From Amoebophrya sp. A120 (taxonomy: Eukaryota > Protista > Dinoflagellata), in assembly GCA_905178155.1 (NCBI GenBank), contig CAJINV010000005.1, positions 2,730,054-2,794,053 on the forward strand: a stretch of DNA of 64,000 nucleotides, given 5' to 3'. Numbering within the stretch: position 1 is the stretch's first letter; each line of letters starts with the position of its first letter. Below are positions 1 through 64,000 of the stretch, in pieces. The position numbers were made by a program, and so were the translations under genes. The notes below the pieces were generated by a model. The model did not search any database. It had not been told where the DNA came from and saw only the letters and a program-made list of their open reading frames with translations.

Positions 1-4
1 CTCC

Positions 5-3000
5 TTGAAGAGTGTATCGGCGGTGGGCGGGGGAGGAGGTGGTGTACAACTGGGTGGATCAAGATCTACTTCCAACACGACGAGTTCTATGGGCAATAAA
101 CCACTTTTCTTCGCCCGGGAACGGTCGATCCGGACGGGTTACCTACAGGATTCCACCCTCACCGCGGAGAACTTCGGGTTTGAAACCGCGGGCGACGAGG
201 AGATTTTCCAGCTGCTCCAGGACCAATACAAGGAAGAAGTCGTCCCCTTCGACCAGGCCGCGCTCGCCGCGGGCAGGACGCCGGGGGTGCTACCCGGCTC
301 CGTTGCGGACGTGAACTTCGCGATGGGAGGAGGTGGAAGTGGAACTACATCAAACTACAAAAACAGCACGCAAAACTCCTCGTCGTCCGCGGGCAATATG
401 CTGAACTACAACACGTCGCAGAACCATTTGGGGTCCTCCTTTCTGCAAAACACAATGGCAGACGTCTCCGGGCCCTACCGGTCCGTGCGCCAGATGCAAA
501 CCCCCCAGCACGTCGGGCCGAACGGCGAACTTTTAAATCTCGCCGGCGCTCAATCCAACCCGTATCCTGTGCAAAAGTATCGTACTCGTACAAATGCAAG
601 TCTTGCATTACAAATCTTGTTTCCAAGGCAAATCTGCATTACAAATTTTATTTCTCATGCTGGGGAAATTTGTAATGCATTTATACGATTACGATACTTT
701 TGCACTGCATAACCCGGGCAGTCAGCCCAACATCGGGTACAAGCCCTACTTGCCGGCGAACTCCACCGCCATGCCGGAGTTGACGAAAATACAGAGAATC
801 ATCCTCCACCGATTCCAGCAGGACCAGCCGACCAAGCTCTTCCCCCATGCGTACCGCGTGCCCGCGTTGAACAGAACACCTCTGCGGGAGCTGGTTCTCC
901 TCGTTTTGAAAGAAGCGCTCGCAGTGTTACCGAAAGACCAGGACCACGCGGAAGCCCCGGCCAGCGACAAGCAGAACGAGAAGATCCGCTTGGCGATCGC
1001 GGTGTTAGGTTTGGCGAAAAACTACCAGGAGGAGCACATCGATTTGGACCCAGCGAGACAGGGCGGGACCTACTTGACGAACAGTTGCTTCCAGGGCTTG
1101 TACTTCCTGGCGGAGAACTACCCGGACAACCTGGACTCAGTTTCTGATTTGTACCAACGGTTGGATGAGGTCGCGCTCGCGCCGGTCGTGATATCATCAA
1201 CCTCTTCAGGCGATGTAATTGGTGGAGGACGTAGCAGGACCACTGCGGGACAGCAACATCATCATGGCGCGATCCCACATTCCCGGTCGAAGTCTACCGC
1301 CGGTTCGCAGCACGAACCTCATAGTTCCGCCCGGTCAAGCGGGCGGAGGCACTCCGGAGACAGAACCGCACTGCAATCCGGAGGAGCCCAGCGCTCCGTT
1401 TCCGCCACTTCCGGGGCGGGTGGCGCTAACAAAAGCCGATCGCCCCGACTGTCCTCCGCGTCGCGCTCCGGGTCACCCAGACAGCCGCATCTTTCGCCGC
1501 GGTTGCAGGCTGCGGGCAGAGCAGGAGGACATTCTAGGAGTAAAACGACCAGACAGGAGAAGCGCACGAAGATCCACCCGTCCTGCCTCCCGTCGCGGGC
1601 GCAGCTGAGACAGTACAGCGACTTATCGATCGAAAGGAACCACAAAGAGTATTTACTCGTTCTGGAATTGATTCTCCAGTGCGTCCGGATTGCGGAGTTC
1701 CGCGAGGTGGGGTTGAGACTGCTCTCGACCAGCTTCAAATCTAGATACCGTGTGTTAGACTCCATCGCGGACAGCCGGACGGAGTCCTTCCGCTACCGCC
1801 CCGCCTTTCTGCACCGAATCCTTCTCTCCCAGGCAGTGACGCTGTTCAAACTGCAAACCTTGGAATTGTCTCTCGTCCACAAGCTCGCCGCGGAGTTCCG
1901 GACTAAAATGCTGCTCGGGATGAGAACGACGAACAGCGGAATCAATAGTAGGAAGAAGCTGTTGCACAAACAGTTCGGAATGGTGCAGGAGCACGAAGAC
2001 TACATGGAATTGGAATCGGAAAACCTCTTCGAAGACCCGACTATCGATGGCACGAGCGCCACCGCCGGGCTGTTGCTCACGCCCGCGGAGCGGCAGCGCG
2101 GCGAGTTCTTCCAGGCGACCACGCAGAACCTTGCGGACGAACTGGTCAGCCGCGTGAACCAGGTGACAAGCAGCAACGAGCCGCTATTTGCGGCGAACAT
2201 GCGGCATCTAATGGACGGGTTGGCGCAGCTGTCGCCGGCGGATATTGGAAGTGGTGGTCCTCGTGGGGGGTCAACAGCGTCCTCATCGAGCGCCGGCGTT
2301 GCTGGAATCAGGTCGTCCTCCTCCGCATCCCTACCCCTGGATCTCGAGCAGTACTTGAAGCTCGCCCTGGACGGCTCGCAAACGCGGTCGAAGTACTACG
2401 ACGAGCCTGCGGACGCCGCGAAGAGGAGAAAAACAGGTTCTACTGCGAGGAATTTCGGTAGTGGGAGTAGCACCAGTCAGCACTTTTGTGCGGAGATCGC
2501 GGCGGAGCAGGGGATGTTTGTGGAAAATTCATCATCGACGCTGTTCAATGCGGGAGGTACAACTGCTGGTGGTCCTCCTCCTACCGACGCCGGTCGTGGT
2601 CCCGGGAATTATATGGCATCAAGCAATCCAGCGAATAATTCTTCACAGCTGGCGTTGATGGACTACGGGCAGCAGCAGATGAGCAATGTCCCCTTTAACC
2701 AACAAGCAATCAACACCAATTACACGGCCACCACCTCCAAAACCGCGACCTCCAATGCCCTTTTCTACGACACCTCCAGTTTCTACCAGCTCGCCGGGCT
2801 TCTGTTTCTCACCCCCTACTTCGAAAGCCAGCGGCAGGTGCAGTCCATGACCACGTACGGCACGTCCACCGGCTCCATGGGCTATTCTGAGTAAAAACGT
2901 CCCCACCCCAGAGTTGTCATGCAATTCTGCATGCCAAAAAAGTAAAAGTTTCTCATGCGGAGCCCTATGAGAAGCATTCTCTCTTCGTGTTTTGGGATTT

Positions 3001-6000
3001 GTGATGCTAGAATCAGCATGACATGCTAGATCTGTGATGCTTCTGAGCTAGCTAAACAGGATTACACTACGTGGACAAACTTGTCATGCCAAACAACCAA
3101 AGCTGTGTGATTTGTCTAGCAGATGACTCTGTTGTGGGGACGTTTTTAATCAGGATATGGCCATGCCCGTGAACAGTGTGTTGTCGACGAACCCGGGTAC
3201 TCTGGCCTATCTGGATTTGCGAGCCCGGAACGTGTGCAACTTCCTCCACCAGCAGAACCGGCGGAAGATTGCCGCGGACTTGACGACCGAACTGGGACAA
3301 ACCTTCACGGAATTTCTCTACTGGACCCTGATCTACACGAAGCCGGACCACGAGTCGCTCCGAAGTTCGTTCCGGAACCTGATCGACGCCGGGATTTTGT
3401 CGGCGGAAAAGGAGTTTTTCAAGCAAAAACTCCTCGCGGAGACCACCGCGACGGGGTCCAGCTCGAAGCAGTTCTTGATGGTGTACTCCAGTCAAAACGC
3501 GGCGCTGCAGATCCAACTGACAGAAGCCGCGCGGCAGGAGTTCTGTGCGAACTTGCTGTACTTGGTCACGAACAGCTTGTTGAAAGCGTCGGCTGAACTT
3601 CTTGCGGAGAGGACAGGAGCACGGGAAGAAATATCAAATCCTGAAGAGAAGACACAGAAGATTTTCGCCACGACCGCCACCATCGACAACGCGAACGGGT
3701 CGGTTCCCATGTCGTTCTTCCACAACTTGGCCCAGAAGCTGTTCAGCTTTTTACCCGTTTTGAATAGCGGGACCTCCTCCGCGTCAAAGTTGGCGATTTA
3801 CAGTGCACTCATACAGCTGCTGGGGAAGATTTGCGGCACAGAAGTAGATCTTGCTGGAGATGAACCAAATTCAACTAGAGTAGAACAACGAGAGTCCTCT
3901 CAGACGAATCCTCACACGAGAAAATTCCTGGTTTCCTCTACCACCGAGCACGACCAGTCGGTGAGTATGCTGCTGCAGGATGCGTTGGCGAATGCGAAAC
4001 TAGATTCGAACTCCATCAACATCGCGGTGTCCAGCCTGTCCGTGCTCCGTTTTTTGGTCGAGAGAGACGAGGTTTTGCTTTCCGCCAATTCCACCTACCT
4101 CTGGCAGTGCCTGAAGCAGATTCTGAACCAGGCCTTCCGGTTCGCGAAGCAGACGAAGGACATGCGGTTCGTCCGGGCGGTGCAGGCGTTGGTTGTGGCA
4201 ATGAAACTGCAGGAGGAGAGGGGGGATAGCAGTGTAGCAGGCGACATGGACAACGACCAAGATGCACCATTTGCAGCAAGAACATCCGCAGGTAATACTA
4301 GCGACGACGGTCTATCAGGAGCATCAAGCTTCGTTACCGCCATGTACGAATCTGGTTTTCTTTCCCTCTGGTTCCAGGGCGCCGCCAGCATTTTCCTCTC
4401 AAGCGAAATCGCCGGAAGTGGGCTGGGCTTCGGCTCCTTGACCTCCGCCGCGGGAATTAATACTCATGGCGCCGGGGCCCCGGGTTACAACTTCAGCAGA
4501 GGCGCAGGAGGACGGGCGAATTCATCTTTGCAGAGAACAAGATCCGAAACCGCTGTGTTGGAAGCCACGGCGCTCACCCTGATCCAGTTTCTGGCGACCA
4601 TGATAGTCGTGGAAACCGATGAGGGAACCAATGAAGGAACAAATCAGCCGTTTTACCTGTGTCAGGAGCAACTCTTTCAGGAGCTGGAGTCCTTTCTGGT
4701 CAACTGCGTCGAAAAATCCCAACTGGTCCAGGAATCCTGTACCAACGCCGTCCGAGATTTAACCACGATCTCCGCGCTCGGAGTCTCAGGGACGAGTGGC
4801 GGCGGATTTCTGTCCTACAATAGCGACGCGATGCCGAGTTTCAACAACCCGCCAAGAAGTAGGATGAATACCAGAACTGCACAACACCAGCAGCATTCAA
4901 ACCTTCAGCGATCGATGCAGCGAGCAGCTTCGTCAAAGTCCGCCTCCTCCGTCTCGATTGCGTTGCTGTCCCAAATCCTGGCGCTTCTCAGCAGCTGCAG
5001 CACGCACTCGCACTTATCCTACGTGGAGACAGGGACGCAGGAGTTGAGTAGCTCCAGCGGAATTATGGCAGGAAGGAATCTATCGAACCTAGTAGCGCAG
5101 CAGACGACAACGCTCGCAATCAGGAATGACAACGGGAATGCATCGATGGGAGTCGACGTAAGTTCCGGCGCACCAGCACAACAAGTGGGGGTAGGAGCCG
5201 CAGGAACAACATCTGCGCCTTCCCAAGCAGTTCCGTCGATAAGCAAGCGATCGCTCCTCCTGTCGCAATTGGGTAAGGACCTGCTGATTGCGTGTTCCGC
5301 CTCTGCGGGCCTGAATCGGGACGCAAGCGACATGACCATGCATTTGTTGAACATTTTCCGCCTGGACCTGACAGCACTGATAACCGGGCCACGGGCGGCG
5401 AGAATACCGGACACGCGAAGTCTATTGCAGCAGACCGCGCCAGGTACGACTAAGTATATATAAGTAGAGTTGTCCTCGTGGTCGGTATACATAGTGCCTT
5501 ACATCACGCGTTCGATTGCTACACACTTAAAACATTTTTGAGGGGGAATGCAGGCTAACTTAGCAAACCTCCAGTAGTTGTGATGCAGAAAAACCATGAA
5601 TCAAATTCAAATTTTAATTTCAGGTAACCTCCCCTCTGGTTTTTCCGCGGGTGGAAGTCTGTTGGGTGCCGTGCGAAATTTCTTCACCGGCCAGAGACAA
5701 TCGTCGCCCTACAGCAGGCCACAGCCAAGAGACACGACGGCGCAACCGCAGCAGAGCGGCGGTGTTTACAATGGTGCCGCAAGTAGAACTACAAGTAGCT
5801 TCCCCGCGAACCAACAAGACACCAGCACCTATAACCCGATGCTCGACGGCCAGCAGCTCGCAGAAGAGATTGACGCTTCCGGGCGGTTGCTCACCCTGGC
5901 CGAGGCCAGCCGACGCCTCAACACCACCGCTGCGGGGCTGCAGTACGCGATGATGCACCATGGTAGTGGAATGGATCATCAGACGGAAAAGGAAAATTTG

Positions 6001-6165
6001 CTGTCCGTCGTCCAGGCACTAAAAGAGAATTTGCTGTACACCTTGGTCCTCTACGCCGTCTTCCTGGGACGACCCATCCAGGAGGTGCTGGGGGCTGAGC
6101 AGCCTCTGGTCAGCTTTGAAGACCTGAAGGAAAGCCTGTTTTTGCGAGAATTACTGCTGGTGTAG
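5..6165 (+). CDS. Large hypothetical protein, alpha-helical with low-complexity insertions, probably 5'-truncated by the window; exons ~5-562, 717-2882, 3163-5443, 5624-6165
   Basis: ORFs 5..712, 594..2894, 3157..5463 and 5596..6165 join in frame after removing two TIR/TSD inserts (QSNP|GSQP; GSM(G/A)|MPVN) and one GT-AG intron (5444-5623). No family recognised. Confidence 0.7.
563..711. mobile_element. Introner (non-canonical intron, MITE-like), 149 bp
   Basis: Left end TATCCTGTGCAAAAGTATCGTA; right end reverse complement TATGCAGTGCAAAAGTATCGTA; TSD ACCCG (558-562, 712-716); removing 154 nt restores the frame. Confidence 0.9.
2883..3157. mobile_element. Introner, 275 bp
   Basis: TIR TAT(T/C)CTGA(G/T)TAAAAACGTCCCCAC; TSD TGGGC/TGGCC; removing 280 nt fuses the 766-aa and 768-aa ORFs. 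Confidence 0.9.
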
Positions 6166-7008
6166 CAGTATAATTCTTGAGATGTAGCAGGTGGCTCTCT
6201 GTAGCTGAAGCAGACTATTATTGAATAATCTTCGACAAAAGCCAGATGCAGGTGGTGCAATTACGCATTTACAATATTGGCACTTTTTGTCGCGATAAAG
6301 CATCGACTCGCGCAATGGGTTGGTGTGAGGTATTATGTGTAACGTTCTAAACTAAATCACGAGGTCCTGCTGTACCTCTAGGTGGAATGATTCGTATAGC
6401 TGATGATCTGCACGCAATTTACAAAAAATGTTCTACCACAACAAGCAACGCAGCACAGGTTGATCGAAAGCGACTGAATCAATTTTGACGCGCAGTGAAG
6501 CGCTAAGCAGGTGGTCAAGATGGTGCGTGTCAGCACCCTTCATCGTCTCGCGTACTAGGAGTGTTCGTTTCGCCGCCAAGGAATTTTTTGGGGCGATGCT
6601 GTACTCGCTGTGAGTTCGACTTCGACATTCACCGTGAGCAACAATTTGCACTTCTACTTCTACAGGAAAGGAAAATTATTGATGTAGCAGGAGAGATCAT
6701 GATCATGATGTTGGTGTGCTTCAAATGTTGCAAATGTTGATTTGATCGTTCCGACGTGAAAATGAGCGGAGAGTATGAGATCCCATGCAGTTCCGGCAAT
6801 TAATGAAAGCACTCAACTACTTTTCTTTGATGAATGCGACTGAAAGAAATTGCAGTGAGGATCGCGTATGTCGTAGGTGAAACTTCTAAATGTGTGGCTG
6901 TAAGAGAAAGCATCCGCGCGATAAAAATGTCGTGGGAGTGCCAACTAGCACCAAAAGCGATTGATGGCTTAATTAATTTCCAATTTGTGATGATCTATTG
7001 AACTGCGA

Positions 7009-9123
7009 ATGGTCAGCACCAGCATCGTCACCGGCGTGGTCACTTCGCGGAAGAAGCTACGGACAGGAGTGGTTGTGTACGTAGAACCTACCGAATCAGA
7101 AGACGTCGATCATGGCTGCAAGAGACAGCGTGAATCGGTGGAGTCAAAAGCACCTGCCAACGCGAGCGACAGAGGGGTTGAGCTTTCATGCCGACTCGGA
7201 CTCAACGTCAACACCACGAGTACAATCCGGCTCTTCATCGCTAGACCAAGTGCAACGACCGGTGAAAAAGTCGCTGTTGCCGAGATTTTCGATTTTGTGC
7301 CTCCCCAGGCAGCTGTCGAGGAACGCCAGGAGGGAGCAGAAGAGAAATTACGCAATACGGCCCGCATCGCACCAGAAGGTGAAGATGCCAAAACTTTTGA
7401 AGATCATTTCCGACTCTACCGTGAGAAAGTGGCACACACGCACGTTGGAAGCCGGTTGCGGATTCGAGTGGACCCGACGAATCCTGCAAAGCCGGCGGAA
7501 CTAGTTTTCGGGGACGATGCTGTCTGTGATGACTGCCAAGTTGTGGGAGACGACCAGGCCAGCGGCAAAGCAGCTGGCGCTTCTCAACTTTCTTGCGGCG
7601 CCGACGCAGGAGCAACGCCGCGGCTAGTTATTGGGACCGAAATAAGCGGCCCACAGAGCAGGAACGAAGCAGACGGGCCTGAAACAACCCAATGCGTCGA
7701 AGATGAAAGTTGTTTCGATCATTCAGAGACATCATCAGACAGGCGCTTGTGCCCAGCTTTGCGACGAAAAGCGATCATGCAGCTCCTCTGCAGAAGAGGA
7801 CACGATTCTTCCGACTCCGAAAAAGCCGAAGCCAGCGAAAGAGCAGACCGGATCACCAGCCTTGTTCGACGTATATTCAGCGAAGCCATGGCGCAAACGT
7901 GTTTTTTGAAGGATTCTTCAAGGTGCACTAAACCAAGAGCCATCAGTGGCAACACGCCTATCCTTCCTACTCCGAAGCCAAAGAAGTGCTTCCTGCAATT
8001 TCGACACGAGCCTACAGAGGCCGACTTGCAAGATATCCGAGCCGCAGCGTCTCAAAGTCGAGAAAGCCAAAGGATAAACCGACAAACAGTGGCGAGACAG
8101 GTTTTTTCTGCCAGTGGGTGCGCGAATGAAACGGACATGAATAGCCATGGAGAGAAAATTTCGCAGCCAGCATCAGCAACCGTCGCTGACGGGATCGAAG
8201 CCACTTCGAAGCACCGGCGCGCCCACTGTTTTGCGAAATGGATCGTGGAGACGTACCAGGAGAGGCTGAAGCTGCTAGATCGGAAAACTTCTATTATCCT
8301 AGACGTGGCGGGCGGTACGGGGGACTTGTCGGTGATCCTGCGGAGCGAATACGGCTTCGAAAATGTCTTCACCGTAGACCCCTGGAAACCGGAAAAGTGG
8401 AAAAAATGGCAACTGCGGAAAATCATGAACGTTTCTCGTCAAGACCAAGAGCATGGGCGAAGAACAAAAACGTGCGGCGAACTATCAAACAGGAACACTA
8501 CGACCGAACTCACAAAAGAAAGTTATCAGGCCATTGATGAGTACACCGAAGCTGCAGCACTACTCGACCGGTTTTTCGTGCGGGAAAAGTTCGATTTTTC
8601 GTCTGCCCCTTCGCCAAAGCTATCCTCCCTGATCCAAAATTGCGACCTGATCGTGGGTCTGCATCCTGACCAAGCGACGGAGCCGATCGTGGCCGTAGCG
8701 GGAAAATTGAGGAAGCCAATGTGCGTCGTGCCGTGCTGCGTCTTTGCAGATCAGTTCCCGGAAAGGCGGCTGAAAGTCGTGGAAGCAGATCGGAAGGAAG
8801 AGCGACAGAGTAACCTCCTCTGCGACGACGATGAAGAAGGTGATTTTGGATTAGTGTGTGAAGAGGCCCCCGCCTCGGCTGCGAGTGTAGTGTCTGAAGA
8901 AGAGCCAATCGTTTGGCAGCCGGTCCGGGATTACCCGAGTTTTTTAAAGTACCTGCGACAGCGATACGCACCTACTACGGACGCATCCGACTCGGTCCAT
9001 AAATCCGGTTTCGCGGCGGGAGACGGAGGCTTGGGCAACAGCATCGAGTGTGCCGCGTTGCCGATGCCAGGAAAAAGTCTGGTGCTGTACACGATGATCA
9101 CGACATCAACAACTCACTGCTAG
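7009..9123 (+). CDS. SAM-dependent methyltransferase-like protein (TRM44-like C-terminal motifs)
   Basis: Intronless 704-aa ORF with ILDVAGGTGDLS (SAM motif I), IVGLHPDQATEPIV and VVPCCVF. Confidence 0.7.
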   Translation: MVSTSIVTGVVTSRKKLRTGVVVYVEPTESEDVDHGCKRQRESVESKAPANASDRGVELSCRLGLNVNTTSTIRLFIARPSATTGEKVAVAEIFDFVPPQAAVEERQEGAEEKLRNTARIAPEGEDAKTFEDHFRLYREKVAHTHVGSRLRIRVDPTNPAKPAELVFGDDAVCDDCQVVGDDQASGKAAGASQLSCGADAGATPRLVIGTEISGPQSRNEADGPETTQCVEDESCFDHSETSSDRRLCPALRRKAIMQLLCRRGHDSSDSEKAEASERADRITSLVRRIFSEAMAQTCFLKDSSRCTKPRAISGNTPILPTPKPKKCFLQFRHEPTEADLQDIRAAASQSRESQRINRQTVARQVFSASGCANETDMNSHGEKISQPASATVADGIEATSKHRRAHCFAKWIVETYQERLKLLDRKTSIILDVAGGTGDLSVILRSEYGFENVFTVDPWKPEKWKKWQLRKIMNVSRQDQEHGRRTKTCGELSNRNTTTELTKESYQAIDEYTEAAALLDRFFVREKFDFSSAPSPKLSSLIQNCDLIVGLHPDQATEPIVAVAGKLRKPMCVVPCCVFADQFPERRLKVVEADRKEERQSNLLCDDDEEGDFGLVCEEAPASAASVVSEEEPIVWQPVRDYPSFLKYLRQRYAPTTDASDSVHKSGFAAGDGGLGNSIECAALPMPGKSLVLYTMITTSTTHC

Positions 9124-10033
9124 CCTGAGTAAATGTCTGTATACACATACGGTTTCGAGAATGTTAGCGACGATCTTTCTACTTAACATGCGACTTGGCG
9201 ACAGATTTTCGTATTCCGCAGGTTGACGACAATGACGCCGGCTTTCCGCGCTGACTCTTTCCGACGTCGTGTCCATACATTGTGCTACACCTTGAAGATC
9301 TAAATCATAAGGTATCGCAAGCAATGGAAGGAGCTGTTCATCGCCGCCCATATGCGCACCGCCACCGGCACCTGTCGTCGTAGCAAAATAAAATACGTTT
9401 CGTAGTCATGTGTGTCCTCGTTCTTCGATTCATTTGCCTCGTTATTTCTCCAACTCCGAGACCGAGTCATCGTCATGTTTGATCGTTGCATCTCTTCGTA
9501 GACTTCAACATTTCGAGAGGCGGGCAAAAATACTGCAGAGAGGCTGGTGAGAGACGTCGACGCGTCGGTGTCGTCTGTGCTTGAGCGGCGAGAATACCAG
9601 GACCTAGCGCTAGGGTTTGTCTATCTTGTTTTTGACATGCATTTCTTGCGATTGTTCTTGCAGTTTAGAGAGTAAAGCCACTAGGGCTAAGTACGACCAA
9701 GCAGTCTCACTTCTACAAAGACAGTCATGTATGTGACTTTTCAATTATCATAACCACAACAAGGGTCATGCTTTGGCGCAGCATCTGTGGCTCTGCCTTC
9801 GTCCTCCAAAGGTAGAATCGAGGTCGAGCAGTCTCCGCGTTTTCGGCATAGCTTCTCCACGCGTGGCGCGCTCGACATGCGTTTTCTCTTTCTGCCGCCG
9901 ATATCGTAACCAGCCGCGACCAATGGGCTCCGGTCGTGGTATCTCGTCCTGCATGTGAAGCAGGGGCACTGCAGGACGACGTAGTTCTAGTTGTTGGTAG
10001 AACTTCTAAATCCACTTCGAAATCAACAACATC

Positions 10034-13000
10034 ATGTTTGGCAACAGCAAGAAGCTCGAAGAGCTGGAGAATCAGCTCAAGGAAACGCAGGAAAAGCTCA
10101 CCGCTGCAAACTCCACCATCCAAGCCAACACTGGGGAGATCACAAAATTGAAGGCGGTAAACCTTTTTGGGTTGTAGTTGTATATGTATGCACTTCGAAA
10201 TCTGCATATGTTACGACACGGCAGCCAGCTAGATGTTATAGAATGGTGACTAGTACGACACTGAGATTGATCAATTTCAATGCCAAAACATCACGATCAC
10301 AAAACACAGGAGGAGAAGAAGACCAAAGACGCGCTGACCAAGAAGGAGCAGGATGCGAAAAAGCTGCAGCAGGACAAGGAGAAAGTAGACAAGGAAAAGC
10401 AAAGCCTCCAGAAGGAAATCAAAGATAAGTGGGAGAAGGACCTGAAAACTGCGAAGGACAAAGCGGCCGAGGATAAAAAGAAACTGAAGGAAAAGCACAA
10501 CGATTTACAAAAGGAGAGGGATGAACTGCAGAAAGAGACGGACGAAAGGATAAAATCGCTTTCCCTGGAGAAGCAACTTCTCGAGCAGAGCAAGGCGGAG
10601 TTGGAGGAGAAAAAACAGGTTTTGGAGACAACTCTGGAGCGGAAAAACAACATCATCCAACTCCAGGAAGAGGATTCGCAGACGGCGAAGTTTTTTTTGG
10701 ACGTCAGTATCGATGGGTGCGAGTTCGCCAAGCCCTTTCCGTATTTTTTGACCGTCCAGCTGGGCGACGAATTTACAAATCCGCGGAAAACGGAAACCTC
10801 CGCGTCCACACAGTACCCGGAGTTCGAAAACAGCTCGTTTTTGCTGCCCTTCCACGACGAGGACACGGAGAACCAGTTACTACTGAAGTGCTTTGTCGTG
10901 GTAAATCCGGAGCGCGGGGACGAGTCGACGGTGAAGCAACTAGGCGAAGCGGTGGTGTCCTTGCACGAGCTGGGCGCGTTGAAGTCCGAGCGGCAGGATC
11001 CGAGGTTACAGGAGTTGAGGCAGAAGACCATAGTGCAAAACGCGAGTTTTCTGCGCAGGATAGACGGGGCTGGTACTGGAGCTTCGAAATCATTTACTCA
11101 TAGAAATCGATTTTCCACCTGTTCTTAAAAGTGATCTACGTCAGAAGTCACCCGGGTAGTATTAAGACGCGCCGTCGTGCGGATCTAAATCAAACCTTTA
11201 CCTTTGTACACGTATCCAGGTAAAGAGGCCGACGTGGTTCTTGTCGGCAAGTCCATGTTGCGTATCGAGAAAAAGCTGCTAAAGCCGTCGGAGTCGCTGA
11301 AACTCCAGCTCCAAAGTGCCGATGGCGCCACGGAAATAGAGCGAGTGCGCGACAAAGCACTCGCTGAGGAGCTGAACCAGGGATTATGGTAGTAGATGTA
11401 GATTGCTTTGTGAAAAAGAACTTCGTTGATACTTTTCGACGAGAATGAGTTATGGCGCTTTTCATGCATTTGGAACTTGGGTTGCACTCCAACACAATCA
11501 GGACCATGATCTGCGTTCACATGTAACCAAAAACCCCATCCCCAGGCTCGTTACCCCGTTTCAGCACCGGCTCCGTATCCTTTGCCACTGCGCCAAGGAC
11601 ATTCTGTACCAACAGGGCGGGGGTTCCAGCTCCTCCTCAGCGCCAGCACCCGGTGCTGCAGAAAAGGTGGGCGTTCCAGCAGGAGGAGAAAATATTCGTA
11701 GTGCTGCAGGAGGTACAACAACTTCTATCGACAATAGCCTGATCACCGGCACCGAAGAGAAAAGCTCCTCCTCCACTGCAAATCATCCGTCCAACACAAA
11801 AGGCACCAAACTCGTTGTCACGGCCCGAATTTTGAAATTTGACGGCACTGTCCTCTACGAAGTTCCATCGACCGAACACGAATTGAGTTCCGCGCAGTTC
11901 GGCACGGCGAGTCGGGCAGACATTCTAGATTACTTGCTAGTGAATGAAGAACTTGTGCTGCCGTTACCCAACACAAATTCGCTCTACGACGACCCTGGCG
12001 GAACGAGTTCCTCAAACGTTTTACGGGACCAGCGGTGCGAACTTTCGATCACAGTGACAAATAGGAAGCATGTGCAGGAGATTTTTTCCGTCCAGTTTTT
12101 TTTGAACGTGTTGCCCGCGTTCGAGCCGGTCACGGTTCACTGCGCGCCAATATCAAATGTAAAAATGTCTGGGTCTGGAAGATTGCAACTTGTGATGCTG
12201 TCTCTGCATTATACAAAAATCTGTATTGCATGACCAGCAAGAGGGCTCCAGTTTGTGCTACATGGAGAGGGTATTTCTCATGCGCTATAGGCATCAGAAA
12301 GCCCGCTAAAAATCTGTGATGCCAGGTTCTGCATTACAGACGTCATGCGTCTTGTAAAATCTGCATGAGCATGACATCCAGACCCAGACATTTTTACATT
12401 TGATAGCCAAGCGGAAGCAGCACTTCAAATTTGTCCAGTGTGGTGATGATGGGCAACGGAAGAGAAGGAACGGCTTCACAATCGGAATTCTCGAACAATA
12501 AGCCACCCAAACCGCAGCTGTGCTTCACTGTCACTCGAGAAATCCCCCTGCCCGACATAGCGGAGACCTACCACGGTCTGGAATTTCGCTGCCACGGGAT
12601 TCCGACAGCGAGGCCTTTGCCAGAAATGGCGAATCACGCGGTTCTGCTGGTCTCGCCAGATTTCCCCACGACCGCGGAGACAAATATGCCGTCGCCGCGG
12701 GTCACGGTTGTGAGGTATAGGAGGATATTATGCTGTTTCGAAGTCTTTAGTTGTGTTTGGAAGTCTTTCGTTGTTCCGAATGTTTTTTATTGCATGGCCG
12801 TAGTGGTTGCCATTTTGATTTTGCTACTTGAGCAAATAATAATAATTAAATCTGGTGCTCGTGCTGGTGCTCCTGGTGAATCCGAATACAAATTGAAATT
12901 GCCTCGTGAATCATCATGCACATAAAAAACGAAGTGCAAGAATAACTACGCCCCTCAGATACCAGTACGACACGCAGCGCGATCTGACGTCGATCCTCGA

Positions 13001-14918
13001 GGGCTACTTCAAGGAAAACCTAGCGACGTACCCCAGGCCGCCGAAGTACTTTATGACGCCCGTGTCCGTGTCGCGGTCCCGCGCCCCGCAATTTGACCAG
13101 TACGTCGTCAGACTGGCCGCTGCGGAACGGAATCTTCAGCACCTGTCCGTGTTTCTCTTCGAGCAGAACCTCCTCCGGTCGGAACCGACCGCGTTGCTCC
13201 CCGACTTTTTGCTCGGGTTCGCGTCGGTTGACAGTTCCACCTTGACGCCCCCCGAGGGCGCGAGGAATCCGCTGCATCGGGCCTACCACTTGGATCTCAG
13301 GCTACTGGAGGATCCGACGAGGCCGGCGAGCTTAGCGGTCGACGTGCGGGTGTGGGGGAGGAGTATTTTTGATGCTTCAACAACGTTGGAGGTCTTCTTC
13401 TTAATTATTTCACGAAGATGACGAGGCATCATTTTTGATTCCGCGGCTGCATCTTGTACATACAGTCCGCTACCGCTTCGCACGAAATCGAAAAGACATA
13501 AAACATTAAAACAGATATCCGTCCCGAAGCGCTACACGCGTCGGCCATGCTCGGGAGCGACATTGGCAACTACAACAATCCTTCAACCCGGTACCAATCG
13601 CCGCAAAAGTCGCTCAAATCCGTCTCCATCGCGCCACAGAGTCCGCAGAGCATGATCGCGCGCAGTCCGGATGTCATGATGCCAGCTGCAGGAGCCCAAC
13701 AGCTTCACGGACAACTCCAACCCCGCGCGAACGCGACTTTGGTACACCAGCAGCAGAACCACAACCAGCACGTCCAGCCACTGGACAATCACCACTACGA
13801 GAAAGAGTTCACTTTGAACCAAGACCTGAGCATCCAGCTGATGCGGGAGTTTAACCTCCGTGCCCAGGCGCTGAAGTCCGCGGGTGAGGAGATTGTGGAA
13901 TTGAGAAAGACCGTGCAGATTTTGCAGAACGAGAATGCGAAATTGAACACGCAGCTGGAGGAAGAACTGCAATTTAACGAGGAAGTAAAACTGAACCAAC
14001 CGCTGAACACCGAGCTTCTCGACTCGCTCTCCACCGCGGAATTAGCGCAGAAACTCCAGACCACCGTCGCAAAATATCGCGATGAGAAGCAAAAGGTCCA
14101 GGACCTGAAGCTGCGCATGGAGTCGGGGATGCGGGAAATCGTAAAGAACCGGGGGCTGGAGCGGAAGCTAGAGGAGCTGGAGAAGGCGCACTTGGAGCAG
14201 GCGACGCTGCTGCAGAAATACCAGAAGGACAACAAAAAGATCGGGTTGTACAAAGAAACGGTGAAAAGCCAGGAGAAGGTAATCGCGAAATTGGAGAAAG
14301 TTTTGGAAACGTCGTTGGAAGACCTGCACAAGGCGCAGCAGAATCAAATCGACTTGGAGAAGGCCCGGCACGAAAACGCGCAACTGAAGCTCGAATACCA
14401 AAACGTGCAAAAGAAAAACGCGAGCTCGGCCAGTTCACACCAGGAACTGGCGGAAATGAAGAAGCAGCTGCACGGTATGATACAGAGGAAGGAGATGTCT
14501 TTTTCTTCTTTAGAAAATAATGAATGAGCCTGACATGATCAATCCAATACCAATCATGGAAATTTCCAAGAAGAGTAGAACGAAATCAAAGTCTTCATTT
14601 CACACAAAAACATCAGATAAGCAACTCGAGTATGACAAATTGCGAGAAATTTGCGAGCAATTGGAGCGCGAGCAGCAGAGTGGGAGGTTCCGGCGGAACA
14701 ACGAGGACGAAAAACAGATGCTTCAGTACAAAATCAACCAGCTGGAAGCAAGGATACACGCGTCGGAGCAAGTCATACGGGACAATGGGAAAAAGACCTC
14801 GAAGGAACTGGCGACACTGAAATTGGAAATCGCGAAAAAGGACGCAAAGATAAAGGAATTAAATTCCAACTCGTCAGCCAGTGCGGGGGGAGCGGTCGGG
14901 GGAAGGGGCATGCGGTGA
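10034..14918 (+). CDS. CCDC33-like C2-domain and coiled-coil protein, multi-exon
   Basis: N-terminal coiled coil; C2-like segment (KTETSASTQYPEFENSSFLLP); C-terminal coils (ALKSAGEEIVELRKTVQILQNEN, LYKETVKSQEKVIAKLE) resemble CCDC33 from memory. Several GT-AG introns plus one introner. Confidence 0.6.
12151..12405 (+). mobile_element. Introner family A copy (forward), 255 bp
   Basis: TIR TATCAAATGTAAAAATGTCTGGGTCTGGA; TSD GCCAA; removal gives CAP|SGSSTSNLSSVVMM in frame. Confidence 0.93.
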
Positions 14919-15693
14919 GAATGCGGTCGTGGGCTGCGCCGTTATGTGTTGGCGGGACACACAAAATTAGTGATCTTCATCGCTGGTACGTTGATTACGT
15001 TGCAAGTGCAAACAAACCAAAAATTTATTTAGAAACTAATTCTGTGCGACACGACGACTGTCGTGACAGTCACAGTGACTTTGTTTTACATTTCCTCGAC
15101 AAATTCGTATGCGAAGCGGAGAATAGTGACATGTGATCATGTATGTTATGGTCACACGCGAGTGGCTAAGGACTGTCGCTGATATGCGACGGATCAGGCT
15201 GACAAGAAAAAGCAGATGGCCGTAAAGACCGCGAAAGTCAATGTGGCGGATTTCCCCCGCATATATGATGTGATGTGCTGCATCATGATGTTCATGTATT
15301 CCAATTACTCAGTTTGATTTTGTGCGGTTCCTGTGAGGATCCGCTTTCGAGGTGCAGAAGGCAGAGAACAATGATCATACTTAACCTCATCGGGAAGTCA
15401 TTTACATTTTGAAAAAATTCATATTGCCTTTGCTTCCACGATCACTTCTGTTCCTTTTTCTTTTTGGTCCACGGGACTGTTTTAACTTCTGATTTTTTTG
15501 CTCTTTTACTTTTTGTAAGTACGGTACCTGACTCACTCTTTGTGTTATTTTTGTCGCTCGTTATTCATTCTTATTTCACATCCGATTAAAAAAGATCGTA
15601 TGCCTGCTATTCATTTAGATCTAGTGAAAAAAGTTCAGTTATTTTCGTCTGTATTTTCAGCCCACCTACCCCAACCGTTATTCTCCGCGAGAG

Positions 15694-18511
15694 ATGTTCG
15701 CAAACCTGTTCGACCAACAGCTTCCCGAGTTTCTCTACGACGCGCCGCCGCTCCCAGTTTTCGTTGCCTGTGTCGTGTTGCTGATCACGGTACTACCAAC
15801 ACTGTGGCGAACTTTATTCTCTGGAGGCGATGGCACCCTCGACAATCAGGACCATGACAGGAGCTCGTCGTCCAATGCAAACGCAGAAAACAAGCAGAAT
15901 GGAAGACCACCAGCGGACTCATCATCATCTGTGGCTCCCACTCGAAAAACCACAGCTCCTGCAAAGAAATTCCGCGACGAGCGTGCCATCGTTGTCGTCA
16001 TCGGTGACGTTGGACGGTCTCCGCGAACCATGACACACGCAGTGGAGTTTGCGAGAAATAACGTCTACGTCTCGCTGATCGGCTACTACCCAAAAGGAAC
16101 GAAGAACAACGCTTTGCCGCAGGAACTCACGGATTTGGAAGACAAAATCGATTTTGTGCAGCTGCCGGCTTTTGTCTGTCCATTCCCGAAACTTCCCTAC
16201 ATTTTCTACCTCCTCTGGCGCGTGTTCCACGACCTGTGGCACTTCTGGTTCGCGCTGGGGAGCGTGTCCTTCACGACGTACTTCCGGAGAGCGCAGAAGA
16301 TCAGCTGGATTCTAATCCAAAATCCGCCCATGGTCCCGCAGTTGTTCGCTTGTAAATTGGTACAGATGTTTTTGAAGGTGATGACCCTTGCCTGTCTGAA
16401 GCGAAAGCAGAGCCGAACAAGGCGCTTTCCAACCATCGCAGTGGATTTCCACAATTTCGGCTTCACGATTCTGTCACTGAAACTCGGGGAGCGATCTCCG
16501 ATCACGAAAGTGTTGAAGTTCGCGGAGAAATTGCTAGCGAGGACCTGCGTCGACGTTGGCTTTACAGTAACACACGCGATGAAGGAGGAGCTGGTGAAGA
16601 ACTGGAATTTGAAAACCATCCCAATCGGCGTTTTACACGACCGGGCACGGCCGCCCACCGAGGTTTTGCGGGATGTTGTGCTGTTTTGGGACTCGTTGGC
16701 GGACCGCGGATTTTTGAAGGAATTACACTCGTGTATCAAGTGTAAAAGTGTCTGGGTCTGGAAGATTCTAAACTTGTGATGCTGTCTCAGGATTCGAAAA
16801 AATTTTGTATTGCGTGACCAGTAAGAGGAGTAGATTTTGTGCTCCGCGGAGATGGCATTTTTCATGCCGAATAGGCATTAGGAAGTGCTCTAAAAATCAG
16901 TGATGCTAGGCCATGCATGACAGGCATTATGGATCATGCAAAATATGCATGACAAATCTTGCAATCTCCCAGACCCAGACATTTTTACACTTGATATCGT
17001 GGAACAAAGAAAAGCTGAGGCAGTTCTTCGAGGAAACAGCGGACGAACAGGGAAAACTGCAGGGTTCGACGCCGATGAGCTCGCCAGGTAGTAGTTGCGA
17101 CCAGCGCGAGGACAATTCCGTCGGGGGAAGCCCCTGTCCGAGCAGTTCTGCTGAGGACGAAAATTTTCCGAAGAAGGGAGAGGCGGAGATCTCATCTCGC
17201 AGCAAAGCGACTCCGTCGTCGTTTTCAAAAAAGCAGTTTAATCTCTTCTTTAAATCACCACCTACAAGCGCAAGTCACAACTCCTCCTCTCCGTCTGACA
17301 TCAGTGCAGAAAATTGCATCACCCTCGGAGATACAACTCCACATTCCGCCATTCCAAAACCGCTGCAGATGCGGTTGACAAACCGAGACTGGGACCCGAT
17401 CTTGACGTCGCACTACGCCAAAGCGCGTAGGGAGTGCTGCAACGGCAAGAATGGTGGATCTTCGATATCTTCGACTTCTAGAAGCAGTGCTCCTTCATCA
17501 CCGCCGAAAAAAGTCCTTCATCTACGAGTTGGGTCGGTGGAGGAGCAGCGCAACCCTCCAGTACCAACGTCCGTCGGAATGTTCGGTGTCTCCTCACCCA
17601 TTATTTCCCCTTCACATTCTTCCGCCGCAACTTTTCTGGAAAACGACCCAGACACCGTGAAGGTCGTAAGCTCGACCAGCTGGACGGTGGATGAGGACTT
17701 CACGGACCTGTTTCACAGTCTCCCTGAGATCGCGAAACGGATGAAACCGAAGAAAAAGCTTGTGGTTTTCATCACGGGGCAGGGGGAACTCCGGGGGTTT
17801 TGGCAGAAACATTGGCAGGAGAAAAGGGAGATGGAGATTGGAAAGGACGACGCTACCGGAGTGGTTGTGAAGCTCAAAGACCGCATCCGCGTGCTGTTCC
17901 TTTTCCTCCCCTGGGCCGATTACCCGCAACTACTGCAAGCCTGCGACTACGGGCTCTGCATGCACCAGAGCTCCAGCGGGCTGGACTTACCGATGAAGGT
18001 ATCATTCTTTTTTTTCCGTTTTTGCACAAAGAAGAGCTCCGGGCCGGATTCTTTTCCGGGTGGAATTTGTTCCTCAGTACCAGCAGCCGTCTACTTCTTG
18101 CGAAAACACATACAGGTCGTCGACATGTTTGGTTTCGCGGAACTGCCCGTGGTGGCAAAAAACTTCCAAGCGCTGCCGGAACTCGTTGTGGATATTCCCT
18201 GAAAATTAACCATCCCCATCCAATTTGTCATGCAGAACATGGAGGAAAGTCTGTGTGTGTCATGCAAAAAGTGGATGGGGATCCTTAATTTTGATTTTCA
18301 GGGGATAGTGGACCATGTGAACGGATTTACCTTCACGACCAGCGACGAACTGCGCGACCATTTGGTCTACTTGACGAACAACCACGCAGACGAGCAGTTT
18401 GCAAAACTCGGGAGAATGCGGGTTGCGATCCACGAGTCTTTCCACTCCCCGGAGACAACATGGCCGGCGGTCTGGAAACGGGAGGTGCTTGCGCGGTACT
18501 ACAGCGGGTAG
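15694..18511 (+). CDS. ALG1: Chitobiosyldiphosphodolichol beta-mannosyltransferase; exons 15694-16733, 17002-17998, 18116-18192, 18313-18511
   Basis: Motifs VVVIGDVGRSPRT, LIQNPP, DFHNFGFT, VSSTSWTVDEDF, HQSSSGLDLPMKVVDMFG, ELVVDHVNGFTF. Continuity needs two introners and one GT-AG intron removed. Confidence 0.93.
16734..16996 (+). mobile_element. Introner family A copy (forward), 263 bp, in ALG1
   Basis: TIR TATCAAGTGTAAAA(G/A)TGTCTGGGTCTGG; TSD TCGTG; removal gives ELHSWNKEK. Confidence 0.93.
18193..18307. mobile_element. Short introner, 115 bp, in ALG1
   Basis: TIR TAT(T/C)CCCTGAAAAT; TSD GTGGA; removal restores the conserved ELVVDHVNGFTF. Confidence 0.9.
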
Positions 18512-18977
18512 ATGAAATAATGAGAACGCTGTTGACGAAATTTCGTGAAGATGGTAGTCGATCATTTTGATACAGGCTTTCTTAAGTTTAAGTAACCGTA
18601 AGCCTTCCTCACACATAGAGACGAAAAAAACTCCTCACGCAGCACATTTTTGCACGTGCTGGTGCTGGTGCGTTTTCATTTATCATTTTCCCTTGCAGCT
18701 GCGCAATTGCATGCAAGTGCAGAATCTCGATATAATCAAACAAATGAATGCTCCGCATGTTTTGCTTCGAGTACAGCTGCTCATGCTTTGGTTTTCCCGT
18801 CTTTGACGTTGACGATGGAGCAGCATTTCTCTATGTCCAGTTCGAAATTGCCTTGTCGTTGTCGTTGTGACTTTGTTTCGTTTTTTTCGTGAAGATACAA
18901 CCGTATTTATCATTACATGTAAAACACCACTCCTTGAGCACAAAAAAAGTCTACTTTCGCCTCAATTGCTCCTAATC

Positions 18978-21746
18978 ATGCGTCGCCCTCGTGCCCGAAA
19001 AAAGGGGCGCATAGATCAACTACCGTGGCTGTCGATCATTGCAGGAGCAGCCGCACTGCAACTTCTTCACGCCCTTCCCAGTGCGGGGGCGATTCAAGTC
19101 AAGAAAACAGCAGCCAGCAAAAATGGTAATGGAGCAACAGCGGCGCACCAGTTGAAGAAGCATAAGATCTTCACGAGAGCAACCGCCAACGAGAGCCCCC
19201 ACGCTGCCCCAAACACACCCGTGCACGACAACCCCTACCCGGCCGTCCACGACCGGAATGAAGCGGACTTTGTCGAGGACACTGACATATCAAATGTAAA
19301 AATGTCTGGGTCTGGAAGGTTCTGACACTTGTCATGCACGTTTTGCATGAGCCCTGATGTCTGTGATGCATGCCCTAGCATCACAGATTTTTTGAGAGCT
19401 TCTTGATGCCTATTTCGCATGACAAATGCCCTCTCCACGTAGCAAAAATTACATTCCTTGTGGTACTCATGCAATACAGATTTTTCTGGAATCCAAATGC
19501 AGCATCACTAGTTGCATTCTTCCAGACCCAGACATTTTTACATTTGATACGACAAGGACGACGGCAGCTGGCAGGCCAACAACCGGTACGACACGCTGCG
19601 GCACAGCATCGCTATCAAATGTAAAAATGTCTGGGTCTGGAAGAATGCAACTTGTCATGCTGATTTTGGATTCTAAAAAAATCTGTATTGCATGGGCAGC
19701 AATAGGAGCCCAGTTTGTGCTACGCGGGGAGGGCATTTGTCATGCGGGATAGGCATCAGGAAGGCCTCTAAAAATATGTGATGCCAGATCATGCATTACA
19801 GACATCCTGAGTCATGTAAAATATGCATGACAAACCGGGGACGTTCTTATGCAGTCAGCTGGATGACTGTGACCTGGCTCGTACTGTGAACGCAGCTGGA
19901 TGACTGTGACCTGGCTCGTCTTCGATGGGCAGGCGGATGACTGTGACCTGTCTCGCCCATCAAGATCCCTAATCCGTAGCTCCTAGACGTTGCCTGGCCC
20001 GCGAGTGACCTGGTTATAAAGGGCTTCGTCGATCGATTGCGCCACTAGGGCCTTGTGTTCTGGCTACTCCGGATCGCAATCGATGGAGGGCGGGACCTGC
20101 ACCGGCGACAGGCGCTATCCAACCAACCAACCAACCAAACCTGGTAACCTTCCAGACCCAGACATTTTTACATCTGATAATCGCGCACGCCAAGGAACTC
20201 GCGGCCAAAGCCAAGGAAGATCTTCCGGGCTACACGCTCAGGTACGAAGAGTCGCAAAAGCATTTCGGGTCGTTTTCGGAGCGGAAAAAGAGTCTCGACG
20301 AGGAGGTGAAAGCGATCAAGGAGCTGGAAGACGCGGAGTTCGAAAAGCTCGTCGAGATCAAGAAGCAGAGCTACGAAGAGGAAATTCTGGTGAAGAAAAA
20401 GAAAAAGCTGCTCGAGCAGATGATCGAAAACCAGCGGAAGAGGGAGGCGGATTTTTTGAAACAGAAACAAGAGCTGGAACAAAAGTTGCAACAGGAAGAG
20501 AAGGACTTGCAAGCCCAAGTGGACAAAAGCTCGAAGGAATTGCAGCAGGCGGAGGACTATCAAATGCAAATATGTCTGGGTCTGGAAGGTTGCAACTTGT
20601 GACGCTGTCTCTGAATTCGAAAAAAATTCTGTATTGCATGACCAGCAACAGGGGTCCAGTCTGTGCTTCTACGCGGAGAGGCCATTTCTCATGCGGGAGA
20701 GGCATCAGGAAGCCCTCTAACAATCTGTGATGCTAGGTGATGCATTACAAGCATCATGGGACATACAAAATATGCATGACAAATGTGGCTTTCTTCCAGA
20801 CCCAGACATTTTTACATTTGATAAGGAGAATTTCGAGGAGGTTGAGAGAATGATCAAATCCTCGGACGAATACGACAAAACTTCGAAAAGCGTCGACGTG
20901 CTAGCGGCGAAACGGAAGGAGTTGGTGAAAAGGCAGGAAGATTTTGAACGGGAGTACAAACAAGTCGTCGAAAATCACGAAGCGGCGGAAAAAGATTACA
21001 AGTTCGCCAAGCAGAACGTCTTGGATACGAAAGAAACGGAAGAGGCGCTAAACGTACTTCTGTTCTGATGATGTTTTTTGTATTGTGATGCGTACTTACC
21101 CTTACGCTACTGGAACTACTTACACCAGCTACATATTTTTACATTGCCATCATGATGCTGATGGATCTTCGCAATACAAATCTTATCAGGCCGACCTGGA
21201 CGACGCCGCAGCCAAACTCTCCGAATACTCGACCAGCGATACCAACCCCTGGTCAGGTATGGAAGTGTCAGAATCGAAATTGGCAAAATCGAAAAACTTG
21301 TGATGCACAAAATCGATGTCAGTTGGAGCCTCAGTTTTTCAGTGGCGCATAACAAATTTCGGAAGCACCCAAACCCCGTCTGTCATGCTGTTTGGACAAA
21401 GAAGACTCCTCCTGTCATGCTGCTCTGGCAGCACATTGTATACTCCAAAACAGGCTTACAATCGGTCTCATTTGCCTGCCCCCCAATACAGGCCTTCGGT
21501 GTCGGTGTCCTACATTTTATGCATCACAAATTTTTGTTCGATTTTGTCGATTTCGCTTCTGACACTTCCATATCAGGCTTGATGGGCGGGGACGTGCAAG
21601 AGCCCGAAAAGGAGCCGAAAAACAGCTCTGGTCGCTTGTTTCACTTGAACCCAGCGGTGCTGATCTTGCTGTTGGCAGGTTTGATCGCGCTCAGCATGGT
21701 GTATGTGTCGGGTGCCAGCGTCTCAGTGCTGGTTTGGGGAAAGTAA
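18978..21746 (+). CDS. Hypothetical coiled-coil protein with N-terminal signal-like segment and C-terminal TM helix
   Basis: N-terminal WLSIIAGAAALQLLHALPSAGA, E/K-rich coil, C-terminal AVLILLLAGLIALSMVYV. One frame results after removing four introners and one GT-AG intron (~21054-21189). Confidence 0.75.
19288..19549 (-). mobile_element. Introner family A copy (reverse), 262 bp
   Basis: Family A TIRs; interior is the reverse complement of the 12151 copy; TSD TGACA/CGACA; removal gives DTDKDDGSW. Confidence 0.92.
19613..20179 (+). mobile_element. Introner family A copy (forward), 567 bp, carrying a nested insertion
   Basis: Family A TIRs; TSD ATCGC; removal gives RHSIAHAKEL; 305 bp longer than the 262-bp sister copies. 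Confidence 0.92.
19837..20135 (+). mobile_element. SINE-like non-autonomous retroposon with (CCAA)4 tail nested in an introner
   Basis: TSD CAAACC (19831-19836, 20136-20141); empty site CAAACCTGG is present in the 33588 copy; three GGATGACTGTGACCTG repeats; microsatellite 3' tail. Confidence 0.75.
20558..20823 (+). mobile_element. Introner family A copy (forward), 266 bp
   Basis: Family A TIRs; TSD AGGAC/AGGAG; removal gives QAE(D/E)NFEEV. Confidence 0.92.
21258..21572. mobile_element. Introner, 315 bp, whose TSD creates GT-AG boundaries
   Basis: TIR TATGGAAGTGTCAGAA(T/G)CGAAAT; TSD TCAGG; removal gives PWSGLMGG. Confidence 0.9.
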
Positions 21747-22388
21747 GGATCTGCCTGAAGTAGATCATTGGATTTTCATCTAAGAAGATGTCGAGGACAA
21801 AAAATCGAGTTTCGTTTTTTCCAAATCGATCTTCATTTCGTTTCTTCATCTTTTCCATTTTTGAGCCCGGGAGAGCATATTTAGAGGTCCTGGCTGCTTC
21901 AGAAAAAACAAATTGATCTGCAGTATTTCAGCTGGAACACGTTCATGAGGCTCTGTTCAAAGGTCCTAGGCGTTTGTCGTAGTGTTGTTCCGTAGTTTTC
22001 GCTGTCGTCTCCTCAGTTTTCTTTTCTTTTGTAGGGCATGTAACTGCGGTAACGCGAAGGTTGGCGATCTCCAAAGGCTCTCTGTGTCTGTGATCTTACT
22101 TTCGAATCTAAACAGAATTTGAAACCTGGAATTGCGACGAAAAACAAAGCTTGCAAATTTTTTGACTTCGACAGTGGCCGGTACATAAGAGCCCCGGGCG
22201 AGCCGCCCGGGCGCCTCCTTGTGAAGACCAGGAGCAAGCACGCACAAGATATTGATTCTTTTACGCAAGCGACGTCACGCTCACGTCAACTGCATTTTAC
22301 ATTCGCCTTCATCATTTACATTTGATTTGCATCATACGTTGTTGAGCGCTAAAACCTCCACCTCCCCCCTTGCTCTTCTACTACCCCG

Positions 22389-25300
22389 ATGTCTCTCTCC
22401 GCCCTGTATTGCGTGGTCTTTGACAACGCGCGTGGGCCTGTCGTGCGGGGCGGCTCGGAAACGAGTTTGCTGGTGAAGGGTGGCCACCCGCTAAACGATG
22501 CACAGGTCATCCTGGCCAAGCATGGCGAGCACGAAAAGGGATGGAAGCCGCCAGACGCGAAGAAGCAGGCTGTGGAGAGTAACAAATCCGTCGTGCGGGA
22601 AACAATTACAAGGCAAGCCGCCGCCGGCTCGGGTGGATCATCATCATCAGCATCATCGCGAGGAAATAAAGACGCGGCATCCACAGCAGTAGTAGGCCAG
22701 CCCTTGGCGGGAGACGAGGATTGCCACGCCGCCGTATCTGATGCAGCCGAACCTGCACAACCCGCGCAATCTCCGGTTGCCCCGCCCGAGACCGACAACA
22801 GCACAGCAGAGCGGAGATCTCCAACTAACGACGAGGACGAAACCTTTGACATGCAGCCCGAGCCCTCGTATTTTTGTCCCGACCAAAAGCTTATCAAATG
22901 TAAAAATGTCTGGGTCTGGAAGAATGCAAGATTTGTCATGCATATTTCTCATGACCCATGATGCCTGTAATGCATGCCCTAGCATCACAGGTTTTTTGAG
23001 GGATTCTTGATGCCCATTCCGCATGACAAATGCCCTCTCCGCGTAGCAAAAATTAGACTCTGTTTGCTGCTCATGCAACACAAATTTTTTAGTCATCGAA
23101 ACGCAGCATCACAAGTTGCATTCTTCCAGACCCAGACATTTTTACATTTGATAAAGCTCTGCGGCCAGAGCATCCACATCGTGGACGACGCGAAGAACAC
23201 GGAATGGTGCGGCGTACCCTTATACCTCGAGTCGGAAGCCTACGACCGGTCCTGCTTCCGCTTCTGCATCGTGGCGCAGGCGAAATTTGACGACAAGTGC
23301 TACGGCCTGGCCAGCATCCAGTCCGAACACGAGAAGCTGGAGTTGCTGGATTACTTCGAGCGGAGGTTTGCATTGTTGGCGGTGAACCTTGCGCGGCAGT
23401 TTGAGGCGCTGGAAACGGAGCTGCAGTTCGTCTCCACGTGCACCGAGGGCCAGATGTCCCTGGTGTTGCACGAGTGCGCGCGACAATTGAGGTCGGGCCA
23501 GGACTGTTTGACCCCGGTGTGGTGGCCGGTCTGGGTGGACAGGTGGATCCGAAGCGAGAACGAAAAGAAGATCGGGGGGAAGGTTAAAGAGGTGCTGAAA
23601 AAGGAGGAAAGGAGAAAGCGGGATAAGCATGTGGAGTATGTGCGAAAACAGGAGGCAATCAGGCTTGGAAGTAAACATAGAACGGGTACTAAGACCTCCA
23701 AGATGCCGAGAGGGCAACAGGCCAGCACCAATATGAGCACTGCAGGTGAGGGAGATGGCACCACCACGAGTGCCGCTGCAGCTGCCTCCGCCACTGCAGC
23801 TTCTAAAGGCTCCACACTTCTACCGCCAGGAAGCGCCACCGCTGCTTTTCCTGTTGACGAATACCCGCCAATGCAAAAAGCCATTTCTTTCGGTCTCCCG
23901 CCCGTCGGAAGCACCAGTGGCGACGAGCTAATACCAGCAGCAAGCTCCATGTCCTCCTCGTTGTCTAGTCAGCAGCAGCACCCAAAAAGCGCTGACGTTG
24001 ACGGCGTTGCTACTAGAAACCTCGACGCCGCAACGGACTACAACCTGCCTCCGCAGGAGGCATTCTACCCCGTCCCAGAAGTATCGCAATCGGAGCTCGC
24101 CCGACAGCGCGCTTTGGTGGACAAGTTGGAGAAGTGGGTGCTGTACCAGATGGCCAAGATGCACAGCCGGCCGCTGGAAGGCATGTTTCACGAAAAGCAC
24201 GTGCAGAGGTTTTTCATCGAGAGGGAAATCTCCGTACCGAAGTTCCGGATCCTGGATACTTGGCGCCCGCACTACGAGGCGTTCGGGCGGTTTCGATTTG
24301 ACCGACGACCACCGCCCAGCTGGACATGGACGGCGATCCTGTCTCCGGTAGAATGATGACAAGATTGAGCTATTTTGATGTGCTTTATGTTCAATCGTGC
24401 AGACAGCAGAGAAAGTGAAAGTGCAAGAAGAAAACCAAAACCGGCACTGTATGTATTAATTTGTAGATGATCAGTACGAAGTCATCAAAAAATAGTATAG
24501 AGCATCCAAAGATTTATCACGACTCGACACAACTACAGGAAAACGCCTCCGTCCCGAACCTCCCCACTCAAGCCACAGGTCAGATCGATCAGCACCAAAT
24601 GCAACTGCTCACCGCGAAGCGAGACGTGCCGCAGCACAGCCAGTACCTCGACAGGTACAGCACCCATACTACCAGCACGCCCCCGAGCGCCATGGCGGTA
24701 GCGGTGGAATCGGCACGGAGTGCAAGGGAGAACGAGCAATATAGCAACGTCGGGAAGGGTAAAGATCACAGCACAACACCTACGCATGCAAATGCCACCC
24801 CCGGAAATGAAGCCAATGCTTCTTCTAATGTCGGAAGAACTGCTGGCGCCAGCGCACCTTCTTCGCAAAAACCACCACTCGGCACCACCACCGCAGCAGC
24901 CGCATCTCCAACCGTGATAGACTCGTCAACCAAGCCCCCGCACCAGTACGATAAACCGGTTTACGCGATGACGGGGTCCACTCTCCCGATCCTCGACGCG
25001 TCTCGAGTCCCCGTGATGCTGCTGAGCCCGGAACGGCTGAATCGGAAATTCACAAGGTATGACGATGACCCGCTTTTCGCGGACGAACCGCAATTGGATC
25101 TGACTCTTTTCGAAGTCGTCCCCTTTATCAACGGTTTGCACAACATCTCCCAGATTGCGAAGCTTTCCGGCTGCGACTTGGAAAACGTCGACTTGGTCAT
25201 CCGACACTTGGTGAAAAGCCGCTGGGTGTTCATGATTGACCCGATTCACGAATTTGCGCTGTACCGGTTGAAGCCCGAATTTTACGACTTCTTCCACCGG

Positions 25301-28300
25301 GAGTTCTACAAACTGCAAAAATTCTCCCACGCTTTCAAGCTCGCGATCGCCCGGGAGCAGAAATTGATGTGGAACGAAGCGCTTTTGCTCGAGAAGCGGA
25401 ATAACCAGATCTTAGAGCGGATCCGGATGAGCACAACCATTCTGGATGGAACTACTGGTAAAGGTGCAGCGTTTCACTGCAGTGGCTATGGCGTCGGGAT
25501 ACCTGCTGTGGCGGGCGGTGCGTCGGCGGCTTTCTCCCAGCGCCAACTTCAGTTGCAGCAGCAGCTCTCGTCGCAAAACGGTGCGTACTATTCCCAGCAA
25601 CTTCAAAACTCATCTGGTGTAGCCCAGCCAACTACTCGGTCGCGTGACCAGCACGGCTCTTTTGAGATCGAAATGAACATCCAGGGGGCGGAGGAAGGCG
25701 ACGCGTTGATGTCGTCCCGCGGAGATGCGCTGATGACAGAACAAGTTGCAGCACACCAAGCCCAGCCAGTCTCAGACACCAACGACGGACGGCTGCGCGA
25801 TTACCTATTACGGGACGAGTTGTTGGGGGGCCAAAGGCCTGCTACAACAGCGGGCGACCACGGTCAGTACCTGCTCGCGCCATCTCCTACTTCCTCAAGT
25901 GAAAAGGCTATCGCGATGCGGGTGTGCCGTCCCAGCCGCGCGAGTTCTTCCGGTTTCAGTCGGGCCAGCAGTAGTTCGAAGAAGCATGTTGACCTTGAAC
26001 CGGAACTCACTCCTTCACCCCCGTCCGACCTTTCGAGTGTGGAATCTCTGATGCGCACACGCGACAACCAGCGCCGGATGAGCAACTGCTACGAAATGAT
26101 CGGCTACATGTTTTTCACGCAGCCGCGGATTCTGCAGTACTCGAAAGCAGTCATGCGACGCCGGGAGATGACGCAAATCTTGCGTTTGAACGGGATAAAG
26201 CCAATCTTGTTGAAAAAACGAGTTTTTCATAAAAACAACGCGTTAATGCAAGTGCAACAAGGTCAAGCACAGACTGCTAGTGGTGCGCAAATGCTCGTGC
26301 AGCAAGGCAGGGTTCCTGATGGTGCTGGCGGTGCTCCAAATCAGTCGCAGTCTTCACTAAAACGTGACAAGACAGCGATAAAAAATACCATGAACCTGAC
26401 AAGTGGCCAGCTGTATCAGGCCCAACCTCCCGGTGGCGGTGCCGTCGCAGAAGCCGCTCTGGGCCCGCCGCTCACCGAGCCTCAAGGAAATAACCAAAGC
26501 CAGCAACAACCGAACCTTGCTCACCAAGCCGGCAGCACCGTCCCGCGAACCAGCCCAGCGTTGTCTGCTGGCTCTGGGACAACTGGGACATCAGGCACAG
26601 CCTCTAGCAGGTCCTTAGCAACCACGACAACTTCCCTCTCCGGCAGCGCAACCACCACCAACGCGAATCTCCACCACGGAACAAGTAGTAATAGCAACAG
26701 CCGCAATCTGCGCCACCAGCAACAGCAAAACCGTATGTTCCACTCCCACCCGTTTCTCTACAGTTCGGACGCGGAAAAAGGGATCAATCGGGTGATTCCG
26801 GAGGAGGACGAGGAGGATTTGCTCCACCTAACGCCGATCGCCCAGCCCACCATCGTCCAAAACCTCCGCGCGTTGTCGCAATCGCCACGGGATGGGGAGG
26901 ACGAAGCGACCAGAGGTGCTGGGGGTAGTACTACCAATACGTCTCGTGCTACGCCGGTGCAGCTGGTGGAGCCTCTGTCAAAATCCCCGGCGGTAGCGAA
27001 TACAACGTCGGTAAAACTTCTACCAGGGACGAGAAGAAGCGAAACCGGCGGCGCGAGTGGCGGGTCCAGTGCTTCTAGTTTATCCTCCAGCGCATTGATT
27101 CATCCCAGCGGAGGAACAACCAAACCGGCTCGCGGTGGTGGTCCTACAAAAACTTTCGCGACCTCTATCTCCAGTCCGGTAATGCCGCCGGGCAGTTGCA
27201 GAGCAGTAGCTTCTGTTGCGGTTGTGGCTGCACCTACCGCCGGTGTAGTTTTGAAGTCTAGTCCGAGGGCGAGTTCGGTTTCGAGCAATTCAATCACCAG
27301 CACCAACTCGGACCCCGCCTCAAATCCGCGACGAACAAACGTGAATCTCTATGACATTCACAGTCCCGGTCCCGGCGTCGGCATGCCCTTTTCCCCGCCC
27401 GAACGGACCAGGCTGACAAGTCCGGTGGTGCCGAGTGGTCAACAACATCACGCAGCGCGTCAACTGAGACAAGAAGGCTCGGCAACCGATTCGGGAGCTA
27501 CAGCGAGAGCTGGTCTCCCTGTTGCCGCACCAGTGTTGAAAGTTGAGCAAGTAGGATCATCATCTACTGTGGGGAAAATGAATGTAGTTGGCGGTGCGGG
27601 TAGTAGTAATACGGCCGCCACGACCTCCGTTGTAGAGACCAGAGGCGCAGCACGAGGAAATGATGCTTCTAACGAAATAAGCAACGAAAATTGCTTATCT
27701 CTCACCGAGGAGCTGCAGCGTTGCTTGTGCCTCATCTCCCGTGTGCAATTCTACTACTCGCAGATGTCACCGCACGAGTTCCTGGGGCAATTTCAGGCTA
27801 AGTGGCTGCCAGCGCAAGGATTAGATAGCGACCACAAAGTGCATGCCCGAAGGAAGCGCGAACTGAAAAAGAAGCAGATTGAGGAGCAAAAACTCGCGGA
27901 AGCTGTGGCTGCGGCGAAGAAAAAGTTGCAGGAGGCGAAAGAGAAGGAAGAAGCGGCTCTTAAGGAGGCGGAGGACACGGCAAAAGAGGAGGAAGGGAAG
28001 AAGTCTGACAGCGAGGAAAATTCCTGTTCAAAGGACAAAACTGAGGCCGCTGACGGTGTTGAAACTACAGAAACAACTTTGAAGAAGAACACCGAAGACA
28101 CGCCAGCTTCGCCGAAAGCCGCGTCGACAACTTCTGAAAAACCTCCAGCCCCACAGGAGGAGCAGCTTCCCGCAGCAGAGACAGCGAAGGCGCCTCCTGG
28201 CCAAGGCATAGACAATCAAGGAGCAGCACAAGGTGGTCGTCCCCCTCAAGCTCGCAAACACGCAAGACTACTTCCAGCGACCATGCACGAGCAACTACTT

Positions 28301-29458
28301 GTCCTTGCGGTGAAAAAAGCCCGGGAGGTGGAAAACGAAAGGAAACAGCAGGTGGAGGCACGCCGGAATGCAAAAAGCGCGGCCGGCGGTGACGGTACTG
28401 AGGGGGCACAAGCAGAGAAGGGAGAAAACGCGGAAGCAGCAGGAGCGGCCGGTAGTTGTACGCCTGGTAATGCATCTGGATCCTCCACGGCGAAGAGTGA
28501 AATAAGTGCGGAACCGAAGATAAAGCGCGTGAACATCAAGGATGACATCACAGAGGCAGTTGTAGATATCAACATCTCAAACAAGTCCAAAAAGAAGGAG
28601 AAGCCGTCCGCTGGTGCGGATATGACCAGTAACGGTAGTACTCCGACGAACAAAGGCAAAACAAAACCTGAATTATCTTCAGCAGTCTTTACGAGGCTAG
28701 AGAAACTAAAGCGGAATCTCTTCCAGTCCATGGACGGGTGTTACGTGCACAAAACGATCAAAGACTCCTACGGGATGGGACTCCGCTACTTCAAAACGAA
28801 TGGGAGGGACATGCTGCGGCAGGAGCGAAAGAGGCGGAGAAGGCTCCGGAGAAGTAGAAAGCGGGCGGAGAAAGCGGCAAAACAACGCTCCACGACCTGC
28901 GCGTCGACATTGAAAGACCAACGCGAGAAGCGGAAAGCAAAACGAGACAAAAAACTGCAGTCTGAAGACAAAGCTAAACTGTTGCTGCAACTAGACGCTG
29001 CTAGCGCTATCGAGAGCGGCGCGCAATTATCTTCACCGCCCGGAAAAATAAAGTCGAAATCTCCCTTCCGGCCCTCGTACCTCCCCTCCGGACCGAAAAT
29101 CCGAAATTTCCAGCACGACACGCAGCACGTGGCGGAAAAAGTGCTCGGCGACAGTTCCTACCTGTCCCTGCGCCACTTCATTCTCTTCGGGTTAGCGCAC
29201 AACTTCTTGACGCGCATCCTCGAGTACCCGTTGGTCCGGCTGAAAAAAAACCTGCACCTAGTCCAGCAGCGTCCCGCGCGGCCGGGCGAAGAATGTTTTG
29301 TCGACTTGGACCTGTTCGTGCAACTTTGTGATGGCACCATGCACTTGGAGCGGATTGCATTGCTGGCGTATCGGGACGTTTCCCAACTGCGGCACCTGTT
29401 GACGCACGTCCTCCCGAAGGACCCTCGCGTGGACCGGGTCACGTTTTTACGAAGGTAG
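22389..29458 (+). CDS. NPRL2: GATOR1 subunit NPRL2/Npr2-like, ~2200 aa; exons 22389-22891, 23159-24347, 24539-29458
   Basis: Collinear NPRL2-type blocks: VVFDNARGP, YFCPDQKLCGQSI, GVPLYLESEAYDR, LARQFEALETELQFVS, DLTLFEVVPFINGLHNISQIA, LRHFILFGLAHNFLTRILEYP, LCDGTMHLERI. Confidence 0.85.
22892..23153 (-). mobile_element. Introner family A copy (reverse), 262 bp, in NPRL2
   Basis: Family A TIRs; TSD AAGCT; removal restores PDQKLCGQ. Confidence 0.93.
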
Positions 29459-31419
29459 AAGTAGTTGCGTCGTACTAGAATCAGAAAGAGTCGAAGCAGA
29501 AATGTCTCATATGTCTGAGACTGAGTCGCTCTGCTCGGACTGGTTAATTAAAGACGAAGGCAGTAGAGATCAATGAACTTGAGTCTCTGATATTTTACTG
29601 CGCAGCGTTGGTTTGTATGTGTTGAAAGCGGTTGCTCGCAAGGACAAGTTGTTGTTCAGATATTCAGACACAGAAACTTGTTTGCGTTCGAACATGAAGA
29701 TCCGGCTTTATTTCGAAATCACTTCTACATCCAGAAAGAAGGAGACGAAAAGTAGGTGCAGCCGCATATTACGCGGCATTCTATTTCAAGCACAGTCTCC
29801 TGGTTCCAGCACCAGCTCTGCGTGATCATGATACAGCAACTCGAGCTCTAGCATCCTCCGCTGCCGATAAAACAAGAAGATCATGTTGCGACTGAAACCG
29901 GCAATACCAATGCCGCCGTGGAAGTACAATTGCAATTCAACGGCAGCACAAAGTGTGCTGATTCAATATTTTTGTTACCAATAATTGCTCCAACTACCCT
30001 ACGACATATTTCACGATCTTCCATTTGCTTTTATCACAATTCAGGGACCAAGAAGGTGGTGGTTTTGAGTTTGACGCACTTCTGGGCGAACAAGCAGAGA
30101 TCGTCTATATTGAGTAAAACAAGTATACAACAGTAGTAGAATATTAGGCGCATAAAGTGTCGTTAGTACTCCTTACCACACTTTCTTTTGGCAGCAGAAG
30201 TATCTCGAAAGACAAAAATCATACTGTTGTTTTGATTGCGTGTGCCTCTCATAGGATCTAGCGCGCGACCTCGCTTCTGAAACCGGCAGCGGCGCACTGA
30301 GCTGCTGCACTTATTTACCCTATCTTTTTGGCCGAAAGCTCCCACCTCTGCTACCTGCTGTAGTACTAGAAATAAAGCTGCAGCAACTGCGTTATAGTAT
30401 CACGTGATTGGTTTTGCTTTCGATAATCACAAAGAGGCACATCAGATCAGCGTTTTACATGTATGCCCCCCTAACTTAGTCGCAAAGCATAGATATGCGG
30501 GAACGAAGAAGACGTCAGGGCCAAAACACCGCACATCACTTTCGTCCAGTAGAAGCTTGCTGCTGCGAAACTACAGAGCAGCTGCGATAATCGGCGAGTG
30601 AAGTGGTCGTGGCACACTTGCACCTCTTGGCCGTTGTTGCGGTTTCTGCTGGTTTTTCGAGTCCCCACTGGGCGTAGGAGGTGGAGGACGACTTGACATC
30701 GCTTAAGTTTAAGGCATCGCATCATCAGGACGACCGCTACAAATAAAGCAACTCGGTACAGTAGGCTGCCGTTTCTCGGAGCCACAAGCAGTTGTAGTGC
30801 GGAAATCGTCCGCGAAGCTTGTCCTATAACCACAGCAGCAATACACGAGCGACACAAGGACCTGCTTTGGACAACCCGACCCGCGGAAGGGAAGTTGAAT
30901 TTCTGCTGCGTCGTCTACAGCGCCTCAGACGCGGGTGGTATCACACTCGTTCGTGATTAAGTAATTACTACACCCCACACGCTGACAAGAACGGGCAAGA
31001 CCGAAGTAAAAAAAGCAGACCTCAAGAAGAGGCGACTTCCTGGCACTTGTAAGTCATCTTCGAGGGGGGGCGCAGCAGGTAGATCGACCAAGGCCTTCTC
31101 TTTGGCGTAACAAACGTCGAAAAAGAAGAAGTGCGACTCGTTCCGCCAGCCGGTTTCACAATTAGTAGCTTCTTCTTCCTCCATCTCCAAACAACCTCGG
31201 GACTAAAATAGAACGGAACATCAGCAAGCGAAAAAAACAACGACCGGTTGCTGGACGTTGAGGCTCAGGCCGGTGGCGTTCGCATTGGCGTTTCGTTTTC
31301 TATTGTTGTCGGGATCATATTAGCTTCGCAAGAACCATTTCAACAACAACCGTGCCTGGCAGAACAACACCAAGCGCCACCGCAAACTGAAACTGTGCGA
31401 ACACAATCAATCAGCAACC

Positions 31420-34400
31420 ATGTCGCACGGTACGCGGGAAAATTACCAGGACGTCTACGGCGAGGTCCTCGATTATGCAAAGGAGCTCTTCCGGGTCCTG
31501 TCCCAATCCGGCGGACCCTTCGCGCCGATCGACAACATAAACCCAAACGACATACACACGCTGGCTCACAGCGTTACAGGTATAGAAATTGCATATGAAT
31601 TACTTTTGCAGCCAAGCTAGCACCATAAAAACAGCTCTAATTTTGTTTAGCAGTTTGTTCTGTAATATTTTTCGTCATGCTCCTCCATGGCTTTTGTCAT
31701 GGAAAAGAATCAAGAACTTCAACTCACTTTTTCCACCCTAATCTTCAGGTATGCTCCTCCACATGAACTGGACCGAAATCGCTGGAGAGAAGCTTCCCGA
31801 CCGATGCAACACCATCAAGGGGAAGATTCTCGAGGCACTGGGCGTCTTCCTGAAAATGAAGATGAAGGGCGTCGACGAGCTGATCCCGCAGGTCTGCCAG
31901 GAACTGGTAACGTCGCGGGCGGAGAACGTCGTAAGGCAGTATCAGCAGAGGATACAAAATATCGTCGGCAACCTGACGAAAGCGGTGGAACAGCAATTGG
32001 CGATCAACACGAGTGTTAGCAATATGAATTCGACAGGAGCTTCAGGGAGTGGAACAAATCTTACAAATAAGAACAGCGCAAACCTCCAAAACACGCCTTC
32101 GACCATGTCAAATAACAGTTCTACCCCCGAAATCGCACTTGGCCAAGCAGCAAACAGCGCGGGCGGTGCGAGTGGGAGCACCACGCCGAGTGCGGCTGCT
32201 GACGGGGGAACAACTGCAGCTGCGAATGGCACAACTGGTGCTGCGGCCAATGGAAATAATAGTACAGCGGATCAACCAGCAGCAGAATCAGGCACAGCAA
32301 TAACATCTTCTAGTGCCGCGGTGGCATCAACAACACCTGCTGCGACAGAAGCGGAAGCCGGCGGGTCGACGTCGTCCACATCAAGTACATCACGGGCGAA
32401 CAATCCAAACGCGGTGGATCATGTGAAGAGAGTTTTAGCGCAGTTCCTGTTCTCATTCTGGCTCGATGTGCAGCAGCAGATTTCGCAAAATGCGCAGCCA
32501 CCGGCCGGAGAGATGCACACCATAGGAAGCATAATAGTGGGGAACATACTCCAGTCAATACCCGAGAAGGAAAACGACCTGACACCAAATACAGAATTCC
32601 AAATCAACCGGTGCAAGAACGTGGTAATTGATTTTCTTTTTTGGAAATAGTTGTTTTTTTCTATGTTTACCAGAATCAGAAAGGAATATTTCTATTTAGA
32701 ACTCACGTCCGTGTCCGACACCAGCGTCGATAGGGTTTTGTGGGTCTAGAGTTTAGGATATTTGATTTAGAACTCACGCTTACCATTCCGCATGGATGAC
32801 GGCGACCCACTGAACATCTCGCGACCCACACCAAAAAATGCAGGTCGAGCAGCTTTTCAGCACGCCCCAGGAGGTGCTCTGCTTGATGGCGGTTCGGCTA
32901 AATGAGTTAACTGCGCAGCTGATTCGACTATCCATGGAGCTTTATCACAGGACTGGGTATAATCTTTTTTTTGCGCTATGGCTTTATTGCTTCAGTGCCC
33001 TTAGTGCGCTAACGCGGTGATTTTTTCAAATTGAATTTGATTGCCGTGCTGCTACCTGCTCCTCGCACGCACCGGTGGTAAATTTCCAACGACGACCGAG
33101 AAGGAAGCTCCACCTCCATGATGAAAATCTCCTTCTACCCTTTTCAGATACATGGCCATCGAGACGTCGCGGCCAAAGATGCAGTCGTTTTTCCAGTACT
33201 ACACAATCGACACGACGCAAGCGGAAATGACTTCCTCACTACTGTCCTCTCACGCCGGCGCAACAGACGCGGAGTTCATCAACAGTGTTTTCAGCATTCA
33301 GCTCATAGATTCCCACAGCGGCCTGCTAGACTTGCTGAACACGGTGGATAGGCTCAATGAGACGCTCGTAGCAGTGGATTTCGAAGGTATAGAGTCTGTG
33401 TGTACGTCGTGATTTTTTCATGCAGTAATCTTTATTTTGACGATGGTGTGTCACGAATCCGACTCGTCTCAGATCAGGCATGGAACAGAAACACGATAAA
33501 GCTCTCCGTTCATGGTCGGCAAAAAAAAAAACAGGCGTAAAGCTGTGCCGGAGCGGTCAGCTCTGCCTGATCCAGCTTACCTTGAGCTATCAAATGTAAA
33601 AATGTCTGGGTCTGGAAGATTGCCAGGTTTGACATGCATATTTTGAATCACCCATGATGTCTGTGATGCATGCCCTAGCATCACAGATTTTTAGAGGACT
33701 TCGTGATGCCTCTGCCGCATGAGAAATGCCCTCTCGACGTAGCACAAACTGGAGTCCTTTTTCTGGTCATGCAATACAAATGTTTTTAGAATCCAGAGAC
33801 AGCATTACAAGTTTAGAATCTTCCAGACCCAGACATTTTTACACTTGATATGAGCCAGTCACCCACGATAGTGTACGTCATCGATGTTTTCCACCTGACA
33901 AATATTTGTGTCGCCGGGGTCTGCACAGCCAAGGGAACGTCATTAAAGACGATACTGGAGTCGGAAGCAATTGAGAAAGTCTGGTACTGAACTTTTGTTG
34001 CGGAAGCGGCGTTAATTAACACCGCATAAAGTTTGTGGTCATGCTATGTGTGCGTATCGCATGAAGCACAAGCCCCACAAACACGAAAACCAGGTTTGAC
34101 CCACGGAACGACGCCGATGCTTTGTATCACCAATTCGGCGTGTATCCAAAAAACATTTTCGATCTCCAGCTGGCAGAGGTGGCTTCCCGACGGTCGCAGG
34201 GACTGAATGTAAGTAGAACTTGTTGTTCATTACTGGTGGGATTTGTCTTGATTACACGACTGTGAACGTTCGCAGTTATGATTTGCCAAGCCTACGTTAG
34301 AGCATGAGCAAGCAGTCGTCGCGCATGTCAAATTTATCAAAACCTTCAGGTGGCCTACGTCCAGGGCCTCAACAAGGTCCTTTTTCACTGCAGCGCACTC

Positions 34401-34811
34401 GACAATACGCAGAAGAAATTCAGCGAGCACATTGGCGCGCTCGGGAAAAACCTGTTCGAGCCCGCGTGCGGGGGGGACTACAACATCTTCACCAAGCGAC
34501 CGCTGGACCCACAAATTCTGGTCTACAGCGCGCACGACGCAAGGTATGAGGAGTGTTGCGTACGCGTTCGGCGAAACCTACACATTTGATGTCTTTACTG
34601 GTACTCGAGTGGCATAAATCACTCAAAAAAAGAAATTGCTGAGCGCGCGAATTAAATCAGGTATATGCTGGAGCTGAGGACCCACTTAATCGAGAACATC
34701 AAGGACAAAGATAATTGGATTCCGCGGATCCTCCAGGCCGGCGGGCAGCGGGTGGAGTGGTGTTTGCTCCCAGAGTATTTCATCCCGAATTCCGACGCAC
34801 CGATGTTTTGA
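31420..34811 (+). CDS. EXD1/Egalitarian-like DEDDy 3'-5' exonuclease domain protein, about 9 exons
   Basis: Spliced translation gives VAVDFEG|VKLCRSGQLCLIQL, LKTILESEAIEKVW|FDPRNDADALYHQFG..FDLQLA and RPLDPQILVYSAHDAR (Exo I, II and III motifs). Confidence 0.85.
33588..33850 (-). mobile_element. Introner family A copy (reverse), 263 bp, in the exonuclease gene
   Basis: Family A TIRs; TSD TGAGC; removal gives IQLTLSQSPTIVYVID. Confidence 0.93.
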
Positions 34812-36938
34812 AGAGCGGTGGCGATCTGGGATGACGAGGCGAGCAAATTTTTTCGATAAAGTACAAATACAATACATCACGATTACGACATCAACATCAA
34901 CATGATCAACATATTCGCGACAAAAAAACGACGAGCTTTCTCACATTTTTCGCCGGAGACGAACGAATCCAACCGAATCCACTCTGCCTGTCCACGGTGA
35001 AACAATGCCTGTGATTTGCCTGCAGCTCTGGTATCACAATTCGGTTCGAGTTCATCTCGACGAGGAGCAGCGCAGAAATACTGTGAAGAGAAAGAAGCGC
35101 TCCCGGAAAATCAATCCAGCCTGCCCAGCCGCAGCGTACCACCGGCGGAAAGAAGCATAACAGAAACAAGGATGCAGACGCTTCTTGAATGGAGTCTTCC
35201 AGGACGATAAAAAGCGGCCGAGGGAAGAACATGAGCAGTTATCCTTTTCCCGAAGCGAGGCAACAACATCATGCGGGAGGTGGATCGTAAAAATGGTCAG
35301 TGGTTCGGAGGAGCAGATAGACGGGATTTGCACGGAGGTGAAACAGCGAGGGTTGCCGCGGCCAGGGAACAACTCGTCCACGTAAATTAGATCAGACGGC
35401 TTTCCCGCACGACATACCAATTGCCGGCCTGCTTTCCAGCAGCCTGCGCATTGTAGCAGGGCCCGCGGCTCCCAATTCTATCTGCTTGCTCCGTGGAAAA
35501 GTAAAACGCAAGCGCATCGGCGTGGTGCTGCGTTTACTAACAGCCAGGGCTGAAAATGACCGAGTACAGCCAAACTTACGCATCACCCGTGATCACATTC
35601 ACGTCCTGCTTTACTCGCGAGATCTGCTCCTCCATCATGTAACAAAAATTTTGGCAACTGCTGCTGTGAACCACATACTTATCAACGCTAAAGAATCAAC
35701 CAAAGTGGCTTCCTTGAAATACTTATTTCATACAGATTTGGTAACAGTATAATTCCTCACCGTATTTTTTTGAAAATAATTTATGCGATATGAATATCGT
35801 CTTCATCTCTACAACGTCATCTTTACACTTCTAGTGCTGGCGTCTTCTTCTGGCATGGTAAAGATTGCTAAACCTCCCCTCAGAAGTTTTTCAATTTTAC
35901 GACCATCGCTCTTGCGCGAGCTATTCTAGGGCGCAGAACGAAAGCGACAGATGAGGCGACTCCGACTCTCAGTTCTGATGCAAGGATCGCGAATAGCATT
36001 TTTTAAAAGGGAACAGAAGCACGACTCACTGATATCCTTTTTGCGCTGCCGAACTCGTTATCAGTTTGTAGTGACCTCGTTCTCACTGGTTGGGAAACCC
36101 CTCTCTTGTATCGGAAGGAGCAGGAGCACCTCCTCTCTATCTCAACATCCGCGGGTCCCTACTAGAGACCTCTTGAATCCCGAAGGTGAAGCACGCCGGG
36201 CTGCCCTTGAAGTAATCATGGTGAAAGAAATGAACGAGAGTCAGCGGCGTTTTGAATTCGATGGGCGAACTTTGGTGTATGTACGCGACAGATTCCGAGA
36301 ATTTCGCGATGTAAAAACAAAAAGCGACACGATAAGAAAACCAATAGCACAAAAATACTACTCCCCTCCTGTCTGACCAGCCACAGTGCTTCAAGACTCT
36401 ATTTTTCGTTGGGCACTCTCAATAGTGCTGGTTCTGGGTTTTCGATTTGTTGTAGAAAGAAATCTTGTTCTGTTCAACTCTGGTCGTGAAGTCGTCATGT
36501 TACTTGACAAAACCGACGTCCTCGAGAGCAGAAGCAGAACTCGTTCCTCTGGAGAACTACTCGAGTGTGTGAGCGATCACGCAGAAAGGCATCGAGTAGT
36601 ACCCGTTGTAAATTTAAGACAGCTCAAGAATACTTATTTAAATAAGTAGTATCTCTTGGTCCTGCTTCAAAAAGATAGAGAGAGTGAGAAAAGCGACTTT
36701 CATGGTTGGAGAGACAATGCGCATCCGCTCGTTGAGCTCTCAAATCCGCAAAGCGGTAGTCGTGGTCAATGCTGAGTCGGCAAATTATCCTTTTCATGTA
36801 CTCTGGAAAATGAATAATTTCAAAATAGTAGGAGCTCCTCTTGTATGATTTTGATTTTCGGTCATGTTCTTGTTCTTCTTGTATGATGATGTCAAATTAA
36901 CCTCCAAGAGGTAAAAGACACGACAACACAACATAAAA

Positions 36939-39900
36939 ATGTCGCCGTTCGGCGGCGGGCGCGAGGAGCCGAACGTCCCTTGCGCCAGCGCCACGAATCA
37001 TGGAACCTATGTCATAGCAAACTCTTCCGGATCCAGATCTTCGTCGCTTGGAGAAGCGGGCTTCTGCTCGGCGTCCTCCTCGTCGCCGGGTCGCAATTTA
37101 GACTGCATTTCGTCGCAGATCGACCACAAGACCGATGATAATGGTATTGTTTGAAGAAGTAGATGTCATCCCAAAGCTAATTTGTGCTGGATATTCATTT
37201 TACACGTCGATGAAAGATCAAAATCTACTCCTACAACAGCTCCAAGACAAAGACAGCCGGTTCCTGCCGAACAAACGCTGGGTCCATCGAGTAACAGACG
37301 CAGCCGCAGAGCTGCCGCTCGAGTAGCTCGGACGTCTCGGGCGGCCGCGGCACTGCTCGCCTTGACGGTGCGGGAGCAGATGGGGCGTTGCTCCGGCGCC
37401 CGCTTCAGGCAGTCGCTTGTCCTCGTTGCAGTGACTGCGACTTCGCAGCAGCTATCATTTGTAAAAACGACCTCACTCCAGCGTTGCTGCGCTGTGGATC
37501 GAAATTTCTCATTACTTTCTTTTTTATTGTGTTGCCCACATCACACGCACACCAGAATTGTTTATCTTGTCGACTATGGAAAACGATAACCATACTTTAC
37601 TTATTGGAGATGGGGACGCTCTTACAGAGGATAGCAGGTTTTGGTCTGCGGACGGTACGGACGGTATCTACGACACACAAAAAACAAGGGAGGAGGTATG
37701 GTGGAAGCGGAAGGCGGAGGCTTTCGGGCAGCACCAGATCCTGTGGAACAATCAACTGATGCCAATGCCGGTACCTAGATGTTGTTGTTGATACTAGGGG
37801 ATGATACTTGATGCCTCCCAGCAGAAATCTTTGCTCACCCTGACAAATTTCTTCCTCATCATCTTACTTCAAAATAGTACTAGATTTAGAAGATGCATAG
37901 AATGCGGCAACCGCAACCTAGTTCTATATAACAAGAATAACTGTCGAGTAGCTAAGAATTTTCAAAATCATTAGCTAGCTTTCAAAAAAGCATGCTGTAA
38001 ATACCACCTCTTCAGGTGCGGAATAGATATTTAATTAGCTAGTAGGAATGCTGTCACGGATGCGTCAACGCATCCGTGACAGCATTCAGGCTAGCTAGTT
38101 CATCGTGCTAATAGCACCGTAAATAGAATGCAAACAAGTAGCTATTTTTGATAGCTAGCGAATGATTTTGAAAATAGCTAGCTACTCGACAGCTATTCTC
38201 GTTATATTCTACTACTTCAATTTCTATTCTACTACTATTTCTCATCTCTCAACAGGGGCCGGAGCGTCTTGGGCGAGTAGTCTCTACACAACGTTTTTCG
38301 GGACTTCAGGGGAAACGATCACAACGCCGGCGAACGAAAGTGAGATGGGGAAGGACGGGCCTGCGGCTGCTGCGTTCCAACAAAAGATAGGACCCGAAGG
38401 AACGATGAGAGTAGTAAAATGCCAATTTTACATGTGTGCCTAGGAACAAAGCAACTGCCTCTTCAAGGGAAATTCGAGCTCAAGAATTATTCTGTTTTAT
38501 TTCAGTTTTATCTTCTCTTTGTTTCAACATGATGAACAACAGTGGCATACAAAAACAGGAGCCCGAGACTACTGCTGCAACGAATTTCATTCAAATCCAC
38601 GAACAAGCGGATTTAGGCGTAACCTCGGGCAAGTCCGGCAAGAAGACCACTGCTGATGCAAGTACGGACATTGACATGGGTGGACCAGAAAAAACCCTGA
38701 AAACGACGTCTGGTGATGCCATGGAGCCACGTCAGGAGTCGAAAGGATTGAAGGCAGTTGAGATGAAGGACGCCGAGCAAGAAGCCAAGTCCAAGGGACA
38801 AGAGGAGGTATATGTGGTTCTTTGCGGTTGTTCGTGGTAAGAAAAGACATACATTCGCCAGGTACTCTGCTCCTATGTGTGTCTCTCTCGCTTGATCTTG
38901 AAGAACACTTTACTATATATTTTTCTGTTCTGATTGTTGACTGAGCGAGACCGAGACCGACTTGAGCGCATATCAATCACAACACACAGGTCAGCGCAAC
39001 TGCGACGAACTTCGTTCAAATCAACCGAGCTGACTCAGCCATACCCACAGCATCGGATGGAACATCCGACAAGGCGATTGCAGCTGGCGCAGCTAGTACT
39101 GGTGCAAAAACAAGTTCAGAGGAAATTCCCGACAAGGCGGACATAAAAACAAGCCAGGAAGACTCGAAGCATTTGAGTGGTGTTAAAAAGGATGCCGAGA
39201 AACGCATCAAGGACGACGAGAAGCGGGTACTTACTTGTTTCTTTTCTCTGCCCCTAGCAGATCTCATTTCCTTCAGTAAAGGAGTTGCATCTGCCGGATT
39301 CGTGGTCGTGGTTTCCATGTGCCACAACAAGGAAGGAGCAAAGTTGCATTTCCATTTGCAATTCAATTTCTCAAACGTACTAAATCCCCAAACAGAGTCC
39401 GGCATCCGCATTGTCCCGAGCGGAGGAACCAATCCCGGGCGAAGAGGTCAATAATAGTAATGCCGCCGAGAAGAATACGCAAGTCAGGAGCCCACAAAAA
39501 ACCGCACCGACAATAGCTACTTCAATGATTGCGGAGGAAGATAACGGCGTGAGGAAAGCTGTGCGAGAGTACGTCAGATCAGAACCGGAAAACAAAAACA
39601 AATATTCAAAACCACAGACCACATCAAAGGCTACGGAAATGAAAGAAGCAGAGAAAAGCTCCTCCGATCTTGACTTGGACTCAAACGAAAACTCTGCTGC
39701 TCCACCATCTTCTTCGATGGACAGAGGCGACGCATCTTCAAAGTCGTCAGGCAATCAGAACACCTGGCTGTCGAAAAAGCGAAAGAAGGCACAGCAGCAT
39801 AAATTGGCAGTACCAACTGACAGGGACGAAGAGAGTGCTACGCAGTCACGCACTGGCACTTCCGCGAACATGAATGATGGCGAGGATGATGGCAATGGCT

Positions 39901-40283
39901 CATCGAAACTGGAATTGCAGCAGAACAGAGGGCAAGGAGCCCCTAAACAAGATGGGCGGAAAGGAGAGGACTTGACTGTCGTCATGTCCCAGGAGAAAAC
40001 TGCAGCGGCGGGTAGTAAACATCACGGATCGACATCATCCACATCGCTGAAACAAAAGACGGCGCAAGGGGGAGTAAAAGTGGAGACGGGCACTCCCGGC
40101 TTCGCCACGGCAATACAACTTGAGCGACATGAATTAGCTGCAGTAGAAACAAAAAACGCAATCGCGCAACACTCGCTCTTGACCCCATCTACTTCTCCAT
40201 CACTCGCGTCAGCATCTTCTGCTTCTGCCTTAGAAGCAAATAACGACAATCCACTAGACCCAACCGACGAGGAGTGGATGTTA
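36939..40283 (+). CDS. Hypothetical multi-exon low-complexity protein; 3' end uncertain because it runs into the TE island
   Basis: Chain of + ORF segments (36939, 37182, 37558, ~38257, ~38560, ~38990, 39411) separated by GT...AG-like stretches; no family recognised. Confidence 0.4.
37927..38206. mobile_element. TAT...ATA MITE, 280 bp, in probable intron, with central palindrome
   Basis: About 60-bp imperfect TIR TATAAC(A/G)AGAATA(A/G)CTGTCGAGTAGCTA; TSD TTCTA; internal hairpin GAATGCTGTCACGGATGCGT-CA-ACGCATCCGTGACAGCATTC. Confidence 0.85.
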
Positions 40284-40449
40284 GGTGCCTGGATCCTACC
40301 ATTGGCCCTACACACAGTCTACCCCAGAGAAAAGCACTAGCACACCCATACCAGGTGCGCACCTTGCACGCACATAGCCCCTCCGTTATCTACGTCTTTT
40401 AGTTGTAGCCGGAAAACGGTGCTTCTATCTACTAAAACTGACGCATGTC

Positions 40450-43400
40450 TTTCGTACTTTCCAGCTGCCTTCTTATATATTCTTTTCGTACTTTCCAGCT
40501 GCCTTTCTGCATAAACAGCGACGACACGAGCAGCATGGCAAAACACAAGAACACGCGCCGGCGCGCGAAGTTTTTGCAATGGACCAACGAAGCGGTCGCG
40601 CGATTGCTTCAGTTCGCTGAAGCAGGGAAAAAGAAGGCCGCCCGCATCCTGCGCCTCGTTGAGGCCGAACAGCGCGAACCGGAGGCCCTTCGGGAACTCC
40701 AAAACAGCGCCGCCGACACGAGCAACGCGGACGACAAAAGCCAGGGGGTTGTGTACGTAGTATACGACAGCTCTTGGCGGTTCCACATTGGGTCGACCCT
40801 CCGTCACCCGGTAGAGCGATGGACCGAGCACCATGAGAACTGGAAAAAACGCGCCAAGTTCAATGGGGCCCGCCGTTTGTTCTTCCTGGTGATCCGAATC
40901 GGCCTGATCGCGGGCATGCGCGCGGTAGAGGGCCGCCTCATCTCCTCACGTTCTTTCACCCACGATGGAGAACAAGGCGCGCAACTACAGCGCCGCTGAG
41001 ATCCCTCTCGTCCACGAAACAGCAGGAAACAACAACGACGCCACCAGCTGCCCCGGGCCGACCGCCAAGAGGAGGAGGCGGCGGCCCAGAAACAGAACGA
41101 TGACACAGCACCAACAACAGCGAGAACAACAACTGCGACAAGCCGACGCAGTCAGCACCAGCAAGCTACATTTTAGAGCTTAGAAAAACGATGCGACACC
41201 AGGCCCAACAGGAAACGCGCGCGAGCACGTACAGCGAGGCGCATGACCTGCTGCGTAAAAAACAGCATGTCACCGCGCCCGTCAACATCTACGACCCCGA
41301 CTCTTGCATATTGCTAGTCAAGTGGCTGTGTGTTCGGGACAGGGTCAGAAAAGGAGAGCGCCCGCATGGCCTAGATATCGTCTACCTATGATACCACGCG
41401 CGCGGACGAATGCGATTCCCGGAGTATGAGGCGCTGCGGCTTGTTTCGAATAACCTTTCGAACAGGCTGCGCATGCGAGTGCGCCGGAGGATCAAGCTTG
41501 TGACGAACTTGGCCGGAGTCCCAAACAGCGAAAGCGTGGGATTGTATTGGCGGCATCCGTTTGAGCTTACAGCGTTGCGCCGAGCACTCGGGGCGGCGTT
41601 GTCTTGCTCTTCGTATGGGTGCCAGAGGTTCATGAAGAAATCGGCAACGCTCATCCGGCTCCAGCGGCCAAGGCTGCGGGCCATGTTGCTCGCGTCCGTA
41701 CAAGCAGCCACGGGCGCCCGCGTAAAAGGCGTGGAGCCCCGGGAGCCCCGCTACGAGTTAATCCGGCACAACACGAGCGGCGTCTTGAGCGCCCCACTAC
41801 CAGCGATCGACCTCGCATTTGTAAGCGACCAGCTGAAAAAGCTCAAAAATGTGCGCAAACGGAGAATAGCAAAAATCAGCCGCAATCAGCTCAACGACCT
41901 GCAGGCCGCTGAGGTCCTAGGCCACGGACGCAAGGACTTCGAGTGGCTCTGCAAGCACCGCGCACCAAAAGGGGTGACCCCCATCGTCGCCGACAAGCCT
42001 CGGGACAACTTCTTCACCGCGCCAATTGAAGAGCTCCGGAGCATTTTGATACTGGCCGCGCGCGCTGATGTGGTATGTTGAAGTAAAAGAAGAGCGACCC
42101 GCGATCTTACAAAAGATCAGCAACACCATCACAGCCATGCCCATACCGCTCCAGCCACTAAAGGAGCTGCCCTACTTCTACCCATCGCTAAAGTCGCAGC
42201 GCATTGAAGACGGCCGACTAAAATGCGCCAAGTCGCTGGATTCGGGCCACAGCCATTGGAGAAAAATAATCTCCATGGTCTCGGCCGTCAAGGGTCCGAA
42301 CAAGCGGCGGCTACGACAAATCAACGGGGAAACCATGGACATGGTCGACAGACACCTACACCATTCCGAGTTGAACGACTTAGCGAAAGCCAAAGACCGA
42401 GTGTTGGAAGCGTTCCGCGACCTAAAAAAGCAGGCCGCAAAAATGGGAGCGGAGCACAGTCCAGCAGTCTGCACATGTTGCGGACGACAAAAAGAGCCCG
42501 TAGCGCTACGCGTCGAGGACGCCGCGTCCTTCTTCGAGCGGATTCCGCGTGACGTCTTCCACGGCCATTGCGAGTATCTGCTAAGCCACGCCGAAGAGGA
42601 CAAGGCCAAAAGATTTCCCAAGAAGAGCCCGGCCGACGTGCTGGGAACTTTGGAGGAGGCCACCAGCGCCCTCCGCTACTTCGCCACCGGATCCGATGCA
42701 GTTTTTGCGTTGCCCGAAGGCATGGGAAGTCCCATAGGCGCCTACAGTTCCAAAGTCGTCGCCAGCGTCGCCCTGTGTGTCGACGAAGATCGCCACCACC
42801 GCGCCAGCCGCAAGAGCAAGGGCATCACGATCCGCGTTCGCTATGTGGGCGATGTCCTGAGCATTAGCTTCAGCCTCAGCCTCTGTCTATCGAAGGAGGC
42901 GCGGGAGGTGTACCGTGTTCCGTTCGAAAACGAAGGCAAATCCTCTGCGCGCACCAACTGGCTAGATCTACTGATCGAGATAACGAGTGACGGCAGCACC
43001 CGCATCACCAACGCACAAAAGCCCACGGCCCTGCGCGTGCCGGCAAAGTTCGACTTTGAGTATGGCCGCTCGTGTTTCGTCGCGTGGTGACCAGGTTGGT
43101 ACAAACCAACGGAGCGACGGCCGACGCACTACAGCAGCTGGCGAGAGAAGTGCCGCACTGGTTTCGCAACTACCCACCCAAAACCCTGAGGCGTTATCTA
43201 CTAGCTTCAGTCGAGTTGAAAGCAAATCCTTCTGCACAGTTCATCATCAACGCGCTTACCATTTTGCAAAAGATGGGGGGCCCGGGCAAGGGAAGCAACA
43301 AGCAGGGAGGCGGGGGCAACAACAACTAGCATGACAGCGACGCCTTCACTCTACAAGAAAGCGACGTGAAAGACGCCCGCGGCCGCATCCAGTTCGAAGA

Positions 43401-44171
43401 ATGGAAGGAGGAGAAGAAGCAGGCAGAACAGGAGAAACAAGCCCAGCAGAAATGGGAGCAGATTACGCAGCACACGCAGACCGGAACTTTGGCAGCGGTT
43501 GCTGCCACGACCGGAAAGCCCATCCCGCACATCAACTTGCGCGGATCGACGACGAGCAATTCTATTGCCCCCGCCTGAAGCCACCACTCCACACCAACAA
43601 CAGCGAAGCCGCGGACGTGAGGGCCGCGATGATGAAAAAGCTTGACTCCCTCGAGCAACAAACTTCCGATGAGCGGACAGAGCGGGTCAAGCTTGCTTCC
43701 CGCATGGACGCCAGTGAGTCCGTGACGACGCAGCTCATGGACAGAATGGGGAAGGTCTTGGACAAGTGTGAAAACGGCAACAACTCGACAGGGGCGAGCA
43801 TCCCGAACAACAAACCACCAGCCAGCCCGCTGATCCCGCCGGGACAGCAACAACAGCAGCAACAGCAGCAGCAGCGCTTCTGCAGTCACCACGTCGACGA
43901 TTTTGCTGACAAGGAGAACACGCGCGCGATCATCCCGCCCGACATCGCCGACGACATCGACTGGGATGAAAATGACTTGACTGCGGAGGCGAAGCGGAAC
44001 ACCTTACCACTGGCGGAGTTGAAGGCCATGCGCAGCCTCATGCCGCAAGCCAAAAACGACGAGACGCGCGACCGCCTGGCCGCCGAGGGCCGGGAGAACG
44101 AGGCCAGCTTCGGCGTGAACAGCAGGGCCGGCTACGTCAGCTTCTTCCTCGAGGCCTACCGGGTTGCGTAA
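40450..44171 (+). mobile_element. Degenerate Penelope-like retroelement with N-terminal GIY-YIG endonuclease followed by RT (Naiad/Chlamys-like architecture)
   Basis: GVVYVVY..FHIGSTLRHPVERWTEH; ADK motif; LPYFYPSLK; RKIIS; CTCC then EDAASFFERIP (motif A); GSPIGAYSS (B); RYVGDVL (C, mutated YxDD); WLDL (E); about 5 frameshifts. Boundaries approximate. Confidence 0.8.
43273..44171 (+). pseudogene. Disrupted second ORF downstream of the RT (G/Q-rich, coiled coil)
   Basis: MGGPGKGSNKQGGGG.. continues through a stop into ORFs 43366 and 43401 with coding-like composition. Confidence 0.4.
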
Positions 44172-46353
44172 CCGGATTAGCAACGTCGTGGCGTATTTCA
44201 GCTACAAAAACCCTCGCCATCTTGTCGCGCCAGGCAGCCCAGTAGCATGCGCGCAGTTTTGTGACGAACCAAAAACCACAGCAGAACTGACCGAGGGGAT
44301 TTGCGAGAGGCAGCCTTCTTTCCACCCGCCCGGGATCTGGGGTTTCTTGGATTTGAGCGCAGCAGTTTCGAATTTAAAAAACCGGACTTGAAAGCAGGAG
44401 GAGATGATGGCGAGAAGAGGAGAAGCGCAGCGCACCGATGCCAAAGCGCGTCGCATTTAGGGACAAGATAAGTTGTAGTGTTGTTGTTCGCTGCACAGCC
44501 ACCGGGTCCAGAAAAGCAGTCACCTTGCGACGTTCTAAAAAAATCGACAAATTTCTTCCTTTAAGGATCTGAGCATGCCAAGATACGTCGGCCCAAAGTG
44601 AAATCGTAGACGCAGGCAAGGATACAAAGTAAGACTGAAACACTTCTGGCGCGCCTTTGCTAATTCGTGGCCGGCGCAAGAATTGGCTACAGACGGCTCT
44701 GCTTGTGTTCACTCCCTAGCTAGTTCCTGAGGTCGCGTATGCTTTTTGTATCGGGGCAGGCAGCACAACTTTCACAGCGAAAGCTGAGGCGAGTTAGCGC
44801 ACGCCGCCTCCCCTTTGCGAGTACCCCAAGGCCTGTAGAGTAGCTACTTAGATGGAAACAACACGACCGAGCCACTTGCCCGCAGAAAGGGCGTGGCTCC
44901 GCTGCAAGTTTTTGAAAAGACCCATCCGCCCCCTCCCTTTCAAAAGTTGCAAAGGGTTGGGCTTCCTTCAGGTGACGAGATTCGCTGTTGTTGTTAGTTC
45001 GTCGCTAGATAGCTAGAGTGCCGGCCAGGACTGCATCGCCCCGCAAAGGTGGTGGCTGAGTGGGCAGAGCCACTTGCATCCTTGCGCTGGTTCGATCAGA
45101 ATGCGAGTTGGCGAATTTGCGATCTAGATCTCCGCCGTCGATCCACATTTCGCGCACGACGCGGGCCTGCGTAGGCGATACCGCCTCGCCGAGCTCTATA
45201 TCATTGGACAGCGTCCGTCTCAGGCTCTGCACGTTGCGCCCTGGGGCAATCTTTGTCAAATGATAGCAGTCGGAGACTTCATCTCGTCTTCGCGTCTCTA
45301 TTTGTTTTGCACGACATTACGATGCGCGCACGCTTGCTAAACCAAAAAATCTCCGATGTCTGTGAAAAACAAAGCTGCAACATCGCACGGAAAGATAGGG
45401 CTTTGAAGTTTTGGCGCGATGAAGCTGTAGAAAGATCTGCCGCTTAAAGACGCCCACGGTAGGGCAGTACATCAAACGACAACGATGTAGATTGAACCGC
45501 TGCGAAAGCTCTCAACGTCTTCACAGCAGCACAACCAGGAAAACCAAAAAAGCAAAAGTCACGCCCTTCCTTCTTTCGACTGCAGATGCATTTTTTCTTC
45601 TATTTGCGGCGTTGTTCGGGAATCAAAAACCATCTGCCAGCGATTCGCTAAGATCCTAACACTGTCGCACATTGATACTCTGCATCAAATGCACTTGGGT
45701 TGTTGTTTGGAAAAAGTAAAAACAAAGCGTCGCGCCGACACAAGTGGGCTGCACCAGCGTGCTCTAGAATAAAAGGCATGGCTAGTCCGTAAGTATCGGA
45801 ACAAGAAAGCAATCCCAAGCACGGGCCGCGCTATGTGTGAGTGCGAAGTGAGAGAATTGCACGAGCGAGCGAAGACTTGGCCTCGGTCTGCCAAAAGTCG
45901 AAAAGTTAACAGGAGCGCGGTGCGAACTAATAAAACAGCCGCACTCCTTTAGGATAGGAAGAAGCTGGCCTATCTTGGCGCGATTTCTGAACACCACCCG
46001 GGGGCCCTACCAGAGGCCCTACGCAGCGCGATCCGGAATAACCTGGAAGCGGACACGAATGAGGAGGAGGAGCAAAAGCAGGAGCAGCGGAAGCGCGCCG
46101 CGGTCGTGCCGGACAGCAGCGCGCCAGAAAAACTAGCGCCGTGGGTGAACTTGGGCTAGGAGGTGCAAAATTTCAGCGAGGAGCACGCAGAGACACGTAC
46201 CTCAGGGACTAGCGCCGGCCACAGCCCTGGACCCCGGGGCCGAGTTGCGGCTGGCATGGACAAAGGGAGGCAAGGTCAAGAGGTGGAGGCGTGCTCTAAT
46301 ATGATACGCCCCCACCTCAGGTGGCTCCTTCGTAGCATGGTCGTGCTATGGCC

Positions 46354-47536
46354 TAGTAGCTAGCACAGAGCTGCTCGCGGTGGCGGGTTCCTGCTTCACT
46401 GCAGAAAAGGCGGCTTCGATTGCGCAAAAGATTGCACTCACTGCAAAACAGATGGCCTCCATCGCAAAGAAGGCTGCCTCCACTGCAAAAAAGATTGGCC
46501 TCCACTGCAAAAAAAGACTCGCCCCACTGCAAAAAAGATGGGAAAGGGGTATCGTGGGGGCGTGGTGGGCAGGCCGTTCGCCGTTACTCTTTCTGAAATC
46601 CGCCAACCGCTACTCTTTCTCCCATCCGTTACTCTTTGAAGGCACCACTTTCCTGCAGTCCGTTCCATTTTTTCTTCAGTCGGGCAACACTTTTCTGCAG
46701 TCGCTGCCTTCAGCGTCGTCTTTTTTTCAGTGCAACTGCAAACAAGTTTAGCGCCCGACCTTTTCGGACACGCCGTTCGGAGGTGCTTTTCCTGCGTGCG
46801 ACAAAAAATTTCATAATTTGCGACAAAACATCCTAAAAAATTAGAAAAAAATCGGAATTGTTGCGTCGCAACGAAATCGCTCCCGTTTTGCGCTATGTGC
46901 AAGAATTCTGCCACTTTTTTGCAGGCCTCGGGCATTTTTTTTGCAGGGTGGGCGTGTCGCAAGGATCGGGATTATTTGGCGCAAGATCTGGCGCCACATC
47001 TGACGCATGGAGCAACTCGGGCGCCGGCGTTGTGCGCCGCTGTTGGAGCCTGACGGCGGCGGCCGCTTGGGTGATTTGAACGTGGCCCGCGTTTGTGCTT
47101 CCCCGAGGGCCGGGGGCCGATCTGAATCTTTGTTGCCCATTTGCGTGGCGGCGCGTCCGCGGGCCAACCCGGAGCCAAAGGCCGGGCGCCGGTTGGGCTT
47201 CTGTGCGCCCGCCTTTTTTGCCCCCGGAAGCCTGGCCCCCGGCGGCCCGCGGTTGCCCGCCTGGCACACGACCGCGACATGGGTGGTCGGCGGGCTTGTG
47301 TGCCTTCGGTTTTGCCTCGGTTTCTTTTCGTTTTGGCCAATTTACTTCTTTCCTTTTTTTTCCAAAATTAAAAAGCGGAAGCGTTGTTTTTTGTTTTCCG
47401 GACCCACTTGGGCCCGATCCCCTCCCGTTGACCGACCGCGACCTGCCACGCCAGGGGTCGGGCCGCGAAAGCATAACTTCTGTGCGCTATTTTTCTACAG
47501 ACGCCGCAAATGGCCCAGCTTTGCTATGTTTCTCTA
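46354..47536. mobile_element. Possible non-autonomous TIR element (TAG...CTA, GGCC TSD)
   Basis: Weak TIR TAGTAGCTAGCACAGAGCTG versus TAGAGAAACATAGCAAAGCTG; both ends flanked by GGCC; internal inverted arrays. Confidence 0.35.
46395..46740. repeat. ~21-bp-period CACTGCAAAA array followed by inverted (TTTT)CTGCAGT/TTCAGT array
   Basis: About 7 units at 46397-46540; opposite-orientation units at 46648-46735. Confidence 0.65.
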
Positions 47537-47865
47537 GGCCCTCAGTTATAATGAAGCTGCCGCGCCGCTGTGCCAACGAACACGCCGGCGCGGGCGCAAC
47601 GTATGCCCACTGCGTTCAGGCTTGGCGAGTTAGTTCGACTCTTGTCTCGCTACAAGACGACTTGCGGTGGCCCGTGCGCCCTGCATACACGCAGCGGGGA
47701 GCAGTAATCTTACTAGTAATAGTGTAGCTTGTGTTGTGGTGGAGGATAATGCTGCTCAGCAGAGCCCGAGTCTGTCGAGCACAAGGGCGCATATTTGGCA
47801 CAAGTTTTAGGCGCTAGGCCACTTGTCACACCGCGCGCACCCGTGCCAACCCGTAGACCACTCTC

Positions 47866-49053
47866 TCAGTCGGAGGGCCCCGGGGCCATTTTGGGCGCTA
47901 AAACATTGCTAAACTTTGCGCGATTTTTAAAAAACCCGGAAGCCGGCGCGTGACGAAGGGCGCCGCCTTTTCCAAGCCGGCCCCGTTTGGGCATTGGTGG
48001 CGGGTGGTTGCCTGCCCCGCCCCGGTAGCTGCGCGCAGGGGGCCCGCGTAATATTTCGCGCGCTCTCGGGCCGCCTCCCCTCCGCCCCCGAGAGGCTTCG
48101 CGCGGGGCCGCGTTGGTTTTCGGGTTTCGCTGATTTTCCGCAGCCGCGAATTCCTTGCGTTGTCCGTTTCCTTTGTGGGCCACCGGGGCGCCCGGCCTTG
48201 GCAAGCATCACGCCGGCGGGCGGCCTGGCGAGCGCGGCCCCCCGTGTCTTTCCCGGCTCGGGCCCGATGGGTGCCCGATGTCGGTAGGAGGTTGCTCTGC
48301 CCCGGGTATTTGTTGGGTCCCGGCGCCGGGGATGTTTCGGCCCTTTGGTTAGCAGAAGGCGCGCGACCAGAGTCGCGCAAAAGGTCCGGGCACAAGCATT
48401 GTCGCATCCTTCGCGAACTGCTAAGACGGCCGCTAAATCCGGATCACAGGCGTTTTGGGAAGGATTTTGCGTTTTCGGCAGTTTTAAGGAAGGTCCCGGG
48501 CCCTTCGCGGACCGTACCGCCGCCCTTTTCCAGCAGAAATTCAGCAGGGTTTTTAGCAGGCATTTTTAGCACCCAAATTTAGCAGGATTTTTAGCAGGGA
48601 TTTTTAGCGCCCAAATTTAGCAGGTTTTTTAGCAGGATACTTAGCACCCCAAAAATAGCAGCATACTTAGCAGCAAAAATAGCAGGAATTTTAGCAGGTC
48701 CTAAAATTTGCCGCGTATTCGGGACCTCGCGGTCGTGTTGTCTGCAATGGCCGAAAGAATGCCGGCTAAGGTTTTGCATCGGGGGCGTGGCTCCTTAATG
48801 AAAAAGGGGCGAGCCGGCTCCTTTGATTTTGGGGCCGCGGCAGTGGGTTATCTGGCTCGGGCCGCGGGGTGTGTCGTTCCTTGTGTTGCGCACCCAGTAC
48901 CGAAACCCGGCGCCCCACCGCGCCCCCGCCGGGCGCCTCTTTTGCCGCCCTAGCGCCGTTCCTTGGGAAGGGTTCTGGCTTGGCACTTTGAAAAAATAAG
49001 ACAAAAAATAGCGCGAATTTAGCAGGCCCAACCGCCCCGGGCCCTCCGACCGA
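47866..49053. mobile_element. Non-autonomous TIR DNA transposon, 1188 bp, 6-bp TSD
   Basis: Ends TCAGTCGGAGGGCCCCGGGGC and reverse complement TCGGTCGGAGGGCCCGGGGC, similarity extending to GCTAAA..GCGC.ATTTTT; TSD ACTCTC (47860-47865, 49054-49059). Confidence 0.8.
48530..48706. repeat. TTAGCA array, about 14 units at 12-13-bp spacing
   Basis: TTTTAGCAGG / TTTAGCACCC / AATAGCAG repeats inside the 47866-49053 element. Confidence 0.8.
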
Positions 49054-52000
49054 ACTCTCGGTGGCCCGGCCGCCCTGCAAATACGCGCGCGCCGGGAAGT
49101 GGTAGGCCTATCAGTGTAGTGCTTTGGCGGCGGTGCGTAACACCACCCGAGTCGGGTGCAACTAGTCACATTTGGCACAAAGCTTTGGCGCTATGTTACT
49201 CGCCACGCACGCCCATCCCATACTACACCAGTCGACCGCTTCCAGTGCTTGGGTGGCTTGTCCACAGCAAACAGATGCCCTATGGTTAGCTTACGAGAGA
49301 GGCGGCGCAGTGGGCAGAGGCTGTCTATGGAGGCTCCGCCATCTTTCCCCCTCCGACTAAAGAACAAGAGGCATTCTGGAACTGGCGGCATCCACTCGCG
49401 GACAGACGCGCCACCGAGGTCCGCCCCACCTGCAGCGTCTTGCCATATAGAACATCATACAAGAAGAGCAGTCGTCGGCAATGCCGCGCCTGCTTTTAGT
49501 GCTTGCCTGGTGGAATAGCCGCGCCGCGCCGCTGAGTGATCGGGAGCGAGGCGGCTTTTGCAGTGTGTGAGCCCGGCGGCTGTTCGCCGGGACATTGCGC
49601 GGCGCGCTGCACCTCCGCACGTCGAGACGGCCGGAGACGCTTTTGGTCTGTGGCCCTCCCGTTTTTTTTGTTTTTCCTTTCCCTGTAAAACCCTACCACC
49701 ACCCCCACTACTTGCGGCCGCCTTACTCTTTACGGCGGGCCGGACAAACATCCTGCAGGGCGTTAGCGCGTGGGACGGCTTGAATCAGATTAGCTTGCGC
49801 GGCGACTCGCGACAGGTAATTGATGCGGGTTTCTTTCATCCGACCGGCCTTGGCGCAGGCTGGCTTGCTATTAAAAAGCGCGGCGGTAGATGCGGGGCGT
49901 TCTTGTTTTTGGCCTAGAGCGTCGCCCTGTGCCTGGCTTGAACAACAACGACACGAGGGCAGGGCGCAGGGAGGCACGAACAACATGAGCAGCATCCGCT
50001 CGCAGATTCCGACCAGAAAAAAGGTAGCCGTGCCATATTCAATCCGGTGGCGCTGCTACATCGGGGGAGAAGCATTACGCATATGCTGGCAGTTGGGCGG
50101 GGGCAAGGCTAGCGCCCTTCTGTAGGGTGTTCGTCGTGTAGTGCCCCGTCGGGTTTAGTACGTAGACCGTCCTCCTCCTCCTTTACAGCCAGCATAGAAC
50201 TAAGACGCCCCAAAGTGCATGGCCATGCAGACACATCAGTGAACACGGTGCGCATGTGTTCGCTGCGCGTGCTTTTCTATGGGATATACAGGCCAAGGAG
50301 CCTGAGAATCGAATGAGGCGACGCTGAGCAAATTTCTGTCGACGTTAGTGAAATTGTCAGACGGCCTTCAAATCCCTTCGCAAGAAATTGCGAACTTCTG
50401 CAGCGAATATGCCCCGTATGCAAAAGAACAAAACGAACGCGAACTGTGCGACTTGCTTGGCGATTTCTTTAACAGGAACAGCGCCCCGATTGACGACGGA
50501 ACAAAACCAGGCCAATTGCTTGCTCAGATGTCTCGCGACGACTGTGGCAAATTTGCGCAAGTGATTCTGTCGACCGCGAAGGACTTGATCGCGCAGAAAA
50601 ACTGGGGCGCTGATCTGGTTCAAATCCAAAGGGGCGTGGAAGAGGAAAAGCGTGCGCTGACTATGCAGAAAAAGCAGCTGACTACGCAGAGTTAAGCGCT
50701 TTGGTGCCTTCGGTGTCAGTTGTCAGTCTTAGCACGAATTATCGTGGGCGGTCCTAGTTTTCTGTTGCGCTTCGATGCTTTCTTTTGATGGTCTTTAGTG
50801 AGCGCCAGCGGTACTATTTCATTGGGCCGACAGCCCGCTGATACATAAAGATCATGGACCACGATTATGCTTTTTATGCATCACTGGCACTGAACTAATA
50901 TGATCGGCATATCACTTAATGAAATTTGATATCTCTCGTGCTCGCCACGATTCGGATTCATGACAAGCTTCGCGCTGAAGGGCGCAGTCAATTCATAAGT
51001 CAATAGGCCGCCTTGCTCTTGGCCGACATCAGCATCCCGAGCGAGGGGCCAGACTTTGCTGGGGTTGCAAGCCAAAAAAGGTCTGCGGAAAAAAATAATG
51101 GAAAAGTGCTATCATTGTAAATAAAGAAAAATAGAGAACCTCCCGGAAAATTTCGTCGCCTCGGCCCCGTCTTCGTTCTTTTTCTTTTTCCCCAACCAAC
51201 CAAAATACGTTGACACTCCTTTCAGCCCTAGTCCTGCGCATAGTCATACGTCGTCGCGATCCTTGGAACAAGCACCTCGACCGTAGAGCGCTGCACCGCC
51301 TCAGGTCAGAGCGTTGCGTGCCTTTTTTCTAGATTTGCCTTTGCCTTGCCTTTTCATTCTCTCTGTGGTATCTATCTGGCGCCAAGCAGTTGTGTCTGTT
51401 TTGGGCTTTTGAGTGTTTTTTTCTTCGGGATCGAGGTGGATATAGCAATGCGCATGTGAAAATGTTTGCATCGGCCGAATGGTCTTCAGATCTGATGCAG
51501 CTACGTCAGCAGGCTAAGTAGCGACATTTTCCATCTGCCACGTTTTCGCTTCGACCCGCTCTCGTCGCGGCCGACGCAGATAGGGTTTCAGGGTCAGGGG
51601 TTCGTTTAATAGGGTTGCTCTTCCTATTTTGATCATCACATAAAGTGCCGACGATGACGCATGTCCACCTCTGCCCCTCCGTAGAGAGCACGAAACTTCT
51701 GGAGGGGCAGTGCTGCTATTTACCCTTGTTGCTTGTTGTACACATTCTTCCATTGGGGCTCGAAAACAAAAAAGCGCAAAGAATAGCTTGCTCTGCGCCG
51801 CCGCCTACTTGGAAGCCAGCGGGCTGGCTGCGCCGACAGAATAGAGTACCTCCCGAGAAAAAAAATGCTAGAAGTCCCAGCTGGCATTTCCGGGGGAAGC
51901 CCTCATATCCATGCCTCGCATGCACCCGCAGACTTTCGCTTCTTACTTTGGAAGTGACTTGCCGTAACATTGATCGTTCTTTTTATTTGTTCGTAGTAGA

Positions 52001-55000
52001 CAAAAACAAAGTGTTGCGCTGCTGGATTCGCCCGGCAGGGTTGTAAATTCGCTGCTGCCCCCTCCTATTAATACCGCGAACGAGCAAACGCAAGGCAGCG
52101 GAGATGTTCTCTCGCTAAGACAGGGTGCGCGCAGGTATTACCTTCGCGCCAAGCATGCTCAGCACCCCCACAAACTCCATTTGTGGCCGGCGTATCAGAG
52201 TAAGAGAGAGCCCACCGGGGAAAAGAGGGCAGGCTTGGTAATGCTGAAAAAAACAACAACCGCAAACGTACCCAATTCTGCGTCTGTAGCAGCTGCTTTG
52301 CAATGCATAAACAGGGAGAAGCGTCAACGGGACGCATCGGAAGAAGCTTGGGCGAGCGTGAAAAACGAAAAGTCGTCGTGGAACCAAAACAGGAAACAAT
52401 CGGAGAAAGACGACAAACGGCTACAAGAACTGCTGGAAAAACATGGACGGCTAAAGGAAGCAAAAGAGGCACTGAAACAGGAAAAAGAAGAAGAAGCCCG
52501 CCGGGCAAAAAAAACAAAAAGAGGAAGTTAAGAAGCGAACACCAGGGTGGCGGAGCCGCTACCGGAAGAACGTGAGAATGGCAAAAGTAAAAAAGGTTGC
52601 TCCAGGAAAAAACGGTGCGGAGATTCAAGAAGCTTCATGAAGCAGAAGGAGCTAAATAGTTTACGAAGCAGGATGGGGCGCATTCCGTAATAAAAAGTAG
52701 ATGATGAGTAACTCACGTCTTGTACTTGAACTTGTTGCCCTGCACGTTGCAGAGAATCAGTGCTATTGCGCAGCTGGCTGGTGAGGAGCATCTTCATTTG
52801 CGTCAAATACTAGGAAGAAAAACAACTGCGGCACGTGACGGGGACCCCGAGCCAGCCCCAGAACTCAAGCGTATTTATACTCGTCTGATGTAGACACGAA
52901 CATAGTACAATTACTTTTGTTCAAACCAAAACAGAACCTGTTTCCGTAGCTGACAAGAGAATTACTGTATCTGTAAGCGTATTTTATACTTCCGTGAAGT
53001 AGATGAGCCTGAACTTCTGCGCAACTAGTTGCAACTTCTGTACGATCACCATGAATACATCGCCCGAGTGCCATCACCCCAAAGCAAGACTCAGACTACC
53101 ATGTTTCACTCCCAAGTTGTCTCTAATTCGACTACGAATGGATGAAAAATAAGTGTAATTAACGCTGCAGCGTCAGCGGTATGTGATAAAGATTGATTAG
53201 TTACCCTGTTGCGTGCGCCGCGCTGGCACCGTGCGCCAACTGCTTTCTGTTCATGACCCATCAAAGAACGACAATGAATACGGGGCACCAGCGGGTGGTG
53301 CAGGAGCAGAAGCTTCAGTAAATACGTGCTGAAAGGTTTCATGTTGTGACACCGTAGTGCCCAAGTCCAAGTGGATGATGATCGGTTTTATTCAACCAAC
53401 GGATCCAGGCGGCATGACAGCGATCCAGCGCGAACAGTACTTAGCTTCAGACAATATTCAACGTGAGCCAGCGTTTGTTTTTTGAGTTTATGTGTGGTCG
53501 CGCAAGAAGAATAACGCTCCGTAGTGGTCGTTTGCATTTGCGGAGATGGACAGGGATTCCAGATTATGATCAGCATTGAATGCGATCCAAAAATGAGCCG
53601 CTCTATGGGGAAAACGAAAAGAATTCGCCCCAGTCTTCCAGTTTGCTCCTGCAAATGTGGTGCCCTTGGAAAAAAAACTTGACAAAGGAACGAAGTTCAT
53701 TGCTGCCTCCAACATTTTCTTCATTGGTGCAAGAAACGAGCATCAACTCAGACTGAATGAAGAAGCCGATAAAAGTATGCTTGCAATTTTGGCTTTCGTA
53801 GTTCTCCTTCTCTGGCTCTGGTCGTTCTCGTTCAAGGGCGCAGGTCTCAAAGCAGCTAGTCCCAGCATTTCCGCTTGCAGTCCTGACGAGATAGGACCTG
53901 CGTTTTTAGCATCGAGTGTGGAGAGTGCCGGCATCTCTGTCTACTTGCAATCGGGCAGCCAACAACATCATGAAAAAAAACCTCAGTTAGCGATATGGTT
54001 TTTGCGTTTGGTACAAAGTCTGTTGTAGCTTGACCACTCACAGCAGACGACGGCAGCACGGACTTTCTTGGAGAATGAGAACGGCATTTTTAATTTTTGG
54101 ATGGCAAAAATTACACAAGTGGACAGCTCACAGCTTGGTGTTGAATTTTACAACAGGGTGCTGCATACGACAGCAGCTGACGAGCACGGCGGTGCGGCGA
54201 ACGCTGGAACACCCGGGTTGTGCTGCAGTTTTTTTGCCTAGACTAGCAAGACTTTTAAAGACGAGGAAGCTGCGTCGGAGGGACTGAGGTGGGCCGAGAG
54301 CGGAGGAATAAACGAGCCGCAGTATATCGAAGAAGAAGGCGGAGTGGCCAACTTCTACCTTCGCGGACGAATGTCCTCGACAGCTGTGATGAAGAATATC
54401 GAAAGGTTTTCGAAAATTGCACACAACATTTAGAGATACGGATAACTTCAGTTCAGAAAGTAGCAGAACATCCAAGAACAAGCGCGCAAGTACTTATTGT
54501 TATTGACGCGCTGCATCGGCAGCAGGCCGACGTACAGGGGGCGCCTTGTGTTGTTGTCGATTTGCTTGCACCACCGGGATTATGTACACGACTAGTGTTG
54601 TTTTGCGAATTTTCTCACGGCCCTTCGAGAACCATGTACATATTTATTGTTAACCGACCGTGACCTATCAAGTACCAAGTCCTGGTAGTATCTTGAGCGG
54701 TATTGTACCGTCACCCGACGACGGATGGAGTGGTCCTTAATTTCAGAACCCTTTCGGCTTCTGCCTTCCTCTGAAGGTGGTCAGGTACTCGGCGGTGGTG
54801 TTCCCATCTTCGTCCAATGGATTTCCGTTTGCTGTCCTTGCTGCGACCCCGAACCCGCCCGACAAGGTTCTGTGACACGATTGCTGTTGCGAGAGACACA
54901 TCACGGAGCAGCATCTTAGTCGTCCGACGTCAATGACGTCGCGCACACAACTCGAAAAGGCACGTTTGGCCTTCACCAGAGTTTGAAGAGCTCCAGGTCC

Positions 55001-55119
55001 TGTTATAGGTAGACTGATCCCCTTCGGAAAGGGTTCCTTCGTCGTCACGTGGTCGTCTTTCTGCTGGCCAGAAGATCGTGTAAAAATTGCAGAGAAAGTT
55101 GAGTTTCGTACGCTATAGA

Positions 55120-55905
55120 ATGAAGCAGGTTCTTCTTCTCAACACTACTCTTGCTCTGCTCCAAGCCGACATCGGAGCGATCGCATTGCAGGTCCTGACC
55201 GGGAAAAGCCAGAAAGCTGCCAACCAAGCTACCCTGAAGACGTGTGCCTGCGTGAACTGGAAGGGCAGCACAACGGACAAACAGGGCAAGGTCGGCACTG
55301 ACCAAACGTGGTATACGCCCCAGGGCGACGACACGGAGTACGGAAAATTGTACGCCTCCGGGAAAGTATGGTTGTAAAAACGAAGGGCGTCTTCAGTGTA
55401 AAGCATGGTCACTGCATGCAAGGTAGACATCAACAACCTCCGCTACCATCATAGCTCCAACGTATGCGTGGCAGGTTTCTGCAGACGACATGAAAATTTG
55501 TGATGCTGTTAGTCGGAGACAGTACCATCACTGTGCGCACTTTCTCTAGCTGGATACGCGGCACCTTACCTCACGGGAGCTGAAGGAGGCGAAGAAAACT
55601 ACGGGGAGTACTGCGCCGCCTGGGAAGACAGCCAGACGGCCATTGACGGCGGCAAGAAGGGCGTCGTGGGGCAGAACACCGACTGCGCGGATGTTGACAC
55701 GCGGCCGGACTGGTGCAGCAAGAAGTGGTGCTACGTCCGGCTCGACGGGGAGGCCAACGGGAGCATCATGAGGGAGCCGCTGGACAAGAACGCGCCGGGA
55801 AAGCCGGACGGCCCGGGCTGTACCGAGTTGAGCGACGTCACTGTGTCGAAGCAACAGGACAGCTTCTTGTGGTACTCGTATCAGATCTGCGAAAATGCGC
55901 AATAA
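55120..55905 (+). CDS. Small secreted Cys-rich protein (kringle-like WCYV motif), spliced
   Basis: Signal-like MKQVLLLNTTLALLQA; CACVNW; NYGEYCAAWED; PDWCSKKWCYV; WYSYQIC. Middle exon uncertain. Confidence 0.65.
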
Positions 55906-56583
55906 GGACAAGAATTAGAATGGCATGTACGCGAAATCGAAAATGACGAGGGAAAGAATCACTACATTATCGCGCTCTATTCATTGATCGCGCTGCTGTA
56001 CAGATAGGTAAAATCAAAACTTTGCCGCCAACTGAATTCATAATAATGTTTTCTAGCCGTAATTATACCGTTTGATTTAAAAACCTTGCTTCTCTAAAGA
56101 GAGGCAGCCGCAAGACAGCACAGGAGGCTTAAAAGCTGAAGGTGATGAAACGCCTCACCTACTCACGCGCGCAAGACGAGAGACACAACGAAAGTGGAGA
56201 CACAAGAGGGTACGTTTTCAATTGGTTGCCAAGCAACTAGGGTCATGCTCATTGAATAAATGCAACACGTTGATTTTGCACAGAGCGTCACATCATGGTG
56301 AAAAGAGCAGGCTCGCGACACACGGAGCACGTGGGGGCACCGTCTCATACATACAGCCATACCAACCAGCAACTGTGCCAATCTTCATCAAGTGCATCTG
56401 CAGCATATCGCAGGGACTCACTCCCCGGACTCCTACGCTCTTAAAATGATCAAATGTTGATTATGATCCACCTCCTCCATTCGCGTGGATTTAAAGATCG
56501 CAGGAGTGCCGGTACCGAATTTTAAAGAATCCCCATGTGCTTCGATGCAAAGAAAAAGAAGCAGGTTCGGTACTTAGCACTGA

Positions 56584-56674
56584 GCAGCAAAGTAGTAGTA
56601 GTACTCTGTGAGTGGCGAAGAAAAGCAAAAGTGCAGCAAAGTAGTACTCTGTGAGTGACGAAGAAAAGCAAAAG
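56584..56674. repeat. ~45-bp tandem duplication upstream of RPL18A
   Basis: GCAGCAAA(GTA)nCTCTGTGAGTG(G/A)CGAAGAAAAGCAAAAG occurs twice. Confidence 0.8.
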
Positions 56675-57250
56675 ATCGAAGACGCAGACAATAATCTGAG
56701 TGACGATGACGCCTTTCATCTGACTGATGGAAAAGAAAGATCAGAAACCATTTGAAGAAGATCCAACTGATGAGTTTTTCGCTCTCCTGGCGAGGGGCGA
56801 AATTTAAAGATCCCGCAATTGAGATAAACGTTCCAACGCTTGATCGCCTGATGTAAGACATGGAAACCTAAAGATCCTGATCCAAAATTTGCTAAAGAGA
56901 TAAGCAATGCGATTTCTCAAGATCGTGGTGTTAGGAAATAGAGTCGGATCCTGCAAGAGGAGACTTCACCAATGAATGTTGCTGCAAGAGCAAGTCGCGA
57001 GAGGATCACGTTCTTGTCGGATCAAAAATTTAAAGAACGGTCACAACTTGAATTTCTTGATGGAATCAAAACTATGTAGTTGGAAACTATGTTGTTGGCA
57101 AAAGCAAAAACCTTTCGTGAATGTCTTGAATTCTTTCCTCGACTCCTCAACCCCACAGGGACACCGAGCTATCAGATCGGTAGGTATTGTACGACGGAAG
57201 TACAACACACCACTAGCACACTCTAAAACACCCCAAACCCTTACCTCAAA

Positions 57251-58378
57251 ATGGTGAAGAAGACTATGGGCAAAATCGAGCAGAACTCTCTGCAGGCTCG
57301 CGTGCACCACTACGAAATCGTCGGGCGCGCCGCCCCTACGCAGAAGAACCCGGTCCCGAAGATCTACAAGCTGAAGCTCTTCGCCAAGAACCAGGTCATC
57401 GCCCGCTCCAAGTTCTGGTAAAAGAAGGAGTTTTTTTCGTTTCAGCATCGCATTTTTTCTGCAGGGCAGATTTAGTTTTTTTTTCTGCGGAACGATATTC
57501 CTGCCGCTGTCTCAGTGTGCAGATTTAGGTATCTGAGCGCACGAGTTGCGCTGTAGTTGCGCGGAGTCTTTAAATGTCATTATCTTCCTGCTTTACCAAA
57601 ATCCAACTCTTTCCCCGTCACCAACACAGGTACTTCATGAAGAAGATCAACAAGGCTAAGCGATCCGGTGGTCAGATCTTGCGTCAGACTGAATTGTTCG
57701 ACCAGGCCCCGACCAAGGTCTCCAACTACGGCGTGTGGTTGCGTTACGAGTCCCGCACTGACACCCACAACATGTACAAGGAATACCGGGACACCACGGT
57801 ATATTAGGATTTGTAGCCTTGCTGAAGTTGCATGTCGAGTGATTTTCTTTCTTGATGCTGAACCTGCGTGATACATGGATGTCTCGCATAAATTTAAAAG
57901 TGAAAAAGGGATATAGATATCCCCTGCAATATTCGAGAAAGCAAAGGCCGCGTCGGCAAGAACCGGAACTACTGTGTGCCTCTTCTAAATGTCACGTAGC
58001 TAAACAGCCCGCATGTCGTGTTATCATGAAGCATGCTTTAGATAGTCGACACAGAACAAATAAGCGTATCGAGCGATGGCTATTCGCATTGTCCGTCCCA
58101 TGTCTTCAAACTTTTACTTTTCAACAACAACAAAACAGCTGAACGGCGCTATGTCCCAGATGGTCGCGGAGATGGCTGGTCGCCACCGTGCGCAGGCTTC
58201 CTCCATCCAGATCCTGAAGACCGCGGTCATCCACGACAAGTCCGCCATCCGCCGCCCGCACGTGCTGCAGATGCTGCCGCAGAACCTAAAGTTCCCGAAT
58301 GTCCGCCGCATGCCGTTGATCCCGAAGGGCGAGAAGAAGACCTTCCGCGCCACTCGCCCGACCACCTTTGCGCAGTAA
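57251..58378 (+). CDS. RPL18A: 60S ribosomal protein L18a (eL20); exons 57251-57417, 57630-57798, 58139-58378
   Basis: [26 protein letters not shown]|[30 protein letters not shown]|[23 protein letters not shown]; two GT-AG introns. Confidence 0.97.
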
Positions 58379-59228
58379 GTTGCTACGGGATAATTATGGG
58401 TCGTGACGTCGACGATGCGTTGAGCGGTTCTTTGAACTGCTCAGCTGAGTGAGATACTTGTACGTTTTAGAGTTGTCAGTAGAGAACCCGAGAAAACCAA
58501 GACGGAGAACTCATCATTCGATGATGACGAAAATACGTGTTGCTAGTGAAGTTCATTTGAAGTCGAGAGAAAAAGGAGGTACAGAGTACCGCCTCGGAAA
58601 TTTTCGGAATCGATGAACTCCTGAACGCACCGAGAAATGGACGCTAGTGTAGAAGAACTTCCGTTTTTATCTACCCGATCAGATCTACTCGTGGAATCTG
58701 CTGTACCCGAAAGGTGCAGCGCAGCAAAGCACGCTGCTTTGCTAGACACAGGACAGAATTATGTGCTGTCGGCTGTTCACTTGTGATTTTCGGTAAGTTT
58801 CACACGCGTGCGTGTCCTTTGTGGTTTGTTGTTTTTTTTTTCGAAGATCAGTATCGACGACACCATTCGCGTGTAAGCAGAAGCAGCACATCCCGACGCG
58901 CATCAGATCATCTTGTGCAGCTCTTTTCCTTTTATTTATTTTCTCTCGCTCTTGCAAACGCTGAGGTCCAACATCGAAGCTCAGGCTTCATGGCAATCCC
59001 CTCTGATGCGACCCACTGCATATTAGGACTCCTCCTTTAGTTTATTTGTCTTGTTTCCTGCTCACCTTGAAAGTGCACTACCTAGGGAGAGGGACGAGAG
59101 CGATGATCACATTTTTTTCATCCTGTTGTGTGCGGCATTCTACTTCAGGTCCGTGTAGTGTATGCCTCTGTCTTACTATCGTATCGCGTGTTGAGCATCG
59201 TTCTCTTTTGTGATTGTGAAAGATCAAA

Positions 59229-62200
59229 ATGATGGGTTCGTGTTTCCATCCAAGTTCCACCGGCACATGGTATGCTCAAATACGAAGGCAAGACTTCCAC
59301 ACCGCATCTCGAATTAGCCGCGCAATGGCGTCGCTTCCCAGGCTTGCGGCAGTGCTACACTATCTTCTTTACGACACCGGACAGCAGCACGCACTCGCAA
59401 TGGACGCACCTATGGGCTTTGGAATCGGTCAGCAGCAGCGTGGGGTTGTGTCGGCGTCTACTTCAGAGAGGACATCCTCGGTAGAAACACACGACGGCGC
59501 GTCGGCGTCGGCGCTGCTCCAACCGCAGCAGAATCAGAACTCAGGAGAGCAGACCAACACGATTTTCGAAGTCTCGTCCGACCACTCGAAATTCGGTGTG
59601 TCACTGATCCCGGAAGAAACAAAAATCCAACTCACGCCTCCAAATCGGTATTTCCGGCAGCCGACAGCGGAAGAAAACATGGCGAGTCTCCGGTGCACGA
59701 GTAGTCAGGATCTTCAGGTGGATTTCCTTTACGTAAAAGACGTCCTGTTCGGGCTACTCGATTACGCGTTTGGTGGGGCGAATCAGAAACAAGACCCGGC
59801 GAAAAACGCATTCGCGCGGCAGCTGACCCGAGTCCAGCATTCGTGGCACAATGTGGCGACATTGCAGGTAAGCTATCGTGCTAGATCGCTGTGTAGTGTT
59901 TTGCCATTGCATTTCCTGCTTGATAGAGCTTTGTATCTTGAAGACCACAAAGAGTGTTACTGCAACTCTCGATGATGTTTTGTGGTTCTTACTTCCGCGA
60001 ATACCATGCGAAAAAAATGTCAACACAACAGTAGGGTGGTTTCGACGACTGTGCGCTGGGCTTCATTGTGCTTCGGTATGAAATGCGAGAAGCAGCAACA
60101 AATAGACAGAGAAGCGCTTGGATTTCAGTAGTAAAACTTCCAAAGCTTTTGTATTGCGTTTTGAGGAGCTGGAGTGCGACGAAACATTTACTTTTACCTT
60201 TACGTTGGTCTTAACAATACTTCCTGCTAGTAGATAACTGCTTTCCGCTTTCCATACCCTCCTGTGGTCCGTTTCCCTGAAGCCGCCCGTGTATCGTTGG
60301 CACGAACTGACGCAGAACGCCTACCTCCCGGAATTTTTTGCGCTGCTGAACACCGCGATCTTGAAAGAGCCGCTCCCCTTCTCAACGCTGATGCAGACCG
60401 GTTGGGGCTTGCCGCTGTTTTACCAGATGTACCAGATCCAGGAGGGTCTATTTCCAAGGGAAAATCTGTTCAACGCCGGCCCCGGACAGGAGGAGGCAGC
60501 GCACGGGAAAGAGGAAACTATTGGCGTGCCATCGCACAATGAAAAACATTTACAGATGGGCGGAGAGGTGGACGAGGTTCAAGATACTGTGCGTGTTGAA
60601 ACAGAAACCACAGCTAGTGTGTCTTTTTCGGCGAGTGGTGAGCTTGTGCGGGAAGGGACTCTGGAAAGAAGTGCGGAAAAAGCATTGTCCATATTCGACC
60701 TCGACGAAGCGGCGACGACCTTCGCAATTCTCGGCGAGGAGTACAAAATCCCCGGAGAGGAGGCGGAACCGCAGCAGCACAGCCAGGGTCCTTCGAACGA
60801 ATCCCTCCTTCAAACAGTCCAGTGCGTTGACGATGTCGACCCGGCACAGCAACTTGTTGCTGACCAAGACGCAGCTCGTGTCAAAGTGGAAGAGCAGAAC
60901 CCCATCTGCCTCGCCCGCCGTGCTGTGCGTGACGGCGACCCAAGTTTGCCGCGGGACTCGATGCCCCGCCAGTGGATCCATGTAGACACGGCGCGAGGGC
61001 ATTTCCGCGCGCTGCGGAAACAGAAGAAGGAAGAGCAGATAAGTAGCGAAGATGTTGAAGAAAACAATGGAGATTATACGACACCACAGACCGCTGCGCC
61101 TTCGCCAAAACCATCAACCCGTCGTCGAGACAACTACTACAAGAATTTTCGCGCCAACTTCCCCGCCTGGCCCCGGGCGTTTTTCGAGCATCCAGGGTAC
61201 CTTCGGCTGCTTTCTGAAAAACCGCTCGCGGAAGAAGGACTTGCGATTGCGCAGGACATCCTGGACGCGACGGACGGGGCGCCGACGGTCGAGGACCCGG
61301 TCGAATTTCTTCACCAATTTGACCTGCGGGAACACCAGGTGGTCCAAACCGGCGCGCACTTTGACGAGTGGCGGGCTCTGCTCGCCGCGCCGATTCACAA
61401 GGAGAAGCTATTGCAGAACAAACGCCTGATCCTCTCGCCCCACGGCCACCTGACGCACGAGACAGATTTGCATTTTGTCCGGCACCTGGTCGACGTGGCC
61501 GAAGCGGTTTTGGACATTGGCGATTCCCTCGTGTCCGAGTCCTACGCGCAGCAGTACCTGCAGCGGCTGCTGTGTTTGCACGATAACAGCGGGGATAAAG
61601 GAAAGTGCAGCACGATGGAAGATCTGGAGGTGTACGAAACGCTGTCCCCTTCTGATGTTAAAATGGACGAGGAGAGCATGCGGAAACGCGGTTTGGAAAA
61701 CGGGTTGGTCACCGATAAAAGTATGGCGTTCTCAAACGTTACATTCTCAACTATTACATGAATTTGTAATGCAAGAACGGCGAAAGTGAAAGGGACAAGA
61801 TTGCGCCTTGTGCATCACAGATTTGGCACAGATTTACATGCTGATTAGCCCTTCGGATGTTTGTCATGCGAAGCAGCTTAATCGTGGCGATCTTGGTGGT
61901 AAATTTGCATGACAAATCATGTAACAGTTGAGAATGTAACAGTTGAGAACGCCATAAAAAGCTACTACTGGTTCGAACCCGGGTCGCTACTGATCCCCGA
62001 AGCGCGGTTGTTACTCATGCTGCGCGCCAGGGGGGAGATTTACCGTCGGGTTTCTCTAGACATTTTCAACCTGCGCTGGGACCCGGTCGCGTTCGCGTTT
62101 TTCGCAATGGAACTCGCGTTCCAATTTGCGCCCGACAACGACGACCGAATGGCGAAGCTGAATTTGGTGCAGCGGTTGATGGCCGGGTTCGAGGGACGGA

Positions 62201-63984
62201 GGAGATGTTTCGGCTTCCGGGAATCGATTGTGGATGATTTGGTCCGCGAAAAGAGAGCAGCAAGTCGTGATAAGGACCTATCACAGCACCAAAATCTCCC
62301 CGCCCGCCCCCTGCGCCTGAAACTCGCGTCCCCGTTCTGGGACGTGCTCGCCTTCGCTTGGGGTTTGCCAATGTACTTTGTCGAGGTTGCTCTCGATTGG
62401 CAACGGGAGGAAGTTGCAAAGATCGACGAGGTCGAAAGGCGAATCGCGGATACCCCGGGAGCGTTAGTGAGCAAGAAAAGCGTACGGCTGCTGGAAAAGA
62501 GGTGCAATTTGGTCTTTTGCAAGACGTTCCAAACGCCAAACAACGAGAACTGCAAGTGCGAAACCTGGTTTCCGAGCATATTAGCGGGAAGGAAATGGGC
62601 GTCGACGTCGGCGTCGCACTCAACACAGCTCGCAACAACAGCAGCGCAGGCACAACTGATAACGCCAAACAAAATCTGCATCTTCGTGACCGATACACGC
62701 CCGATCAACGTAGACCTTCGGTACATCACATCAGTTACCTCGACCGACGAGTGGTGGAGCTTGGCCTACGGTATCAATTTCCTCTACGCGAAGGAGCACG
62801 ACTACCGGATAGAAAGGCATCTACGCAAGAGAAATTTACTGCACATGCACAAGAAAGTGCATCACAAGATATGGCAACGACCTCTACGAGAGCGAATCTG
62901 TAGGTGTAATGCGGAATGAGGTTGAAGTAAATAAATTAAAAAAAAGTTTTGTCATGCCATTGCCACCATGTCTATCTCTATGTACATGCTGGAGTGCAGA
63001 AAAATATCCTGTGGATAGCACCGGGCGGAGTTGCACAAGGAAGTAGCGGACGGGAACGGGGAGACGGACAGCCTGAACCGCTGGAAAAACGACCCGAGCC
63101 GGAAGGTGGGCTGGGCGAAAATGAACATCATGCTCAGGCGGCTGCAGGAAATGGGCGAAAGCACGTGCGAGTACGGGGTTTCGATGGATAGCGACGCGTG
63201 GTTCAAGACGAATGAACCTCTGTCCAACATTGTGGACTACTTCATGAGGTTTTACTCGAAGCCGAGAACTAGTGGTGGTCCAGTCACGCGAGGGACGCCG
63301 GCAGAACATCAAAACCAAAATGTTCCACCCTCCGGTGAAAGTGAAATCGAAAAGCCTTCTGCTGGTCTTCCAAATCTCGTGCTGACCCCGATGCACGGCA
63401 ACGTCCAGTTCGTGAAGGACACCTATGCAGCACAACATGTTGCGGGAACATTTTCTACTACTCAACAAGAAAATCTTCATCCGAAATTATACGATTTCGT
63501 GAAAGCGGACCACGAGATCAAGTTTTTTATCGCTCAGGAGCTGGATGCGCACGCACCCGCGAAGGACCAGGTTGTTTGGAATGTGGACAAGAAAGACCCG
63601 CGGAACCGAAAGATTCTCTCCTTCGACGTGGAGTTGCAGGAGGAAGTGAAGGGCTTTGTTCCGAGAGAACAGGTGGAGCTGACGAAGGCACAGGAATATG
63701 TTGCTACGTCTATCGCGGAGGAACAAACGGTAACAACCGGATCAGCGGAGGAATCGTCGGGAGGAAGGACGAGGGGTTCTTCCGTAGAGGATGCTCTCTC
63801 AGGGGACCGGCAAGGCGAAGAACCCCGACGTGCAGAAGAAGATGAACAGGTACCGACTTTTCAACAAGCGCAGTCTTCGCCCTACCACCCGCAGTCGCAG
63901 TCTTCCTTCAAATCCCACGGCAGCCGGCGGGGTAACGGCGGGTTTTTCGTTGTGAAAAACGTTACAAACGGCCACCCCTGTTAA
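59229..63984 (+). CDS. Large protein with C-terminal GT34 (GMA12/MNN10)-like glycosyltransferase domain; probably continues past the window
   Basis: INFLYAKEHDY, GWAKMNIM, MDSDAWF (DxD), GNGGFFVVKN; exons joined over one GT-AG intron (~59867-60233) and two introners. Confidence 0.6.
61722..61956. mobile_element. Introner, 235 bp
   Basis: About 50-bp TIR TATGGCGTTCTCAA..GTTACATTCTCAACT; TSD AAAAG; removal gives TDKSYYWFE. Confidence 0.92.
62822..63017. mobile_element. Degenerate (old) introner, 196 bp
   Basis: Decayed TIR TACGCAAGAGAAATTTACTGCAC versus TATCCACAGGATATTTTTCTGCAC; TSD GCATC/GCACC; removing 201 nt gives IERHRAELHK in frame. Confidence 0.7.
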
Positions 63985-64000
63985 CACAATCGGGGGGAAA

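What the first reader, a model, noticed from the sequence alone, without database searches (positions are those of the whole stretch)
563..63017. Multi-family system of TAY...ATA, 5-bp-TSD transposon inserts that must be precisely removed from coding genes, mostly without GT-AG
Seen: 13 inserts (563, 2883, 12151, 16734, 18193, 19288, 19613, 20558, 21258, 22892, 33588, 61722, 62822) with at least 6 unrelated TIR sequences interrupt 7 genes, including conserved ALG1 and NPRL2. In each case deleting the element plus exactly one TSD copy restores the frame, often mid-motif (ELVV|DHVNG, PDQK|LCGQ). Only one can be read as GT-AG at the frame-restoring length. Known: IR/DR-flanked non-canonical introner elements have been described in Amoebophrya genomes; to my knowledge the removal mechanism and transposase are unresolved. 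Inference: one rule (TAY..ATA ends, 5-bp duplication) covers all families, implying one mobilising enzyme class and a structure-guided removal pathway. DNA-level excision like ciliate IESs with pointers is a formal alternative.
Basis: partly seen in the sequence, partly recalled or inferred. Interest (0 to 1): 0.88.

Follow-up and report, generated by a model that had tools for sequence, protein, structure and literature searches.

The report
Transposon introns spliced without GT-AG signals
In the marine parasite Amoebophrya A120, small hairpin-shaped transposons sit inside protein-coding exons and are missing, to the base, from transcript assemblies even though they lack the usual GT-AG splice signals; this system was described in 2021, and the new point is that the cut likely falls at one fixed offset from the hairpin ends.

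Summary
Real, and largely known. The window is Amoebophrya sp. A120; the inserts are the introner elements of Farhat et al. 2021. All 13 are present, plus two more. RNA-type contigs (four runs, one sample) skip exactly element plus one 5-bp duplication at 8 of 8 inserts in the range laid; opposite orientations are both removed. In 132 loci from a second assembly plus the window, 214 of 303 TAT..ATA hairpins have a perfect 5-bp repeat. Only 7 of 176 coding inserts can be read as GT/GC-AG at the favoured cut. The families are not unrelated: they share an internal motif. Three imperfect duplications overlap only at a cut after base 4, the register of the one GT-AG insert. That gives N|TAT...ATA-NNNN|, with TAY matching positions +2 to +4 of host donors. 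The lower bound rests on one element. A Ginger-like family with these ends is already noted (Gozashti 2025); I found no transposase. The scan noted a similar insert in Prorocentrum. Most likely a relaxed, hairpin-guided spliceosome; lariats untested.

The parts
563..711 (.). Insert, 149 bp, TSD ACCCG/ACCCG, second-largest family; gene 1
   Evidence: not covered by an RNA lay
2883..3157 (.). Insert, 275 bp, imperfect TSD TGGGC/TGGCC; transcript keeps the left copy through base 4, so the cut is at +4 or +5; gene 1
   Evidence: joint 2881|3162 in 4 of 4 runs
12151..12405 (.). Family A insert, 255 bp, TSD GCCAA
   Evidence: joint 12145|12406 in 3 of 4 runs
16734..16996 (.). Family A insert, 263 bp, TSD TCGTG, in ALG1
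   Evidence: contiguous contig pieces ending 16728 and starting 16997 (X3, X4); A25 homolog colinear
18193..18307 (.). Insert, 115 bp, TSD GTGGA, in ALG1
   Evidence: joint 18187|18308 in 4 of 4 runs
19288..19549 (.). Family A insert, 262 bp, imperfect TSD TGACA/CGACA (cut +1 to +5); opposite orientation to 19613
   Evidence: joint 19283|19551 in 4 of 4 runs
19613..20179 (.). Family A insert, 567 bp, TSD ATCGC, carrying a nested insert of about 300 bp
   Evidence: joint 19607|20180 in 3 of 4 runs
20558..20823 (.). Family A insert, 266 bp, imperfect TSD AGGAC/AGGAG (cut 0 to +4)
   Evidence: joint 20552|20824 in 4 of 4 runs
21258..21572 (.). Insert, 315 bp, TSD TCAGG; the only one readable as GT..AG, at cut +4
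   Evidence: joint 21252|21573 in 4 of 4 runs
22892..23153 (.). Family A insert, 262 bp, TSD AAGCT, in the NPRL2-family gene
   Evidence: RNA contig piece ends at 22885, the leftmost predicted cut, with 57 letters beyond (indirect)
33588..33850 (.). Family A insert, 263 bp, TSD TGAGC
   Evidence: not covered by an RNA lay
37453..37633 (.).
   Evidence: splicing untested
37927..38206 (.).
61722..61956 (.). Insert, 235 bp, TSD AAAAG
   Evidence: not covered by an RNA lay
62822..63017 (.). Decayed insert, 196 bp, TAC start, imperfect TSD GCATC/GCACC
   Evidence: not covered by an RNA lay
15694..18511 (+). ALG1 (beta-1,4-mannosyltransferase) coding region: two inserts and one GT-AG intron
22389..29458 (+). 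NPRL2-family gene; from 23871 on identical to the annotated A120 protein

Best explanation
These are short non-coding transposons (TAT...ATA ends, 5-bp target duplication) of Amoebophrya A120 that are absent, with exactly one duplication copy, from transcript contigs, and they are likely cut out of the pre-mRNA by a relaxed spliceosome predicted to use the paired ends of the element instead of GT-AG. Shown: anatomy, exact removal in RNA-type contigs, both orientations removed, no need for G at +1 or AG at the end. Inferred: (1) one class of integrase-like DDE transposase, acting in trans, spreads all families; (2) the 5' cut lies one base before TAT and the 3' cut four bases after ATA, so the intron reads N-TAY...RTA-NNNN; (3) TAY supplies positions +2 to +4 of the host donor GTAY, and the terminal hairpin brings the 3' cut into place in lieu of U1 and AG recognition. 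Because both ends carry the same signal, any insertion in either orientation at nearly any site would be a working intron that restores the original codons.
For: Exact skips at 8 of 8 inserts laid, in contigs that also skip 8 GT-AG introns. 19288 and 19613 are in opposite orientation and both are skipped at the same contig depth; family A lies 40 versus 53 relative to the sense strand. A 567-bp copy with a nested insert is still removed exactly, so the ends set the cut. Terminal stems are predicted to close in 14 of 15 inserts. Imperfect TSDs allow {4,5}, {1-5} and {0-4}; only +4 fits all three, and +4 is the GT..AG register of 21258. All 10 host donors backed by RNA or annotation start GTA and 7 start GTAY. 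A close homolog has the residue of the left TSD copy at one position-3 mismatch in L061, weakly in line. GT/GC..AG is possible at +4 in 7 of 176 coding inserts, and TSD composition is near background. One rule: 171 of 185 hairpins with a 5-bp repeat start TAT; 214 of 303 TAT..ATA hairpins have a perfect 5-bp repeat; shared internal motif in 89-100% of members of all 12 multi-member families. Farhat 2021 reports 83 of 89 spliceosomal proteins and U2, U4, U5, U6 in A120, with U1 undetected. Gozashti 2025 lists fam38 as Ginger, 5-bp TSD, TA/TA termini.
Against: The lower bound of the register rests on one element (2883) and the upper bound on one (20558); half of the 8 possible outcomes of such three tests would also give a common register. 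The mirror cut +1, which makes the 3' end look like YAG, is excluded only at 2883; 8 of 176 inserts read GT/GC..AG at +1, about as many as at +4. Enrichment of AG at TSD bases 3-4 (18 versus 11.9 of 151, p=0.05 uncorrected) and G at base 5 (52 versus 44.4, p=0.1) is weak, and does not rise in copies with weak TIRs. The more distant A25 homolog has the right-copy residue at the L061 site. The hairpin would bury the donor and must be unwound. No branch point or lariat was shown. No transposase was found. The four RNA-type runs are one sample, contigs only, and their RNA status is the tool's guess.
Confidence: 0.45

Rival explanations
1. The inserts are removed from RNA by a non-spliceosomal cut-and-join activity that measures from the terminal hairpin, as proposed for euglenid nonconventional introns.
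For: No selection for GT or AG; strong terminal stems; symmetry between orientations. Euglena has a fixed-spacer hairpin code with unknown machinery (PMC12501133).
Against: The favoured cut puts TAY exactly on +2 to +4 of host donors and matches the one GT..AG insert; a separate enzyme gives no reason for this. The spliceosome is reported nearly complete.
Confidence: 0.25
2. The spliceosome removes them, but the cut slides within the duplication or uses two mirror registers (+4 with a donor-like 5' end, +1 with an acceptor-like 3' end); the mRNA is the same either way.
For: Only 2883 excludes +1. Published A120 end counts are about 69% N-T at the 5' end and 68% A-N at the 3' end in the largest family.
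Against: A simple model of a motif-preferring aligner gives 67% and 72% with no biology. No alternative joints were listed at any of the three informative sites (15 joints shown, 2 not shown, and two further joints are evident from the contig pieces).
Confidence: 0.25
3. The inserts are excised from DNA in the transcribing stage, like ciliate IESs with pointer repeats.
For: TA-containing ends and loss of exactly one direct repeat resemble IES excision (recalled). DNA and RNA came from different samples.
Against: DNA contigs identical to the window run about 25 bases into the inserts from the exons at depth 42-47; insert sequence is present in the RNA-type runs. No separate germline nucleus is known in this parasite (recalled), so excision would be inherited. 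The DNA joint table was cut (321 rows not shown), so a rare empty site is not excluded.
Confidence: 0.03
4. The genes are dead, or the inserts are removed through nearby canonical sites that add or drop codons.
For: Four of the 13 inserts were not covered by a lay.
Against: 8 of 8 joints are exactly element plus 5; ALG1 stays colinear with its A25 homolog across both sites.
Confidence: 0.02

Closest known systems
Introner elements / non-canonical introns of Amoebophrya sp. A120 (Farhat et al. 2021, PMC7789003)
   Same: Same genome. Inverted repeats starting TAT and ending in an A-run, 3-5 nt direct repeats with a 5-bp example, hairpins, RNA-seq support, no internal transposase, U1 undetected.
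   Different: The paper leaves intron borders 'unknown' and 'variable' and argues against general transposase-mediated mobilisation. Here the repeat is uniformly 5 bp, the families share an internal motif, and imperfect repeats point to one cut.
A120 introner family 38, Ginger-like (Gozashti et al. 2025, PMC12130899)
   Same: [quoted passage not shown]
   Different: About 810 bp, 5 copies. Most of the 58 A120 rows are 'Unknown' with automated TSD calls from 2 to 11 or none. I could not compare its sequence with the window's inserts.
Euglenid nonconventional introns (Nomura et al. 2025, PMC12501133)
   Same: Paired ends, slidable direct repeats, fixed spacing between stem and cut, probable MITE origin.
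   Different: Code is N3CDG...CH'G N5-6|R; here the favoured spacing is 1 and 4 bases around TAT/ATA, the stem is 20-40 bp, and there is no purine requirement after the cut (96 of 151 versus about 57% background).
Fritillaria borealis non-canonical introns (via PMC11282704 and PMC13326754; Henriet 2019 not seen)
   Same: TIR/TSD-bearing transposon introns handled by a conserved U2-type spliceosome.
   Different: Those keep preferred ends (AG-AC, AG-AT) and U1; here all four N-T starts and all 16 end dinucleotides occur.
Ginger2/Tdd DNA transposons (Bao et al. 2010, PMC2836005)
   Same: TIR elements; TDD-4 and TDD-5 make 5-bp TSDs.
   Different: Ginger termini are TGTNR, not TAT; no transposase is in hand here.

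Membership tests
Amoebophrya A120 introner elements | Lies in the A120 genome | tested here: met
   Annotated A120 protein P0014 matches the window 100% over 1798 aa
Amoebophrya A120 introner elements | Terminal inverted repeat starting TAT with an A-run | tested here: met
   62822 starts TAC and is decayed
Amoebophrya A120 introner elements | 3-5 nt direct repeat at the borders | tested here: met
   5 bp at all 13, 4 with one mismatch
Amoebophrya A120 introner elements | Removed from transcripts with non-GT-AG borders | tested here: met
   8 of 8 laid, 7 of them non-canonical; one sample
Amoebophrya A120 introner elements | Repeated in the genome, no internal transposase | tested here: met
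   DNA depth bins over inserts in the thousands to above 100,000 versus about 45; median length 261 of 336 elements; judged by length and ORF size only
U2-type spliceosomal intron | GT/GC-AG ends | tested here: not met
   1 of 13 in the window; 7 of 176 at +4
U2-type spliceosomal intron | Donor positions +2 to +4 like host introns | tested here: inconclusive
   True if the cut is +4; register rests on few sites
U2-type spliceosomal intron | Branch point and lariat intermediate | not testable with these tools
   Only contigs were available for this strain; the internal motif sits 30-50 nt from the ends but is not a proven branch point
Ginger DNA transposons | TGTNR termini | tested here: not met
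   TAT termini
Ginger DNA transposons | Integrase-like DDE transposase in an autonomous copy | not testable with these tools
   No genome held; no long element with a transposase-sized ORF in 478 kb of loci plus the window
Euglenid nonconventional introns | N3CDG...CH'G N5-6|R code | tested here: not met
   Ends are TAT/ATA with other spacing
Euglenid nonconventional introns | Release as circular RNA without lariat | not testable with these tools
   Needs raw or enriched RNA reads
Ciliate IES | Excision from somatic DNA | tested here: inconclusive
   One DNA run keeps the inserts; joint table truncated; other stages not sampled

The most novel reading that the evidence does not exclude
A120 uses a single, symmetric splicing code, N|TAY...RTA-NNNN|, in which a transposon's terminal repeat doubles as the spliceosomal donor and its hairpin replaces both U1 and the 3' AG. 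The published 'unprecedented diversity' of A120 splice sites would then be mostly random target sequence plus aligner sliding, and one integrase-like transposase could insert anywhere in exons at no cost to the protein.
Probability: 0.45. Interest if true: 0.75.

Novelty: already known. Interest (0 to 1): 0.5.

Why it matters
The elements are published, but how they are spliced is an open question. A fixed cut turns it into a direct test: imperfect duplications in existing RNA-seq give the register, and lariat reads tell spliceosome from a new enzyme. If the spliceosome does it, the second step works with neither G at +1 nor AG, which would be an extreme relaxation. The rule also repairs gene models: the public NPRL2 model here starts downstream of an insert and misses the N-terminus.

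Tried and rejected
No whole genome was held, so no genome-wide count or transposase search. Long TAT..ATA elements in 132 loci and the window were nested inserts or chance pairs, with longest ORFs of at most 231 aa among called elements. The TIR pattern found nothing in viral contigs. Two 2026 RNA read sets with the same species label gave only 9 and 3 reads, all on insert sequence, so they say nothing on junctions. Pfam found no family in 12 exon pieces at E 0.01 and nothing meaningful in 6 more; PDB sequence searches gave nothing useful; Rfam found nothing in the window. TSD composition as a register test was weak, and the symmetric YC-N-GR excess looks like transposase target preference. 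Weak-TIR copies added no power (11 oriented of 49, with a high chance background). Synonymous share of TSD mismatches (16 of 26) was not interpretable. Published dinucleotide counts are reproduced by aligner sliding. A model using both motif-like ends (adding one codon) is rejected by the 8 joints. Roy et al. 2023 was not held. A paper search for the second assembly's accession prefix found nothing relevant. Look-ups of earlier notes by place and by sequence were empty.
Full report
Identity. The window is from Amoebophrya sp. A120: an annotated A120 protein matches it 100% over 1798 residues and carries the Pfam NPR2 label. The best ALG1 hit is from A25 at 47% identity. No whole genome was held.

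Observation. A scan for hairpins flanked by direct repeats of any length gave 11 hits at length 5, 10 starting TAT. The decayed 62822 element was the only window hit of a motif-aided search. At all 13, removing element plus one repeat leaves an open frame and keeping it breaks the frame; only 21258 reads GT..AG at that length. ALG1 aligns with its A25 homolog across both sites without a gap.

Removal from transcripts. One search listed 11 runs. Four runs of one sample, flagged by the tool as probably RNA and kept as contigs, were laid on 2650-21900. They skip 8 GT-AG introns and one shows an A-tail, which fits cDNA. All 8 inserts in that range are skipped at exactly length plus 5: seven in the joint table, and 16734 as contiguous contig pieces. 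In one search a contig piece ends at the leftmost cut predicted for 22892. Inserts 563, 33588, 61722 and 62822 were outside both lays. A DNA-like run identical to the window has depth of about 45 on exons, contigs that run about 25 bases into the inserts, and far higher depth on the inserts; its joint table was cut, so rare empty sites are not excluded.

One rule across families. The family A TIR found 132 loci (478 kb) in the metagenome collection, all from one other assembly, JACKZZ01; its relation to A120 is unknown, and none of its loci showed a long match to the window. Without assuming termini, 171 of 185 hairpins with a 5-bp repeat start TAT. Without assuming a repeat, 214 of 303 TAT..ATA hairpins have a perfect 5-bp repeat, 253 within one mismatch, and no other length from 3 to 10 exceeds 5 perfect cases. 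All 12 multi-member families carry TGT(A/C/G)ATGC or its complement in 89-100% of members, against under 0.07 per shuffled element, mostly pointing inward 30-50 nt from each end. I read this as a shared transposase-binding repeat (inference); a branch-point role is not excluded.

Ends do not matter, orientation does not matter. Of 336 called elements, 313 had usable flanks and 176 were confidently coding and oriented. GT/GC..AG is possible in 7 of 176 at cut +4, 8 at +1, and at most 3 elsewhere. At +4 all four N-T starts and all 16 end dinucleotides occur. Against phase-matched flanks, AG at repeat bases 3-4 is 18 versus 11.9 of 151 and G at base 5 is 52 versus 44.4; neither is convincing among 13 tests, and the excess of GR at 4-5 is mirrored by YC at 1-2, as a symmetric target preference would give. 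Families insert in both orientations (family A 40 versus 53), and 19288 and 19613, which are opposite, are both removed.

Where the cut falls. Perfect repeats hide the cut; imperfect ones show it. 2883 allows +4 or +5, 19288 allows +1 to +5, 20558 allows 0 to +4. Only +4 fits all, and it is the register at which 21258 reads GT..AG. The intron then reads N-TAY...RTA-NNNN. The 10 host donors backed by RNA or annotation all start GTA and 7 start GTAY; 13 more picked by eye also start GTA. So the transposon's first three bases sit on donor positions +2 to +4. This is thin: each bound rests on one element, and the mirror cut +1 is excluded only at 2883. At one mismatch in L061 the closer homolog has the left-copy residue and A25 the right-copy residue. 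Published end counts for the largest A120 family (69% N-T, 68% A-N) are matched by a toy motif-preferring aligner (67%, 72%), so they neither support nor refute the register, but they suggest that much of the reported splice-site diversity is sliding. One published family has 30 of 32 ends starting GT or AT and none ending AG or AC, a weak hint of the same 5'-anchored pattern.

Mechanism. Shown: anatomy, exact removal, indifference to orientation, interior length and terminal dinucleotides. Inferred: an integrase-like transposase in trans; a hairpin (predicted to close in 14 of 15 inserts) that defines the intron; a spliceosome that keeps the T+2/A+3 requirement and drops G+1 and AG. Farhat 2021 reports 83 of 89 spliceosomal proteins and no detectable U1, while a relative with canonical introns has U1. 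Against this, the hairpin must be opened for the donor to be read, and no lariat has been seen. I give 0.45 to the full model, 0.25 to a non-spliceosomal route, 0.25 to a spliceosome with a sliding or dual cut, 0.05 to the rest.

What is known. Farhat 2021 describes these elements in this genome, with the TAT start and a 5-bp repeat example, and leaves borders unknown. Gozashti 2025 notes family 38 as Ginger-like with 5-bp TSD and TA/TA termini. I saw no statement of a fixed register or of the shared motif in what I read after searches; subscription papers are mostly outside this library.

What I saw of each paper. PMC7789003: abstract, passages, sections 10, 11, 12, 16 and supplement legends; the figures (Fig. 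3 logos, S19-S25) were not visible and may already show part of the register or motif. PMC12130899: passages, SI legends and all 58 A120 rows of supplementary file 8; family sequences not seen. PMC12501133: abstract, passages, section 5. PMC11282704, PMC13326754, PMC2836005, PMC11453091, PMC12005148: passages. Roy 2023, Henriet 2019 and Guminska 2021: not seen, known only through reviews. Ciliate IES features and the parasite's life cycle are recalled.

Verdict. The added value is RNA confirmation at these sites, a uniform 5-bp rule, a shared motif and a testable fixed-cut model. Interest 0.5.

Noticed in passing
window 22389-23870: The public A120 NPRL2-family protein starts at 23871, but a homolog matches from 22389 (same N-terminal MSLSALYCVVFDNA) across the 22892 insert, so the annotation likely misses the N-terminus.
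   Followed up: partly
window about 19836-20140; L029 4001-4972: Two unrelated nested inserts sit at the same point of family A, right after the internal motif: about 300 bp with a CCAA-repeat tail in the window, and about 700 bp with an A-tail and a duplication of about 19 bp in L029.
   Followed up: partly
window 40442-43090: Broken ORFs with motifs that recall a GIY-YIG nuclease followed by a degenerate reverse transcriptase, as in Penelope-like elements (recalled); Pfam gave no support.
   Followed up: partly
window 47866-49053: GC-rich 1.19-kb element with short inverted ends and a 6-bp direct repeat; a different kind from the TAT inserts. Its size is like TIR entries of about 1.19 kb in the published A120 table.
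   Followed up: no
window 37927-38206 and 38043-38093: A TAT..ATA insert in apparently non-coding DNA, without the shared motif and without a match in the other assembly, holding a 51-bp hairpin with its own 5-bp repeat.
   Followed up: partly
176 coding inserts (window and L loci): At cut +4 the inserts fall between codons more often than expected (82, 54, 40 for phases 0, 1, 2; p=0.0004), strongest in family A; target preference may explain it.
   Followed up: partly
window 12150-12199 and other family A copies: Two 2026 RNA runs with the same species label gave 9 and 3 reads, all on family A sequence and none on exons, hinting that the family is shared with a divergent strain.
   Followed up: no
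L078 1547-2930 versus window 49497-50146: The nested insert of an element in the other assembly is 67% similar over 655 bases to this non-coding part of the window.
   Followed up: no
window 57251-58378: A ribosomal-protein-like gene (L18a-like, named from recall; Pfam gave no hit on exon 1) has two ordinary introns and no insert, in line with the reported depletion in translation genes.
   Followed up: no
window 46395-46720 and 48550-48700: Short dispersed repeats (CACTGCAAAA-like and TTTAGCAGG-like) in a long gene-poor region.
   Followed up: no

What the first reader, a model, noticed from the sequence alone, without database searches (positions are those of the whole stretch)
563..63017. 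Shared internal TGTNATGC / GCATNACA motif in every coding introner family despite unrelated TIRs
Seen: TGT(G/C/A)ATGC or its reverse complement occurs two or more times in the 563 (GCATTACA twice, TGTAATGC), 2883 (TGTCATGC, TGTGATGC), family A, 18193 (TGTCATGC twice), 21258, 61722 and 62822 elements, often in both orientations. These families share no other obvious sequence. Inference: the motif is a common binding site for the transposase or for the factor that licenses non-canonical removal. This is the best candidate here for an undescribed cis-signal.
Basis: partly seen in the sequence, partly recalled or inferred. Interest (0 to 1): 0.8.

Follow-up and report, generated by a model that had tools for sequence, protein, structure and literature searches.

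The report
Helix-phased protein sites inside jumping introns
The small mobile elements that interrupt genes in this genome (likely the marine parasite Amoebophrya) and are cut cleanly out of transcript-like sequence nearly all carry several copies of one conserved short motif spaced in step with the turns of the DNA helix, which likely marks docking sites for the still-unidentified enzyme that moves them rather than a splicing signal.

Summary
The motif is real: 55 hits against 7.7 expected, 49 of them in 13 of 14 TAT...ATA elements with 5-nt target duplications. The elements match the published introners of Amoebophrya A120 (organism inferred). In 409 elements from the window and 130 related loci, 22 of 23 clusters carry it, at 12 per kb against 0.09-0.43 elsewhere. 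Its seven fixed letters are conserved while N drifts. Sites recur at a 10.4-bp period, not 11, often as direct pairs 31-33 bp apart. Elements lie either way round in genes, even a family with the motif on one strand only (10:10), and 7 of 7 tested are removed from RNA-like contigs. Best reading (0.6): subterminal DNA sites for a shared transposition protein, not an RNA splice signal. No binding protein was identified. 'Unrelated TIRs' is overstated: ends share TAT and an A-run, and some families share internal modules. My searches found no paper on the motif; this scan noted it before on other pieces of the same genome.

The parts
563..711 (.). Introner, cluster 1 type; TAT...ATA, TSD ACCCG; motif at 605(-), 636(-), 671(+)
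   Evidence: removal with one TSD leaves open frames; no RNA joint listed for it
2883..3157 (.). Introner, cluster 3 type; TSD with one mismatch; motif at 2915, 3000, 3016(-), 3033, 3082
   Evidence: RNA-like contig piece begins at 3162, which puts the cut after TSD letter 4 or 5 (inferred)
12151..12405 (.). Family A copy; motif at 12191, 12315, 12331(-), 12369(-)
16734..16996 (.). Family A copy; motif at 16775, 16915(-), 16947(-)
   Evidence: removed with 5 nt (268) in 4 of 4 RNA-like runs
18193..18307 (.). Smallest element (115 nt), cluster 8 type; one direct pair 18226/18258, 32 apart, sense strand only
   Evidence: removed with 5 nt (120) in 4 of 4 runs
19288..19549 (.). Family A copy in reverse orientation; motif at 19330, 19362, 19378(-), 19417(-)
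   Evidence: removed (267) in 4 of 4 runs
19613..20179 (.). Family A copy with a nested insert of about 305 nt (19831-20136) between the last motif and the 3' TIR; motif at 19653, 19738, 19777, 19793(-), 19825(-)
   Evidence: removed whole (572) in 4 of 4 runs; structure
20558..20823 (.). Family A copy; motif at 20726, 20742(-), 20774(-)
   Evidence: removed (271) in 4 of 4 runs; TSD mismatch puts the cut no later than TSD letter 4
21258..21572 (.). Introner, cluster 7 type; motif at 21299, 21347(-), 21381, 21413, 21521(-); reads GT-AG when cut after TSD letter 4
   Evidence: removed (320) in 4 of 4 runs
22892..23153 (.). Family A copy in reverse orientation; motif at 22934, 22966, 22982(-), 23021(-), 23106(-)
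   Evidence: removed (267) in 1 of 4 runs
33588..33850 (.). Family A copy in reverse orientation; motif at 33662, 33678(-), 33802(-)
   Evidence: not tested on RNA
61722..61956 (.). Introner, cluster 5 type; motif at 61765, 61812(-), 61862, 61907(-)
   Evidence: not tested on RNA
62822..63017 (.). Older element with degenerate TIR (begins TAC); motif at 62859(-), 62905, 62950
   Evidence: not tested on RNA

Best explanation
These TAT...ATA elements with 5-nt target duplications carry a conserved motif of about 12 bp repeated at a 10.4-bp period, and it likely works as an array of subterminal binding sites on double-stranded DNA for one shared transposition protein that would mobilise all the families. 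Shown: the motif is enriched and conserved, its copies sit 32-34, 41-44 or 53-56 bp from the ends and 31-33 bp apart, the elements lie in either orientation in genes, and those tested are removed from RNA-like contigs with exactly one TSD. Inferred: a multimeric transposase (or an obligatory partner) binds several sites on one face of the helix, gains avidity and is positioned on the short TAT ends. Copies that keep the sites and their phase keep spreading, while TIR interiors and spacers drift, so families diverge around an unchanged code. Removal from RNA is likely guided by the paired ends, with the cut one base before TAT, and not by this motif.
For: Enrichment: 1,829 hits in 150,499 element-homologous bases (12.15/kb) against 0.43, 0.30 and 0.09/kb in AT-rich, middle and GC-rich background; present in 12 of 12 family consensi, while 200 shuffles never gave a gapped 8-mer shared by more than 7. 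Selection: 572 private changes in the fixed letters against 1,345 expected from the same trinucleotide contexts; N changes about as often as non-motif positions (0.111 vs 0.114, core 0.049, in the largest class). Geometry: 20 direct pairs at 31-33 bp against a null mean of 2.4, max 10 of 5,000. First inward site clustered at period 10.25-10.75 (23 ends, 0 of 2,000 nulls; one value per family, n=11, 0 of 3,000). All 99 within-element pairs up to 110 bp: mean cosine 0.54 at 10.4 bp, 0.00 at 11.0, null max 0.41 of 300; positive in 12 of 12 families, and 0.46 vs -0.56 for the 40 direct pairs left after dropping the 31-33 class. Strand indifference: 105:86 overall; in cluster 3, 10 copies have only the sense form, 10 only the antisense form and 1 both. 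No complementary covariation at N between 5' and 3' sites in 5 of 5 families. A 305-nt insert between the last site and the 3' end does not stop removal of 19613-20179. Precedent: subterminal repeat arrays bound by BED domains in hAT elements (PMC10368747) and in other transposons.
Against: No protein was found: no autonomous element with a transposase-sized ORF among the eight long or insert-bearing elements examined (longest stop-free frame 231 aa), and no transposase family among 21 window ORFs. Farhat et al. reported no transposase in A120. The exon-versus-non-coding test that would separate transposition from splicing was inconclusive, because only 5 of 338 elements have AT-rich flanks on both sides (11.4% expected). 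Fixed letters remain depleted of changes even among copies with close neighbours (22/1,774 vs 142/6,074), which selection after insertion could also explain. Motif bases are predicted to be paired in RNA folds more than other bases (0.84 vs 0.60). Orientation relative to the end is not fixed (reversed in cluster 1). Families are related, so the nulls overstate significance, and the copy-level phase signal is weaker (0.27).
Confidence: 0.6

Rival explanations
1. A host DNA-binding or chromatin protein, not the transposase, binds the phased sites. It helps transposition as an architectural factor, or marks the element on chromatin so that the non-canonical removal machinery is recruited during transcription.
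For: All DNA-level evidence (10.4-bp period, strand indifference) fits a host factor equally well. One motif serves families whose TIR interiors differ. AT-rich background has a 3.4-fold excess of the motif (63 vs 18). Close copies still show depletion of changes. Host factors act at other transposon ends (IRBP18/Xrp1 in P-element repair, PMC7776569).
Against: Exon-like background is near expectation (23 vs 16), so it is not a general genomic signal, and the AT-rich excess may be decayed elements. Phase is tied to the element ends, where a transposase cuts. Removal survives a 305-nt displacement of the end. A 2.9-kb element with one weak site sits in a frame that is open once it is removed (L062; no RNA test).
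Confidence: 0.22
2. The motif is an RNA signal: read by a small RNA or an RNA-binding protein, or forming conserved stems in the intron hairpin.
For: Most exonic elements have both forms on the sense strand (103 of 123; 161 of 201). Motif bases are predicted paired. U1 was not found in Amoebophrya (PMC7789003). A defined internal signature drives non-canonical splicing in Euglena (PMC12501133).
Against: Cluster 3 has the motif on one strand only yet lies 10:10 in genes. There is no covariation at N. The period is 10.4, not the roughly 11 of A-form RNA (helix periods recalled). In cluster 3 the motif is not preferentially paired (0.69/0.53 vs 0.60/0.61). Caveat: no element with only the antisense form was tested on RNA, and snRNA complementarity could not be tested.
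Confidence: 0.1
3. The motif is a leftover of common ancestry and internal duplication of a roughly 32-nt unit, with no present function.
For: Families share TAT ends and 5-nt TSDs, and some share internal modules (clusters 4/7, 5/10, 6/10). DNA contigs join the 563-type end to family A interior (table 5c).
Against: 63 of 66 family pairs lose significant similarity once the motif is masked. Fixed letters change 2.4 times less than context predicts while N drifts. Spacer length is kept while spacer sequence is not. Common ancestry is likely true but does not explain the conservation.
Confidence: 0.05

Closest known systems
Introner elements / non-canonical introns of Amoebophrya sp. A120 (Farhat et al. 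2021, PMC7789003; Gozashti et al. 2025, PMC12130899)
   Same: TIRs starting TAT with an A-run after about seven letters, short direct repeats, MITE-like size, no GT-AG requirement, donor dinucleotides of type NT (Table S4), co-oriented genes.
   Different: The text I saw describes only terminal repeats. It names no internal shared motif, spacing or helical phase, and calls the splice position variable. Supplementary figures could not be seen.
hAT subterminal repeats (Hermes, Ac, Tol2; PMC10368747) and hAT5 with 5-bp TSDs (PMC12730594)
   Same: Short TIRs plus several short subterminal sites in both orientations, arranged differently at the two ends; a 5-bp TSD class exists.
   Different: The Hermes site is 4 bp, this motif is 8-12 bp. 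A strict 10.4-bp phase is not mentioned in the passages I read. No transposase was found here, so the superfamily is not assigned.
IS3EU / GingerRoot DNA transposons (PMC10045372)
   Same: TA..TA termini (TAYGG..CCRTA in fungal families); some clusters here start TATGG.
   Different: Their TSDs are usually 6 bp; here they are 5.
P element and piggyBac/piggyBat ends (PMC7776569, PMC11707139)
   Same: Internal transposase sites separate from the TIR, at defined spacings from the end.
   Different: One or a few sites per end in a single family; not a code shared by a dozen families that also act as introns.
Euglena nonconventional introns (PMC12501133)
   Same: Non-GT-AG introns with paired ends cut at a fixed offset.
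   Different: The Euglena signature lies within about 10 nt of the junctions and is strand-specific; this motif lies 30 nt or more inside and is strand-indifferent.

Membership tests
Amoebophrya A120 introner elements | Inverted repeats starting TAT, about seven variable letters, then an A-run | tested here: met
   24 of 24 consensus ends start TAT; A at positions 11-15 in 16-22 of 24; definition
Amoebophrya A120 introner elements | Short (3-5 nt) direct repeats at the exon-intron border | tested here: met
   361 TAT elements with exact 5-nt TSD against 0-4 for ten control termini
Amoebophrya A120 introner elements | Removed from transcripts without GT-AG ends | tested here: met
   7 of 7 elements in 15,600-23,400 skipped with exactly 5 extra nt in RNA-like contigs of one sample; one of the seven can be read GT-AG
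Amoebophrya A120 introner elements | Repeated, in many families | tested here: met
   409 elements, 23 clusters
Amoebophrya A120 introner elements | Host is Amoebophrya A120 | tested here: inconclusive
   Inferred from the element signature; the L18a homologue search returned no organism names and run labels are coded
hAT superfamily (hAT5) | 5-bp TSD | tested here: met
hAT superfamily (hAT5) | Subterminal repeat arrays near short TIRs | tested here: met
   definition
hAT superfamily (hAT5) | Cognate hAT DDE transposase with BED domain that binds the repeats | not testable with these tools
   No genome held; no autonomous copy among my loci; candidates exist only in unchecked notes
IS3EU / GingerRoot | TA..TA termini | tested here: met
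IS3EU / GingerRoot | 6-bp TSD | tested here: not met
   window elements show 5-nt duplications and removal of element + 5 nt
Strand-specific RNA splice signal (branch point, snRNA-paired site) | Present on the sense strand of every intron | tested here: not met
   21 of 201 strand-assigned elements have only the GCATNACA form on the sense strand, 17 only the TGTNATGC form, 2 neither; their splicing is inferred, not RNA-tested
Strand-specific RNA splice signal (branch point, snRNA-paired site) | Complementarity to a host snRNA | not testable with these tools
   snRNA alignments are pictures in the supplement; no Rfam match in the window

The most novel reading that the evidence does not exclude
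The phased array is a DNA-written splice code: a DNA-binding protein, perhaps a domesticated transposase domain, sits on these sites on chromatin and hands the nascent transcript to the non-canonical removal machinery. One motif would then license both the spread of the elements and their excision from RNA in either orientation.
Probability: 0.12. Interest if true: 0.88.

Novelty: new variant of a known kind. Interest (0 to 1): 0.56.

Why it matters
More than 60% of introns in Amoebophrya A25 and A120 are non-canonical, and neither the enzyme that spreads the introners nor the machinery that removes them is known; Farhat et al. found no transposase in A120. A conserved, helically phased site shared by at least a dozen families suggests that one mobilising system serves them all. 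It gives a concrete bait for pull-down and a filter for finding the autonomous element, and it yields mutations (motif-dead, half-turn versus full-turn shifts) that separate mobility from splicing. It also moves the search for the splice signal to the element ends, where three informative elements and the published dinucleotide table point to one cut position.

Tried and rejected
No whole genome is held for the window, and the metagenome loci give no searchable record, so no genome-wide transposase search was possible. Viral contigs: 0 matches to the family A end. No RNA holder was listed as such; X3-X6 are guessed RNA, one sample, but they also skip two GT-AG introns. Raw-read runs X9 and X10 laid only 3 and 5 reads and gave nothing. 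Exon versus non-coding comparison of motif conservation first looked flat, but the 'non-coding' class was mostly misclassified short exons; only 5 strict cases remained, so I draw nothing from it. A second motif (TAAACAG) is present in only 4 of 12 consensi, so it is not universal. Spread by reverse splicing was considered and disfavoured: orientation 105:86, nearest neighbours concordant 97:85, though 20:11 among the closest pairs. Long TIR elements in the loci have no transposase-sized ORF. 21 window ORFs gave no transposase in Pfam, and ORF 42050-43087 had no PDB match. The 938 locus ORFs listed were not scanned. The L18a homologue search gave no taxonomy. Rfam found nothing. The motif string resembles the Sox-Oct and C/EBP-ATF sites (recalled, no call); I treat that as coincidence. 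A search of PMC6004678 for hAT5 gave no main-text hit.
Full report
Observation. TGTNATGC on either strand occurs 55 times in the window, against 7.67 expected and at most 17 in 100 shuffles. 49 of the 55 hits lie in 13 of them, in 3,703 bp; the 14th (37927-38206) has none.

What the elements are. Their ends match the description of Amoebophrya A120 introner elements: TAT, seven variable letters, an A-run, short direct repeats (PMC7789003). The organism is inferred from this match; the homologue search gave no names. Contigs of four runs guessed to be RNA (one sample) skip 7 of 7 elements in 15,600-23,400, each with exactly 5 extra bases; six are skipped in 4 of 4 runs and 22892 in 1 of 4. The same contigs skip two GT-AG introns. 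Contigs of run X1, which behaves as DNA, run into the elements, and no such joint was among the 15 rows shown (177 not shown). Family A is removed in both orientations. Mismatched duplications place the cut: after letter 1 or later at 19288, no later than letter 4 at 20558, after letter 4 or 5 at 2883 (piece starts at 3162). If the position is uniform, the intron begins one base before TAT. That register makes 21258 GT-AG, fits the nine predominant A120 sites, all of type NT (Table S4), and fits a mild excess of AG at duplication letters 3-4 (24 of 202 against 6.6%, p=0.004 uncorrected, 9 offsets).

More data. The family A end matched 130 loci of one related assembly, 724,822 unique bases with the window. 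None overlaps the window, and family A is over-represented by this selection. A motif-blind scan found 361 TAT elements with an exact 5-nt duplication against 0-4 for ten control termini. I kept 409 of 453 candidates, dropping 44 with a duplication mismatch and a weak TIR. They form 23 clusters; 22 have the exact motif in at least half of their members and 17 have two or more. Three of the singleton clusters are long, insert-bearing copies. With the weight matrix, 2 of 409 elements have no site and 6 have one. Density is 12.15 per kb in element-homologous DNA against 0.43 (AT-rich; 63 seen, 18 expected), 0.30 and 0.09 per kb elsewhere. TGTNATGC is in 12 of 12 family consensi; in 200 shuffles no gapped 8-mer reached more than 7. 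The matrix extends to about A-A-T-Y-T-G-T-V-W-T-G-C, and N is never T in consensi.

Selection. In all 12 families the fixed letters deviate from consensus less than other internal positions (0.03-0.125 against 0.08-0.32), and N varies freely in seven of the eight largest. Private differences from nearest neighbours number 572 in the fixed letters against 1,345 expected from the same trinucleotide contexts; N behaves like non-motif sequence. With the motif masked and the TIRs cut off, 3 of 66 family pairs stay alignable, against 42 unmasked. So neutral decay from one ancestor does not explain it. The families are still kin: all ends start TAT with an A-run, clusters 4/7, 5/10 and 6/10 share modules, and DNA contigs join the 563-type end to family A interior.

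Geometry. Direct pairs 31-33 bp apart number 20 against a null mean of 2.4, in 13 of 20 families or singletons. The first inward-facing site lies 32-34 (8), 41-44 (11) or 53-56 (4) bp from the end; one value per family gives R=0.89, n=11. Within cluster 4 the 3' distance is 55 (15 copies) or 44 (7); within family A it is mostly 41-42 (88) or 33 (40), a step of 8-9 and so not a full turn. A one-offset model that puts all sites on one helical face gives mean cosine 0.54 at 10.4-10.5 bp and 0.00 at 11.0 over 99 pairs, null maximum 0.41 in 300 trials on a coarser grid. It is positive in 12 of 12 families, holds in three subsets that drop relatives (0.47-0.55), holds for direct pairs without the 31-33 class (0.46 against -0.56, n=40), is weaker at copy level (0.27 against 0.02), and is absent for three control words. 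About 10.4-10.5 is the B-DNA repeat and about 11 the A-form RNA repeat (established knowledge). Relatedness among families inflates all these p-values.

DNA or RNA. Orientation relative to transcription, from my coding model (201 of 409 assigned, 81 of 81 agreeing with junction-level calls), is 105:86. Cluster 3 has all sites on one strand and lies 10:10. The N positions of 5' and 3' sites do not covary as a helix in 5 of 5 families, while many TIR positions do. Element 19613 is removed although 305 nt separate its last site from the 3' end. L062:11263-14202 has one weak site and restores an open frame when removed. Against this: motif bases are predicted more paired, 103 of 123 exonic elements carry both forms, no antisense-only element was tested on RNA, and the exon versus non-coding test failed for lack of non-coding copies (5 of 338). 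Depletion among close neighbours leaves room for selection after insertion.

Mechanism. Most likely (0.6) the motif is an array of subterminal sites for the shared transposition protein, as in hAT elements, where BED domains of a multimer bind repeats near short TIRs (PMC10368747); hAT5 has 5-bp duplications (PMC12730594). IS3EU has TA ends but 6-bp duplications (PMC10045372). I found no transposase, so binding, the protein and the superfamily are all inferred. A host DNA-binding factor (0.22), an RNA signal (0.10) and mere ancestry (0.05) follow.

What is in print, and what I saw. PMC7789003: abstract, passages, sections 12 and 16, supplement text searches; 'GCAT' and 'TGCAT' are absent from the main text and 'ATGC' from the supplement text; its figures, including S19 and S25, were not visible and may show the motif. 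PMC12130899: passages and supplement searches, 22 of 58 A120 rows, files 13-14 not searched. PMC11282704, PMC10045372, PMC7776569, PMC11707139, PMC10368747, PMC12730594: passages. PMC12501133: abstract and opening paragraphs. Roy et al. 2023 was seen only as a reference. Searches on Amoebophrya introns and on the motif strings (20 of 258 listed) showed no description of this motif.

Earlier notes of this scan. Several unchecked notes on other pieces of this genome report the same motif, the 31-33 spacing and helical phase. I had recorded that reading before the first look-up, and they are not independent support. Notes on 10-12-kb candidate hAT-like master elements led me to the hAT papers; I could not test them.

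Verdict. A real, selected, helically phased cis-motif inside a published class of introners; a new variant of a known kind; interest 0.56.

Noticed in passing
window 2883, 19288, 20558, 21258: Mismatched target duplications point to one cut position, after letter 4 of the 5-nt duplication (intron = N-TAT...ATA-NNNN). Farhat et al. call the position variable, though their Table S4 fits this register. Only three elements are informative.
   Followed up: partly
window and L001-L078: Elements avoid AT-rich non-coding DNA: 5 of 338 have both flanks under 44% GC against 11.4% expected.
   Followed up: partly
window 37927-38206: TAT...ATA element with TTCTA duplication and long nested inverted repeats inside a GT-AG intron; no motif and no relative in the loci.
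   Followed up: partly
window 37453-37633: Weak-TIR TAT...ATA insert with no matrix site; removal with 5 nt leaves open frames. Possible motif-less introner; no RNA test.
   Followed up: partly
window 19831-20136: Nested insert of about 305 nt in a family A copy, with short internal repeats, a (CCAA)n tail and a 6-nt direct repeat; an 88% identical copy lies in L059. Looks like a small retroelement.
   Followed up: partly
L062:11263-14202; L075:1547-2930; L027:10001-10972: Introner ends enclosing 0.7-2.9 kb of foreign, non-coding DNA. The L075 insert resembles window 49497-50146 (67%); by eye, L062 carries short repeats like those at window 48540-48700.
   Followed up: partly
window 40442-44171: ORFs that by eye suggest a GIY-YIG-like nuclease followed by a reverse-transcriptase-like region (recalled motifs); no supporting Pfam or PDB hit.
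   Followed up: partly
window 14474, 31580, 33387, 55367, 57799 (approximate): Several GT-AG introns begin GTAT, as an introner would when the last duplication letter is G, and some keep weak motif sites. They may be old introners turned canonical.
   Followed up: no
cluster 3, 5, 7 and 11 consensi (window 2883, 61722, 21258 types): A second conserved word, TAAACAG, in 4 of 12 families.
   Followed up: partly
window 57251-58378 and 22390-29457: The ribosomal protein L18a gene has only GT-AG introns by eye; a very long gene has an NPR2 domain.
   Followed up: no
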